Part shown: piece by piece, positions 1 to 64,000 of the stretch | Layout: every line of letters begins with the position of its first letter | Position numbering within the stretch: position 1 is the first letter of the stretch | From: Euglena gracilis | Taxonomy: Eukaryota | Length of the DNA stretch: 64,000 nt | Direction: 5' to 3' | Assembly: GCA_039621445.1 (NCBI GenBank) | Contig: CP154954.1 | Span: forward strand, 26,176,954-26,240,953 | Made by a program: the position numbers and the translations under genes | Notes under the pieces: generated by a model | What the model saw: the letters and a program-made list of their open reading frames with translations, nothing else | What the model was told of the DNA's origin: nothing | The model's database searches: none

Positions 1-1312
1 CTGGGCCATGAGACCCCCCCCCCCCAGGCGATGGCCCCAGTGTCCCCACCCACCACAGCACCCGCTCAAAGAAAATTCCTTTGGCCCCAAGGTGCCAAAG
101 GAAAATTTTGGCCTAAAGCTTGGAAATACGGGAAGGCCTGGTGGGGGGGGGTCGGACCCCCACCCACCGCCCATGGGGTTGCGGGGATTCCCATACAGCC
201 CTGGGGGGCGATGGGACTGCAGTGGGAATGCGGCTGGTGTGGGTCCCCGTCCCCTGTGGGATACCAGCCAGTCACGCATAAAGCCGGTCATCACATGAAG
301 CCGGTCATCACCCCGCCCCGTTTGGGGTCAGCCCAATCTGAAGTCCCCATTTCTCCTAGCGCCTTTGGCGCCGGGCAAAAGAAAGCGCAACCACACATGT
401 TTTCAGCTGTGCCGGGGGTCGACCCCCGACCCCCCCCCCCCGGCCTCCCAGGTGGGGGGTCGACCCCCCCACCAGGACTTCTCGTACAGCCCTGATCTGA
501 TACAGCTGATCGCCCCCGACGTTTGCCGGGTCTTTGAAAAAGCCGCCCGGGGTCAGCGATGGGGGTGTGCCGCCACCCCCACCTGTCCGGAAGCCGACCT
601 GCGTCCCCATGTACGGCCGGGGGGCCCAGGTTGTCGGGATGGCCTGGTGCGGTGCCGTTGCCGAACCTCCTCGCCCGTGGACACGCAACACCGACGGCAG
701 GAATGCAGCAATATGTAACAGTGAGCGGTCCACCCTGCTATTGGGTATCATGGTGCAGACCCGCCCTTGGTATGGTGCAGTTCTCGCTCTTGGCCTGAGT
801 CCAACTGGAAATGTCAGCAAAGTGCTGCAAATTTTTATGAATTTGCAAATTTTGTAAATTCAGTTACATGGCTGAAAATGCTGGAGAAATGGGGTTTAGG
901 TTTTTCTGAAGAGAGGAAATTCCTGGCCATGAAACCCCAAAATTTGTAAGCAAAGGTGAGAATGATGAAATGGAGATTTTTTTGATCAGTGGAGATCGCC
1001 GCAACCCGGGGATACCTTTTGTTGTGAACTATGGTTTCATTGCACCTGAAGCTACCGTGATGAGCAAACGTAATTTGAAATCACGAATATTGGGAATTTC
1101 CTCACAGTGTTGCTCTTGACCAGCCATTGCTGTCCACGAGTCTGTTGATTGGAACGGTTGGTTGCTGCCTCTGTCAAACATATTATGCATCAGAAGGGTC
1201 CAGTTCTTCCCCGGCACTGAGCAATGCACTTGGTTGTGACACCTCCCGCCAAACCCCTGGGTCAGGACATCAGGGGGGTGGGGAGACCCCCAACTCCTTT
1301 GTGTCACAGCCT

Positions 1313-1425
1313 GTTCTTCTTCCTCCTCTCCTTCTTCTTCTCCTCCTCCTCCTCCTCCTCCTCCTCCTCCTCCTCCGCCTCCGCCTCCGCCTCCTCCTCC
1401 TCCTCCTCCTTCTTCTTCTTCTTTT
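1313..1425 (+). repeat. (TCC)n/(TTC)n microsatellite
   Basis: Read directly. Confidence 0.95.
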
Positions 1426-2506
1426 TTTCCCTCGGAAGAGCTGTCACCCAATCTGGCCCCTGCAGTGTACTGTAAGAATTGGGTTACAACCTCGAGGGGT
1501 GTATTCCTTTCTTGTATAATTGTATATTTGTATCTCTCACCCGTTTGCACTCTCCAGCTGCAGATGAAAATCTGTAAATTGGTCCATGCCGATCAACCCA
1601 GGGTTTCTGATCAGGATACGAGGACAACACAGCCCATGGAAGTTTTCAGTGTTTCCACTGGCTGGATGAACATTCTGTATATAACACCAGATCTAAAACA
1701 ATGCCAGAAATTTTGTGTACAAAGTGCTCAAACCTGGAGTGGTTTCTTTTGTTGTGCATGTTGGTGTAGGAGCAATGGTGAAAATGAAGGCTGGTGGACT
1801 GGGTTTTTTGGTGGACACACTTGGTGAGTCATAAAAAAAATGTTATAATACGCCTGGCCAACTACTTGACCCGTTATAATCAAATGGATTTCAAAGAAAA
1901 AAAAAGCTTCAGTCTATCTGGACATCAGATTTTACCAGAATACAGAAATATTTTCCAGAAGAACCAAAATAATTCCCTTTCATTCTGGGAAAACTCCAAT
2001 TTTTTTTTGGTTAAGTGGAGTCTCACAACGGCCTGCTGTGAGTGGTGATTGCCATATCGTTTTTAGAACGTGTTGAAGTGTTTTGTTAGCGTGGCTGTTA
2101 AGCAGTTTCAAAAAGATAAGGAGTATTTTAAATGATGAAGGACCTCTCGATAAACTTGCCCCTGAGCGAGGCACGCATTTTTCTGGCTCAAAATGCATGG
2201 GGGGTGGGTGGGTGCCGAAATCCCCCAGTGTTGTATAAGTCCGGGGGTTGCACACAAACAAACAATAGGAAAGGACAAAAATGGGAAAAAAACGGAAGGC
2301 ATTCGGGGTTTATTCTTTGCCCGGTGCAATTTACAGTTGCAATTACAGTTAGAATTTGCGGTTACATTTAAGAGCATTCTTGGTGGGCCAGGGTGGAACA
2401 GCATTTTAGAATTCATGAGGTTTTCACAAAACAATAATAATGCTGCCCGAAATCTCGCTGGAAATGGATGAAAGCATTTTTTTTGTTGTTGAGCCATTCC
2501 GGGCAT

Positions 2507-3932
2507 ATACATACATACATACATACATACATACATACATACATACATACATACATACATACATACATACATACATACATACATACATACATACATACAT
2601 ACGTACGTACGTACGTACGTACGTACGTACGTACGTACGTACGTACGTACGTACGTACGTACGTACGTACGTACATACATACATACATACATACATACAT
2701 ACATACATACATACATACATACATACATACATACATACATACATACATACATACATACATACATACATACATACATACATACATACATACATACCTACAT
2801 ACATACATACATACATACATACATACATACATACATACATACATACATACATACATACATACATACATACATACATACATACACACACATACATACATAC
2901 ATACATACATACATACATACATACATACATACATACATACATACATACATACATACATACATACATACATACATACATACATACATACATACATACATAC
3001 ATACATACATACATACATACATACATACATACATACATACATACATACATACATACATACATACATACATACATACATACATACATACATACATACATAC
3101 ATACATACATACATACATACATACATACATACATACATACATACATACATACATACATACATACATACATACATACATACATANNTACATACATACATAC
3201 ATACATACATACATACATACATACATACATACATACATACATACATACATACATACATACATACATACATACATACATACATACATACATACATACATAC
3301 ATACATACATACATACATACATACATACATACATACCTACATACATACATACATACATACATACATACATACATACATACATACATACATACATACATAC
3401 ATACATACATACATACATACATACATACATACATACATACATACATACATACATACATACATACCATACATACATACATACATACATACATACATACATA
3501 CATACATACATACATACATACATACATACATACATACATACATACATACATACATACATACATACATACATACATACATACATACATACATACATACATA
3601 CATACACATACATACATACATACATACATACATACATACATACATACATACCTACATACATAAATACATACATACATACATACATACATACCTACATACA
3701 TACATACATACATAACATACATACATACATACATACATACATACATACATACATACATACATACATACATACATACATACATACATACATACATACATAC
3801 ATACATACATACATACATACATACATACATACATACATACATACATACACACATACACGCACGCACGCACGCGCGCGCGCACGCACGCACGCGCGCACGC
3901 ACGCACGCGCGCACGCACGCACGCACGCACGC

Positions 3933-4009
<77 letters not shown>

Positions 4010-4010
4010 C
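2507..4010 (+). repeat. Compound microsatellite (TACA)n/(TACG)n/(GCAC)n
   Basis: Read directly; NN at 3184-85, so true length is uncertain. Confidence 0.98.
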
Positions 4011-4444
4011 CAGGCATTTGCTTAAGGGATTGCAGTCCCCCCCCCCCCCCCGGGGGGGGCTGGACTGCAGCTAGTCCAAATTTGGCTAGTGGGATTTCTA
4101 GCAGACCCCCCCGGGGGGGGTCTGCTAGCAGGGCTAGCTAGTGGGAATTTTTTTTCCAATGACCGGCGCAAAGCACCGGAAAATTTTTTTCGGACCCCCA
4201 AAAATGGCCAAAAATGCCCATTTTTGGCCATTTTTGGGATTTTTTTGGAACAAAATCAGCCAAAAACCTATTAAAAACCTCATTTCCACCTCGGCGCGCA
4301 GCGCCGGAGGAAATTTTTTTTCCAGTCAGGGGGACCCCGGACCCCCCCCCCCCTCTGGGGGGTCTAGCTAGTCCACTTTTTCCAGTGTCTAGCCGATTTG
4401 CTAGCCAGTATCCCCCCCCCCCGGGGTCCTTAAGCAAATGCCTG
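4011..4444. mobile_element. hAT-type MITE in (GCAC)n microsatellite
   Basis: Perfect 17-bp TIR CAGGCATTTGCTTAAGG...CCTTAAGCAAATGCCTG; gcacgcac on both sides (TSD length not independently provable in a microsatellite); internal gctag motifs; degenerate relative near 19750-19995. Confidence 0.85.
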
Positions 4445-4498
4445 GCACGCACGCACACACGCACGCACGCACGCACGCACGCACGCATGCACGCATGC

Positions 4499-4531
<33 letters not shown>

Positions 4532-4554
4532 GGCAGGCAGGCAGGCAGGCAGGC

Positions 4555-4623
<69 letters not shown>

Positions 4624-4690
4624 TATATACAAATATAAATATATATATAATATGTATATATATGTCTGTCTGTCTGTATGCATGTATATA
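4445..4690 (+). repeat. (GCAC)n/(CAGA)n/(CAGG)n/(TA)n microsatellite
   Basis: Read directly. Confidence 0.95.
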
Positions 4691-6244
4691 CCGTCCACTT
4701 TTATTTCCCCTTGCGACCCCTCCCCCCACCTGTGGTCCCACGCGACCTGGGTGGGGGGGGACCCCTGAAGTTTCCAAACGTCTGCTCTATTACTGCTTTA
4801 TTAAAAGCTGCTCTATTACCCAAATGTGTTCTCCTTTAGGGCCGTCTCAAAGGTCATCCTTTTCCATTCCAGGAGGTATCAGCATGAGACTCAAACAACT
4901 GCTGCTCCGATCCGCTGTTTCGACTTGCCTCTGCATCTTTCACCGCACATGTTTGTTGCTCTGGATTCACAACTCCTCTTCGAATGTGTCTTCTGTGGGC
5001 CTTCCAAAAACACTGCATAACAAGAAAATTTTTTTTGTTGGATTCCCAACAGATTATGCAACCTGGATGATTTGCAATTTTTTGCATAATCAAAATCTTG
5101 AAAATTTGCACACTTTTGGATATTTTTTTCTTAATGAAAATTTTGTGAAAGGCGCATATTTGCATTTTTTTGCATATTTTGCTTTTCTAATGTTGTCCAT
5201 TGTGTATTTACGCAAACAATTTGCTCCACTAGCAGACGACTGGAGGTTGCTTATTTTCTGTTTTTGGACCAATTTCACATAAGCAGTGGTTGCATGATGA
5301 AACACAAGTGGATGCAACTGGGTGAATCAACCATATCACTTCACAAGTTTGCATCACATTTTCTTTTAATGTTGCATTTTTGGAGCAATTGAAATTCTTC
5401 TAAGTCCTCTCCAGTGGAAAAGTGTACATCTCCGGAGAGCTCCTAAAGGAATTTATACACATACTGCATTTTTTTTGCATTTCTTTGTACTTTTTTGCAT
5501 TTTTTTTGCATTGCATATTTTGAGGAGCCTTGTTGCATATTCCCCCCATGTTCCCAAAGTGTTCCCAAAGAATGTGTGGGGGGTAGAAGGGGCACCTTGA
5601 ATTGTGACCTCACAGGCGATATCATTACCATTCAGCAGGTATTCAAAAGGAGTCCAGGGGGGGGGGGGTGCCGTTCGTCGTCCAGGTTTTTTTTCCAGCG
5701 AAGATTTGGCCCCAAAAACATTTTTACTAAGTCCTTTACTGCATGTTTTTTTGTGTCTTCCCCTCGACGATGGCGGATCTTCTGAATTCTTTCCCAAAAT
5801 TTTCAAGAAAGCGAACGCTTCTTCCGGCGCCAGGTGCCAGGATTCGGACTCATCCTGCTAATTTTTGCCAGTCGCAAGACGTAATTAAAGTGATTTTGTG
5901 CAAAAACAGCGAGGGTGAGAGGCAGCATGGATAGGATGAAGAAGGCATCCAACTGCTTTCCGAATTTTAACGCAACTGCTTGAGACACAACCATTGAAAC
6001 CAGAAGAGGCAGGAGTTCAGCAGAATGCCCCCCTATTTTAATATGCGGAGTGCGCACACGTTTTGCCCCGTTGCCTCCGGCCATGCACAAGCCCTTTTCA
6101 TGTGCCTTGGCCAGGTGAACAGCCAGCCGCGCCCCCGGCACTGCACACGCCCATTCATCCCACCACACCGCGCCGCCGCCACCTGTCCTTTCCGGTCTGT
6201 TGGTCCTGTCTGCCCTTTCCTCTCCCCCGGTCTGCCCTCCCCCC

Positions 6245-6454
6245 CAGGGCAGAATGGGAATCGGCCAAACAGCCAGGGTGGTGGGGGGGTCGACCCCCCC
6301 CCCCCACACTACCTCCTCCCCTATTTCCAGGAGCACCAATTGTCTACCCCAAAATTTTTGCCTGCTTCGGCGCCGGATGGAAATCTGTGAAAAAATGCTG
6401 TGGTGGATGGGGAGGGTCGTCCCCCCCCCCACCAGACCTTCCCGTTCTGCCCTG
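6245..6454. mobile_element. Short copy of the same MITE family, 52 nt upstream of the F-box ATG
   Basis: TIR CAGGGCAGAATGGGAA...TTCCCGTTCTGCCCTG; internal similarity to 14995-15645; poly-C flanks. Diverged relatives at ~8564-8797 and ends at 186-203 and 478-494. Confidence 0.8.
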
Positions 6455-6464
6455 CCCCCCCCCC

Positions 6465-6499
6465 CCCCACGGGCCCCGTCCCATTCCCCCGCCGTTCAG
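6465..6499 (+). promoter_or_regulatory. Candidate spliced-leader trans-splice acceptor upstream of the F-box/LRR ATG
   Basis: C-rich pyrimidine tract ending ttcAG (6498-6499), 7 nt before ATG 6507. Euglenozoa use SL trans-splicing; use of this site is inferred. Confidence 0.4.
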
Positions 6500-6506
6500 C
6501 CTCCCA

Positions 6507-6679
6507 ATGGCGGCCGCCCTGCCGGGGGACCTCTGGTGCCTGGTCAGCGACTTTGTGGGCCCCGGCCCCCTCGGGCAGGTGTGCCGCGCCGTGCGCAGCA
6601 GCGTGGGCCGGCGGCACGCGGCGTACCGGGTCACCCCGGCCACCGCGGCACTGCTGCCGGGGCTGCTGGCCCGGGCTGG
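6507..6679 (+). CDS. F-box/LRR gene exon 1 (F-box-like motif)
   Basis: ATG at 6507; [32 protein letters not shown]...; 3' boundary uncertain (6672-6681). Confidence 0.75.
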
Positions 6680-9431
6680 GGGTGGGAGAAGAGGGCCTTT
6701 TCTTTTGGGCGACCCGCAGCGGTCCGTCCCATCCCCGGGGGGGGGGGGGCTCAGGGGAGGCTCGGGGAACCCACCCTTGGGAGGTCATTTTGGCAGTTTT
6801 GCGCATGAGATAGACGAACCGTCCCCTGGGGACCATTCGGACCCCTCCCCCGGGTCACCAAACTCAGAAAAATCTCTGGCGGGGGGGGGTCGCCCATGAC
6901 CTGGTCCAGTCCACCGTCCACGTTGCCAGGGCCCATGGCCCGGCGTTGCCCTCTCCATCTTGGCAGTTGCTTACTAGCAGGCGAACGTTGGCCCCAAATG
7001 CAAGCGCCGCCTGGACCCCACCAAAGTGTCCAGCAGTCCCCTCGCGTCGGCGATTGAGGGGGACAAAACAATCAAGGCGAGGGCTTTGGCGACTGCCTGT
7101 GTATTCCTATGATCGAGGTTTTTTTTTCAATTGTTGTCTCACCTGCACGGTTCTTTTGCATAATTCTTAAACCGAGTCCCCAATTTCTGCCATCAAATGG
7201 AGAATTGCGCCACAAACCCAGCAAGCACTGTTCCACTTTGGCTGGGGTGTCCCCCCCTTGACACCCTTGACGGGGAGGTCGGACCCCCTGCCCTCACCCC
7301 GAGCCCTCCCGTCCCCTCGGGGCCCCGGCCCTCCTCCCAACCCTGGCGCTCCACTGCGCGCGCCTGAAGGACGACGGCGTGGCCGCCCTGGCCGCCCTGG
7401 CCTCCCTCGCCGGCTGCGAGGCCCTCCGCCTGTCCCTCGAGAACTGCTGCTGCACCGACGCCTTCGCGATGGCCCCCCTCCGCCCCATCGCCCAGCTGGC
7501 GCGCCTGACCCTCGCCGCCCCCCGCTCTCCGTGGGGTGGCGTGCTGCCGATTGGTTTCCTCGATTGATGTATGATTATTCACTCATATTATTCACTCATT
7601 TCATTCACTCATTTTCTTTGTTTTGTTGATCTGGTACAAGAAACCAGTGGCTGCCACCTCCCATTTGACTGGTTGGCTCTGGACCATTCTGCCAAAGCAG
7701 CTTCCCCCCCGTGTCCTCCCCCAGTTCCACCCTGATCAAGTCGGGCACTTACCACCCCCCAGCCACCAACTTTGGCTTGGAACCTTGACCCCGGGGCCGA
7801 ACAAGTGCAGCAAACCTACTCCACCCATCAAGGGCTGAATGAGTTTCCTGGAAAGGAAACCCTATGGCTGGCGGTTGGGCAGCCTGCCTTCCCACCCCCC
7901 ACCCCCCAGAACACATCCTTGCCCCCGTCCTCCAGGGAACACTGCCGCCCACACCTGTCTGCCACCCACCCGTAGGGAGCCAGCCACTAACCCCCCCCCC
8001 CCCCGTAATAGAAGCACGGGTGCACTTATAGCGGACCGCTGCCTTTGGCGGCGGGGGAAGCGCTTCTATTTGGACCCCACGTGCGCGATTTTTTTGATTT
8101 CCTTTAGATATCTCATCAAAAAATGGGGGTGCGCTTGTAGCGGACCGCCGCCTTTGGCGGCGGGGGGAGGGTGCGTTTTTATTTGGACCCTGCGTTTGTC
8201 ACGGCCCCTCGCTTCAATTAGGGGGTTTTACCCCATCCAGGGCCAGGGAGTGAAATGGGGGGGGGGTTGCGGGGGGTCTACCCCAGGGCGTGGGGCCGGT
8301 CGACACCCAGGACAGCTACATGGGGCGCCGCGGGGCGACCGCGCTGGCTGCGCTTGGCGCTGGCCCCGCCCTCTCCGGTCGGCCCCCGCGGTGCCCGAGG
8401 TCCGCCTTGCCCTGGGAGTGGAAGACCTTCCAGAAGGGCGGCGGCTGACATGCTACCTGTCTGCTTTGGGACACAAGAGCCACACCTCACACACCATGCT
8501 GTATGGCATTAACTTTTCCCTGTGACCGCCCCCCCCCCCCCCCCCCCCCAGCCCCCCGCCCCCCAGGGCTGAATGGGAATCCTGGATCCTGAATCCCAAT
8601 GGGTGGGAGGGGGTCCCCCCTTCCTTCCCCTTCAGGGCAGACAACCCCTCCCCCCCCACACCAAAATACCTGCGGTGCCGAATGAACTTTGTCTTGCAAA
8701 TTGGTTGGGGTGGTTGTAGTGCCAATTGGTTGGTGGGGGCTCCTCCACCTCCTTGGGGCAGACCCCCTCCCCCTTCCAGGCCTTCCTGTTTTCCCCGGAA
8801 AACGGACAAACTCAGGGCGTTTCATATCTTCAGGATGGGAAGTTTTCAGGCCTTCGTTTCTGGCCAACCTGTGAGTTGGCGTGGGTCGACCACCCCCTGG
8901 GGGTGCTCAAAAAGAAGCCCGGCGTCTCGTTCCTCCGCTGCCGCACCGCGCTGCCCCCCCCCCCCCCCCTGTCCCCCAGCCGTTTGATGGTGGTGGGTTT
9001 GCCCCCCCCCCCCACATCTCACATCTCGGGGGCCGGGGCCACCCTGCGCCTGTACCTGCGGGCAGGCCACCTGGGGCCGGAGGGCCTGCGGCTGGTGGCG
9101 GAGGGCTGGGGCCCGGCGCTGCAGGACCTGGAGCTGGACGTGGGCCAGGGCCGCTGCTGGCCCGGCGTTGGGGGCTGGAGCGCTGTTGGCTGGAAAGGTC
9201 CGAAATATAAACAACATACCATGCCCCCCCCCCCATATAAGACCCCCCCTCGGGAGCCAAAATTCTAGGGGGGGTCTTGTATGGGGGGGTCTTATATGGG
9301 GGGGTCGGTCCCGGCCAAAGGGCCGGCCTTCGGCCGGCCGGGGGGGGGGGGGTCTTATATGGGGGGGCATGGTATGTGTACACATGTGAATATGTATGCA
9401 TGTCTGTCTGTCTGTCTTTTTGTCTGTCTGT

Positions 9432-9484
<53 letters not shown>

Positions 9485-12400
9485 TGCCTGTCTGCCTGCC
9501 TGCCTGTCTATCTGTTTGTCTGTCTGTCTGTATCCATGGGTGGGTGGGTGGGTGGGTGTGGGTGGGTGGGTGGGTGGATGGATGGACGGGCGGACGCGCG
9601 GATCGACGGACAGATGGACAGACAGACAGACGGACGGATGGATGGACGGATGGGTGGACGGACGGATGGATGGATGGATGGATGGATGGATGGATGGATG
9701 GATGGATGGATGGATGGATGGATGGATGGATGGATAGACGGATGCGTGTGGATGTGGATGTGTACAAGTGGCATGCCAGGAGTTGCGGTACTGCAAACGG
9801 AGTCGTCCCCTCAAAGCTTCCAGACGAAGAGGGGGAGGGACTCAATGGGTCATTCATACATTTGTGTCCCCCGTCAAACAAAGCCCCTCCCCCCCCACAG
9901 CTCTGATTTCAACCCACTGGCCTTTTGCCGCCCTCCACTTTTTTTCTCTGTACCCCCCTGGCGGGTATTCAACTGACACGCCGCAGCGTTTGCGGCCTCC
10001 GCCGCGACCGATCCCCGCTGGGCGGGCCCCGCCACGGCGCGGCCCTGCCCCCCACGACAACCAGCTGGGCCCCGCCGGGCTGCTCGGCCTGGCCCCCCTG
10101 GCGCGCTGCCGGGGCCTGCGGGCCCTCTCGCTGAGCCTCGGCAGCAACCAGCTCACCAGCACCGCCCTGCCCGCCCTCGGCGCCCTGGAGTACCTCCCGG
10201 CCCTTGCCTCCCTGCGCCTGGACCTCGCGTCCAGGCAGGGGCCGGCTGGCCTGGCGGGTGGGACAGAACCAGGGTTTTTTTTTTAGTCTTGGACCCCCGG
10301 GGGGGGGGGGAGGGTGGGTGGGTCTGGGGGGGGCCCCCCAGGGGGGGGGATTTACTTTTCGGCACCAAAGGGGCTGAAATTTTTTTGAAAAGGTGCCATT
10401 TTTAGCATTTTTCGCGATTCTTTGGCCATTGGGGAAAAGTGAGTGGGTTCCCCTGGGACCCCCCATGGTGAGTGGGGGGGGGACCCCCGGCCTTACCTCC
10501 CCCCCCCCTTGCCCAACGACCACCCCCTGGTCAGTAAGAGATCTTTTTCCAGGTGACCCTTTTTTCCAGACATTCGCGTTCTTGACCGTGGTCTTGTCTA
10601 ACGACCAACCCGCGATGTTTGGCCAGAACAGCGACCACCCCCCGGTCAGTAGCGATATTTAGCGGTCGTTGGACGGAGGGGTGAGGTAAAAAAAAACCCA
10701 TGGACGGAACGTTGGGGGGAAGCCTGCCCCAGCCCAAAGAAGGCTGAAGGAGGGCGAGCATTGTTCGCGAGGCACGTCTGTTTCTCCCGGTGGGCAACCG
10801 TCACTGAGCCGCCCCGTGGGGGCAACGGCATCGGCGACGCCGCGTTGGCGCACGTGGTCCCCGCCCTGCCCGCCCTGCAGTCCCTCACCCTCGCGCAGTG
10901 CCGGGGTGGAACGGCGAGAGACTGGTTGGCCAAATAATGCGCCCCCCGTCCACCATCCCCAGTGAAAGAAGTCAGAAAAATGCACAAGGGCCCAAACCGG
11001 GTCCCCCCCCCTTCCGAGCACAAGTAAATAACACCGCTGGCCGGGCTATGCCGGGCTGGGCTGGGCTGGGCCACGCCGCCGGTCCGCCAACCGCCTCAAA
11101 CTTTTGCTGCAGCATGACACCATGACACACGTAAAGACCTCAGCACAAAACCTGGTCATTCCAAGGACCAAAAAGTCTACCTGAAAATGATACTAAACAC
11201 CACCAAAAAACGCGAAAAATCCCGAAAAAATCGCGAAAAAGCGTGAATGAGGGTTCGGGCTCCCCAAGCACGAACTACAGGTGAACCCAGGGCAGGGCAA
11301 CCAATGACGGCGTACAAGCCCTCGGTGAAGAAAAATGACTGCAGCCAAGCGATCTGGGTGGGGGGTCGACCCCTCCCCACCAGGCCTTCCTGTACAGGGT
11401 ACCCTTCCCATACACCTCTTTTTCCAGCAGCCAGCAGCTCCCCGCTGTCCGGACCTCCTCCTGGACCCTCTTCTGGACCCCCCAGGGGTCCAGCCAGTAC
11501 TTTTTTTGCAGTCAGCACCCCTTTCCAGCCGGCCTGTAGGCCCCTGGGGTTCTCAAAAAAATTTCTGATGGCAGCCTTATTCACTCAAAATTTCCAAGTT
11601 GTGAATCTTGACCTTGAACGGACAAACGGCCCAAACCCAAACTCGCGGACAAGTCTTCACTGCGTGTTCCAAATCCTCAACAAGCTGGGTTTGCCGCAAA
11701 CCTCCGCTTCCAAATGATGGATACTTTTGCGATAACGGGGAAAGTGATAGTTTATCAGAAATCTCAAGCACATTTTGGACAAGCTTTTTGTGGGACTGCA
11801 CCCGAAGCAATGTTGAGGTTGGCACAGTAACTTCGTGGGCAGAAAGGCCCGGTTTTATGAGTGAACCAACCCAAGCTCCTCTGGTGGAGTGCCCCCACAC
11901 CTGGGGGGGTACCCCTTGCTTGGCCAGAAATTGCTTTGTGATTGAAGCCACCATGTCTGCACTTATGGCTTTATATCTGGGTTTTAATGAAATTAGAAGG
12001 GGTTCCCAGGTATCACGAATAAACGTGTGGCAGCCACATGGGACATCATCAAAATGAAAAGGACTTATTTGCGGACACTGGGGAATGGAAACAACTCTCT
12101 CCCACTTGTGAAATTTTTGCCCTTTACACTTAATTTTGATGTAGGGTGCCCTTCCCAAAACACTTGTGGTGCGTTTGAATTGTGCCATGTCTGAGGATCT
12201 GTACAAACATAAGATCCGTGAACAGAAATGAGTTGTGTACGCAATGTACAAATATCAGTGGGCATAGGTGCTTTGCCAGCCCCAAGAGGTTTGGGAGGGG
12301 ATCCCAAAATGCCTCATACTTCTCTAACTTTTGGTTCCAAAGCTTCTTGAATGGGACAAGGTGTGGAATCGTAGCCCACCAAACCCGGGAATCAAACGCA

Positions 12401-15400
12401 TTGCACTGTATGCAGTACGGGCTTGGGCCTTGGAATTTGTAATTATTGTATTAAGGCCGCATTGTATTAAGGCTGTATGCAATTATTGTATTTTGGCCTG
12501 GCAGGCGCAGTGCCAGCCACTTGGTATATGCTGGCTTCAGGCGGGGTACAATGCACGTCTCGCCCTGTGATTTTCGCTTTTCCCATTTCCAAAGAAAATC
12601 AGTAACAAAAAATTCAGCTTCCCTTTGACACTTTCACTTCAGGGACAGTTGGCAGTGTTGATGCCATTCATTGAGATATTCAGTATTTCTGGCAGGTTGT
12701 GTTGCTGACACACCCTTGTGCAGAGCACAAAGGCAAGGGAAGGGTTGAGACCAAGGTCTCTTGATCAGTACTGTTTGAGGTCCGTCCCAAGCTTCTGCAA
12801 CTATTTACAAATTTACAAAAGCACCCAAAATTCTTAAAGGGAGATTTGCCCCCCCCCCCCCAAATAAGACCGGGGGTCCATTTCATGGGTCGGTTGCTGG
12901 AAAGGCCCGAGGGGGGGTCTTATTCATGGGGGGGGGGTCCATTTTATGGATTTTTGCTGGAAAAATTGCTGGAAAAAAATGAAGAAAAGACCCCCCAAAA
13001 TGTCCAAAATAGACCCCCCAAAATACCAATTTTTGAAAAATTGGGCGCTTCGCGCCAGACAAATTGGAGAAAATATGCTGAATTGTGTGAAAACTGTCCC
13101 AAAATTACAGATTTACCCCCCCAAAATGTCCCATTTTTCAAAAATCCGGCGCTTTGCGCCAGCAGGGGGGTCTTATTTATGGGGGGGGGCATTTCATATT
13201 TTTTTGCTCGGACCGGCCAGGGGGGGGGGTCTTATTTTGGGGGGTTTAGGAACCAAAAGTCTTAATTCAGATCGCTGAGAGTCACACGAGATTCTTAGCT
13301 TCGCCAGTTGACCTAAGCTTTCACATAGTGCTGTATACAGCCTGGCCGTAGCCAGATTCTAGGGCGTAGCCTTTCTCTGGTAGACAGAGCCATGGCATCA
13401 TGGCTGCCTGGTACACATCCCCCTCCCAGGGTTAAGCCTGATTTTCTTTTGGACCAGGCCAGTCGGGATGCCAGGCATAGTCCCGTGTGGGACGGGCATC
13501 ATTGAGAACCAGATCATGCCTCGAAGGTTTTGGACTGCAAACACACAAAATAATTATGACACGCATGCTGTGCTTTGTGTATATTCTTACTAACAGTGTG
13601 GTGTCTTTGCAATCTGTAATCTGCAATTTAGTTGATGGTGGCTCTCCACTGTCAACTTGTTGTCCACCGAACTTGAAAAACTTCGCGGGGGGGGGGACGT
13701 CGAACATGACGATGGACGGCACATTTGTGCTGCAGACTTCGCTCATTATGTGGGACTACACCCAAAGAGAAAGTTTAGCTGTGGCTGATGTCCAGTGTTG
13801 GAAACCCTCAGCGTCTGAGCTGAAGTGCTCACCCATATCTGGGTCTTGTACAAGGGTCATTTCCGTTGAACGCAGGTCTAGAGTACCCTTGTCAGGATTC
13901 TCCATGTCCATCCTTGGGAAAACCCAACTTCTCATTTCTTCAATCTCCTGCGATAGCCTGATGTGCGCGTGGGATGTGCAGGCACATTGGGTCACGTGTG
14001 GTTTCAGAATGGTACACACTCATTCTGAACAAGTCTCGTAACCTGCTTATCTGCCTTTCTGGCAGATGACCTTTTTCCAGTCGTTGTCATTGAAAAGTTG
14101 GGGCAACCGCCCCCCTTTTGTGCATTCCTGAAAGTCAAAGTCGATTCTGCAACAGTCAAAAGCTTCTGCTTTCTTTAAAATCTTGAATTGGTTCATTTGA
14201 CATCTCGTCTTGCAGTCTCATTTCTGGGTGCGATCTTGAGGTTTCCGCCATCTGCGGGCAACCAAATGTCTGCCTGTAGGCAGTTGGCACAGAAAACTGG
14301 GACATCACGGTCCCGTTCTTCTTCCATCCAGCGGAAGTTGTTGAGTTGCCGCCATGAAAGGATGCAGCAGTAGTTTGGATAAAAACGTTGTGGTGAAATG
14401 TTTTCCGTTTGCTGTCCGCGTAACAGACATGCAAAGCACCCATGTTGTTATGGACATTGTGGCAGGCCATGCAGAGCCACCTTATTTGGCCATTCGGCCT
14501 ATAATCAAAAAGGAATGATTCCCCAAACACCCTTGTGGAGGTTGACGAGGTTACAATGTAGAGGTTGGCTTGGCTGGTGAGGTTGTGGGCACAATTGGTG
14601 CCAGTTTTGGGTACCAGCCGGATCCAGCCTGGCAGTTGGCAGGCCCCTCCCCTGGACCCCCCACCGCCCACAGGGTCCAGCTCCCTGGCAGGTCCAGGGC
14701 TGCACAGGAATCCCTGCAAACCTATGGGTGACAAGAGAGCGGGTGTTCGGGTTTGAGTCACCCCAGGGCTGAACAAAAATCTGGGTGGATGTGGAGGTCT
14801 CCCCAGACCTTTCCGTTTTTTTTCCTGGTGTACAGATTTGAAAGCCGAATTTTTCCAGAGGGAATTGCCCCTGAATTCAGCTTGGAGGTATTTTTTTTTC
14901 TGGCACAAAGCTGTGGTGGCACCAGGGATCCCAATTATCCAACTATGGACCTTGGGGTGGGTAGGGTAGGCTGGTAGATGGGTCTGCCGGACCCCAGAGC
15001 AGAATGGGAATCGACCGAACAGCCAGGTGGTAGGGTGGTGGGTGGGGGGGGGTCGACCCTCCCCACCCCCTGCATGGTGGCTGGGGGGGGGTCGACCACC
15101 CCCCCCCCCCACCACCTCTTCCCGTATTTCCGGGAGCACCAGTTTTTGGACCTGAAAAAAATTTTCCGGCGCCTTCGGTGCCAGGTGTTTTTTTTTGACC
15201 CACTTTGGGACCCATATAGGGGGTCCCCCAAAAAAACCACCCAAAGCCCCATTTTTTTCACACCTTCCAAAAATTCAACATTTTCTCAAAATTTGGGTTT
15301 TGACAGGTTTTTGAAGCAAAAAATGCCATTGAAAGTCCAAAAAATTTCAAAGAGAAAAAATTGTCAGTAAAATTTGACTGTGCCAGAATTGGGTCCACTT

Positions 15401-18400
15401 TTTTTGACCTTCGTTTTTTTCACCCCCGTCATAAAAACTACCAATTTTAACCCTGAATTTTTTGAGATTTTTTTGTGAAAAATGTGGGTTTTCATCAAAA
15501 AATCATATGTTTTGGGTTCATTTTTCAAAAAAATTCTCCAAAAATTTCCTGGCCAAAATCTTCGTTTTCCCGAAATCGGTGAAAATGCTGTGGTGGGTGG
15601 GGGGGGTCGACCCCCCCCCCCACCAGGCCTTCCCGTTTTGCCCTGCCGGACCCCCTCCCCTGAGGGGTCCCCCAAGGGCTTTGTGCGTCCCGTCGGAGGC
15701 GGGGGTTCGGTATCTTTCGTTTCTTTGTGCCGAAAATTTTCTTTACCCCCAAATTGACCCCCGGACTCCCTCCCCCTGCGGTGGGGGCACCCAGGGTAGG
15801 TGGGGGGACCCTACCCTCCGGTCTTAAAAAGTCCTTGTGGAGGGGTCGACCCCTCCCTGGGTGTGGGGGTCACCTCTCCACCAGGTTATCCTACCCCCCC
15901 CCCCCCGGGAAACTGTCATGCCCGAGAACCTGTTAGGGTCCCGCCCGGGAAACTGTCAGGGTCCCCGGTACTGGCCAACCTGTCAGTATAGGAAGTTGTC
16001 AGGGTCCCCGGTACCGGCCAACCTGTCAGGGTCATTTTTCATTGACTTTCCCTTAAAATGCCCTACCGGGAAACTGTCAGGGTCCCGCCCGGGAAACTGT
16101 CAGGGTCCCTGGTACCGGCCAACCTGTCATGATAGGAAGTTGCCAGGGTCCCCGGTACTGGCCAACCTGTCAGGTGACAGTTTCCCGGGGGGGGGGGTAG
16201 GTACACATCACTGGTCGCCCCCAAATTTCCTTGAAAGAAAATAAATACAAAGACTAAAATTAAGGATGAAATAATGGCCAAATGTTAGCGGCGAATTAGA
16301 TAGATTGTCGCAGAGAAACCCAAAATCCTTGGGTTTGACACCACAACATCCTGTTGACGGAATCAGGGGGGCTCGAGCTTGAGCGTTCGAACTTGAGCCT
16401 CCTCCAACGTCCTTAAGCCTCCCTCAGGAGGGTTTATCTTAAACTCCTCCTCGAACGACCTTGAGCGACCTTGAGCGACGTTTGAGAAAGCTTTAGAGGT
16501 TTCCCATACGTACTTGCATACAGGTATTTTCTGCGAAACGTTACCCTCAAAAAAGGGCATGGGCAACATAAAGGAGTTCGCACACACAGGGCACACATTA
16601 CACAAGGGATTTTGTTATTTTGTGGCCCCTCAGAACAGTTGACTACAAAAGGACTTGCACAATAAAATGGAGTTACGCACACAGGGCTCATGCAAAACAA
16701 GGGACTCTGGCCCCCCCCCCGAACAGTTACATAAAAGAAAAGGACTTCGACTCCTCGTACCGTAACCCTGCCCTCGAATCAGGGGCTTCAACCCCCAGGG
16801 GAAGGGGGAGTGTGATACAGCACGTCCCACTCCAAAACCAAATGCCACCCGGGACCCAACATGGACGATTCCAAGGAATTAGGATGGGTACAGCCCAGCC
16901 AAGACCAGGGCATCGCTTAAGCCTCTGGGGGAGAGGGCAGCCAGCCAACAGCCCTTTTCCAGCCTTGGACCTCCTGTCCACCATCAACGATTTTTCTCAT
17001 TGTCCAGCCGCTCTTTGGGCGGCTGGACAGCAACATATTTTGTGCGGGGGGGGGGGGTGCAAAAAGTGGCCGAATATGGGGAAAAATGGGTTGGAAATGG
17101 CTGCCCAAATCATCATCAAATTATGGGTCAGAACTGGATTTTGTTTTTTGCACAGTTGGCAGTTTTTTTTAGATTTTTTTTCCAGTTTCGATTTTTTTTT
17201 GGCACCTGGTTTGACCTTGGTTGGTCCTAGTTCCAGCCGGGGGACCCCCATGGGGGAGGTCGCCTTTTTCCAGACAGTTCAATTTTCCAGTCTCTGCACT
17301 GGACCCCCGGGGGGTTCCAAAACAACGCCCTGACCAAGGCCCAAACAAAACCCAGGGGTGGGGCTGAGCAGGACCCCCCCCCCCCCACCCCACCGGGGTG
17401 TTGACAAGAGGCCTGGTCGGCAGGAGTGCCAGCCCGGCACTGGCGGCAACCTGTGGGGCAATGACGTCGGGGAGGCGGGGGCAGCGGCGCTGGCAGCAAA
17501 GGCCGCCCAGTTGCCCTCCCTGACCGTGCTGGACCTGGACTTGGGCCACGGGCCACGCTGCATCTATCCCCCCCCCCCCCCGTGCAGTTTGGAGGTGACC
17601 CCAGTTAGAACGACCCTCGGCCTCGGGTAATGTCCCCCCTCCCCTTGCAAGACAATTGGAATCTCGACCTAAACCAGACAAACACTGTGTGGTGACGCTG
17701 CCATTCATGCAATCGGGGGCGGGCAGGTAAACACAAATCACGATCTGATGATGGGTTTCTGAATCAGCAATACTGACTCACAAGAACATGCCCTTAACAG
17801 ATTGATTTTTTCTTCAACTTTAAGTTTTTGGAATTTCACTGCGGAAAACGGGAAAGGAATTTGCGACAGCATCTCACTACTGTCTGATTAATGTCTCTCC
17901 ACTTTTCTTTGATATTGCTTGATCCCCCGCCCCTCGGAGGGTTCCCAGCAGCAACCCTGAATGACAGCCTAGGCTTTGACAGTGAGGCGACCCCAACAAA
18001 TCATGCACATTGTACGCACACAACAACACTGACCCACCAGTGCAAACATACGTGGATGCAAGCGTGGGCAGAACCGGATGGAAGGAGCAGCGACTTTGGG
18101 TCCAGGCTGTTGCCCCCTCGCCCCTGCGTGCTGCTGAGGGCGTTGATCGGACCAGTGGCTCAACCCAGTTGGTGCCGCCTGGAATTCCAGGCGTAGCCGA
18201 CCCTCCTCCCCTCAACCACATCCGACTCCCCCTACGGGGTTTGGGCTTGTGACTGGGAGTGCGCGGGCACTCGGTCAAAGATAAAAGCCTTTTTTTTGAC
18301 AAATTTCTCCCACGACCAGGCAGGCATGACCCCCCCCCCCCCAGGAGTGTGGCCAGGCACCCCATGGCACTCCGGGTTGGGCAGATAACGCGGTCGGCGG

Positions 18401-21224
18401 GGGGGGGGGGGTAACACAACGGGAGTACTGCCGAGCGCCGACCATCTGCGGTCGTGAGACTTTTCGGCCTTCCGAGATGTGGGGCTGGCCACAGCCTGGC
18501 CAGGCCTCCTGCCGCTGTTTGGAAACCCGTCCACGTCTCTGCTGTGCGCGGTGGCTTGCCCCCTCCCCCCTGTGCAGGCCCTTCCGTTACGCCATATTGC
18601 CGAGGCATGTGCCTGCCTCACATGATGTAAGCACTTCCCAAGCCTTCTGTCGTGCCAATTTTGCTCAGTGGTGCATGGGTGCAGCTTGCACCTCAGCACC
18701 GTGTGGCAATTGAGTCCAACCCGACACACAGTCCTCCTGTTCGAGGTGCGGCGCAGCCTCAGGGTTGTCTCGCCATCTCCCCCTCTGCCCAAATGCCCCC
18801 CCCCCCCGTCCATCGCTCCCCTCCGGGGGGGGGGGTAACGTATCTGCTGCCCTCAGAAGTGGGCAGCAGGGGGGGATTATGCAAGTTGCATAGTTTGCAT
18901 TTTGTTTGCATAATCAATAATCTTGAAAATTTGCGCTTTTTTGCATAATTTGCATTATGATTTTTTTTGCACAATGAGTAGTTTGTGAAAAGTCTCATTT
19001 TTTTTTGGCATAGTTTGCCTGTTTTATTTTGTTCAGGCATTTGCACAGGCGTATCGCTCCAATTTCAAACAACTGGACGTTGCATATTTCACATTTTTGG
19101 ACCAATTTCACATAATCAGTAGTTGCATGATGATATACGAGTGGGCTCGGAGAACCAACCCCATCACTTAACAAGTTTGTGTCACATTTTCCTTTAATGT
19201 TGCCAGTTTTTGAGCAATTTTTTCCAAGTCCTCCGCAGTGGAAAAGTGTGCTCCTGAAGGAATTGATACACGACTTGCACTTTTTTGCGTTTTTTTGCAT
19301 TGCATATTCCGAGGAGCCTTGTTGCATCCCCCCCCCCCTGTGTGGGTGGAAGCCCTGCCCCCCCCCCCCTCCATACAGCCACCGGGGCCGGGCCGTGCGA
19401 GGGGCTCTCGCCCGCCTTGCCCTGCGGCTGGAGGACAACGGCGTGGACGCCTCGGGGCTGGCCCTGGGCCCGGCCCTCGCCGCCGGGTCCGTCACACACC
19501 TGGCGCTGTACCTGGCCAGGCGTGGCTGCCCTCCCCCATTTGCTGTCCTCCCCCGACCCTTTTTTTTGTTGTCAACCCCTGGCCCCAGGACACCCGCAAA
19601 GTGGTTAACAACAGCCCCTTTTGCACACTTTTTTTTGTCATTTTGGAGCTCTTTCTGGACGCTCGCAACGTTCCAAACCTCCACCTCACTCCAGGGGACC
19701 TTCCAGAACACACAGCCTGGCTCAAGGGTTCGCAGCACCCCTGGCTGGACTGCAGCAAGTCCAAATTAATTTGGCTACTGGAAATCCTAGTGGACCCCCC
19801 CCCTGGGTGGTCTGCCAGCAGGGCCAGCCAGTGGAATTTTTTTCCCAGTGGTTTGCGTGAAGCGCCGAAGTTTTTTCTGGAACCCCAAAACTCAAAAAGA
19901 CGTCATTTCCACCTCGGCGTGCAGCGTGGTGGAATTTATTTCCCGGTGCTGGCAAAATGGCAAGCCGGTGGGCCCACCCCCGGGGTCCTTAGGTAATGGC
20001 CTACACACAACACACCCCTTTTCTCATCAAAAGGAATGCTGACCCCCCCCTCGCCCACGACGGGAGAATAGCTTGGGAGGCAAACGTCCTGCGGCCTCAG
20101 GGAACGAACACTTTTTGGGTGGGAGTTCCAGCAAGGCCTGTGTTTGGGGTACAACTTTGTGATGGACAACGGGGCGGAGGCGCTGGCGGCGCTGCGGACC
20201 GCCGGCCTGCAGTCCCTTGTGCTGAGCCTGCCGGGCAACTTCATCACCGACCGGGGGGCTGCGCGCGGCGACCCCCCTGCCGCTCTGCCTCGGGAGAAAC
20301 CATCTCTCAATGGGCCTTATTTTCTGGGCAAAGGTTTGATGGTGCTGGATTCCTGGACGTTGGGAATCATGCTGCCCACTGCTCGCTGAACACCAGAAGT
20401 CAGAACGGAAATTTGATTTGTGGTGATTTCCTTTCTTTGCAGTAAGCAGGTGTGATTGTCGATTTTTTTTAAAGTTTCGTGACCCGGGGGAGGGGGTCCA
20501 GGCCGAGCCTCCCCCCTGCCAGGGTGGGGGTCGGGCTGAGCGGGGTTTTCCTCTGTTCTCGTTGGGAAACGTCAAATTTTTTTGACCCCAAGGTTCACTC
20601 CCTAAAGTGGTCCCCCAAGCCCCCCCAAGGGGCGGGTAGGTTGGCCCGGACCCCCCCCCTCCACAAAATTGTCTGGCCAGATGTTCATTCCAAGTTCTGG
20701 TGCACCAAATTTGGACACCCGAGGATGCGCAGGATTGTGAGAGCAATCTCTCTGGAGGATCTGTAATGGGAAAAGAGTTGACCAGGCTGCAGTTTGAGGT
20801 GTGGCCGACTCCATCCGACTGGTCTCGGAGTGACATATGAGGGGACTGCTTGAACGTGGGCATATGGCTCTCGGAGACCTCCCTCCACCGAAGTCAGTTA
20901 AATTTAACCTCAATTTCAGCCTGGGTTGGACGAAAGGGTAATTTTTTGATGGGACATCTCCCACACGTTTCCAACTGTTTTAAAACGGCACCGCGACCCC
21001 AAAATCCCCGCCCCCCCACCCAGTTTTGGGTGGTTGATGTTGTTGTTTCGTTGAACAGCGTTGCAAAAGTCACGGCACAGGGACTGATCGGGGGCGGGCC
21101 AGCAGGGCGGATGCCGAGGTCGGCACTAAACACCTTCTGCGAGGTGGCGGTGCGGATGCAGGTGCGGCTGGATGTGGCGGACAACCGGTTAAGCGCCAAC
21201 GTGCAGCACCAGCTGCCTCGGGTG
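6507..21224 (+). CDS. F-box-like/leucine-rich-repeat (RNI-like) protein, at least 11 exons, 3' end unresolved
   Basis: Manually assembled exons 6507-6679, 7345-7513, 8302-8376, 9041-9142, 10053-10232, 10824-10892, 17448-17549, 18072-18119, 19410-19513, 20146-20262, 21122-21224 total 1242 nt and stay in frame. The N-terminus [26 protein letters not shown] is F-box-like. LxxLxLxLxxNxL repeats are completed across junctions (LRLDLAS|NGIG, LQSLTL|NLWGND, LELDV|HDNQLG). Codons are GC3-rich. Junctions 1, 7 and 8 are ambiguous. Confidence 0.85.
7345..7513 (+). CDS. F-box/LRR gene exon 2
   Basis: [56 protein letters not shown]; 5' boundary could be as early as ~7311. Confidence 0.8.
8302..8376 (+). 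CDS. F-box/LRR gene exon 3
   Basis: [25 protein letters not shown]; both flanking introns have end-pairing stems in the +4/-6 register. Confidence 0.8.
9041..9142 (+). CDS. F-box/LRR gene exon 4
   Basis: [34 protein letters not shown]. Confidence 0.85.
9219..9372. mobile_element. Palindromic TA-flanked MITE (in intron 4)
   Basis: TA|CCATGCCCC..ATATAAGACCCC ... GGGTCTTATATGGGG..GCATGG|TA; related ataagacc motifs at ~12850-13240. Confidence 0.8.
9400..9740 (+). repeat. (TGTC)/(TGCC)/(TGGG)/(TGGA)n compound microsatellite in intron 4
   Basis: Read directly. Confidence 0.95.
10053..10232 (+). CDS. F-box/LRR gene exon 5
   Basis: [60 protein letters not shown], about two LRR units. Confidence 0.9.
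10824..10892 (+). CDS. F-box/LRR gene exon 6
   Basis: [23 protein letters not shown]. Confidence 0.85.
11800..12470 (-). pseudogene. Tyrosine-recombinase (DIRS-like retroelement) relic inside intron 6
   Basis: Minus-strand fragments [40 protein letters not shown] and WGHSTRGA (HxxR motif), frameshifted. Confidence 0.7.
14995..15645. mobile_element. hAT-type MITE, 651 bp, 8-bp TSD (inside intron 6)
   Basis: TIR CAGAGCAGAATGGGAA...TTCCCGTTTTGCCCTG; perfect TSD ccggaccc at 14987-94 and 15646-53. Confidence 0.9.
15891..16200. mobile_element. MITE with poly-C/G TIRs and internal aactgtcagggtccc repeats
   Basis: CTACCCC..GGGAAACTGTCA ... TGACAGTTTCCCGGG..GTAG; degenerate relative at ~21250-21385. 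Confidence 0.7.
17448..17549 (+). CDS. F-box/LRR gene exon 7
   Basis: [34 protein letters not shown]. Confidence 0.85.
18072..18119 (+). CDS. F-box/LRR gene exon 8 (short, boundaries ambiguous)
   Basis: [16 protein letters not shown] supplies the LRR Asn. Upstream gatgcaagcgtgg pairs with ccacgctgcatc after exon 7. An alternative in-frame end is 18110. Confidence 0.6.
18867..19340. mobile_element. Dispersed non-autonomous element with CAG(G)n...(C)nTG ends (in intron 8)
   Basis: Similar copies at ~5060-5550, ~54286-55130 and partially ~59835-59965; ttgca-rich interior; ends resemble those of the 35084-39355 hAT element. Confidence 0.65.
19410..19513 (+). CDS. F-box/LRR gene exon 9
   Basis: [34 protein letters not shown](L). 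Confidence 0.85.
20146..20262 (+). CDS. F-box/LRR gene exon 10
   Basis: [38 protein letters not shown](A). Confidence 0.9.
21122..21224 (+). CDS. F-box/LRR gene exon 11
   Basis: [34 protein letters not shown], followed by gcaCAG, a probable next intron start. Confidence 0.75.
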
Positions 21225-23307
21225 GCACAGACTGGAGAGACCTCGCCCCCTCCCCCCCAGGAGACTCTCAACCCTGGGAGCTTGCCAGAGTCCCTGGTAC
21301 TGGCCAAGCTGTCCGTAATTTGTTAGGATCCCTGATACTGGCCAACCTGTCGGCAGTGTGATAGTTTCCTGGCCAGGGGGGGGGACGGGACAAGAAGCCT
21401 TAGTGCAACCACGGGGGGTGGTGACCCCCCCATTTTTTTTGGGTCCATTGCTGGAAACCTCTGGTGAGGTGCCATTGTTGGATTTTTTCCTCTTGACCGT
21501 CCTGTGGACCAAAAAAGTTTACCTCCCCCCACCTTGTCCAAGACACATTCCCCCCGTGGGTCAACGGCACTTCCTGGAACGTGATTTTTTCTCTCATGTC
21601 CGCCAACATTTCTAAGGAAATTTAGCCAAGGCACTTGAAATGCCCATCTTCTTCCTTGCCATGTATTCTTATGAATTTGGTGATTTGGTGCAATATGAGA
21701 GGTCAAATGGTGCAATTGTGGAGGCGATGGTTATTGGGCCATCAAACACATTGTTTTGGTATCGTGCCGTTGACACAGTGTGCTGTTGACCCCCTTGTGC
21801 CCGTGCATTGGCATGTCCTGGACAGGGGGGGGTCCAAACAAAATTTTTTGGCACTTCATTCAATTCTGCAATTTGGTTCATATTGAGAGATTTCAAATGT
21901 TTGTTGGGTCTCGAAAACCCAGAAAGCAGGAAATTCACAATTTCACCCCCCCCCCCCCAACTGGGCCCTCAGTGACGATAATCACTAACTTTGTCAAAGA
22001 TTGCCCAGGTTATCAGGCTATGGAGCAGGGGCAAAGATTGTGCTAGGGGACCTCACAAGTAAAGTAAACTACCCTATGCCTTCTGTATTGCTTGACCTGT
22101 CCTCTTGCAATATTCCCAATGTCTGCCCTGAGACATCCCCCCTGTAAAAGCACCCACGAGGAAAACATTCAGGGCAATGCCTGCATGAGTTTCAGTTCAC
22201 TTTTTTTTTGCTCACTGCTTCGTGCAAGCCCTGCCCACAGTGAGAGAAGAAATGGACGAGAAATTCCTCAAAGAAAGGTTAAATAGTTATGCAGCATTCT
22301 TATACCAGGTTGCTTGTTTGTGGAAACGTGCATATTAAGCGTCCAGCATGCAGCCCCCCCCCCCCCCCCAGCAGATTTCAATGACCTTCCGTTTGTGTTC
22401 TCCCGAGAAAAAGCAGCCTCCTTCCCCTCGAACCCCCTCTATTTGCACCTTTCTGACCTCATGCATCCCATCTCTCAGCAGCATCACCCATTCATGTTTA
22501 CACATTCACACCGGCAACAGCACCGCCATCCCCCCTTTCTGCCGTGACACGTTCTTCTTTCGTTGCCAGGATGACCACCTTCATCCACCATCATCCGCAG
22601 ATGAGGCTCCACCAGGCTTAACAAAATTTGACCCCACCCCTGGGGGGCTCCAGCCAGCCAGCAGTCTTTTTCCAGCAAGCAGCCTTTTTCCAGCCCCGGA
22701 CCCCCCATCAACGAGATTTATTTATTTCCAGTCGCCCTTCGGGGGACTGGACTGTAACGGATTTTTCTCGCTTTCGGGGTGCAGAAATGGGTCAAAATGG
22801 GTGAGAATGGGCCGGAAAAGGGCTGCCCAGGACATTTTTGGGTCAAATTTTTTTTTGCAAGCATTGACTTGGCAGGGAAATTTGAACCAAAACTCTGCAT
22901 ATTTCCTAATAACCCTGCAAAATAGTACAAAACCACAAAATAAAAAAAATAATGCGAATTGATGCCTTGGGCAGATACACATTAATGCACATTATACACA
23001 TGCATATTTGGTCACCGTAAGGGGAGGAGATGCAAAACAACGAAAGTCCACTGCCTCATCTCCGCCACATGATAATCCCTGGATCAAGTTTTCTTGGTTC
23101 TTTAGACGCCCATACGAGATCAAGGATGGGATGTTTTTCTGTGAAGCTGGCAATGACGGTTTCTTTGGCACATGCAACGTAGGGTCATATGATTTATGCA
23201 GTGAACATTTGGCAATTGGTCACTTTTGTTTGCCCAAATTTTGGCAGCTCATTAAAAACAAGGTCAAAAAAACTTTTTTTTAAAAAAACTTTCACCTCTC
23301 CCATGAG

Positions 23308-23639
23308 CAGACCATTGCTTAACACCTGTCCCACCCCACCCCCCGGGGGGGGATGACTGACTGGTTTTTTCAGAGTGAGTGACTGGTTTTTTGGCCGTGA
23401 CCCCCCCCCCCCCGGGGGGGAGTGGGGTAGGCCAGAAATCACCCAAAAGTGGCTGAGTGGCCAACTGCCGCCGAAGGCGCCGGAGAAAATTTTGGCCAAA
23501 AGTGACTGGTTTTCCTGAGTGGCCGACCTCCCCCCCCGGGGGGGCAAAGTGACTGACTGGCTTGGCCGAAAAAAACGACTGACTAGTTTTTTCAGAGTGG
23601 AAAGTGACCCCCCCGGGGGGGTCGCTAAGCAATGGTGTG
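23308..23639. mobile_element. hAT-type MITE, 332 bp, 8-bp TSD
   Basis: TIR CAGACCATTGCTTA...TAAGCAATGGTGTG (1 mismatch); perfect TSD cccatgag at 23300-07 and 23640-47; internal gtgactgactgg repeats. Confidence 0.9.
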
Positions 23640-26188
23640 CCCATGAGCCATGTTGTCCCATTAGCAGGCGAACGTGATTGCCAATGAAAGCCAACAAGGG
23701 CCGCACTTCCCATTCTTCCGTAGCAGTCCAGCACAAAGAGGACAACGGTCGTCAGCATGAATATGTGGAAACCACTTGACTTGGATCTTTGTCAAAACCT
23801 TGGGATGAGCTGGAGCCAGGACGCCATTTAAGCCAAGGGGATCCCCTGCGGGGGGGGGGGGATCCAGCCAGCCAGCAGTCTTTTTTTTCAGTCCCGGAGC
23901 CGCCTCAAATGACTTATTTTTAACTGGACTCTCTCCAGCTCAAAATTTTAATCATAAAATTGATAATTTTTAATTTGGCAATGCTGTGGGTGTTTTTACA
24001 GTTTGATAATTCCGGGTCTAGTTCACCCCTGGGTTCAGGTGATATGGGACGAGTAAGGGAATCATGCACAGCCCCAGGCGTCGCTTAGCGGCCCCTGGGA
24101 GGGGGGTTGGAAGAGCTGAAAAAAATTAGCCTGGATGGAAACAGGCTGCTGGCTGACCTCATGGTTTCCAGGTATTCAAATGCCACCCCCTGCCCCTGCA
24201 TTCAACAATGGCTTTGCAAAAGCATTACGTGATCCTTCGTGAATTTCAGTGAATTTTCCTGTTCAGTAAATGGGAGGATCCCCAGTGTGGATATTATCCT
24301 TCTATATCTGCATGAATGCAAAAAAAAACAAAAACACAGGTTGCATTGAAATGGGGGGGGGGCCCTTTCAGGTCTTAAAGCTTGGCGCTGAATTTGAGGT
24401 GTTTGGGGGGCCTATCGAGGGCTGTTTGCATGCCTTTTTCATGCAGTTTGTCCGTCCCCCCCATCTCTTTTTAACTCTTTCCTCCTTATTTGATCCTGCC
24501 TGAAAATGCCAATCCACCCGCCTGAAAGCGCATTGCCGCCGGACTGAAAATGCACATCCACTGGACTGAAAATGTACGTCCACCAGACTGAAAACACACA
24601 TACCTGCCATGGGAGTGCGCCAGCCCCAAAATACACCTCGAATGGTCTGAAAAAACACATCCACCAGCCTGAAAGCACACATCCACCAGCCTGGAAACGC
24701 ACATCCACCAGATTGATAACACACATCCACGGGAGTGCAACGATTTTGCAAAAGTACACGCACCAGCCTTGAGACACACATCCACCGGCTTGAAAGCCCA
24801 CATCCATGGAAAGTCACGTCCACCCGCCTGGAAGCGCAAATCCACGGAATTGCACTGGTTTGCAAAAGCACATCCATTGGACTGAAAATGCACATCCACC
24901 AGACTGAAAATGCACATCCACCGGTCTTTAATCCGCGCATCCACCGGACTGAAAAGCACATCCACCGGACTGATAACACACAACACCGGACTGAAGACGC
25001 ACATCCACCGGACTGAAGACACACATCCACCGGACCGAAGATGCGCATCCACCGGACTACGGACTGAAAACACACATCCACCGGACTTAAAATGCCCATC
25101 CACCGGACTGAAAAGACACATCCGCCGGACTGAAAATTCACATCCGGCAGACTGAAAACGCACATCCACTAGAATGAAGACGCACATCCACCGGACTGAA
25201 GATGCACATCCACCGGACCGAAGACGCCCATCCACCGGACTGAAGACGCATGTCCACCGGACTGAAAAAACATATCCACCGGACTGAAACCACACATGCA
25301 CTGTACTGAAAACCTACATCAACTGGACTGAAAAGACACATCCACCAGACTGATACTCACATTCCGCGGACTGAAAACACACAGCAACCAGATTGATAAC
25401 ACACATCCACCGGACTGAAAACGCACATCCACCGGACTGAAAACGGACATCCTGCAGACTGAAAACACATATCCACCGGACTGAGAACACACATCCATCG
25501 GGCTGATAACGCACATCCGTCGGACTGAAAACACACATCTATCGGACTGGAAACACACATCCACCGGACTGAAGACGCACATCCACCGGACTGAAAACAC
25601 GCATCCACTGGCCAGAAAAATGCATATGCTCCAGCCTGGAAATGCACGGACTGAAAACACACATCTACCGGACTGAAAGCACACATCCACTGGACTGAAG
25701 ACGCTCATCCACCAGACTGAAAACGCAAATCCACCGGACTGAAAATGGACGTCCACCAGATTTAAATCACAGATCCACCGGACTTAAAACCCACATCCAA
25801 CGGACTGATGCACGTCCACTGGACTGAAAATGAACCCAGCCTTGATGATGGTTTCAAATTTCCCTTCCTTGATCACAAGGATGAACCTGAAATCAACCAA
25901 ATTGGCACAAAAACCAGTCTTTTTGGTTGTTTTCCCCTTTCAGTCTGGTGGATGTACGTTTTCAGTCCGCCAGATGTGAGGTTTTCAGTTGGGTGGATGC
26001 GCGTTTTCAGTCCGATGGATGTGCACTTTCAGTCCGGTGGATGTATATTTTCAGACCGTTGGATGTGCTTTTTCAGTTGAGTGGATGTGCATTTTCAGTC
26101 CGGTGGATATGTGTTTTTAGTTCGCTGGGTGTGTGTTTTCAGTGAGGTGGATGTGTTGTTTCTGTCGGGTGGACGTGCGTTTTCAGTA

Positions 26189-26669
26189 CCCGCCCCCCCC
26201 CCCCCCCCCGGGCAATTGACGCCCCCGGGCAATTGACGCCCCCGGGCAATTGTCACCCCTGGCTGTGCCGGCCAATTTGTCACCCCGGGAAATTGTCACC
26301 CCGTCCGTGCTGCCCAATTTGTCACCCCCCCCCATAGAAGATGTTTGTGAACTTTCTTTTCACCAACACGACTCGATTGATCCTCTATTTCGCCACAACA
26401 TGCTGAGAAATGTCACATACCAAATGCTCTGCACAATATCACGACCATAGCTGCATTTTTGCGTGTTCACTGGTGTTTCAGATGGTGTTTTTGGTCATTT
26501 GGTTTCAATGTGGCCTACATGGGTGGGCAATTGACGCCCCCGGGCAATTGACGCCCCCGGGCAATTGTCACCCCCCTCTGTGCTGGCCAAATTGTCACCC
26601 CGGGAAATTGTCACCCCCCTCCGTGCTGCCCGATTTGTCACGCGACAATTGCCCGGGGGGGGGGGCGGG
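26189..26669. mobile_element. TA-targeting (Tc1/mariner-type) MITE, copy 1
   Basis: TA on both sides; removal restores the satellite monomer ttttcagTAcggtggatg; poly-C/G TIRs with gggcaattg; internal caattg/tcacccc repeats. Confidence 0.85.
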
Positions 26670-28512
26670 TACGGTGGATGTGCGCCTTCTGTCCGGTGGA
26701 TGTGTGTTTTCAGTCTGGTGGATTTCGTTTTCAGTCTAGTGGATGTGCTTTTTTCAGTCCGGTGGATGTATATTTCAGTCCGGTGGATGTTCATTTTCAG
26801 TCCGCTGGATGTGTGCTTCAGTCCGGTGGAGACGTTTTTTCAGTACGATGGATGTGCGTTGTCAGTCCGGTGGGTGTTTGCAAGTCGGTGGTTGCGCACT
26901 TTCAGTCCGGTGGATGTGTGTTTTCAGTCCGGTGGACGTGCGTCTTCAGCCTTGTGTTGTGTGTTATCAGCCAATGGCCAATGTATGTGTGTTTTGAGTC
27001 CGGTGGATGTGTGTTTTCAGTCTGGTGATTGTGCGTTTTCAGTCCAGTGGATGTGTGTTTTCAGTCCGGTGGATGTGTGTTTTCAGTCCGGTGATTGTGT
27101 GCTATCAGTCCAGTGGATGCGTGTTTTCAGTCCGGTGGACTCCGGTGGATGTGTGTTTTCAGCTCGGTGGGTGTGTGTTTTCAGTCTGCTGGATGCGCGT
27201 TGTCAGTCAGGTGGATGTGTGTTTTCAGCTCGGTGGGTGTGTGTTTTCAGTCTGCTGGATGCGCGTTGTCAGTCAGGTGGATGTGTGTTCTTAGCTCGGT
27301 GGATGTATGTTTTCAGTTCGGTGGATGTCTGTTTTCAGTCCGGTGGATGTGCATTTTCAGTCCAGTGGCTGTGCATCTTCTGTCCGGTGGATGTGCGCTT
27401 TCAGCCCGGTGCATGTGTTTTCAGTCCGGTGGGTACCCACCGGACTGAAAATGCACATCTAGCTGACTGGAAATACACATCCACCGGACTGAACACGCAC
27501 GTCCACCGTACTGAAAATGCACATCCAGCGGACTGAAAACACACATCCACTCAACTGAAAAAGCACATCCACCGACCTGATAACGCACATCCACCGGACT
27601 GAGAACGCACATCCACCGACCTGAAACCGCACATCCACCAGACTGAAAACGCACATCCACCGACCTGAAACCGCACATCCACCAGACTGAAAACACACAT
27701 CCACCGGACTGAAAACACACATCCACCGAACTGATAGCGCACATTTAATGACCTGAAAACACACACTCACCGGACTGAAAGCGCACGTCCACGTAACTAA
27801 GAAAACACACGTCCACCGGACTGAAAACACACATGAATCGGCCTGAAAACACACATCCACCGGACTGCATCCACCGGACTGAAAGCGCACGTCCATCGGA
27901 CTGAAAATGCACATCTAGCGCACTCAAAAAACACATCCACCGGAGTCAAAACACACATCCACCGGACTGAAAACACACACCTTCCAGAATGTAAACACAC
28001 ATCCACTAGACCAAAAAAATACACATATCCACCAAACTGGAAACACACATCAACTGGACTGAAAATGCACATCCATCAGACTGATAACGCACATCCACCA
28101 GACTGATAACGCACATCCACCGGACTGAAAGCGCACATCTACCGGACTGAAAACCCACATCCACCAGACTGAAAACGTACATCCATCGGACTGAAGACGC
28201 ACGTTCACCATACTGAAAACGTACGTTTACCGGACTGAAAACGTACATCCTCCAAGTTTAAATACACTCCACCGGACTGAAAATGCACATTCAGCGACCT
28301 GAAAACACACATCCACCAGACTGAAAACGCACATCCACCCGACTGAAAACACACATTCTCCGGACTGAAAACTCACATCCGTCAACCTGAACACAATGCA
28401 CATCTACCAGACTGAAAATGAATATCCACCGGATTGAAAGCACATGTCCACTGGACTAAAAACACACATCCACCTAACTGAAAACACACACCCACCGGAC
28501 TGAAAACACATA

Positions 28513-28963
28513 CCCCCCCCCCCCCCCGGGCAATTGACGCCCCCGGGCAATTGTCACCCCTGGCTGTGCCGGCCAATTTGTCACCCCGGGAAATTGTCAC
28601 CCCCCTCCGTGCTGCCCGATTTGTCACCCCCCCCCATAGAAGATGTTTGTGAACTTTCTTTTCGCCGACACGGCCCCCTATTTCGCTACAACGTGCTGAG
28701 AAATGTCACACACCAAATGCTCTGCACAATATCACAACCATAGCTGCATTTTTTTCCCCCGTGTTCACTGGTGTTTCAGATGGCGTTCTTGGTCATTTGG
28801 ATTTAATGTGGCCTACATGGGTGGGCAATTGACGCCCCCGGGCAATTGACGCCCCCGGGCAATTGTCCCCCCCCTCTGTGCCGGCCAAATTGTCACCCCG
28901 GGAAATTGTCACCCCCCTCCATGCTGCCCGATTTGTCGCGCGACAATTGTCCGGGGGGGGGGG
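28513..28963. mobile_element. TA-targeting MITE, copy 2 of the 26189 family
   Basis: Highly similar to 26189-26669; TA at 28511-12 and 28964-65. Confidence 0.85.
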
Positions 28964-29015
28964 TATGCACAAGACTGAAAATGCACATCCACCAGACCCA
29001 AAACACCACAACGGT

Positions 29016-29210
29016 CTGAAAGTGGAGATTGACGCATTCTCGTCCAAAGCACATTCTTGTTTGCCCAATTACTGGTCAAGTCATACAAATGCATTTGATA
29101 AGTTTTGGGGTGATGTGGTCCTGTGGCTACACCCACCTCTGAAACTTATCCCTCTTGTTGTTGACATAATCCTTTGGGATCAAGCACGCGGTGTGCTGCT
29201 CATTCCTTCC
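29016..29210 (+). pseudogene. DIRS-type adenine-methyltransferase-like (MT) domain fragment embedded in the satellite
   Basis: EIDAFSSKAHSCLPNYWS..NAFDKFWGDVVLWLHPPLKLIPLVV..I..DQARGVLLIP fits the DxFAS...DAF...W...NPP...LIxP pattern of DIRS MT domains. Confidence 0.7.
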
Positions 29211-30560
29211 TTCCTAAAGTGCACATCCACCAGACTGATAACGCGCATCCACCGGACTAAAAACCTCACATCCGGCGGACTGAAAACACACATCCACTGG
29301 AATGAAGACGCACATCCACTGGACTTAAGACGCACATCCACCGGAGTGAAAACACATATCCACCGGAATGAGAACGTATATCCATCAGTCTGGAAACACA
29401 CATCCACCGGACTGAAAACGCACATCCACCGGATTGAAAGCACATGTCCACCAAACTGAAAATGCACATCCACCGGATTGAAAACACACATCCACCGACC
29501 TGGAAACACACATCCACCAGACTGAAAGTGCACATCCACCGGATTGAACACACCCACCGGACTGAAAACACATATCCACCGACCTGAAAACGCACATCCA
29601 CCAGATTGAAAGCACATGTCCACCGGACTGAAAACACACATCCACCGGACTGATGCACGTCCACCGAACTGAAAATGAACGTCCACCTGATTGAAACCAC
29701 ACACATCCACCAGACTGAAAGTGCATAGCCACCGACTTGAAAACATACCGGACTGAAAACGCACATCCAGCGGACTGAAAACACACATCCACCGAACTGG
29801 AAACACACATCCATCGGACTGAAAACACACATCCACTCAACTGAAAAGAACATCCACCGGACTGAAAACACACATTTACCATACTTAAAACGCACATCCA
29901 TTGAAGCGATAACGCACATCCATTGGACTGAAAACGTTTATCCATCAGTCTGAGGGTGCACATCCACCGGACTGAAAACACATATCCACCGCAGAGAAGA
30001 GACACATCCACCGTACTGAAAACCCACATCGCACCAGACTGAAAACACACGTCTACCGGACTGAAAACATGGACTAAAAGCGCACATCCACTCAACTGAA
30101 AAAGCACATCCACCGGGCTGAAGTCACACGTCCATCGGACTGAAGACGCATATCCACCGGACTGAAAGCACACATCCTCCAAATTAGATACACTGTACCG
30201 GACTGAAACCACCACTTCCACCGCACTGAAAACACACAACCACCGCTACTGAAAACACACATCCTTAGGACTGGAAACAAAACTGCCACCAGACTGAAAA
30301 CATGCCCTCATTGTACTGAATACGCACATCCACCGGACAGAAGACGCACATCCACCGGACTGAAAATGCACATTCAGCGGACTGAAAACGCACATCCACC
30401 GAGCTGAAAAACACACATCCACCTGACTGAAAACGCGCATCCATGTGCACTTTCAGTCCGGTGGATGTGTGTTTTCAGTCTGGCGGATGTGCGTTATCAG
30501 TCTGGTGGATGTGCGTTTTCAGGTCAGTGGATGTGTGTTTTCAGTCCGGTGGGTCTGTGT

Positions 30561-30943
30561 CAGGGTTCGAGAAAAGGAGGGCGTACATGGTTTAGGTTGG
30601 GGGGTGTCCCCCCCCCCTTCCTGGCCCGCAGGGGGGGGGGTCCGGACCACCCCCCCCCCCCCACCTGCAAGGGGGGTCCGGACCGACCCTCGGGGGGGTT
30701 CCCGGGACCCCCCCAAAAAGGGTCAATTTTTTCCTCCGGCGTTTTGCGCCGAAAATTTTTTGCATTTTGGCACATTTTTGCCCAAAAAGTGCCCAAAATG
30801 GCACTTTTGGTCGTTTTGGGGGGTCAAAAATTTTCGGCCACCCTGACCGCGCACCTGTTTAGTGTCCCCCCCCCCCCCCCCCCCTCCTGGCCCGCAGGGG
30901 GGGTCCGGACCACCCCCCCCTCCTCTCCTTATATCGAACCCTG
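30561..30943. mobile_element. hAT-type MITE, 383 bp, 8-bp TSD
   Basis: TIR CAGGGTTCGA...TCGAACCCTG (imperfect to ~20 bp); perfect TSD gtctgtgt at 30553-60 and 30944-51, inside the satellite. Confidence 0.9.
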
Positions 30944-32130
30944 GTCTGTGTTCAGTCTGGTGGATGTGCTTTTTCAGTTGAGTGGATGTGTGTTTCCAGT
31001 TCGGTGGATGTGTGTTTTTAGTCTGGTGGATGTGCGTGTTCAGTCCGGTGGATGTGTGTTTTCAGTCCGCTGGATGTGCATTTTCAGTCTGGTAGGTGTG
31101 TGTTTTCAAGTCGGTGGTTGTGCATTTTCAGCCCGGTCGATGTGTGTGTTTTCAGTCAGGTGGATGTTCATTTCCAGTCCAGTGGATGTGCATCAGTCCG
31201 GTGGATATGTGTTTTTTTATTCCGGTGGGTGTGTGTTTTCAGTTTGGTGGATGTGTGTTTTAGTCTGGTGACTGTGCGTTTTCAGTCTGGTGGATGTGCG
31301 TTTTCAGACTTGTGGATATGCGTTTTCAGTCCGGTGCAAATGTCTTTTCTGTCCGGTGGATGAGGTTTTTCAGTCCGGTGGATGTGTGTTTTCAGTCTGG
31401 ATATGCGTTTTCAGTCCGGTGGATGTGTGCTTTCAGTCTGGTGGATGTGCGTTTTCAGCCTGCATTTCCAGGCTGAAGCATATACATCTTTCAAGCCAGT
31501 GGATGTGTGTTTTCACTTCGCTCGTACTTGTGTTTTCAGTCCGGTGGAGGTAGGTGTTCAGTCCGTTGGATGTGCGTTTTCAGTCCTTCAGATGTGGGTT
31601 TTCAGTCCGGTGGATGTGTGTTTTCAGGTCGGTGGATGTGCGTCTTCAGTCTGGTGTTGTGTATCAGTCCGGTGCATGTGTTTTTTCAGTCCGTTGGACG
31701 TGCGTCTTCAGACCAGTGGATGTGTGTGCTCAGTCCGGTGGATGTGCGTTTTGGGTCCGGTGGATGTGCGTTTTATGTCTGGTGGATGTGTATATTCAGT
31801 CCGGTGGATGTCTGTCTTCAGTCCGGTGGATGTGTCTTTTCAGTGGACTGAAACACACATCCACCGGACTGAAGACGCACATCCACCAGATTGAAAGCAC
31901 ATGTCCAGCGGACTGAAAACGCGCATCCACCGGACTGGCTTGACGGGATTCATGCACGTCCACTGGACTGAAAATGAACATCCACCTGACTGAAAACACA
32001 CATCAACTGAACTGAAAGTGCACAACCACGGACTTGAAAACACACACCCACTGGACTGAAAATGCACATCCAGCGGACTGAAAACACACATCCACCGGAC
32101 TGAAAACACAAATCAACTGAACTGAAAAAG

Positions 32131-34732
32131 CACATCCACCGGACTGAACACATACCCACCGGACTGAAAACACACATCCACCGACCTGGGAATGCATATC
32201 CACCGGACTGAAAACTCATATCCACCGGACAGAAAACACATATCCAGACTGAAAACACACATCCACCGGACTGAGAAAACCACATCCACCTGACTGAAAA
32301 CACACATCCACCGGACGGAAACCACATCTCCACAAGTTTGAAAACGCACATCCACCAGACTGAAGACGCACATCCACCAAACTGAAAACGTACATCCACC
32401 GGACTGAAAACACACATCCACCGGACTGAAAACACATATCCACAAGTTTGAAAACGCACATCCACCAGACTGAAGATGCACATCCACCGGACTGAAAACA
32501 CATATCCACCAAACTGAAAACGTACATCCACCGGACTGAAAATTCGCATCCACTGGATTGAAAGCACATGTCCACCAGACTGAAAATGCACATCCACCGG
32601 ACTGATGCACGTCCACTGGACTGATAATGAACATCCACCTGGCTGAAAAAATACATCCACCAGACTGAAAGTGCACAACCACCGACTTGAAAACTCACAC
32701 TCACCGGACTGAAAACGCACATCCAGCGGACTGAATACGCACATATCCACAATTCTGAAAACACACATCCACCAGACCGAAGACACACATCCACCGGACT
32801 GAAGACGCACATCCACCGGAATGAAAACGCAAATCCACCGGACTGAAAATTCACATCCACCGGATTGAAAGCACATGTCCACCGGACTGAAAACGCGCAT
32901 CCACCGGAGTGATGCACGTCCACTGGATTGAAAATGAACATCCACCTGGCTGAAAACACACATCCACCGGACTGAAAGTGCGCAACAACCGACTTGAAAA
33001 AACACACACTCACCGGACTGAAAATGCACGTTCAGCGGACTGAAAACACACATCCACCGGACTGAAAAGGCACATCCACCGGACTGAAAACATCCCCACC
33101 GGACTGAGAACGTACATCCACCGACCTGAAAACACACATCCACCGGATTGAAAACACTCATCCACCGGACTGAAACAGCACACATCCACCAGACTGAAAG
33201 CGCACTTCCACCGGACTGAAAACACACATCCACCAGACTGAAAACACACACCCACCGGAATAAAAACACATATCCACCGGACTGGCGCACGTCCACTGGA
33301 CTGGAAATGAACATCCACCTGACTGAAAACACACACATCCACCAGACTGAAAGTGCACAACCACCGACTTGAAAACGCACACCCACTGGACTGAAAATGC
33401 TCATCCAGCGGAGTGAAAACACACATCCACCGGACTGAACACATACCCACCGGACTGAAAACACACATCCACCGACCTGGGAATGCATATCCACCGGACT
33501 GAAAACTCATATCCACCGGACAGAAAACACATATCCAGACTGAAAACACACATCCACCGGACTGAGAAAACCACATCCACCTGACTGAAAACACACATCC
33601 ACCGGACGGAAACCACATCTCCACAAGTTTGAAAACGCACATCCACCAGACTGAAGACGCACATCCACCAAACTGAAAACGTACATCCACCGGACTGAAA
33701 ACACACATCCACCGGACTGAAAACACATATCCACAAGTTTGAAAACGCACATCCACCAGACTGAAGATGCACATCCACCGGACTGAAAACGCATATCCAC
33801 CAAACTGAAAACGTACATCCACCGGACTGAAAATTCGCATCCACTGGATTGAAAGCACATGTCCACCAGACTGAAAATGCACATCCACCGGACTGATGCA
33901 CGTCCACTGGACTGATAATGAACATCCACCTGGCTGAAAAAATACATCCACCAGACTGAAAGTGCACAACCACCGACTTGAAAACTCACACTCACCGGAC
34001 TGAAAACGCACATCCAGCGGACTGAATACGCACATATCCACAATTCTGAAAACACACATCCACCAGACCGAAGACACACATCCACCGGACTGAAGACGCA
34101 CATCCACCGGAATGAAAACGCAAATCCACCGGACTGAAAATTCACATCCACCGGATTGAAAGCACATGTCCACCGGACTGAAAACGCGCATCCACCGGAG
34201 TGATGCACGTCCACTGGATTGAAAATGAACATCCACCTGGCTGAAAACACACATCCACCGGACTGAAAGTGCGCAACAACCGACTTGAAAAAACACACAC
34301 TCACCGGACTGAAAATGCACGTTCAGCGGACTGAAAACACACATCCACCGGACTGAAAAGGCACATCCACCGGACTGAAAACATCCCCACCGGACTGAGA
34401 ACGTACATCCACCGACCTGAAAACACACATCCACCGGATTGAAAACACTCATCCACCGGACTGAAACAGCACACATCCACCAGACTGAAAGCGCACTTCC
34501 ACCGGACTGAAAACACACATCCACCAGACTGAAAACACACACCCACCGGAATAAAAACACATATCCACCGGACTGGCGCACGTCCACTGGACTGGAAATG
34601 AACATCCACCTGACTGAAAACACACACATCCACCAGACTGAAAGTGCACAACCACCGACTTGAAAACGCACACCCACTGGACTGAAAATGCTCATCCAGC
34701 GGAGTGAAAACACACATCCACCGGACTGAACA
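32131..34732 (+). repeat. 1291-bp near-identical tandem duplication within the satellite
   Basis: 32131... recurs at 33422...; ORF-track translations repeat at a 1291 offset (32216/33507, 33158/34449) with one visible difference. Confidence 0.9.
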
Positions 34733-35649
34733 CGCACATCCACCGGACGAAAAACACACATCCACTAACTTGAAAACACACATCCGCTCAAATGGAAAAG
34801 CACATCCACCGGACTGAACACAGACCCCCCGGACTGAAAACGCACATCCAACGACCTGAAAACGCACATCCACTGGACTTAAAACGTACATCCACCGGAA
34901 TGATAAAGCACATCCAGCGGACTGGCAACACACATCCACCGGACTGAAAAAACACATCCACTGAACAGAAAACACACATTCACCGAACAGAAAACACACA
35001 TCCACCGGACTGTAAGCACATATCCACAAGTCTGAAAACGCACATCCGTATGGATGTGCGTTTTCAGTCCAGTGGACATGTGCCAGGGGGGGGGGGGGGA
35101 TGCGTTTCACATTTTTTCGCATTTTTGCGCATTTTTTTGCGCATTTTTCCTGATTTTTCGCATTTTTTTTGCGCATTTTTTTCAGTTTTTATGCGCATTT
35201 TCTGATTTTTTTTTGCGCATTTTTTTGCAGGTTTATTTTTTTAAATGGTTGTACATACTCATATTGTCTCTTGATGGATCCGACTGTTCCAAGTAACATT
35301 CAGAGGTTCGTTGCGGAATTTTTTTTGCACTCGATTTGTGTTTTGTTTCCATTTTTTTGAAAAATTTTCTTTATTTCAATTTGCTTTCCTCATACTCACA
35401 ACATGGCCGTCTCAAGCAATTCCAACCCAAGCTTTTGTGCAGTGTTTTTTGGGTCAAAATGCACAAAAGGTTGCACCCACATTTCACTTGAATCGGATGA
35501 ACATGTTCTGTTCAGGCCGGTATGTATATTGATATTTTGTGACATTTTGGCCTGCCATTAGCTTCACAACATTCAAGCCCCGTTTCGGAGGACATTGAGG
35601 ACCAGCAGAGCCAACCAAAGAGAAAGCGAGAGAAAGGAGTTGTCGGAAG

Positions 35650-36740
35650 AGGTTCTCATTATGCAAAAAGGGTCACTGTTGAAATACGATTTGGACAATA
35701 TTCGAGGGAACCATTTGAAGTCCGAATGGAAGGAAGTCACTCCATTTTGTGGTGCATTGCGTGTGGCAAAGGTGTCAGCCACCAGACCAAATTGTCAATT
35801 GACCAACACCTTCAAAAGCAGTGCCACAAAGACGGTGTGGAACGTCTTGGAAAGATGAAGAAGAAAGAAGAAAGAAGACGGACCCAAGAAGGTCCTCCAA
35901 CCTCTGCCATTGACTGGCAGGCAAGCCACCCTGGATGCTCACACAGAAGCTGCTGAGGTGAAGCGCAACCGTCAAGACGATTTGGTGTTGATGTGTTTGT
36001 GCACCGGCATACCTGTTGAGAAGATTGATCACCTCAGCTTCCGAGGATGGTTGAAGAAAACAACGCACATACATGGGTGCATCACTCGTTTAAGTGGCTA
36101 TTTCCCCAGTCAAAATGTTTTACGTTTGTATTTTGAAGTAATCGCGAAGATCAAAGACCTTTTGACCGGGTCAAGGATTGCACTGATGTTTGATGAATGG
36201 ACAGATGATGCGGGGTGTGCCACTGTGGCAGTCATTGCAATATCGGCGTCGGTTCATGTTGCAATTGATGTTCTGTTTCTTGAAGGACAAGGGAAGTCTT
36301 CTGGTGTTGAACACAAAGAGATTTGCAGCCAATTGAATAATACATTGAGCAGATTGGGCATGACACCAACTTGATTGATTTGGTGATTTGTGATGAAGGT
36401 TCTGTCATGGTGGCTGCGTACAAAAACGTTCTGTCAATCTTTTGGCCAAAGAGCACGCTTCTGCTGTGCATGGCACACAAGTTGAATCACGTTAGCCGTG
36501 CGCTTCAAAACCACCAAGATTTCAAGGTGCTGAGTGATGTGTTGTTTCCTGGGGCATATTTGGTTGCCACACCAAAGTATGCTGCCCGAAGGCGTCGGTG
36601 GAAAAACTCCTGTCATCCAAAGGGATGCAGGAAACGTTCCCGCCCAAAGTGGGCGAAACACGTTGGAACGCATGGGCTGATGCCGCACACTGGTGGTGCC
36701 AGAACATCAATGTCTGGAAAGAGTTCATCACAAAAGAGCA
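35650..36740 (+). pseudogene. hAT-like transposase pseudogene (frameshifts, stop, truncated by MITE insertion)
   Basis: Motifs in shifting frames, in the expected hAT order: zinc finger WCIACGK...IDQHLQKQCH, DLVLMCLCTGIPVEKIDHLSFRGWL, catalytic LMFDEWTD, VICDEGSVMVAA, CMAHKLN (CxxH), ETRWNAW. Confidence 0.85.
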
Positions 36741-37805
36741 CCCCCCCCTATGTCCAACGACCCCCCTATGTCCAATGACCCCCCCCCCCCCCCGGTCAGA
36801 GGACACCTTTTCGGAGGTTTGACCAAATTTTTGGTCCCGGCGTGAAGCGCCGGGACGAAAAATTTTGCCCAAAATTTTGCCCAAAATTTTGCCAAAAATT
36901 TGGCCAAAATGATAAATTTTTGACACTTTTTGGACAAAAATTTGTCAAAATTGCCCAAAATTTTCGGCGCGAAGCGCCGGAAGGGAAAATTTGGACATTT
37001 TTGGGTGGGTAGGGACCTGGTTAACCCCCCCCCCCATTTAAACCGACCCGTCAGTTTAGGACTTTTGGGTTGGCGGAAATCCTGGAGAGGGTCGGTTTAG
37101 ACGGGGGCTCGGTTTCAGGGGGAGCACGCGGCTGGCCGACGGCGTGACGGAAGCGGGTTGATGTCAGCAAGGCAATTTCAATTGGCAAATGCCCAATTTG
37201 GTCGGCCAATTCCTAACTTTGAGTGACAAATGCCTAATTTGGATGCAAATTCTTAATTTTCGGGGGCAAATGCTGAGTTTTGGGTGTAATATCCAATTTT
37301 TGGTGGCAGACTGCTTAATTTTGGGTGTAAACTTCAAATTTCAGATGGCAAATACCTAATTTTTGCAATTTTTGGGTTCCAACACCAAATTTTCAGAGGA
37401 AAATGCCCAATTTGAGGTGTAAACTCCAATATTTGGAAGCAAATGCCTAATTTGGGTGTAAAATCCTAATTTTGGGTCATCAATACGAACTATTCAATTA
37501 GCATGGACACTCTTTCCGTTGGCGGCTTCCATTGTGTTGTGCATGTTTGTCATCCAACTTGCCATGGGTCGGTTTATTTATTTTTTGGTTGAAATTCTGC
37601 AATGGGTCGGTTTGGAAGGGTAGGTCGGTTTAGAAGGGGGGTCGGTTTAAATGGGGGGGTTACCCACCAACTTTCTTTTGACCCCATGTCCAACGACCAC
37701 CCCCCGGTCAGAGGACACCTTTTTGGTCATTACCCTATGTCCAACGACCACCCCCCCCCCCCCGTCAGAGGACAGAGGTTACCGGTCATTGGACATAGGG
37801 GAGGG
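36741..37805. mobile_element. Second copy of the 54690 MITE carrying a nested TA-flanked element (37024-37660)
   Basis: Colinear with 54690-55086 except for the insert with TIR ACCCC..ATTTAAACCGACC / GGTCGGTTTAAATGGGG..T at a TA site. Confidence 0.8.
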
Positions 37806-40800
37806 TACTCCAGAGGAGCAACACCACAGGAGCATGATCCGAAGACGCTGCTGGACCGACAGCACGACAAATCAGGAATGTGAATGCCTGTCTGCCAGCC
37901 CTCACCAGTCTGACCCCGCCCATGGTTTTTCCTGCTCTACAAGTTTGCATTGGCAGGACAAATCATGAATGCGAATGCCTGTCTGCCACCCCTCACTAGT
38001 CTCATCAACTGCCATCATTTGGCACCAATTTCTGTGACAGTCGCCCCTATCTCAACTGCATTGTCCACCACCCCAAGAGCCCCACCTGAACAAAAAGAAA
38101 AAAACTTTTGGGGTTGGTTGTTGCTTGTGGGTACTCATTTTCATGAGGACACTAGGGGTTTCAGAGACCTCACAAGAAAATAGCACTCTTGATGCGGCTT
38201 TTCGAGGCGCGATGGTTGTGGGTACTCACAAATGTGAGGACGCTAGGGGTTTCAGAGACCCCACAATATATTTTTGCGAGCCTTTGATAAGTCCATATTT
38301 GCTTGTGGGTACTCATCTTCATGAGGAAACTTGAGGTTTCAGAGATCACACAGCACCGAAAAAAGAGGCGGGAATCCTACACCCCTGGTCACAAGTAGGG
38401 GCCCTCATTCGCATCAAACTCCAAACCAACGCCAAGATGGATCCTGTGGAGGTACAATTTTCAAGCATGTAAACCAAAAGAGCTTCATTTTGGCATTTCA
38501 GCTGGCCTTTTGGGTCTAACTTCGTTTATTAGGCCCATGGGAACAGTAAAGGGGGGGGGAGCTCGTCATAGGATGGGAACAGTTGGGGGGGGGGCATGGT
38601 ATTTTGCATTTTTAGTTTTACCTCGGATAGATTGAATTCGATCTGCAAAACAATTCACAACAGAATAATATGTCGCAAATCATCAGTCATTCACCCCTTT
38701 TTGCAAATAGCAGAAAAGAAACAGTATTGCTGTCAAACAACCTTTCTTATCCCGAAAGATGGGAAAACGTGCACATACAAATAGCAAAACAAAAAGTCGC
38801 ATCGTGCAGGGTTGAGCGCCACCACGCAGTTCCATTTCCAACCTTTTGCACCCGTCTTCCTGCACTTCCGGGAAAGATCTTGTGTCCCATCCCCCCCTCC
38901 ACGGGACCCAGCCAGCCGGTACGAAAGGAATTTTATTGACTCCCCGGATGGTGCCCCCCCCCTCCGCGGATAGTGTCCCATGGTGTCCTTGTGGTTGAGC
39001 CGGTATGGGACACCGTCGGGGGGGGGGGTGGCATGGTAATTTCAATAACTGCCCAAAAAAAATGTCAACCGCATCTAAAAATGCAAGAAAATGCAATTTT
39101 ATGGCTGTTTTTACATTTTTTTTTTATGGAAGGGAGTTTTTGGCAGAAACGACCCAGAAGTTGAAAATATGCATTCAAGAATTTGTTCATGCAAGAACCT
39201 TGTGGTTTTTTTTGGCGATGGTGGACGGAGAGTGGCGCCTTTTTCCTTCACGCTCCAAGCTTTGCAGACATTCCGCATTTTTTTTTTGCATTTTTGCGCA
39301 TTTTTTTGCGCATTTTTTTGCGCATTTTTTCCGGGGCCGGGCTAGCGCATCCCTGCATGTGCTTTCAATCCGGTGGATGGGCGTCTTCAGTCCGGTGGAT
39401 GTGCGTCTTCAGTCCGGTGGATGTGCGCCTTCAGTCCGGTGGATGTGCGTTTTCAGTCCAGTGGATGTGTGTTTTCAGTCTGGTGGCTGTGTGTTTTCAG
39501 TCCGGTGGATGTGCGTTTTCAGTCCGGTGGATGTGTGCTGTTTCAGTCTGGTGGATGTGCGTTTTCAGTCCGGTGGATGTGTATTATCAGTCTGGTGAAT
39601 GTGTGTTTTCAGTCCGGCGGATGTGCGTTATCAGTCCGATGGATGTGTGTTCTCAGTCCGGTGGATATGCATTTTCAGTCTGCAGGATGTCCGTTTTCAG
39701 TCCCGTGGCTGTGTGTTTTCAGTCCAGTGGATGTGTGTTTTCAGTCCAGTGGATGTGTGTTTTCAGTCCAGTGGATGTGTGTTTTCAGTCCTGTGGGTGT
39801 GTGTTTTCAGTCTGCCGGATGTGCGTTTTCAGTCCAGTGGATGTGTGTTTTCAGTCCGGTGGACGTGCGCTTTCAGTCCGGTTGTTGCGTGTCTTTAGTC
39901 TGGTGCATGTGTGTTTTTAGTCTGGTGGATGTGTTTTTCAGTTCGGTGGATGTGTGTTTTCAGTCCAGTTGATATGCTTTTTCAGTCCGGTGGACATTTG
40001 TTTTCAGTCCGGTGGATGTGCATTGTGTTTCAGGTTGACAGATGTGAGTTTTCAGTCCGATGAACGTGTCCACCCACCGGACTGAAAACACAAGTCCACA
40101 AGACTGAAAACACACATCCACTCAACTCAAAATCACATCCAACGGTGGATGTACATTTTCAGTGTGGTGGATCTGCGTTTTCAGTCCGGTGAATGTGTGT
40201 TTTCAGTCAGGTGTACGTATATTCCCAGGTCGCGGGACGTGCGTTTTAAGTCCGGTGAACGTACGTTTTCAGTCAGATAGATGTGTGTTTTCAGTCTGTT
40301 GGATGTGTGTTTTCATTCCGGTGCATGTGCATTTTCAGTCTGGTGGATGTGTGTTATCAGTCTTGTGGATGTGCATTTACAGGTCGGTGGATGTGTGTTT
40401 TTAGTTTTTATTCCGGTGGATGTGTGTGTTCTGTCCGGTGGATGTGTGTTTTCAGTCCGCTGGATGTGCCAGTTTTCAGTCCGGTGGGTCTGTGTTTTTA
40501 GTCCGGTGGTTGTGCACTTTCAGTCTGGTGCATGTGCGTTTTCAGTCTGGTGGATGTGCGTCTTCAGTCCGGTGGATGTGTGTTTTCAGTTTGGTGGATG
40601 TGCATTTTCAGTCCGGTGTACATGTGCGTTCGATCTGGTGGATGTGCGTTTTCAATCCACTGGATGTACATTTTCAGTCCGGTGGATGTGCGTTTTCAGT
40701 CCATGCATTTCCAGGCTGGTGCGCATGCATTTTTCAGGCCACTGGATGTGTGTTTTAAGTCTGGTGGATGTGCGGTTTAACGACGTGTTGATATATGCTT

Positions 40801-42044
40801 TTAGCCCGGTGGATGTGTGTTTTCAGTCCGCTAAATGTGCAGTTTCTGTCTAGTGGGTGTGTGTTTTCAAGTCGGTGGTTGTGCACTTTCAGTCTGGTGG
40901 ATGTGTGTTTTCAGCCAGGTGGATGTTCACTTTCAGTCAAGTGGACGTGCATCAGTCCGGTGAATGTGCTTTATCTGTCCGGTGGACATGTGCTTTCAAT
41001 CTGGTGGATGTGTGTTTTCAGTCCGGTTTATGCGCGTTTTCAGTCTGGTGGATGCGCACATTCAGTCCGGTGGATGTGCATTTTCAGACGGTTGGGCGTG
41101 CTTTCCGGGTTGAATGGATGTGCATTTTCAGTCTTGAGGATGTGCGTTTTCAGTCCGGTGGACATGTGCTTTCAATCCGGTGGATGTGCATTCTCAGTCT
41201 GGTTGTGTTCAGGTTGACGGGTGTCTTTCAGTCGGGTGGATGTGTGTTTTCAGTCCGGTGGATGTGCATTTTCAGTCCGGTGGATGTGTGTTTTTAGGTC
41301 GGTGGAGTGTATTTTGATATGGAGGATACGCGTTTTCAGTCCGGTAAACATACGTTTTCAGTCCGGTGGTCATGCGTCTTCAGTCCGATGGATATATGTT
41401 TTTAGTCTGGTGGATGTGTGTTTTCAGTCAGGTGGGTGAGTGTTTTCAGTCCGGTGGACGTACATTTTCAGTCCAGTTAATGTTCATTTTCAGTCCGGTG
41501 GATGTGAATTTTCACTCCATTGAACATGCGCTTTCAGACTGGTGGATGTGCATTTTAATTCTAGTTGATGTGGGTTTTCAGTCTTGTGGATATGCGTTTT
41601 CAGTCCGGTGGAAGAGTGTTTTCTGTCCGGTGGATGTGGTTTTTCAGTCTGGTGGATGTGCATTTTCAGACCGGGTGTCATTTTTCGCCCGAAGTCCTGG
41701 CCCAAGGGACGGTGTTATTTGGAGGGTTGTACTCCTGAAATCTTTTGAAGTCGAAAAAGGAGGGCCAAAAGTGAGCTATGTGGCGTGAGGAATGGTTGAA
41801 CACCTCTTGTGCATTTTCCCAAAAGAAAGTTTTGTCAAAGGTTGCGGGAATGAAGGGGAGGGGACGACTTGCATTGGTTTTTGCACATTTGACAGCAACA
41901 CGTTCGGAGTTCTTGGAGAGCCTTGCTCTTGTGTTGCCGTGGAGAGCTTGCGAAGTCGGACCCTCAGGGGGAGCATCATTTGAGGGGAGGGTTTAAATGG
42001 GCAGGAGGGGGAATTTGCCCTGTTTACACAAATGAATTTTGTGA

Positions 42045-42319
42045 GGCAGCCCGAAATTACTGGCCCCCCCCGGGGGGCCCAGTAGTTAATCCGGGGGGGG
42101 TCAGAATAGTTTTTTTGCGTTAATGATGGAATAGGGTTAGGTGCGCGACTTAGGCTTAGGGTTAGGCCTAATTAATAGACGGGTGTTCGGTGTGCAAGTT
42201 AGGCCTAACCCTAAGCCTAAGTCGCGCACCTAACCCTATTCCATCACTTACGCAAAAAAATTGACCCCCCGGATTAATTACTGCCCCCCCCCCCCCGGGA
42301 GGGCTAGTTTCGGGCTGCC
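42045..42319. mobile_element. Foldback MITE with TTAGGG-like internal motifs, 8-bp TSD
   Basis: Nearly the whole element is an inverted repeat (GGCAGCCCGAAA...TTTCGGGCTGCC) around a ~25-nt loop; TSD ttttgtga at 42037-44 and 42320-27. Confidence 0.85.
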
Positions 42320-45300
42320 TTTTGTGATTTCTGGTCAGCAATGCTTGGAAAGTCTCGGCTTGAGTGGGTGGATTCTGTTCAAGGCAAATCTTTCTTTATA
42401 ATTGAAATTTTGCAAAGCGGTTTCTGGAGTGTGGAGGTGGCAAATTTAAGCCTGGAGGCTGGATGAAATTGTTCGCTTTTTTGACAGCCCAGAAAAGATG
42501 ATAATTTTGGTTGGTTTTGAGCGACTTCCCAAAAACAACAACGTGAAACCCTGCGGCAATTCATGTTTCTATCGGACTGAAAACACACATCCAGTGGACT
42601 GATAACGCATATCCACCAGACTAAAAACGCACATCCACCGGAGTGAAAACACACAGCCACCGGATTGAAAACGCACATCCACCGCACTGCAAACCCACAT
42701 CCACCGGACTTAAACCGTGCGCCCACCGGACTGAAAACGTACATCCACCGGACTGAAAACACATATCCACCGGACTGAAGAGGCACATCCACCGGACTGA
42801 AAACGAACAATCACCGGACTGAACATATATCCACCAGACTGAAAATGCACATCCACTGGACTGAAAACACACATGCCGGACTAAAAACATACATCCACCG
42901 GACTGAAAACGCACATCCAGTGGACTGAAATCACACATCCATCGGACAGAAAACACACATCCACCGTACTGAAAGTACACCACCCATTTTGCTGAAAAGG
43001 CACATCCACCGCACTGCAAACCCACATCCACCGGACTTAAAACGTATGCCCACCGGACTGAAAACTTACATCCACCGGACTGAAAACGCACATCCACCTG
43101 ACTCAAAACGCATACTCAGTGGACTGATATCACACATCCATCGGACAGAAAAAACACATCCACCGTACTGAAAGCGCACATCCACTGGACTGAAAACGAA
43201 CCTCCACCGGACTGAAAACACACATCCACCGGACTGGAAGGCACACCCACCGGACAGAAAACGCACGTTCGCTGCACTCATACTGCACATCCACCGGACT
43301 GAAAACCCACCTCACCAGATTGATAACGCATATCCAGCAGACTGAAAACACCCATCCACCTCACTGAAAACACACATCCACCGGACTGAAAATGCACATC
43401 CACCTGACTGAAAACACACCTTTCCACCGGACTGAGAACACACACCAGTGGACTGATAACACGTATCCACCAGACTAAAAGGGAAACATCCACCGTACTA
43501 AAGACGCACGCCCAGAGGAGTGAATACACATATCCACCAGAATGAAAACACACGTCCACCTGACAGAAAATGTACATCCACAGCACTGAAAACACACATC
43601 AACCGGACTGAAAACACACGTTCACCTCAATGAAAACGCACATCCATTGGACTGAAGAGACACATTCTGTCAATTGAATGAGCACATCCACCGCACTGAA
43701 CACACATCCACCGGACTGAGAACGCACATCCAATGGCCCGAAAACCCACATCCACCGGACTGAAAGTGCTCATCCACCAGACTGAAAGAGCACATCCACC
43801 GGACTGAAAACACACATTCATCGGACTGGAAATGCACATCCACCGGACTGAAAACGCACGTCCACCTCAAAACATACACCCACCGGATTGAAGACCAGAC
43901 TGATAATGTACATCCACCGGACTGAAAACACACATTCACCAGACTGAAGACTCACATCCACCGGACAGAAACACACATCCACCGGACTGAAAACACACAA
44001 CCATCGTACTGAAAATGCACACCCACCGGACTGAAAACGCACATCCACCGGAAAACAGACGCACACACACGTCAACCGGACTCAGAATGCACATCCACCC
44101 ACCTGAAAACGCACATCCATTGGACTGAAAACACACATCCACCAGACTGAAAATGCACATCCACCGGACAGAAACGAACATCCACCGGACTCAAAATGCA
44201 CATCCACTGGACTGAAAATGCACATCCACCGGACTGAAAACGTACATCCACCGGACTGAACACACACATTCACCCACCTGAAAACACACGTCCATCGGAC
44301 TGAAAACGCACATCCACCGGATTGAAAGCACACGTCCACCGGACTGCATATGCACACACACATATGCATATGCACACGTCCACCGGACTGAGAATGCAAA
44401 TCCACCGGACTGAAAATGCACATCCGCCAGACTGGAAAGGCACGTGCACTGGACTGAAAACACATATCCACCAGACTGAAAATGCACATCCGCCCACCTG
44501 AAAATGCTCATCCACCGGACTGAAAGCACACATCCGGACTGAAACCGTACATCCACCGGATTGAGAACACACGTCCACCGGATTGAAGACGCACCCACAC
44601 GTCCACCGGACTAAAATGTACATCGACCCACCTGAAAATGCAAATCCACCGGACTGAAAATGCACAACCACCGGACTGGAAACGCACGTGCACTGGACAG
44701 AAAACACACATCCACCCGACTGAAAACGCACATCTACCTGACTGAAAATGCTCGTCCACCGGACTGAAAGCACACATCTGGACTGAAAACACACATACAC
44801 CGCACTGAAAATGAACAGCCACCATAATGGAAACGTACATCCACCGAACTGAATATGCACATCTACCTGACTGAAAACACACATCCACCGGACTGATAAC
44901 GCACATCCACCGGACTGAGAAAACATGTTTACCTCACTGAAAACGCACATCCACGTGCATTTTCAGTCCGTTAGATGTACACTTTCAATCCATTGGATGT
45001 GTGTTCAGTTAGGTGGATGTGTGTTTTCAGTTGAGTGCACGTGTGTTTTCAGTCCGGTGGAGTGTGCTTTCAGTGAGGTGGAAGTGTGTTTTTCAGTGAG
45101 GTGGGTATCCACCGGACTGAAAACTCGTATCCACCGACCTGAAAACGGACGTCCACCGGACTAAAGACGCACGTCCACAGGAATGAAAATGTACATCCAC
45201 TTACCTGAAAACTCGCATCCACCGACCTGAAATCGCACATCCACCGGACTGAAGACGCACATCCACTGGACTAAAAACGCACATCCTCCCACCTGAAAAG

Positions 45301-47529
45301 ACACATTTTCCGAACTGAAAACGCACATCCACCGGATTGACGATGCATACACCAAGCTGAGACTGTACATCCACGGGACTTAAAATATACGTCCACCGTG
45401 CTGAACTCCCACATCCACCGGACTGAAAAAGCACATGCACGCACTGAAGACGCACATCCACGGGACTGGAAGCGGATATCCATGAAACTGAAAACACACA
45501 TCCACCGGACTGAAAAAAAGCACATCTACCGGACTGAAAGCACAGATCCCCCCACATCTTCGCCCACCCGAAAACCCACATCACTCAGATGTGGGTTTTC
45601 AGGACCTGCAACTGCTTATCCACCAGACTGAAAACACACATCAGCCAGACTGAAAATGAACATCCACAGCGTCAAACTGCACATCCACCGGACTGAAAAC
45701 GCACATCCACCGACCCGAAAACACACATCCACCGGACTGAAACCGCACGTCCACCGACCTTAAAACACACATCAGCCAGACTAAAAACGTACATCCGCCA
45801 GGCTGAATATGCACATCCACCGGACTGAGAATACGTATCCGCCAAGCTGAAAAAGCACATATCTCGGAATTAACACACATCATTGAAGACACACATCCAC
45901 CAGATTGATAACGCACATCCACCAGACTGAGAACACACATCCACCAGACTGACAACGCACATCCACCGGACTGAAAACACACATCCACCGGACAGAAAAC
46001 ACACATCCACCGGACTGAAAACACACATCCACCAGACTGAAAACGCATATCCACCGGACAGAAGATGCACATCCACCAGACTGAAACACACATCCACCGG
46101 ACTGGGAACACACATCCACCAGACCGAATCCACCGGACTGAAAACTGGCACATCCACTGGACTGAAAACACACATCCGTCTACCTGAAAAGGTACGTTTA
46201 CCGAGCTGCTAGTGCACGTCCACCCTCCTGCACTGGTTTGCAAAAGTACATCCAGCAGCCTGGAAACACACATCCACTGGACTGAAATGCACATCCACCG
46301 GACTGAAGCCGCATATCCACCCACCTGAAAAAGCTCATCTAGCGGACTGAAAGCGCACATTCACCAGACTGAAAACGCACGTCCACTGGACTGAAGTCAC
46401 ACACGCACATCAACCAGACTGAAATCACACATCCACCCCCGTAGAAATGCACATCTAGCGGACTAAACACACATCCACCGGACTGAAAACACATATCCGC
46501 CAGACTGAAGACACACGTCCACCGTGCTGTAGGCGTTCACGCACATCAACTGGACTGAAATCCCACATCCACACACCTGAATATGCACATACAGCCACTT
46601 GAAAATACACATCCACCGGACTGAAAACTCGTATCCACCGACCTGAAAACGGACGTCCACTGGACTGAAGACGCACCTCCACAGGACTGAAAATGCACAT
46701 CCATTGACCTGAAAACGGACATCCACTAAAATACACATGCCAGCAAATGCAAATCCACCGCACTGAACATGCACATCCAGCAGCCTGATAACGCACATAC
46801 ACCAGACTGATCACCTTCATCCATCGAAGTGCAACAGTTTGCAAAAGCACATGCACCGGCATAAAAAAGCATATCCACCGGACTGAAAACGCACATCCAT
46901 ACTTAAAAACATACGTCGTGCACATGCACCAAAGTGCACCAGCCTGCAACGCCCATTCGCCGTCATCACCTCCCCTCCTTGTCCAGTGACCTTGCATGTC
47001 CAACAACCCCCCCCCCCCCAGTCAGAAGCGGTCCTTTTGTATCTGATGTTGGTCCCATGAGTATGGGAAGAGTTGTGCGATTAGTTTCGCTTTTTTTTAC
47101 GGTTATTTTTTTTGCAACTTGCTAGGATTGACCACCACAAAGAAGTAAAAGACCAGTGGCCCTCTCAAAAATGACTACAACTTACCAAAATGGTGTGCAA
47201 AAGACGAAAATTCGTCGAAGTCGGCGAAAACTCGGCCGACCTTTTTTGGCCACTTTTGGCCACCTTTGGGTATTTTTTTTTGGCCACGTTTGGTCACTTT
47301 TGGACACTTTTGGTCACCTTTGGCCATTTTTGGACAGTTTTTGTCCCCTGTTGACCTTTTTTTTTGCCACTGTTGGTCATTTTTGGCCTTTTGACCATTT
47401 TGGTTCACTCTTGGTAAAAGTGGTCAAAAGTGGCCAAAAACACTTAAAAGTGGCCAATGACATAACAAAAATATTGACCATATGGGGATATATGAATATT
47501 TTTGGCTGTTTTTTTTGGCAATTTTGTTT

Positions 47530-47678
47530 TATATATATAGATATATATAGATATATATATATATATATATATATATCTATATATATATATATATATATAT
47601 ATATAGATATATATATATATATATATCTATATATCTCTATATATATCTATCTATCTATATATATATATATATATATAA
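47530..47678. repeat. (TA)n microsatellite
   Basis: Read directly. Confidence 0.95.
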
Positions 47679-47881
47679 CTTATAATTTTATTTAATATGT
47701 TATTGGCTTTTAAGCGTTTTTGGCCACTTTTGGCCTTCCTTTTTGCCAAGAGTTAACCAAAATGGTGAAAAGGCCAAAAATGGTCAACAGTGGCAAAAAT
47801 CTCCCCTTTGTCGAACAACCCCCCGGAGACGAACATTGGCTATTTTAGCCCGCTCTCCGCCCCAGTCGGAGATGAACATTA

Positions 47882-48526
47882 CCTCCACCCCCCTTGTCCA
47901 ACGACCGGCCTTGTCCAACGACCACCCCCCCCCCCCGGCAGTAGCGATCTTTTTCCAGGTGATTTTTTTTCCAGACGTTCGCGTTCTTACCTCCAGCCTT
48001 TTCTTACAACTTTCATGGCAGATTTTGTACCTGGTCAACAAGTTTTTTTTTTTTGCCTGGTTTCCTGCAAATTGGCAACTTTTGGCCTTTTTTGGCCATG
48101 TTTTGGCCATCTTGGGCCACTTTTGGCCACTTTTGGCCACTCTGGGCTGCATTTGGCAAATTAGGCCACTTTTGGATGCTATGAATGCATTTTTTGCTTC
48201 ATTTATGCCAATTTTTGGCTGCTTCTGGCTATTTTTTCACATTTCACATGCATGTGCCAATTCTGGGACTGATTTAAGCCACTTTTTCCCCATTTTGGAC
48301 GCTTTTATTATTTAATATTTATAATATCATCACTTTTTACCCCATTTTGACCACTTTTGGCCATTTTGTGACCATTTTGTGACCATTTTGTGCACGCGGG
48401 AGAAAATTTTTTGACGCCGGTCTTGTCTAACGACCCCCCGTCAGTAGCGATATTTGGCCAAAATAACGACCACCCCCCCGGTCAGTAGCGATATTTAGTG
48501 GTCGTTGGACAAGGGGGGGGGGGAGG
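47882..48526. mobile_element. TA-flanked MITE; short internal-deletion relative at 10496-10686
   Basis: TA|CCTCC..CTTGTCCAACGACC ... GGTCGTTGGACAAGG..GGAGG|TA; the same ends and cagtagcgatattt motif occur at 10496-10686. Confidence 0.75.
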
Positions 48527-49374
48527 TAGTGGTCGTTCGACAAGAGGGGAAGTTAAAATTCACATCCATTGGACTCAATATGCACATCCACCAGGCTGAA
48601 AATGGACATCCACCTGGCAACACCCCCCCCAAAAACAGTCTGAAGAATCACACCAAAGAACTTGAAATGCATATCCACCCCGAAAACACACTTTCATCGG
48701 TGTAAAAACGCACATCCACCGGCCTGAAAACGCACATCCATTGGACTGAAAAGCACATCCACCAGCCTGAAAACACAAATGTGTCAGAAAGCACACCCAC
48801 CCGCCTGATACTTGTCCATCACAGACCTGAAAACGCAGACTGAAAACACACATCCCACAGAATTGAAACACACATCTACCCAATGGAATACGCACATCCA
48901 CTGGACTGATATCGCGCATCCACTGCGGACTGAAATTTCACATCCACCACCCTGAATACGCACAAGCACCGGCCTTGAATTCACACATCCACTGGACTGA
49001 AAACACACACCCACTGGCCTGAAAACGCAAATCCACCAGCATGAAAACACACATCCAGTGGACTGGAAATGCACACAACAACTTGACTGGAAACACATAT
49101 CCACCGACCCGATCACAGGCATTCACCTGTCTGAAAGAAAAAACACATTTGGCACAGAATACACACCTCCACCGGCCTGAAAATGCAGCCAGAAACGCAG
49201 ATGCATTAGACCGGCACCGGGGGGGGGGGGGTTAAAAATCCCTTGTTTTAACCCCCAACTTCTCCCCAAGAAGAAAAAATTTGGCATTTTTTGTGATTTT
49301 TTTTTTCAGTCCTCTCCATTGGAAAAGTGAGCATCCCGGGGGAGCTACTGAAGGATTTTACATGCAATTTGTGT

Positions 49375-49378
49375 TTTT

Positions 49379-49415
<37 letters not shown>

Positions 49416-49429
49416 TTTTGTTTTTTTTT

Positions 49430-49466
<37 letters not shown>

Positions 49467-49512
49467 TTTTTTTTTTTGCTTTTTTTTTTTTGCGTTTTTT
49501 TGCGTTTTTTTT
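49375..49512 (+). repeat. Poly-T tract
   Basis: Read directly. Confidence 0.95.
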
Positions 49513-50467
49513 GTGTCGCGTTTTTGAGGGTCCATATTGCGTCCCCTCCTGCTGGCATTTTCAGCGCTCATCCAACGGATGGAAAATGCACATCCACCGG
49601 ACTGAAAGCACACACACCCCCCCCCCCCCATTTAGAACGACCCCCCTCTGATAACGACCCCCCCCCCCAATTATACCGACCCATTCGAAGAATTCCACCA
49701 GTTTGAGAAATATAACGACCCATGTCGGGAAGCTGCAAGCAAAGCGCGGAAAGATACATGAGCGTTCGTGCTCGGACGGGTTATTTGAAGTGGGAGCGGA
49801 TAGACCGCTGCTTAGAGGGTGTGGGGAGTGTGGGGAGAGGAGACATGGCTGTAAGGGACACAGAAAACTTCAGACACAAGGTCTCAATACCCCGACTTTG
49901 GATAACCCCCCCCCCATTTTTAACGACCCCCCATTTATAACGACCCCCTTTGGATTTTCCACCAACTCAAAAATCGGATAACGACGGGTCGTTATAAATG
50001 GGGGGGGTTTAGACTGACCACTCATTTAAAACACTCATCCACCAGACTGAAAGCACACCTGAAAACGTACATCCACCGTACTGGAAACACACATCCATTA
50101 GTGTGAAAAAGCATTCACTTGAAAACGCACGTCCCCTGGACTGATAACGCACATCCACCAACCAGAAAACGCATACACATTAGAATGACCATTCGTTTAA
50201 AACGCTCACCCACTCACCTGAAAACACACATCCACTGGACTGGTAACACAAATCTGTTGGCCTGATAATGCACATCCACCGGACCGAAAGTGCACATCCA
50301 CGGGCTGAGAACGCACATTTTCCAGACTGAAAACGAACATACACCGGCCTGAAAATCAACAACGCAGAATCACTGTACTGAAAACGCACATCCACCAGAC
50401 TGAAAACGCCATGCACTGCACTGAAAACGAACGTGCACTGGACCGAAAACACACATCCACTGGCCTG

Positions 50468-50773
<306 letters not shown>

Positions 50774-51359
50774 CTGGACTGAAAGCGAACGTGCACCACT
50801 GAAAACACACATCCACCCACCTGAAAACGCATCCACCGACCTGAAAATGCACACCAATCTGACAATGCATTGAAAAAGCTCATGTACCAGACTGACAACA
50901 CACATCCATCAGACTGAAATGAGATATTTTTGCTCTTCATATCACAGTGCTTTCAAACTGAACAACGTACAAATCAGCTGAAAGAATTCATTTTGTGTAA
51001 GAAGCGGACTGTTTTGTTCAGTCATGTTGTTTTCTCCTCCCTCATCTGACCACACCACTCATTGGCTCCTACTATCTTTTTGCTGAATACCCCACCCTCC
51101 TGGTCCTTGCAACTAATGGGTTTTTGGTAATGTGCTTGCTCACAAATGTATTCAAGTTGTTGCTGCGAGCGTTTGGCTGCCATCTTCATGATGGCATGAA
51201 GATGAATGAATCCGCTTTGACCATCAAAGGCCAAACAAGTTATACACCTTTCTGGAATCAACAGGTCTAACAAGCACTGTTTCTGTTGCAGCCGCTTCCA
51301 TCCTCTAACGTTGTTGTTCATTTTCATTTGTGCTTGCATTCTGTTCCGTTCTCTGCCAG

Positions 51360-53518
51360 GGTAGCCCGCACAATGGCCCGCCCGAGATGTCCGTGATCCG
51401 GACGGTGGCCATCACGAACGTCGATGATTCCGTGGTGGAGGAGCGGCTGCGGGGCTTCTTCTCGCGCTGCGGCCCCATCCGCCGGATGGACTTCGTTGCC
51501 ACCGCGTCCCCTCGCAAGGCCTCCATTGGTGAGCCCCCCTTGACACCTGTGATGTGGGACATGCCATGACATCTGGGACACACCAACACCGAGGGAGTAA
51601 CCTGGAAAGCCAAGTTGCAAAAAGGCAATGAAACGTTTGAAGATAACCCTTTTTTTCATTTGGGTGTTGGGATTGTGATTTTTTTTTGCTGTTTTTTTTG
51701 CGGATCTCCCCCCTCATTGGCACTTTTCCCCCAAGTTTGCTTGTTTGCCTCCCCCCAACCATTACCCACCCCTCCCTCAGAATTCAGCACCACGGCGGCC
51801 TTCGAGGAGGCCCTGCGCATGAACGGGGTCGAGGTCGGGGGCCGCCAGCTGCAGATCTCCCGGGCCCTTACCAACCTCGCCCCCACCGTCTCCCCCTCTG
51901 GGGTGTGCAGCCCCCCCCCCCCCCCTGGCACTGTTTGCTCTGTTTGCAGTGCTGGATTTCCGGGCCATCGCCCCGACTCCATCGTCCCAGGGCCTCTGAA
52001 AATGCACATATTGCTCATTCCTGCATAATCCAGTCAGTTGTTTTCCTGGCCATTTTGGGCGACTTCCCACAACTTTGCGCCCATGTTTCTATTGGTTTGT
52101 TCAGCGGTGGCCTTTTTTGGGACATTTTCTTCTTTTGGTCCCGATTTGACCTTGAAAGCAGATCCCCCCGGGACCTCACCCGGTGGGTGCCCCCCCCCCT
52201 GGATAGCACCACAACTTGGAACTACCGCCGTCCTTCATGCCCTCAACATTACCCCCCCCCCCCCCCCCTTGGCGTACGACCACCCCTCATTTACGACCAC
52301 CCCCCGGTCTCAGGTTGCAGGTCATGGGGTGTTATGACCCCCCGGTCACGGGTTGCAGGTTGCGAAAAATTTAACACCATTTCACCTATGACCGCCCCCG
52401 CATTTACGACCACCCCCCGGTCACAGGTTGCAGGTTATGGGGGTATTACGACCCCCCCCCCCCCCCGGTCACAGGTTGCTGGAACCCGGTCGTACAACAG
52501 GGGGGGGGGGCGGGTAGGTGGCTGCTGAGGTACCTTGCCATTTGGAATCCCCCCCCTCCTCGTGGCAATGCTGCCTCTGTGAATTCAGGCATTCCCTCGG
52601 ATTTGTGCCGCAAGTAATCACAAGTAATCACGAATCATCATAAACATCAGCTTTTTGATGATCACAAATGATCATGAATATCACAAATAACCAGAAATGA
52701 AAATTTATTATTTTTATAATTTTTCCCTTTAAAATCTTCCTTTTTTCCCCCCCTTCAGAAAACAGTGTTTCTGCAAATGGGTGATATTTTCACAATTCTG
52801 GTGATCCTCTGAACCAGCTATCCCATCCCCAAAGAGTGCATCAGATGGAAATTTATTCATCTTGGCATTCCAACAGACCATTATCCTTCTGTTTTGGAAC
52901 GATGATGTTGAGTGCCGCTCCCTTATTGAGCAAACACAGCTTCCTTGCCATTTTCTTCCTGCTTCTGTGATGCCTCTCATTTCAAGTCAAGGAGGTGTTT
53001 GTTTGGACAATGGAATCCACAAGGAATGATGGTGAATACCTGCAATTTTTGAATTCTGCGCATTTCCAATGCTTCTGTGTGGACTCAATCTCATCACTCC
53101 ATCGTTTAGCACAAAACGGCAGGTTTTTGGCCCATCGAATGACCCCGAATAATCACGCGTGAGTGTGAATGTGAAACCGTGGTCGCTGCCACGAAACATG
53201 GAAACCCTGCTCACTTGCAAGGATGCATTTTTTTTTGCGGAATGGCATTGGGGATCTTTCTTCTTTAATTGATTCGAAAAGAACGCCCCGTTTTCCCCAC
53301 TGCAGTCCTCACATTGGCCGGGGGTCCTCCGGACGGTGCCGGGGCCAGACCACCGTTCTCGGCGCCGCGTTGCTGCCACCCCCGCTCAGGCCGGGAAGGC
53401 AGTGGTCCCGACGGACGGCAGCTTCATGGAGCGGTTCCTGCAGGGCCAGCTGCAGCCCAAGAAGGCCGCGGGGAAACTGAAGAAGGACGATGGGGCCCCA
53501 GGCATCGATGTGGTGTGA
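51360..53518 (+). CDS. RRM-domain RNA-binding protein (3 exons visible)
   Basis: Exons 51360(ATG 51387)-51528, 51781-51880, ~53344-53518(TGA). RRM: RTVAITNVDDSVVEERLRGFFSRCGPIRRMDF...KASIEFSTTAAFEEALRMNGVEVGGRQLQISRA. Intron 51529-51780 is canonical GTGAG...CAG. The second intron is non-GT-AG (caccgtc/gacggtg stem, in frame). C-terminal DGSFMERF motif. Upstream exons may exist (pyrimidine tract + AG at 51358-59). Confidence 0.8.
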
Positions 53519-54689
53519 CGGGGTCGCGCAGCACCGAGGACTCATTTAAGAAAGTGGCCATTTAAAAACAGTGCGCCAGGTCCAACCTCGAACCTGTGGC
53601 CGTTTCAATTTGGATCATTTTTGGAGATGAGGAACTCAACTTTTCTGTGTTATATTTGTCCACGGATTTATTTGCCCTGAAAAAAATTGCACTGAAAAGA
53701 ATAGATCTGGGAACAAATCTCAAAAGAATTCTATACATGTTTGGTAATTCAACAGCCCTGCTTTGAATCTGATTTGAACACACAGCTCCTAAGCTTTGCA
53801 TTGGAAACGTTGCACGTCGGTGATGTGTTTTAATCCTTAGTTGCATTTGCAAGAGGGAGTGTGGGTGGGTTGGTTGGTATGGGCACGTGTATACACTGAG
53901 AACGTGACCCCAACCTTAAGCAATGTATTGCTTTAAAAAAACTTGACAACAGAGGAGGCATATGACAATGTGTGTGATTCAATGTGGTTTTGGTGTGATT
54001 TTGCAGAATTTAGTTTGATTTTACTGGAAGAATTACTTGAACAAATTTTACTTTTTTGTCCACATGACTTTTACATGGAAAAAATTAATTTGCAAGGTCG
54101 TACGTAATTTTGCGTGATTTTACGTGCCAGGTTATTGTTTAAAAACTGCCAGAGGTTTTTTGCTGCAAGTTGAGGAAATGAGCGAAGAACCAAAGAAAAT
54201 AGGATAATAACAGTAACTGCTTAACAAAGCAATCGGTCTGTTTTGATTGGCACAAAATGGTTCATTTGGCTTTTCTTGGGATGGTCAGGGGGGGGGAATT
54301 GAAGTTGCATAATTTGCATTTTTTTTTGCATAATGAAAATATTTAAAAGTCGCATTTTTTGCATTTTTTTGCATACTTTGCTTTTCCGTTTTTTCGGTCA
54401 TTTGCAGAGGCAAAACAGGCAATTTGCTCCACTAGCAGACAACTGGAAGTTGCATGCTGCATGTTTCTGGACCGAATTCACATCAGCAGCAAGGTGAACC
54501 ACCATATGACTTAGCAGTTTGCACCCTGCATTTTTGCACCCTGCACCCTGCACCCTGCATTGTTGGAGGAGGTGAAAATTTTCTGAATCCTCTCCAGTTG
54601 AAAAGTGTACAGCCCTGGATTTGCATTTTTTTGCATTTTTGTTGCATTTTGTTGCATTTTGTTGCACTTTTTGGATTTTTTTTATTGTA

Positions 54690-55086
54690 CCCCCCCCTAT
54701 GTCCAACGACCCCCCTCCATGTCCAATGACCACCCCCCCCCGGTCAGAGGACACCTTTTCGGAGGTTTGACCAAATTTTTGGTCCCGGCGTGAAGCGCCG
54801 GGACGGAAAACTTTGCCCAAAAATTTGGCCAAAATGCCATTTTTGACACTTTTTGGACAAAAATTTGTCAAAATTGCCCAAAATTTTCGGCACGAAGCGC
54901 CGGAAGGGAAAATTTGGGCATTTTTGGGTGGGTAGGGACCCGGGTACCCACCAACTTTCTTTTGACCCCATGTCCAACGACCACCCCCCCGGTCAGAGGA
55001 CACCTTTTTGGTCACTACCCTATGTCCAACGACCACCCCCCCGGTCAGAGGACAGAGGTTACCGGTCATTGGACATAGGGGGGGGG
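54690..55086. mobile_element. TA-flanked MITE (tgtccaacgac family)
   Basis: TIR CCCCCCTATGTCCAA...TTGGACATAGGGGGG with TA flanks; second copy at 36741-37805. Confidence 0.85.
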
Positions 55087-55599
55087 TACTTGCATATTTC
55101 GAAGAGCCTTGTTGCACCCCCCCCCCCCCGGATGGATGTCCAGGCCCAACAATGCTGCATGACGAAGTTAGGATAAGAGCACCAAAGAGGGGAAACGGGG
55201 AACATACCACCAAATCACATCCCCCCTTTGGATGAGGGGACACCACAACCCTTTCACGCTCACTACAACAAGTTTGTATAGTTGCACAAGTCAACACTCA
55301 GAAAATCAAACAATTGTGTGAAGGGCTGTGAAAGTCTTCAGTTGTTTTGTAACAGTGACAGTGAGCCACGTTGGTTTCACTGCCGAATATTGCAGCATTC
55401 ACCAGACCTCTGCTAAAAGATATGCAGCTGCCCGGGGGGGGGGGTTGGACTGCAGCTCGGTCGGAACCGACAGCGAACGAGTAGTCAGAGAAAAAACCCT
55501 GCTGGTTCCTGTATTTGAACGCACGGACTGGGAACGGATACCTCAGGCAACAGATTTTGCATATATGCCAAATGGCGATCAATACCTCCCCAGTAGAGG

Positions 55600-55880
55600 C
55601 AGGGTATCGCTTTACCGTTCGGTGGGCAAAGGTATGGTTTGCAGTCATCCATGTGCACATCTTTTTGACGCGGTTGGGTAGAGCGATTTTATTATTGCGC
55701 CCACTACTACCCAACCAGTCGAGGATTTCACAGTCTCCCACACAAAGGGGTTCCAACTTCGTGGATTGCATGCGGGTTCTATTATTCTGAACCCACACGC
55801 GGTCACCCGGGTTGGTGCAGAGATTGCTCTTCACCCTCGCCCTGAACTGCTCCCGTCTGGCCAAATGTGCATGGATGTGC
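55600..55880 (-). pseudogene. Gypsy-like integrase C-terminal (GPY/F-region) relic
   Basis: PGDRVWVQN...STKLEPLCVGDCEILDWLG...KIALP resembles GDxVWV...KLxPxWxGPxxI. Confidence 0.55.
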
Positions 55881-56239
55881 CAGATAACATGCACAGGCAT
55901 TCATTTTAAACCCTTTTTCTCCAAATATTTTCTCATTGAATTTTGCAAAAAAAATAAAATTGTGCAAAACCATTGGTTTGCATATGCTTAATGCTTTGCT
56001 TTATTTCTTTGGTGAGAAAAGTTTCAGCAAGAACAGTTCAAAACAGACCCTGCTGCAAGCTCACACACAATAACCGCGGTCAAGATTGCTTGAAACGGAT
56101 GATTTTGTCGTTGACAAATTCTTGACCACAAAGTAGACAGCGTTGTGCATTACTGGAAAGTGCGGTAAAAAGGGTATGGCACAGACGAGGACTCACACAC
56201 ACACTGGAAAGTGCGGTGGAAAGGGTATGGCACAGATGA

Positions 56240-56273
56240 GGACACACACACATACACACACGCACACACACAT

Positions 56274-56328
<55 letters not shown>

Positions 56329-56388
56329 CATGTGTGTGTGTGTGTCTCGGGGGCCAGGCGTTACACACACACACACATATATATATAT

Positions 56389-56420
<32 letters not shown>

Positions 56421-56810
56421 TGTATGTATGTATGTATGTATGTATGTATGTATGTATGTATGTATGTATGTATGTATGTATGTATGTATGTATGTATGTA
56501 TGTATGTATGTATGTATGTATGTATGTATGTATGTATGTATGTATGTATGTATGTATGTATGTATGTATGTATGTATGTATGTATGTATGTATGTATGTA
56601 TGTCTGTATGTATGCATGCATGCATGCATGCATGCATGCATGCATGTATGTATGTATGTATGTATGTATGTATGTATGTATGTATGTATGTATGTATGTA
56701 TGTATGTATGTATGTATGTATGTATGTATGTATGTATGTATGTATGTATGTATGTATGTATGTATGTATGTATGTATGTATGTATGTGTGTGTATGTATA
56801 TGTATGTATG

Positions 56811-56843
<33 letters not shown>

Positions 56844-57142
56844 GTGTGTATGTATGTATGTATGTATGTATGTATGTATGTATGTATGTATGTATGTCTG
56901 TATGTATGTATGTATGTATGTATGTATGTCTGTATGTATGTATGTATGTATGTATGTATGTATGTATGTATGTATGTATGTATGTATGTATGTATGTATG
57001 TATGTATGTATGTATGTATGTATGTATGTATGTATGTATGTATGTATGTATGTCTGTATGTATGTATGTATGTATGTATGTATGTATGTATGTATGTATG
57101 TATGTATGTATGTATGTATGTCTGTATGTATGTATGTATATG

Positions 57143-57174
<32 letters not shown>

Positions 57175-58110
57175 TGTATGTATGTATGTATGTATGTATG
57201 TATGTATGTATGTATGTATGTCTGTATGTATGTATGTATGTCTGTATGTATGTATGTTAGTATGTATGTATGTATGTATGTTTATATGTATGTATATATA
57301 TATGTATGTATGTGTGTGTATGTATGTATGTATGTATGTATGTTTGTATGTATGTATGTATGTATGTATGTATGTATGTATGTATGTATGTATGTATGTA
57401 TGTATGTATGTATGTAGGTATGTATGTATGTATGTCTGTCTGTCTGTATGTATGTATGTATGTATGTGTGTATGTATGTATGTATGTATGTATGTCTGTA
57501 TGTTAGTATGTATGTATGTTGGTAAGAATGTATGTATGTATGTATGTATGTATGTATGTATGTCTGTATGTCTGTGTCTGTATGTATGTCTGTATGTATG
57601 TGTATGTGTATGTATGTCTGTCTGTCTGGATGTATGTGTATGTCTGTATGGATGTATGTATGTATGTATCTTTGTATGTATGTCTGTATGTCTGTCTGTC
57701 TGCTGTCTGCATGTCTGTTTCTGTCATTCTGTCTGTCATGTATGTCTTTGTATGTATTGTCTATCTGCATGCATGTATGTCTGCATGCATGTATGTATGT
57801 ATGTATGTATGTATGTATGTGTATGTATGTATGTATGTATGTATGTTGTATGTATGTATGTATGTATGTATGTATGTATGTATGTATGTATGTATGTATG
57901 TATGTGTATGTGTGTGTGTGTGTATGTCTGTATGTATGTATATATGTATGTGTGTATGTATGTCTGTATGTATGATGTATGTATGTATGTATGTATGTAT
58001 GTATGTAGTATGTATGTATGTCTGTATGTATGTATGTATGTATGTATGTATGTATGTATGTATGTATGTATCTGTCTGTCGGTTTGTATGTCTGTGTTGT
58101 TCGTGTATGT
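56240..58110 (+). repeat. (TATG)n microsatellite, progressively degenerate toward the 3' end
   Basis: Read directly; preceded by (CA)n/(TA)n/(TG)n. Confidence 0.97.
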
Positions 58111-58960
58111 CTGTCAACCCGACCGTTTGTATGGGCAATAGCGACCGGCAGGACCACCCTGAGAACTACTACAACAACTACAAGGGCAGTTGACAACTAC
58201 AATGCCACACAACCACAACCACAAGGGTAGCATAAAACACAAACAGAACCTCAAAGGCAGTATGCCAACTTACCGATTCCACGGTTCCTCAAATACATGG
58301 GTGAACTGATGGCTGCCTCGACAGATACAATTCGGAATGCTCTGTGCATGAGTGCAGGCAGCAGACCGGATCCTTTCATCCAAGTGATGTTGGATTTGTA
58401 TTGTCGACAATTGCTGGCCATCGCCAACAAACCTATCGCAATCTGGGACATGTGGTCCCAGAGCACGACAGCAGGTAGAATTTTCTTCAATCCGGAGAAT
58501 CTGGTTTTCCGGAAAACCTGACCCTCAGGGACCTGGGAGTCCTGGTCCTCCCTGTGCTCCGCGGGGTGCACCCTGTGGGTGCTTTCGCGGGGTACACCCT
58601 GCGGGTGCTTTCGCGGAACAGATGTGTTGCTGCACCCCGGAACTCACACAAAGTGAGATGGGCGACCTTTTACTTCACCACCACGCATGCCACCTTCCCG
58701 AGACTGGGAGATTGGTATGCACTCACAATATGTTTGTGAAGGCCGAAGAGCCATATACTGAATACCGTACAGACGAAATGGCCGAAGAGCCATATGATGA
58801 GTATACAACAGCAGAACCTCAGGGGAATATACCATGGAAACAGACGAACCTGAACCGACAACGTTGTCACCACCTCAACCACCGATAACCCCCAACGCAC
58901 CGGTGTCAGTCCACAATCAGCCAGTGAATTCTTAGTGGACCCCCCGTACTCTGCCAGCAG

Positions 58961-59258
58961 CAGGCTTCTTTTTAAGGAAGCCCACACCCCCCTGGGGGGG
59001 GGGTTGCTGGGTTCTATGGGCAGACAGGGGGGTTGGGCACTTTCGACCCCCGGGGTTGGGTTGGGTTGGGTTTTGGGGTGGGTAGTGATATAGCACACCA
59101 GACGAAGGTGCTGTGGCCCGAAAATGACCATTTTCAAAAAAATTGGCTGGATCGGCAGGCAGTGGGTCCAGAACCGACCCCCCCCCCCTGAGTGGGTGTG
59201 CCTGCTATGGGCAGGCACCTCCAGCACACCCTGCCGGGGGTTGGTAAAAAAAAGCCTG
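58961..59258. mobile_element. Older hAT-type MITE
   Basis: TIR CAGGCTTCTTTTTA...TAAAAAAAAGCCTG; flanks gccagcag / gatagcag (6 of 8 match). Confidence 0.65.
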
Positions 59259-60456
59259 GATAGCAGTCCCATTCAGAGAAGAATGATTGGGCGACGACAA
59301 TCACGTGAAAATTTTTTGGAGGGCCTACCCTTGGCCCAGTCACGATTTGGGTTAATTGAAAGGGATTGGGTAAGGGTCAGGGTTTAGAAATATGATCAGG
59401 GTTAAGATTTGGGCCTTTTGGCCTGAATTTATGCTAAAAATTAGGACAAATTTAGACCAGAATTAGGCTTGATTTCAGCCTAACTCCCTAACTTCGGCCT
59501 AACCCTATCCCTAACCCTAACCCAGCTGCGAAGGGTTGTATTTGAAATGATGTTTTGTTTGCGGACAGAATGTGAAAGCGGACAGAATGTAAGAAGACCT
59601 CCCCGGTTGAAGAATGTGGTGATGGTATTGACTGGTGGTGCCTCCTGATTGTTTATGCTTGATTTTTTTTGCAATTCGACTCAATGGCATCAGAAGTTGA
59701 AGCCACATGTTACAATTACTCACAAGTTTGGTGTGGGGAATTTTCAAGGTAATACCCACACAAAAATCGGTGGAATCCCTTATTTTGTGCAGAGAACTGC
59801 ACCTCATCATGTTCAATCCTGAAAGAAGAAGTTTGCATGGGGGATATGCAAGTTGCATAATTCGCATTTCTCCACACAATGAAGATTTTGCGAAAAGTCA
59901 CATTGTTGTATTGGCAGACAACTGGGAGTTACATACTACACATTTTTTGGACCAATTTATATAATAGCAGTTGCTCCTCTGAGGAAAATTTTTCATCTTG
60001 CAACATTATTTACTGTGCAACACAGCTCATGTTTTGGACAGTTATTCGCATTTTCTCTAACAGGACGCACAAAAAACATGGCCAAAGAAGTGTCGTCACA
60101 TTTTTTTTATACTTTTTGTTAAAAAATTGCCGAAAACAAAAAAATCCCTAAAAATGCCACACCAAAAGAAATTATGTTTTTTTGGGGTTTTGGTCTTTTG
60201 GTTTTTTTGCAAACTTGCAAAAAAAAGTCCTTTCCAGAAAAATGGTGTACAGCCCCAGAGGGCTCTAAACGTTTTTGCATGCAACTTGCAAAAACCTTGC
60301 TTGCAACTGCTTGCTTGCAACTGCTTGCCTTTTTTTTGCCGTTGTTGCATATCCCCCCCTGCATCCCCCCCCCCCCCCGCTGCCTCTGTTGCATGCTTCA
60401 CCCAACTGGGACAAACCTTGCCATCCCCTGCCAGAAGACCCTCCACGTTCCCACAG

Positions 60457-62670
60457 CTGCAAGGTCTCGGCCTCGAAGAGCCGCCGCCGCCCCCGCCGCC
60501 CCCGCCCCCAGCGCCAGGGGCTGCCGGCCCCCCTGGGCCAGCGCCGCGTGCTCCGTGGCGGGCTCAGGCCTTCCCCGCCCACACTCCCTTGCACGCACAG
60601 CGGAATTTGAAGGAGCCTGTATTGTATGTGCGACTTTGCACTGTTTTACGGCGCCGTCCCCCCCCCCCCCCGCCCTGCTGTTGTCCCCCTTCCATGGCGG
60701 TCCATAAGGGACGATTTTTTTTTGAGGGACACCTTCAAGGGCCGCCCTTGGGCCGAAAGGCCGGCAAACGGTCGGCTCGAGTGTCGCCCGGGTCGAAATT
60801 GAAAAAGCGAGAAACACATTTCGATGGTTTAGGTGGACGGGCGAAGGTTCACGCATGCCAGCAACATGGCCATTTTCTTGGACCATTTTTTGTGTGCCGC
60901 CCCCCCCCCCACCCCCACGGCGCTGCGGCCGGGCCAACGCCTTGGAGCGCATCGCGGCCAACCTGCGGCAGAAGCTGGCGGACAAGGAGCGGCTGAAGGA
61001 GCTGGAGCTGCAGCGGGAACGGGAGTTGGGCGCAGAGGCGTGCCCCCCCCCCCCCCCCGGGGCTGCTGTCCTCTTCAGAGGGGCCACAGGGGGGGTTTCA
61101 GGGTTTTGACGGTTTTGCTCTGTGCCTGCCGGCCGTTCTGTGGGGGGGGCGTGCCGCCTTCCGACACTGTCGGCAGCCACGCCGCTTCCGCCGGCCGAAT
61201 TTGGTCATGCCACTGCTCCGTCCCCCCCCCCTTCCCCCACCTGCCCTTCCGTCACACCCTGCTGCTCGCCCCCCCCCCCCCCCTTTCCCCCCCCCTGTCG
61301 CCTGCAGAGCGGGGCGGCCCACCGCCCCTCCGGCTGGGACCACCTCGGCCAGGTGCAGGACCCTGCGCTGGCCGCCGCGCCCAAGCCCCCGCCGTGGCCC
61401 GGCGGGGAGGGAGGCCAGGGGAGAGGGGGGACGGGGTTTTGGGGACGGGGCGTGGGCAACTGGCGCGAGCCCGCTGTTTGCGCCTTCCTTATTGACAATG
61501 AATGAATCAATCTTCATATTTTCTTCACAGAAGAGCTATTGCTCAAAAAAAATCGCAGAAAAGTTTGTTGTGTTTTCCATTGCCTATTTCCCTCCTTCGC
61601 CACCGGGTTTTCTCCATTTTGGCCATTTTGAAATCTTAAACCTTCTTCTTCCTCCTGTATTTTAATCAGGGCGTCGTTCCAAGTTGGACACCATGCCAGC
61701 CAGCCAGTAGCTTTTTCCAGATACCACAGCCCATAGGGTTTGAGGCTGCAGGTTAGTATACCCCCCGCTGTACAACAAAAAAATCTGGTTTGCTGGGTTG
61801 CCCCCACCTATGGTAGACTATTTGCCGACCATGGCCGACCAGGGCTGACCAGGGCCGACCAGGGCTGACCAGCGGTTAACGAGCTAATCCATTAAGAAAC
61901 CATTGAATAATCCGACCATTCAAACCAACCAAACCAACCAGCCAAGCCGACCAGATATCCCTCCTCGATAGACTCCAGTGGGGTGGGATGCCGTCACTGC
62001 AACTGTACTTCCGAACCCCTCCTCCCTCATCGACAAGTTTATTTAATTTTCAGCCGTTAGAAGCCTTTTTGCCTTCGGAGCTGCAAACAAAAACCGCCCG
62101 AAAATGGGCAATAATGGGTCGGAAAACGGTATTTCTGTATAATTGGCTGTTTATTTGGATTTTTTTTCGCATTTTCATTTTTTTTTGGTACCTGGTTTGA
62201 CCCCCAGTTTGGGCCCAGTTCCAGCCAAAGGACCTTCTGGGGGAGGTCAGCCAGCATCCTTTTCCACCAACCCATTTTTCCAGCCTCATAAGCAAAAGGA
62301 ACAGTGTAATGGAGAAGGCAAGGGGACACCCATGAGCTCTTTATTCGCGGGGCCTGCCGCCGTCCTCCCACCGGGCGGAAACTTGGCCCCGGCAACCCTT
62401 TCCGGCCGCCGCTCACCCGGCCACCTGGTGCAAGAGCGGGAACGCCTCGGGGAGAAGCCTCCCACCCTCTACATCTCCGGTGTGCGGACGCCGCAGAAAA
62501 TGTCGTGCGAAGCTAATCCACTGCAGAAATCCTTCACTCCCAGAAAAATAATATCGTTGAACGTTTGTTTGATTCCTCACTGCGTCCACCCCGAGGCCTG
62601 GTCACGGTGGAGGATGAAGATGGATGCCTGTGCGCTGCTGTGCAGGGTGTCGCGCGGTGTGGCTGTTCTG
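60457..62670 (+). CDS. Partial gene: Pro-rich + coiled-coil protein with probable RRM start; 5' and 3' ends not found
   Basis: Exons ~60457-60535 ([21 protein letters not shown]), 60931-~61027 (ANALERIAANLRQKLADKERLKELELQRERE), possibly 61169-~61202, ~61308-61400 (AAHRPSGWDHLGQVQDPALAAAPKPPPWP), ~62419-62479 (GHLVQERERLGEKPPTLYIS), 62596-~62670 (LVTVEDEDG). Intron 60536-60930 is N3-CAGCGCCG...CGGCGCTG-N5 and in frame. 62480-62595 is a candidate GT-AG intron giving RNP2-like TLYISGL. Confidence 0.6.
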
Positions 62671-64000
62671 CACCTGCGACTGACCCATCCTTTATGGCTT
62701 TCCTCATGGCAATGCAAACTCCCCAAACACCCAAACAGGACAAACCATTTTGTGAAACCAACTTCTGCCAGTGCCATTACCCCCAAATAGGACCCCATGC
62801 CGATTTTCTGCAAAAATCCAAGAACTAGACCAGAGGACTGCACAAGGATCCCTGCAACCACATGGGTAGTGGGTGGGGGGTCACCCCCCCCATCCCCATC
62901 CTGGTGGGTGGGGGGTCCGACCCTCCTTCTCCCCACCAGGCCCTCCCTCCTGTACTTTCAGGGGAGTCGATTTTTAGGCCAAATTTTTCCTTCGGTGCCG
63001 AAAGAGTTTTCATTGCTTGGGTACTATGGTGGGTAGGGGGGTTGACCCCCCCCTCCCAGGTGGGGGGTTGACCCCCAACAGGCTTTCCCGTACACCCCTG
63101 CTAGACCCCCCCCAAATAAGACCCCTACTTGGGATTTTCAGGGAACTCCAAGAAATTGACCACCGTAGAATTTTTCAAAAAAACGTGTGCTGAAATAAAA
63201 TGCGGTAAAAAAAATATCATTTTCGAGACATTTTTTGCCCATTGCCAAAACCGTCCTTTTTGGACCTATTTTTGTACCCCCCGAAGGCTTTTCTCGATCG
63301 AGGTGCTCAGCAAAAATCAAAAACAAAACCAGGTTTTGAGTAGGACTTGCACCTGTTGGAAGGCCGAAAAGACTGGCATTGCAAATTTCGCGGAATTTAT
63401 GATTTACAAATTACTCATCTGCAATTTACAGTAACTTTCAGTATTTTTACAGTGAATTTTAAAACGTTAAGAGATCAGAGACCCCCTCATACCCCCCATA
63501 CCCCTTTTCTCAGATTTTTTCGACTTTTTTTGGGCCCGGAAATGACCCAAACTCCATGGGTTTCGGGCCAAAAACGGGGCGCTGGGTGGGGGGGGGTGTC
63601 GAAAAACGCGCATTTTCGGCTCAAAAACAGTTTTCCGGGTCCGGGAGGCCAAAAAAACATTGTTTCGGGCAAACTTTTTCTTTCCATTTTCTCCAACTTT
63701 TTTTGACCCGTTTTTGACTTAGGGGGTCGAAAAACGCTCATTTTCGGCTCAAAAACAGGTTTTTACAGGTTTGGGAGGCCAGAAAACATCGTTTCGGACA
63801 ATTTTTTTTCTCGATTTTTTTCGACTTTTTTGGCCCAAAAAAATGGCCTAAAACGGGCAAGTCGAAGCAGGCAAAAACTGTACAAAATGGCCCAAATTGG
63901 CCAAAAAAATGGCCGTAACTCGGGCTAGGCGGGGAGTTGCAGGAAATCAAAATAACCTTAGATAGGGCATTTTAAGGGCTTCAATTTAGGTCTCCGGACA

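What the first reader, a model, noticed from the sequence alone, without database searches (positions are those of the whole stretch)
6507..21224. F-box/LRR gene built with non-GT-AG, end-paired introns
The LRR register fixes most junctions independently of splice signals. None of the ten introns as modelled is GT-AG, although a GT at 6682 lies near the ambiguous first junction. Stems in the +4/-6 register: 7514-8301 (GCCCC.CGC/GCG.GGGGC), 8377-9040 (CGGCCCCCG/CGGGGGCCG), 9143-10052 (CAGGGCCGC/GCGGCCCTG), 10233-10823 (bulged), 10893-17447 (CAGTGCCGGG/CCCGGCACTG), 19514-20145 (CAGGC/GCCTG), 20263-21121 (CGGCG/TGCCG). Most junctions are pyrimidine|purine. Stem sequences differ while pairing is kept, so structure rather than sequence appears to be the signal. 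Standard gene finders and the ORF track miss this gene.
Basis: partly seen in the sequence, partly recalled or inferred. Interest (0 to 1): 0.8.

Follow-up and report, generated by a model that had tools for sequence, protein, structure and literature searches.

The report
Euglena-type nonconventional introns, LRR gene

Summary
Cognate intron ends pair far better than non-cognate ends: 0 of 20,000 permutations reach the observed mean.

I laid RNA on 9750-21500 only. It shows all four listed introns in that stretch to the base (10233-10823, 10893-17447, 19514-20145, 20263-21121) and the acceptor at 10053.

The gene model needs three corrections:
- One of those three introns (18100-18503) reads as GT-AG and also carries the CAG/CTG pairing motif.
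- A further intron (21215-22410) leads to a last exon with its stop at 22454-22456.

The +4..+6/-8..-6 pairing, 3-nt and 5-nt spacers and purine exon start are the published euglenid nonconventional splicing code (PMC4770533 abstract; PMC12501133 Results). Six of 11 introns carry the CDG/CH'G triplets.

The protein has LRR units every 27-30 residues and LRR_6-like features. An F-box is not supported by Pfam.

Verdict: a real feature of an already known kind. Interest is low.

The parts
6507..6674 (+). Exon 1, with ATG at 6507. Its 3' end is tentative.
   Evidence: An open frame runs from the ATG. It was chosen because an 11-bp stem sits in the +4/-6 register with 7321 and the join is in frame. 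The junction is slidable by about +/-2, as read from the sequence.
6675..7321 (+). Intron 1. A tentative nonconventional candidate.
   Evidence: It is one of 15 top-scoring in-frame pairs. G-run/C-run pairing gives many alternatives. The in-frame GT(6682)..AG(7277) pair is not excluded. No RNA test was made.
7322..7513 (+). Exon 2 (LRR units).
   Evidence: Open frame and LRR register.
7514..8301 (+). Intron 2. Nonconventional, stem GCCCCCCGC/GCGTGGGGC, no CDG/CH'G triplet.
   Evidence: The 29-residue unit spacing read across the junction supports it (my reading of the protein printed).
8302..8376 (+). Exon 3.
   Evidence: Its translation aligns with the other LRR units.
8377..9040 (+). Intron 3. 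Nonconventional: N3-CGG ... CCG-N5 then A.
   Evidence: 9-bp stem and a signature hit.
9041..9142 (+). Exon 4.
   Evidence: Frame and LRR spacing of 28 and 29 residues.
9143..10052 (+). Intron 4. Nonconventional: N3-CAG ... CTG-N5, next exon starts with C. Holds a 350-nt compound microsatellite.
   Evidence: 9-bp stem. Acceptor fixed at 10053 by contigs from X6 and X11. Microsatellite at 9393-9744.
10053..10232 (+). Exon 5 (two LRR units).
   Evidence: Covered by contigs. Weak LRR_6 hit, E 0.31. Atlas neighbour at 0.97 in an LRR_6 cluster.
10233..10823 (+). Intron 5. Nonconventional, bulged stem.
   Evidence: Joint 10231>10823 skipping 591 in X24 (1 read), X6 and X11. Three registers are possible.
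10824..10892 (+). Exon 6.
   Evidence: Bounded by two RNA joints.
10893..17447 (+). Intron 6. 6,555 nt, nonconventional, full signature N3-CAG ... CTG-N5 then A, 10-bp stem.
   Evidence: Joint 10891>17447 in X24 (2 reads), X6 and X11. Stem and signature.
17448..17549 (+). Exon 7.
   Evidence: Contig pieces. LRR_6 hit, E 0.058.
17550..18071 (+). Intron 7. GG..AG, not slidable, 7-bp stem in a +4/-5 register.
   Evidence: Joint in 4 of 4 runs. Register.
18072..18099 (+). Micro-exon 8 (27-28 nt, depending on register).
   Evidence: Bounded by joints seen in 4 of 4 runs. Keeps the frame open.
18100..18503 (+). Intron 8. Hybrid: GT..AG ends plus N3-CAG ... CTG-N5 then G.
   Evidence: Joint 18098>18503, listed as 'GT..AG (cut +1)', in 4 of 4 runs. 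Signature hit in the same register.
18504..18528 (+). Micro-exon 9 (25-26 nt).
   Evidence: joints. Frame.
18529..19402 (+). Intron 9. GT..GG, 4-bp CACG/CGTG stem in the +4/-6 register.
   Evidence: Joint in 4 of 4 runs. Stem.
19403..19513 (+). Exon 10.
   Evidence: Contig pieces in X6 and X11.
19514..20145 (+). Intron 10. Nonconventional, full signature CAG/CTG.
   Evidence: Joint in X21 (1 read), X6 and X11. Signature.
20146..20262 (+). Exon 11.
   Evidence: Contig piece.
20263..21121 (+). Intron 11. Nonconventional, full signature CGG/CCG.
   Evidence: Joint in X21 (6 reads), X6 (2 contigs) and X11. Signature.
21122..21214 (+). Exon 12.
   Evidence: Contig piece 21121-21214 in X11.
21215..22410 (+). 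Intron 12. GC..AA, not slidable, TCGGG/CCCGA stem in a +4/-5 register.
   Evidence: One X11 contig runs on behind 21214 with 29 letters that equal 22411-22439. Register.
22411..22456 (+). Coding part of the last exon, with stop TGA at 22454-22456.

Best explanation
This is a nuclear gene of a euglenid, most likely a Euglena species; the organism is inferred, not named by any search. It encodes a protein of about 435 residues made of ribonuclease-inhibitor-like (LRR_6-type) leucine-rich repeats.

The gene has 13 exons. Most of its 12 introns are nonconventional introns. In the pre-mRNA, bases +4 onward of the intron pair with bases -6 (sometimes -5) backward, usually starting with CAG/CTG or CGG/CCG. 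The stem brings the two junctions together. The cuts fall a fixed 3 nt before the stem on the 5' side and 5-6 nt after it on the 3' side, in front of a purine.

Shown here: the stems, their register, precise excision in RNA, and an open frame.
Taken from the literature: the ruler-like rule, and the fact that the machinery is still unidentified.
Inferred: that this mechanism acts on these particular introns.
For: RNA joints:
- Seven in-gene joints are each seen in 3 or 4 of 4 runs from 4 studies.
- An eighth junction comes from one contig whose 29 further letters match 22411-22439.
- In X24, the one run where the mates fall on one side, all junction reads have the first mate on the - strand. 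That fits a + strand RNA if the library is of the usual stranded kind, which the record does not state.

Frame: the joined frame is open from 10053 to the stop. With the tentative upstream exons it gives 1308 nt, or 435 codons plus the stop.

Pairing: cognate ends average 6.7 of 8 paired positions against 4.05 for non-cognate ends, with 0 of 20,000 permutations reaching this.

Signature:
- N3-CDG/CH'G-N5 is present in 6 of 11 introns. Five of those six also have the purine exon start.
- The first intron base is a purine in 11 of 11 introns.

Literature:
- Conserved pairing at +4,+5,+6/-8,-7,-6, mostly CAG/CTG (PMC4770533, abstract).
- Code 5'-N3CDG-/-CH'GN5-6|R, found in 61.2% of nonconventional introns, with 0.8% hybrid introns (PMC12501133, abstract and Results read).
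- CCAGG at +3..+7 and CCTG at -9..-6 in E. gracilis (PMC11170887, sections 6 and 10 read).

Protein:
- LRR starts lie 27-30 residues apart across the junctions.
- Exon 5's nearest Atlas cluster scores 0.97 and is 95% LRR_6, with Euglenozoa the commonest phylum.
Against: - Only the acceptor at 10053 is fixed. Intron 1 is a choice among many in-frame candidates.
- Five of 11 introns (2, 5, 7, 9, 12) lack the CDG/CH'G triplets. Introns 7 and 12 pair in a +4/-5 register.
- Intron 4 is followed by C, not a purine.
- No Pfam family reaches its cut-off on single exons: LRR_6 scores 13.9 and 11.6 bits against 23.4. The joined protein could not be given to Pfam.
- No call names the organism.
- One X6 contig joins 10175 to 15096, with a 21-letter side. 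This is not part of the model and is unexplained. It is probably a repeat or a paralogue.
Confidence: 0.93

Rival explanations
1. The non-GT-AG joints are artefacts. Reverse transcriptase or the assembler jumps between short direct repeats or across stems, so no such splicing happens in the cell.
For: Seven of 11 introns are slidable, meaning they are flanked by 1-3 repeated letters. The raw reads also show obvious artefacts at poly-G/poly-C, such as the 10299/17374 opposite-strand joints in X21.
Against: - The same seven joints recur in 3-4 of 4 runs from 4 studies.
- Introns 7 and 12 have no repeated letter at all.
- All joints together keep one frame open and keep the 27-30 residue LRR period.
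- Knock-in genetics shows such introns are removed in vivo (PMC12501133, Results).
Confidence: 0.02
2. The introns are removed by the ordinary spliceosome, or a variant of it, using non-canonical sites. The terminal stem only helps to bring the sites together. On this view they are not a separate, spliceosome-independent pathway.
For: Intron 8 has both GT-AG ends and the CAG/CTG signature, intron 9 starts with GT and intron 7 ends with AG. The literature calls the machinery unknown, and says verification of spliceosome independence is still needed (PMC11170887, section 10).
Against: - Ten of 11 introns cannot be read as GT/GC-AG in any allowed register.
- Nonconventional introns lack U1 complementarity and are removed later than conventional ones (PMC6221363, abstract).
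- Hybrid introns are thought to use the noncanonical machinery (PMC12501133, Results).

Confidence: 0.12
3. Intron 12 is retained and the frame runs on from 21214 to a stop near 21326.
For: The frame 20841-21326 is open past 21214. Some contig pieces lie on 21317-21423.
Against: The sequence at 21283-21392 is a dispersed repeat also found at 15954-16205, so those pieces may come from elsewhere. The one contig that crosses 21214 is spliced to 22411.
Confidence: 0.1

Closest known systems
Nonconventional introns of euglenids (Euglena gracilis, E. agilis; splicing code 5'-N3CDG-/-CH'GN5-6|R)
   Same: - Ends are not GT-AG.
- Pairing starts at +4/-6, with CAG/CTG or CGG/CCG triplets.
- Spacers are 3 nt and 5 nt, with a purine after the intron.
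- Junctions are slidable.
- These introns sit alongside conventional or hybrid introns in one gene.
- RNA confirms excision.
(PMC12501133, PMC4770533, PMC11170887.)
   Different: Nothing differs in kind. Five of 11 introns lack the triplets and two use a 4-nt 3' spacer. That falls inside the 38.8% of nonconventional introns that the published code leaves unexplained. At 6,555 nt, intron 6 is longer than the longest nonconventional intron in the E. gracilis table of PMC11170887 (5,931 nt).
Intermediate / hybrid introns of euglenids
   Same: Intron 18100-18503 has GT..AG ends and also the N3-CAG/CTG-N5|G signature, with 8 of 8 positions paired. PMC12501133 (Results) reports such introns as 0.8% of all introns, and PMC4770533 discusses them.
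   Different: The junction is slidable over 3 registers, so the GT-AG reading is only one of three.
Ribonuclease-inhibitor-like LRR proteins (Pfam LRR_6, PF13516)
   Same: Units of 27-30 residues follow the pattern L..L.L..N.(I/L/V)G..GA.ALA. There are weak LRR_6 hits on two exons. The Atlas neighbours are LRR_6 clusters. The one database relative, P0001, matches the joined model at 56.6 bits in a one-sequence search and has LRR_6 at E 0.00056.
   Different: No Pfam score reaches the gathering cut-off. The repeat class name rests partly on my recall of LRR classes.
F-box/LRR (FBXL-type) proteins
   Same: An N-terminal L-P-x-D-L-W ... V-C-R pattern stands in front of the LRRs. An Atlas cluster that is 100% F-box sits at rank 2 with score 0.90.
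   Different: There is no Pfam F-box or F-box-like match at E <= 10, no PDB match and no relatives. The motif resemblance is recalled, not tested.

Membership tests
Euglenid nonconventional introns | Borders are not GT/GC-AG | tested here: met
   Ten of 11 introns have no GT/GC-AG reading in any allowed register. Intron 8 has one.
Euglenid nonconventional introns | Intron ends base-pair at +4,+5,+6 / -8,-7,-6 and bring the junctions together | tested here: met
   At least 6 of 8 positions pair in the +4/-6 register in 10 of 11 introns. Intron 7 pairs in +4/-5. Zero of 20,000 permutations of the ends reach the observed mean.
Euglenid nonconventional introns | CDG / CH'G triplets with a 3-nt 5' spacer and a 5-6-nt 3' spacer | tested here: inconclusive
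   Present in 6 of 11 introns. The published share is 61.2% (PMC12501133), so an intron that lacks the triplets is not thereby excluded from the class.
Euglenid nonconventional introns | [quoted passage not shown] | tested here: met
   Ten of 11. Intron 4 is followed by C.
Euglenid nonconventional introns | Precise removal from RNA | tested here: met
   Seven joints in 3-4 of 4 runs, one further junction from a contig, and one acceptor only.
Euglenid nonconventional introns | Host is a euglenid (or diplonemid) | tested here: inconclusive
   The runs carry only a coded species label. The commonest phylum of the nearest Atlas cluster is Euglenozoa. No whole genome is held for this window.
Euglenid nonconventional introns | Removal by machinery other than the standard spliceosome | not testable with these tools
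   The machinery is unknown in the literature too (PMC6221363 abstract; PMC11170887 section 10).
Pfam LRR_6 (PF13516) | Score at or above the gathering cut-off (23.4 bits) | tested here: not met
   The best single exons score 13.9 and 11.6 bits, and the other exons give none. Each intron cuts a repeat, and the joined protein could not be submitted.
Pfam LRR_6 (PF13516) | Tandem units of about 28-29 residues with an L..L.L..N core | tested here: met
   Nine unit starts are spaced 27-30 residues apart. Consensus.
F-box (PF00646 / PF12937) | Profile match to the F-box domain of about 48 residues | tested here: not met
   No family at E <= 10 for 6507-6674 or 6507-6734. The earlier try was one base out of frame.

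The most novel reading that the evidence does not exclude
Introns 5, 7, 9 and 12 are RNA-confirmed here, and intron 2 is not. All five lack the CDG/CH'G triplets of the published code, and three of them pair in a +4/-5 or bulged register. They may mark a second rule: a stem at the right distance from both junctions is enough without the triplet. That would extend the code to part of the 38.8% of nonconventional introns it now leaves out.
Probability: 0.25. Interest if true: 0.3.

Novelty: already known. Interest (0 to 1): 0.15.

Why it matters
It matters mostly as a check on the scan. RNA bears out all four of its junctions that could be tested.

For biology it adds one worked example. A single gene combines signature, non-signature and hybrid introns, two adjacent micro-exons of 25-28 nt, and a 6.5-kb nonconventional intron.

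For annotation it is a reminder that GT-AG-based gene finders will miss or mis-model genes in this genome.

Tried and rejected
- Run search: no RNA holder listed. The holders kept as contigs are only guessed to be RNA. The raw-read RNA runs were added by species label.
- Read laying was allowed once. I gave it 9750-21500, which leaves out 6300-9749, because the tool turns away stretches with a long repeat and 9393-9744 is a 350-nt microsatellite. Introns 1-3 and the donor of intron 4 therefore stay untested.
- Pfam on single exons. Three of the 10 references (exons 1, 11, 12) were one base out of frame. They were redone in frame, still with no F-box or LRR family. Exon 2 gave one chance-level hit, LptM_cons at E 4.
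- PDB by sequence. Exon 1 gave one chance-level hit at E 3.9. Exon 5 gave nine hits with E from 0.28 to 5.4, five of them plant LRR receptor kinases.
- A profile of ten of the gene's own repeat units, searched against PDB, found only an engineered repeat protein at E 0.0012. This was not informative.
- Protein database. Exon 5, longer proteins: 1 hit, P0001, at 29% identity, and no transcript-derived copy of this protein. Exon 1, longer proteins: none of 319 candidates reached E <= 0.1.
- Rfam on the whole window gave 0 matches.
- tblastn of the model against the window found no further LRR exon or paralogue. That includes the 6.5-kb intron.
- Introns compared with each other share only short dispersed repeats. 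The periodic intron placement is therefore not explained by recent duplication of exon-plus-intron units.
- GT at 6682: the only in-frame GT..AG pair using it ends at 7277, behind a purine-rich stretch. It is not excluded, but I rank it below 6675-7321.
- The 544 contig letters upstream of 10053 would reach 6500 under my model. That is just behind an AG that could be a spliced-leader acceptor. This is arithmetic and inference only, not evidence.
Full report
What is there.

The region 6.5-22.5 kb is GC-rich (0.55-0.64). It holds 33 runs of 10 or more identical bases between 6000 and 22000, almost all of them C or G.

On the + strand, a chain of short open stretches encodes leucine-rich repeat units. 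They are 9-10 bp for 8377-9040, 9143-10052 and 10893-17447. For 7514-8301, 8 of 9 positions pair. They are 5 bp for 19514-20145 and 20263-21121. For 10233-10823 the pairing needs a one-base bulge.

Is it more than chance?

I took the 11 introns 2-12 and counted pairs at the 8 positions from +4/-6 inward.
- Cognate ends pair at a mean 6.7 of 8.
- The 110 non-cognate 5'/3' combinations of the same introns pair at 4.05.
- 5000 random position pairs from the same region pair at 3.06.
- 0 of 20,000 permutations of the 3' ends reach the observed mean. For duplex energy, 1 of 20,000 does.
- Seven of 11 introns have at least 7 of 8 paired, against 1.1% of random pairs.

RNA.

The run search listed no holder on record as RNA, but it added raw-read RNA runs with the same coded species label. 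I laid two of these (X21, X24) and two contig runs guessed to be RNA (X6, X11). The four runs come from four studies.

I laid them on 9750-21500. I left out 6300-9749 because only one lay was allowed and 9393-9744 is a 350-nt compound microsatellite, which the tool says it turns away.

Of the 15 joints the table lists, seven lie in the gene.

| Joint | Skips (nt) | Runs showing it |
|---|---|---|
| 10231>10823 | 591 | 3 of 4 |
| 10891>17447 | 6555 | 3 of 4 |
| 17549>18072 | 522 | 4 of 4 |
| 18098>18503 | 404 | 4 of 4 |
| 18528>19403 | 874 | 4 of 4 |
| 19512>20145 | 632 | 3 of 4 |
| 20261>21121 | 859 | 3 of 4 |

The tool's ambiguity values (2, 1, 0, 2, 1, 3, 2 letters) equal the slide ranges I computed from the sequence. 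Within those ranges the four reader introns in the stretch are confirmed to the base.

Other RNA observations:
- Two contigs (629 and 681 letters) begin their match exactly at 10053, with 524 and 544 letters further upstream. This fixes the acceptor of 9143-10052.
- In X24, all junction reads have the first mate on the - strand. That fits a + strand RNA if the library is of the usual stranded kind, which the record does not state.
- The other eight listed joints lie in repeats or poly-G/C. One X6 contig joining 10175 to 15096 (21-letter side) touches exon 5 and remains unexplained.

Corrections to the model.

1. They surround two micro-exons that together make 53 nt. These micro-exons keep the frame and supply a proper LRR segment.
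2. The middle one reads GT..AG when slid by one base. In that same register it has N3-CAG ... CTG-N5 followed by G, which makes it a hybrid intron.
3. One X11 contig runs on behind 21214 with 29 letters that equal 22411-22439. A twelfth intron (21215-22410, GC..AA, not slidable) therefore leads to a last exon with its stop at 22454-22456.
4. With a tentative intron 1 at 6675-7321, the CDS is 1308 nt, or 435 codons plus the stop. Intron 1 is not settled. Poly-G/poly-C pairing gives many in-frame candidates, and GT(6682)..AG(7277) is also in frame.

What it is.

The register and motifs are those of the nonconventional introns of euglenids.
- The abstract of PMC4770533 names pairing at +4,+5,+6/-8,-7,-6, mostly CAG/CTG, as the most conserved element, and a pressure to keep a purine at the 5' end.
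- PMC11170887 (sections 6 and 10 read) reports CCAGG at +3..+7, CCTG at -9..-6, and terminal pairing for E. gracilis.
- PMC12501133 (abstract and all of Results read) defines by knock-in genetics the code 5'-N3CDG-/-CH'GN5-6|R. It finds the code in 61.2% of nonconventional introns, shows that pairing beyond the triplet is also needed, and reports 0.8% hybrid introns and many slidable ones.

Here 6 of 11 introns carry the triplets at the right spacing, and 5 of those 6 also have the purine. All 11 start with a purine, and 10 of 11 are followed by one. The five without triplets still pair, two of them in a +4/-5 register.

No call names the organism. The nearest Atlas cluster for exon 5 has Euglenozoa as its commonest phylum.

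The protein.

LRR unit starts fall at residues 144, 172, 201, 230, 257, 287, 316, 344 and 372, spaced 27-30 apart. This period runs across both the RNA-confirmed junctions and the untested ones. It is the only support for introns 2-4 beyond their stems.

- Ten units taken by reference align to the consensus xxNxxxxxGxxALAALxxxPxLxxLxLxL.
- Pfam on single exons gives only LRR_6 at E 0.058 and 0.31, below the cut-off.
- The Atlas puts exon 5 at 0.97, with 171 shared features, next to a cluster that is 95% LRR_6.
- The only database relative, P0001, matches the joined model at 56.6 bits in a one-sequence search. It has LRR_6 itself at E 0.00056, also below the cut-off.

The F-box is not supported. 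There is no Pfam family at E <= 10 in the right frame, nothing in PDB and no relatives. The only hint is a rank-2 Atlas neighbour at 0.90, which by the tool's own figures is a lead at best.

Other checks.

- tblastn of the model finds no further LRR exon in the window.
- The introns are not copies of one another.
- Rfam finds nothing in the window.

Verdict.

It rediscovers a splicing class known for decades and recently decoded genome-wide, so novelty is 'already known' and interest is low.

The boldest reading left open is that this gene's triplet-less, RNA-confirmed introns mark a stem-only variant of the code.

Noticed in passing
window 24864-46726: A 22-nt satellite (unit GGACTGAAAACGCACATCCACC) fills most of about 22 kb downstream of the gene. 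It lies in blocks of alternating orientation, and the units also show 44- and 66-nt higher-order periods.
   Followed up: no
window 2507-3857 and 56391-58071: Two very long tetranucleotide arrays: (ATAC) with 338 copies and (TATG) with 425 copies. They explain the low-GC, strongly skewed bins. An NN gap sits at 3184-3185 inside the first array.
   Followed up: partly
window 9393-9744 (inside intron 4): A compound microsatellite that runs from (TGTC/TGCC)n through (TGGG)n to (GGAC/GGAT)n.
   Followed up: no
window 14846-16805 (inside intron 6), also 21283-21392: A dispersed repeat containing a 109-nt direct duplication and 23-nt units. RNA-run depth over it is far above that of the gene (up to 94 in X6), with many loose ends. 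It is therefore transcribed from many loci or sits in abundant transcripts. At 16414-16805, depth appears only in the two contig runs.
   Followed up: partly
window 18875-19336 (inside intron 9) versus 5052-5547 and 54286-54489: Another dispersed repeat, 71% identical over 514 nt to a copy upstream of the gene.
   Followed up: no
window 10893-17447: At 6,555 nt, this RNA-confirmed nonconventional intron is longer than the maxima listed for nonconventional introns in the E. gracilis table of PMC11170887 (4,682 and 5,931 nt). That table was built on a draft assembly.
   Followed up: no
window 19879-20068 and 20234-20350: Low-depth X6 contigs (depth 2-3) lie inside intron 10 and across the donor of intron 11. 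They are either unspliced pre-mRNA or DNA in the run.
   Followed up: no
introns 2, 4, 5, 6 and 7 relative to the LRR unit: Five of the 12 introns fall just after the L.L.L strand and before the N position of a repeat, but not at identical residues. The intron bodies are unrelated. Whether this reflects a preferred insertion target was not tested.
   Followed up: partly

Follow-up and report, generated by a model that had tools for sequence, protein, structure and literature searches.

The window analysed here, a 64,000-nt stretch of Euglena gracilis DNA of euglenid nuclear type, raises the question of how the nonconventional introns of euglenids originate and why they are cut with an odd 3/5 geometry. 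The experimentally defined splicing code, obtained by knock-in, is N3-CDG…CH'G-N5-6|R (PNAS 2025; PMC12501133). The donor spacer is strictly 3 nt, and the acceptor spacer is optimal at 5 nt and tolerated at 6 nt (PMC12501133). E. gracilis splices fully artificial 50-nt sequences in which the only features supplied are N3-CAG, a stretch of complementarity, CTG-N5 and an exon that opens with a purine (PMC12501133). In E. agilis, nonconventional introns make up about 72% of the high-confidence introns, and 84.4% of 649,158 introns are "slidable" via junction repeats (PMC12501133).

Four putative nonconventional introns were located in the window:
9143-10052, plus strand: putative intron of an LRR gene, GGC-CAG..CTG-CCCCC with a 9-bp stem; the exon that follows starts with C
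10893-17447, plus strand: putative intron, GCG-CAG..CTG-GCGGC with a 10-bp stem; the next base is A
19514-20145, plus strand: putative intron, GGC-CAG..CTG-TGTTT with a 5-bp stem; the next base is G
60536-60930, plus strand: putative intron of a second gene, GGC-CAG..CTG-CGGCC with an 8-bp stem; the next base is G

All four have CAG at +4 to +6 and CTG at -8 to -6 with perfect terminal stems, and all four conform to N3-CDG…CH'G-N5-6 with pairing behind the motifs. One reading frame is open over every junction, and the LRR register is kept in the first three. The initial annotation had described them as introns of the form N3-CAG...CTG-N5. The geometry (4/4) and the conserved frame agree with this description, but intron status is unconfirmed because the RNA coverage is too thin (depth below about 4 in three runs; none of the 15 joints listed was an RNA joint, with 808 further joints outside the listing), and the introns remain putative. 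The downstream exon starts with a purine in three of the four. In 9143-10052, N5 is followed by C, a pyrimidine, and N6 is followed by A, but a cut after N6 would break the frame. The terminal helix was absent from the MFE structures of the three introns folded whole (I1, I3 and I4). CAG/CTG pairing, 3/5 spacers, non-GT-AG ends and terminal pairing are shared with the known euglenid nonconventional introns (Milanowski et al. 2014, 2016; PNAS 2025).

The window also contains short elements with inverted repeats and 8-bp duplications, and the satellite that hosts some of them:
14995-15645, unstranded: hAT-like MITE of family 1 with CAG..CTG ends; perfect 8-bp TSD CCGGACCC on both flanks
6245-6454, unstranded: short copy of family 1 just 5' of the LRR gene; flanks 7/8 identical, yet poly-C
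8564-8802, unstranded: decayed copy of family 1 in the LRR gene region; 3' end CGG, TSD gone
30561-30943, unstranded: hAT-like MITE of family 2 with a 10-bp perfect terminal stem; perfect 8-bp TSD GTCTGTGT
23308-23639, unstranded: hAT-like MITE of family 3; perfect 8-bp TSD CCCATGAG on both flanks, 3' triplet GTG
4011-4444, unstranded: MITE, relative of family 3, with a 17-bp perfect inverted repeat and matching flanks
19713-20003, unstranded: decayed copy of the 4011 family nested in the putative intron 19514-20145; both termini recognisable
42045-42319, unstranded: TIR element with termini GGCAG..CTGCC; perfect 8-bp TSD TTTTGTGA
58961-59258, unstranded: older CAG..CTG element; flanks 6/8 identical (GCCAGCAG / GATAGCAG)
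24864-46726, unstranded: 22-bp satellite array with blocks in both orientations, host of the insertions at 30561, 35084 and 42045

With lengths of 210 to 651 bp, the elements are short, noncoding and multicopy and combine TIR with TSD, as MITEs do, and run X1 DNA contigs accumulate over them. On 14995-15645, these contigs were stacked to a word depth of 2.4e5 to 5.8e5, compared with about 50 to 60 for single contigs over unique parts. Additional fragments of family 1 lie at about 118-203 and about 440-494, giving five copies or fragments in the window. The MITEs had been called unrelated, which does not hold for all of them: 14995 and 6245 form one family and 4011-4444 and 23308-23639 have a terminal motif in common. 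The copy at 19713-20003 matches the 4011 family over 151 nt at 77% identity (blastn E=2.9e-26), and its TSD is no longer clear. Removal of 30561-30943 and one 8-bp copy from its 22-bp satellite host leaves a 20-nt unit.

Perfect 8/8 duplications were found at 14995, 23308, 30561 and 42045, with 7/8 identity at 6245 and at the relic 35084-39355 and 6/8 at 58961. The perfect TSDs proposed for the MITEs that begin with CAG and end with CTG or GTG were recovered for 14995, 23308 and 30561, all three with non-simple flanks; the TSD of 4011-4444 is uninformative because its flanks are a (CACG)n run. The chance of such duplications was assessed with CAS..STG pairs having at least 11/16 terminal complementarity and non-simple flanks, masked repeats excluded, which places the elements at 30561, 4011, 42045 and 35084 outside the counts. 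Flanks were identical at 8/8 positions in 2 of 691 pairs (the elements at 14995 and 23308), compared with 2 of 17,275 shifted-window controls. With the complexity filter off, the counts were 2/917 and 5/5,502, respectively. These results indicate that the perfect 8-bp TSDs exceed the chance expectation.

The kinship of the elements was judged from a decayed transposon in the satellite and from its relatives:
35084-39355, plus strand: dead hAT element lying within the satellite, with ends CAGGG..CCCTG and the 7-bp repeat CATGTGC at its flanks
35618-36738, plus strand: hAT transposase pseudogene, matching residues 33-409 of the 607-aa homologue P0002
54287-55131, unstranded: non-autonomous relative of the relic 35084-39355; starts CAGGGGG, flanks about 6/8, 3' CTG lost

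In the 8-bp register, the flanks of the relic match at 7/8 positions at best. The pseudogene aligns with P0002 at 50 to 62% identity (tblastn), in four pieces and three frames, and its C-terminal third is absent. The frameshifted ORFs of the relic have 49 homologues at E<=1e-3. The structure model of P0002 (pLDDT 71, pTM 0.51) was compared by Foldseek, and the top 10 matches were Hermes transposase chains (E 1.2e-8 to 1.5e-6; alignments of about 400 to 590 columns, TM 0.32 to 0.44); the Hermes-like RNase-H fold was assessed on the homologue P0002 rather than on the broken window gene. No match to the C-terminal hAT dimerisation domain (Pfam PF05699) came up among 12 homologues at E<=1; the only domain seen was DUF659, in 11 of them and each time under the Pfam cut-off. 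An internal 95-nt stretch of 30561-30943 is 82% identical to the relic at 36916-37010, and internal parts of 54287-55131 are 86 to 93% identical to 36740-37029 and 37658-37809.

The end motif of hAT elements is YARNG. All elements begin with CAG; at the fifth position, 14995, 30561, 6245 and the relic have G, and 23308 and 4011 have C. The 8-bp TSD, the short inverted repeats starting from CAG and the Hermes-like fold are common to the window and the hAT superfamily (Hermes, Ac/Ds). In contrast to that superfamily, the transposase family has an N-terminal zinc finger closer to the U1-C type than to BED, and the window holds only a truncated, frameshifted transposase gene. The elements are hAT-like, and 35084-39355 is a dead hAT transposon. 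The latter had been predicted to be a decayed hAT element with a transposase relic, in agreement with its CAG..CTG ends and the match of its ORFs to a Hermes-like family.

The spacers of 3 and 5 nt add up to 8 nt, which is one copy of the hAT TSD. This arithmetic, put forward in the initial annotation, is correct and agrees with the knock-in-defined code (PMC12501133). As a point against the proposal, the prior for a spacer sum of 8, with free spacers of a few nucleotides each, is about one in ten by our estimate.

Euglena nonconventional splicing cuts 3 nt before CAG and 5 nt after the paired CTG. In the proposed mechanism, an exonic CAG..CTG hAT MITE inserted in either orientation would be excised from the RNA along with exactly one copy of the 8-bp duplication, and the mRNA would regain its former sequence as long as there is pairing between the inverted repeats and a purine at TSD position 6. 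Since artificial introns are spliced, a CAG..CTG element whose inverted repeats are good would be expected to be spliced out along with 8 nt. The window MITEs could become seamless introns, as their ends and 8-base duplication fit the published cutting rule. Giroux et al. reportedly described in 1994 a Ds element spliced as an intron. The terminal CAG:CUG helix was present in 10 of 12 whole-length MFE folds of MITE RNAs, and for 14995-15645 in either orientation. Restoration of the pre-insertion mRNA in either orientation holds as arithmetic, but seamless excision further requires the purine at TSD position 6, which is a pyrimidine in both orientations of the 14995 copy and fails in one orientation of the 30561 copy. 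The 3' triplet GTG of 23308-23639 departs from the CDG/CH'G motif, and at 42045-42319, where the termini GGCAG..CTGCC carry two extra nt, an N3/N5 cut would leave 4 extra nt, so that removal would not be seamless.

No TSD relic was found in the four putative introns, as had been noted: flank identity was 2, 2, 4 and 3 of 8. The 3+5 flanking identity expected of introns derived from MITEs was, pooled over the four, 11/32 positions, which is near chance. MITE-family termini were found at the ends of 0/4 introns. MITE sequence occurs in two of them, nested and not coincident with the intron ends: 14995-15645 lies within 10893-17447, and a 4011-family copy within 19514-20145. The statement that the introns match no window MITE family is therefore right for the termini and wrong for this nested copy. 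None of the four qualifies as an introner, that is, an intron whose body is a repeated element with a TSD at the junctions. Either their age or a lack of relationship keeps the four putative introns from displaying a link to MITEs. All window MITEs are positioned in introns, satellite or spacer, that is, in non-exonic DNA, and none was seen to be spliced at an RNA depth below about 4, which is too low to reveal any intron. The window MITEs are passengers, and the window gives no direct support for the intron origin.

Evidence from other euglenid genes bears on the proposal. The gapC gene of E. agilis has a strain-specific, newly gained nonconventional intron with eight-nt direct repeats (PMC4770533). 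Among 55 introns, purines are found at the intron start in 51 and at the next exon start in 55, and pyrimidines at the upstream exon end in 49 and at the intron end in 49 (PMC4770533). The pyrimidine|purine pattern is the same at both junctions, as if each marked one and the same site in an 8-mer that had been duplicated. Excision of euglenid nonconventional introns releases circles (PMC11282704), and if hAT insertion had shaped the ruler, the excised circle would be the element with one target-site copy. The elements, their 8-bp duplications, their hAT kinship and the geometry of the putative introns are established here, and the splicing code is established in the literature; that introns actually arose by MITE insertion, and that the 8-bp duplication gave the 3/5 ruler its shape, is inferred. 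We read hAT MITEs as a true source of nonconventional introns, at about even odds. In a wider reading, the hAT duplication shaped the ruler, hAT MITEs act as introners that neutralise themselves, and the nonconventional introns, which number in the hundreds of thousands, are mostly decayed MITE copies; this is possible but rather doubtful.

The agreement may instead be a coincidence, which we consider unlikely: the architecture of the splicing enzyme would set the 3 and 5 nt, the introns would come from other sources, and the CAG..CTG MITEs would be ordinary hAT passengers sharing a common triplet. Many transposons end in CAG, the acceptor spacer is an inexact ruler in that 6 nt is also tolerated, TSD relics or MITE termini occur in 0/4 introns, and every window MITE lies in non-exonic DNA. 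However, the terminal triplets, the sum of 8 and the eight-nt repeat of one documented new intron all agree, and junction repeats of at least 1 nt are found at 84.4% of introns compared with about 44% by chance (our arithmetic). Double-strand break repair, to which the finders of the eight-nt gapC repeats attributed them (PMC4770533), would yield new nonconventional introns with direct repeats as repair fingerprints rather than TSDs. This is improbable, as break repair leaves unexplained the CAG/CTG inverted-repeat ends and the equality of repeat length and spacer sum, and the genome demonstrably carries elements that make exactly 8-bp duplications. It is very improbable that the arithmetic is valid with short elements from another superfamily making 8-bp duplications, for example, Merlin, reported in E. 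gracilis (PMC8101967), or P: the MITEs have no ORF, the 42045 element starts with GG and the hAT dimerisation domain was undetected in the homologues, but the sole transposase relic in the window is Hermes-like (Foldseek E 1e-8, whereas P element transposase reaches 4e-3) and lies inside an element bounded by CAGGG..CCCTG, with which the 30561 MITE has an internal segment in common.

Origin by hAT MITE insertion, the reading preferred here, builds on published ideas. A transposable-element origin had been noted as suggested before, and indeed earlier papers (2014, 2016, 2024, 2025) contain the MITE origin, the TSD-like repeats at the junctions and the view of splicing as a way to tolerate insertions. 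CAG/CTG are named TIR and the junction repeats TSD in PMC11282704; according to the 2014 paper, euglenid genomes had at that time yielded no known transposable elements. A link to hAT, or from the 3+5 spacers to an 8-bp duplication, was not found in the literature searched on euglenid introns: "hAT" has 0 occurrences in the 2024 review (PMC11282704) and "target site duplication" 0 in the 2025 paper (PMC12501133).

The introners of Micromonas and Aureococcus (Huff, Zilberman and Roy 2016, via PMC11282704) are similar in the scarless removal of DNA transposons and in making introns at genome scale. They use the spliceosome, and the duplication supplies one splice site (a 3-nt TSD in M. pusilla; PMC11282704), whereas in Euglena the element and a whole 8-bp duplication would be taken out by a cut that is guided by structure and independent of the spliceosome. 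The MITE-derived introns of Fritillaria borealis and Amoebophrya have inverted repeats, TSDs and noncanonical junctions and are read as insertion tolerance; a modified spliceosome is thought responsible for them, unlike in euglenids, whose machinery releases circles (PMC11282704).

The proposal is a refinement of a known hypothesis, sharp and testable, and its mechanism is a candidate one. Existing resources allow the test, namely the set of E. agilis introns and the knock-in assay for splicing that has been published. If the spacers sum to the hAT duplication by design, the source elements of euglenid nonconventional introns would be named, the slidable repeats and the shared pyrimidine|purine junction pattern would be explained, and the direct repeats of eight nt at the gapC intron, the one documented new intron, would acquire another interpretation.

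The elements reported for this region by the initial annotation were present at the coordinates claimed, in a sequence of 50% G+C over 64 kb containing long microsatellites. The MITEs, related copies, and the satellite were as follows.

14995-15645: MITE (family 1) starting with CAG and ending with CTG, flanked on both sides by CCGGACCC
6245-6454: short copy of the 14995 family
8564 to ~8802: decayed copy of the 14995 family
near 118-203 and 440-494: fragments of the 14995 family
30561-30943: MITE (family 2) starting with CAG and ending with CTG, flanked on both sides by GTCTGTGT, with a perfect 10-bp terminal stem
23308-23639: MITE starting with CAG and ending with GTG, flanked on both sides by CCCATGAG
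4011-4444: MITE with a perfect 17-bp inverted repeat; duplication uninformative because the flanks are a (CACG)n run
42045-42319: element with a perfect 8-bp duplication, but with the ends GGCAG..CTGCC
58961-59258: older element, flank identity 6/8
35084-39355: dead hAT-like element (relic)
~54287-55131: nonautonomous relative of the relic at 35084-39355
24864-46726: array of a 22-bp satellite, ~22 kb, with blocks in both orientations

The chance level of flank identity was estimated from CAS..STG pairs 60 to 3000 bp apart with at least 11/16 terminal bases complementary, masked repeats being excluded, so that the elements at 30561, 4011, 42045, and 35084 did not enter the counts. Complete 8/8 identity was found in 2 of 917 pairs (the 14995 and 23308 elements) versus 5 of 5,502 shifted controls and, when simple flanks were dropped, in 2 of 691 pairs versus 2 of 17,275 controls. 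Removal of the 30561 element together with one 8-bp copy leaves a satellite unit of 20 nt; the array has a unit of 22 bp and 4 to 7% indels. This fits a simple insertion. The observation of hAT-type MITEs with 8-bp duplications is real.

Interruptions of the satellite array comprise the 30561 MITE, the dead hAT element, the 42045 element, and other nonsatellite stretches (e.g., ~28510-29221 and 41674-42573). Two tetranucleotide arrays are very long, with ~338 copies of (ATAC) at 2507-3857 and ~425 copies of (TATG) at 56391-58071. An Rfam search of the window gave no matches. The family-1 terminal motif occurred at 119 metagenome loci with one match each; these were attributed to chance and not to copies, since BLAST with the MITEs returned matches of only 24 to 33 nt. 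Nine reads of one RNA run (X22) follow the 23308 MITE to 23637 and then enter one other sequence in full agreement. The genome has a further copy of this family outside the window, at a transcribed site.

The relic has the termini CAGGG..CCCTG and a flank repeat of 7 bp, equal to 7/8 in the 8-bp register. Its open reading frames (35618-36738) align to residues 33 to 409 of a homologous 607-amino-acid protein (P0002) in four pieces with 50 to 62% identity. The transposase gene is frameshifted and without its C-terminal third, because the alignment is split over three frames and stops at residue 409. One of the open reading frames matched 49 proteins at an E value of ≤1e-3 (best, 1.9e-64). Searched alone, the relic frames gave only DUF659 in Pfam (E = 0.048) and nothing relevant among PDB sequences. 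Among 12 homologues, Pfam found DUF659 in 11, below the cutoff, and a hAT dimerization domain in none. A profile of the homologues matched only U1-C-type zinc fingers among PDB sequences; the N-terminal finger of P0002 and its relatives, corresponding to 35618-35881, matches the U1 snRNP C type (E = 2e-4) and not the BED type. For P0002, an AlphaFold model (pLDDT, 71; pTM, 0.51) had as its ten best Foldseek matches chains of the Hermes transposase (E = 1.2e-8 to 1.5e-6), and the P element transposase was far weaker (4e-3). On the basis of this model comparison, the relic family was accepted as hAT-like, with no dimerization domain detected.

According to the available text of a 2025 study (PNAS, PMC12501133), the splicing code set by knock-in is 5'-N3-CDG…CH'G-N5-6|R. 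A change of one base in either direction in the donor spacer abolished splicing, whereas an acceptor spacer of 5 nt was optimal, one additional nucleotide was tolerated, and three were not. Pairing behind the motifs was required, and wholly artificial 50-nt introns following just these rules were spliced. With spacers of 3 and 5 nt, an element running from CAG to CTG leaves with 3 + 5 = 8 flanking nucleotides, so the arithmetic proposed in the initial annotation is correct and consistent with the code. Where the 8-bp duplication is intact, removal of the element and 8 nt would return the mRNA to its state before insertion, whichever way the element is oriented. The code adds a requirement absent from that proposal, a purine at position 6 of the duplication. 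This purine is lacking at 14995 in both orientations and is present at 30561 in one orientation; 23308 has it, yet its GTG end breaks the motif. Removal of the GGCAG..CTGCC element at 42045-42319 would leave four extra bases. Because these copies differ in this way, seamless removal is a property of some, not all, hAT-type insertions. Both in its chemistry and in its arithmetic the mechanism holds up, and it agrees with the code defined by experiment.

The putative nonconventional introns of the window are as follows.

9143-10052: LRR gene, perfect terminal stem of 9 bp, flank identity in the duplication register 2 of 8
10893-17447: LRR gene, stem of 10 bp, flank identity 2 of 8
19514-20145: LRR gene, stem of 5 bp, flank identity 4 of 8
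60536-60930: second gene, stem of 8 bp, flank identity 3 of 8

The intron pattern described previously, CAG at +4 to +6 and CTG at -8 to -6, was confirmed in 4/4. One reading frame is open across each junction, and the first three continue the leucine-rich-repeat pattern. The intron at 9143-10052 has a pyrimidine after N5, contrary to the published rule. The terminal helix formed in none of three whole-length MFE folds of putative introns (I1, I3, and I4) versus 10 of 12 MITE RNA folds, long-range MFE being weak evidence either way. When the LRR exon 10053-10286 was searched against proteins, it gave one distant match and no transcript-derived protein fixing the junctions. None of the datasets listed as carrying the sequence is recorded as RNA. 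About 5% of each of three raw RNA runs was compared with 4700-24699, yielding 544, 373, and 442 reads, which were mostly repeat or poly-C; 87 to 92% of the aligned material continues unlike the window. Depth was below ~4, and the 15 joints listed, with 808 more beyond them, included no RNA joint on 4700-24699.

The three bases before CAG are GGC in three putative introns (9143-9145, 19514-19516, and 60536-60538) and GCG in the fourth. Each of the four has a purine as its first base, in common with 51 of 55 published introns (PMC4770533). Between ~17560 and 19400, no convincing CAG/CTG pair for an intron was found. A motif (…GCCTTGTTGCA, then a run of C and CTG) resembles the 3' end of the relic-family element and lies at 19290-19341, just upstream of the exon ending at 19513, with a possible intron end in the CTG at 19339-19341; a similar stretch occurs near 5500 (5447-5560). 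Contigs of a DNA run (X1) differ from 4700-24699 at ~1 to 2% of positions in unique parts (e.g., 7/496 and 9/490), which points to another strain or haplotype. None of the 15 joints listed corresponds to an empty site of the 14995 or 23308 MITE.

Flank identity of the four putative introns sums to 11/32, near chance, and none has MITE-family termini at its ends. The earlier claim of no match between the introns and the MITE families must be amended in one respect: nested within 19514-20145, at ~19713-20003, is a decayed 4011-family copy whose two ends can still be recognized (blastn E = 2.9e-26). The 14995 element is nested inside 10893-17447. These nested copies show MITEs landing in introns, not MITEs making introns. 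The outer ends of 19514-20145 (CAGGCG.. and ..GGCCTG) loosely resemble the 4011-family terminal motif by inspection. Candidate elements are present in the window, but none of its MITEs is seen to behave as an intron.

Independent support comes from published data. In the available text of Milanowski et al. 2016 (PMC4770533), a nonconventional intron in gapC of only one E. agilis strain is bordered at its junctions by direct repeats of eight nucleotides, the longest among the introns analyzed there. The authors read these repeats as a mark of double-strand-break repair. A repeat of eight nucleotides, known here by description and not by sequence, is precisely what would be expected after a recent hAT insertion, and this intron is one striking published datum in favor of the hAT refinement. 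In the 55 introns of the same source, purines occupy the intron start in 51 and the next exon start in 55, and pyrimidines occupy the upstream exon end in 49 and the intron end in 49. With this pattern common to both, the junctions resemble one and the same site within a duplicated 8-mer; an enzyme with a symmetric preference would produce an identical pattern. In E. agilis, 84.4% of introns are reported as "slidable" (PMC12501133), more than the ~44% that, by our own arithmetic, would have a repeat of 1 nt or longer by chance.

The general hypothesis of a MITE origin is not new. MITE-like elements were proposed as an intron source by Milanowski et al. 2014 (PMC3935182), at which time, according to the same text, no transposable element was known in euglenids. 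A 2024 review (PMC11282704) terms CAG/CTG a TIR and the junction repeats a TSD, the 2025 paper (PMC12501133) suggests that the machinery mitigates insertions, and the transposon idea is repeated in papers on diplonemids (PMC12621601) and E. gracilis introns (PMC11170887). The available sections of these five sources name neither hAT nor an 8-bp duplication. Full-text searches, with most subscription journals outside their reach, found no paper that connects hAT or an 8-bp TSD to Euglena or to nonconventional introns; the hAT/8-bp refinement appears to be new. That hAT MITEs do in fact give rise to nonconventional introns is put at about even odds. It is rather doubtful that the 3/5 ruler evolved for hAT MITEs and that most nonconventional introns are their relics.
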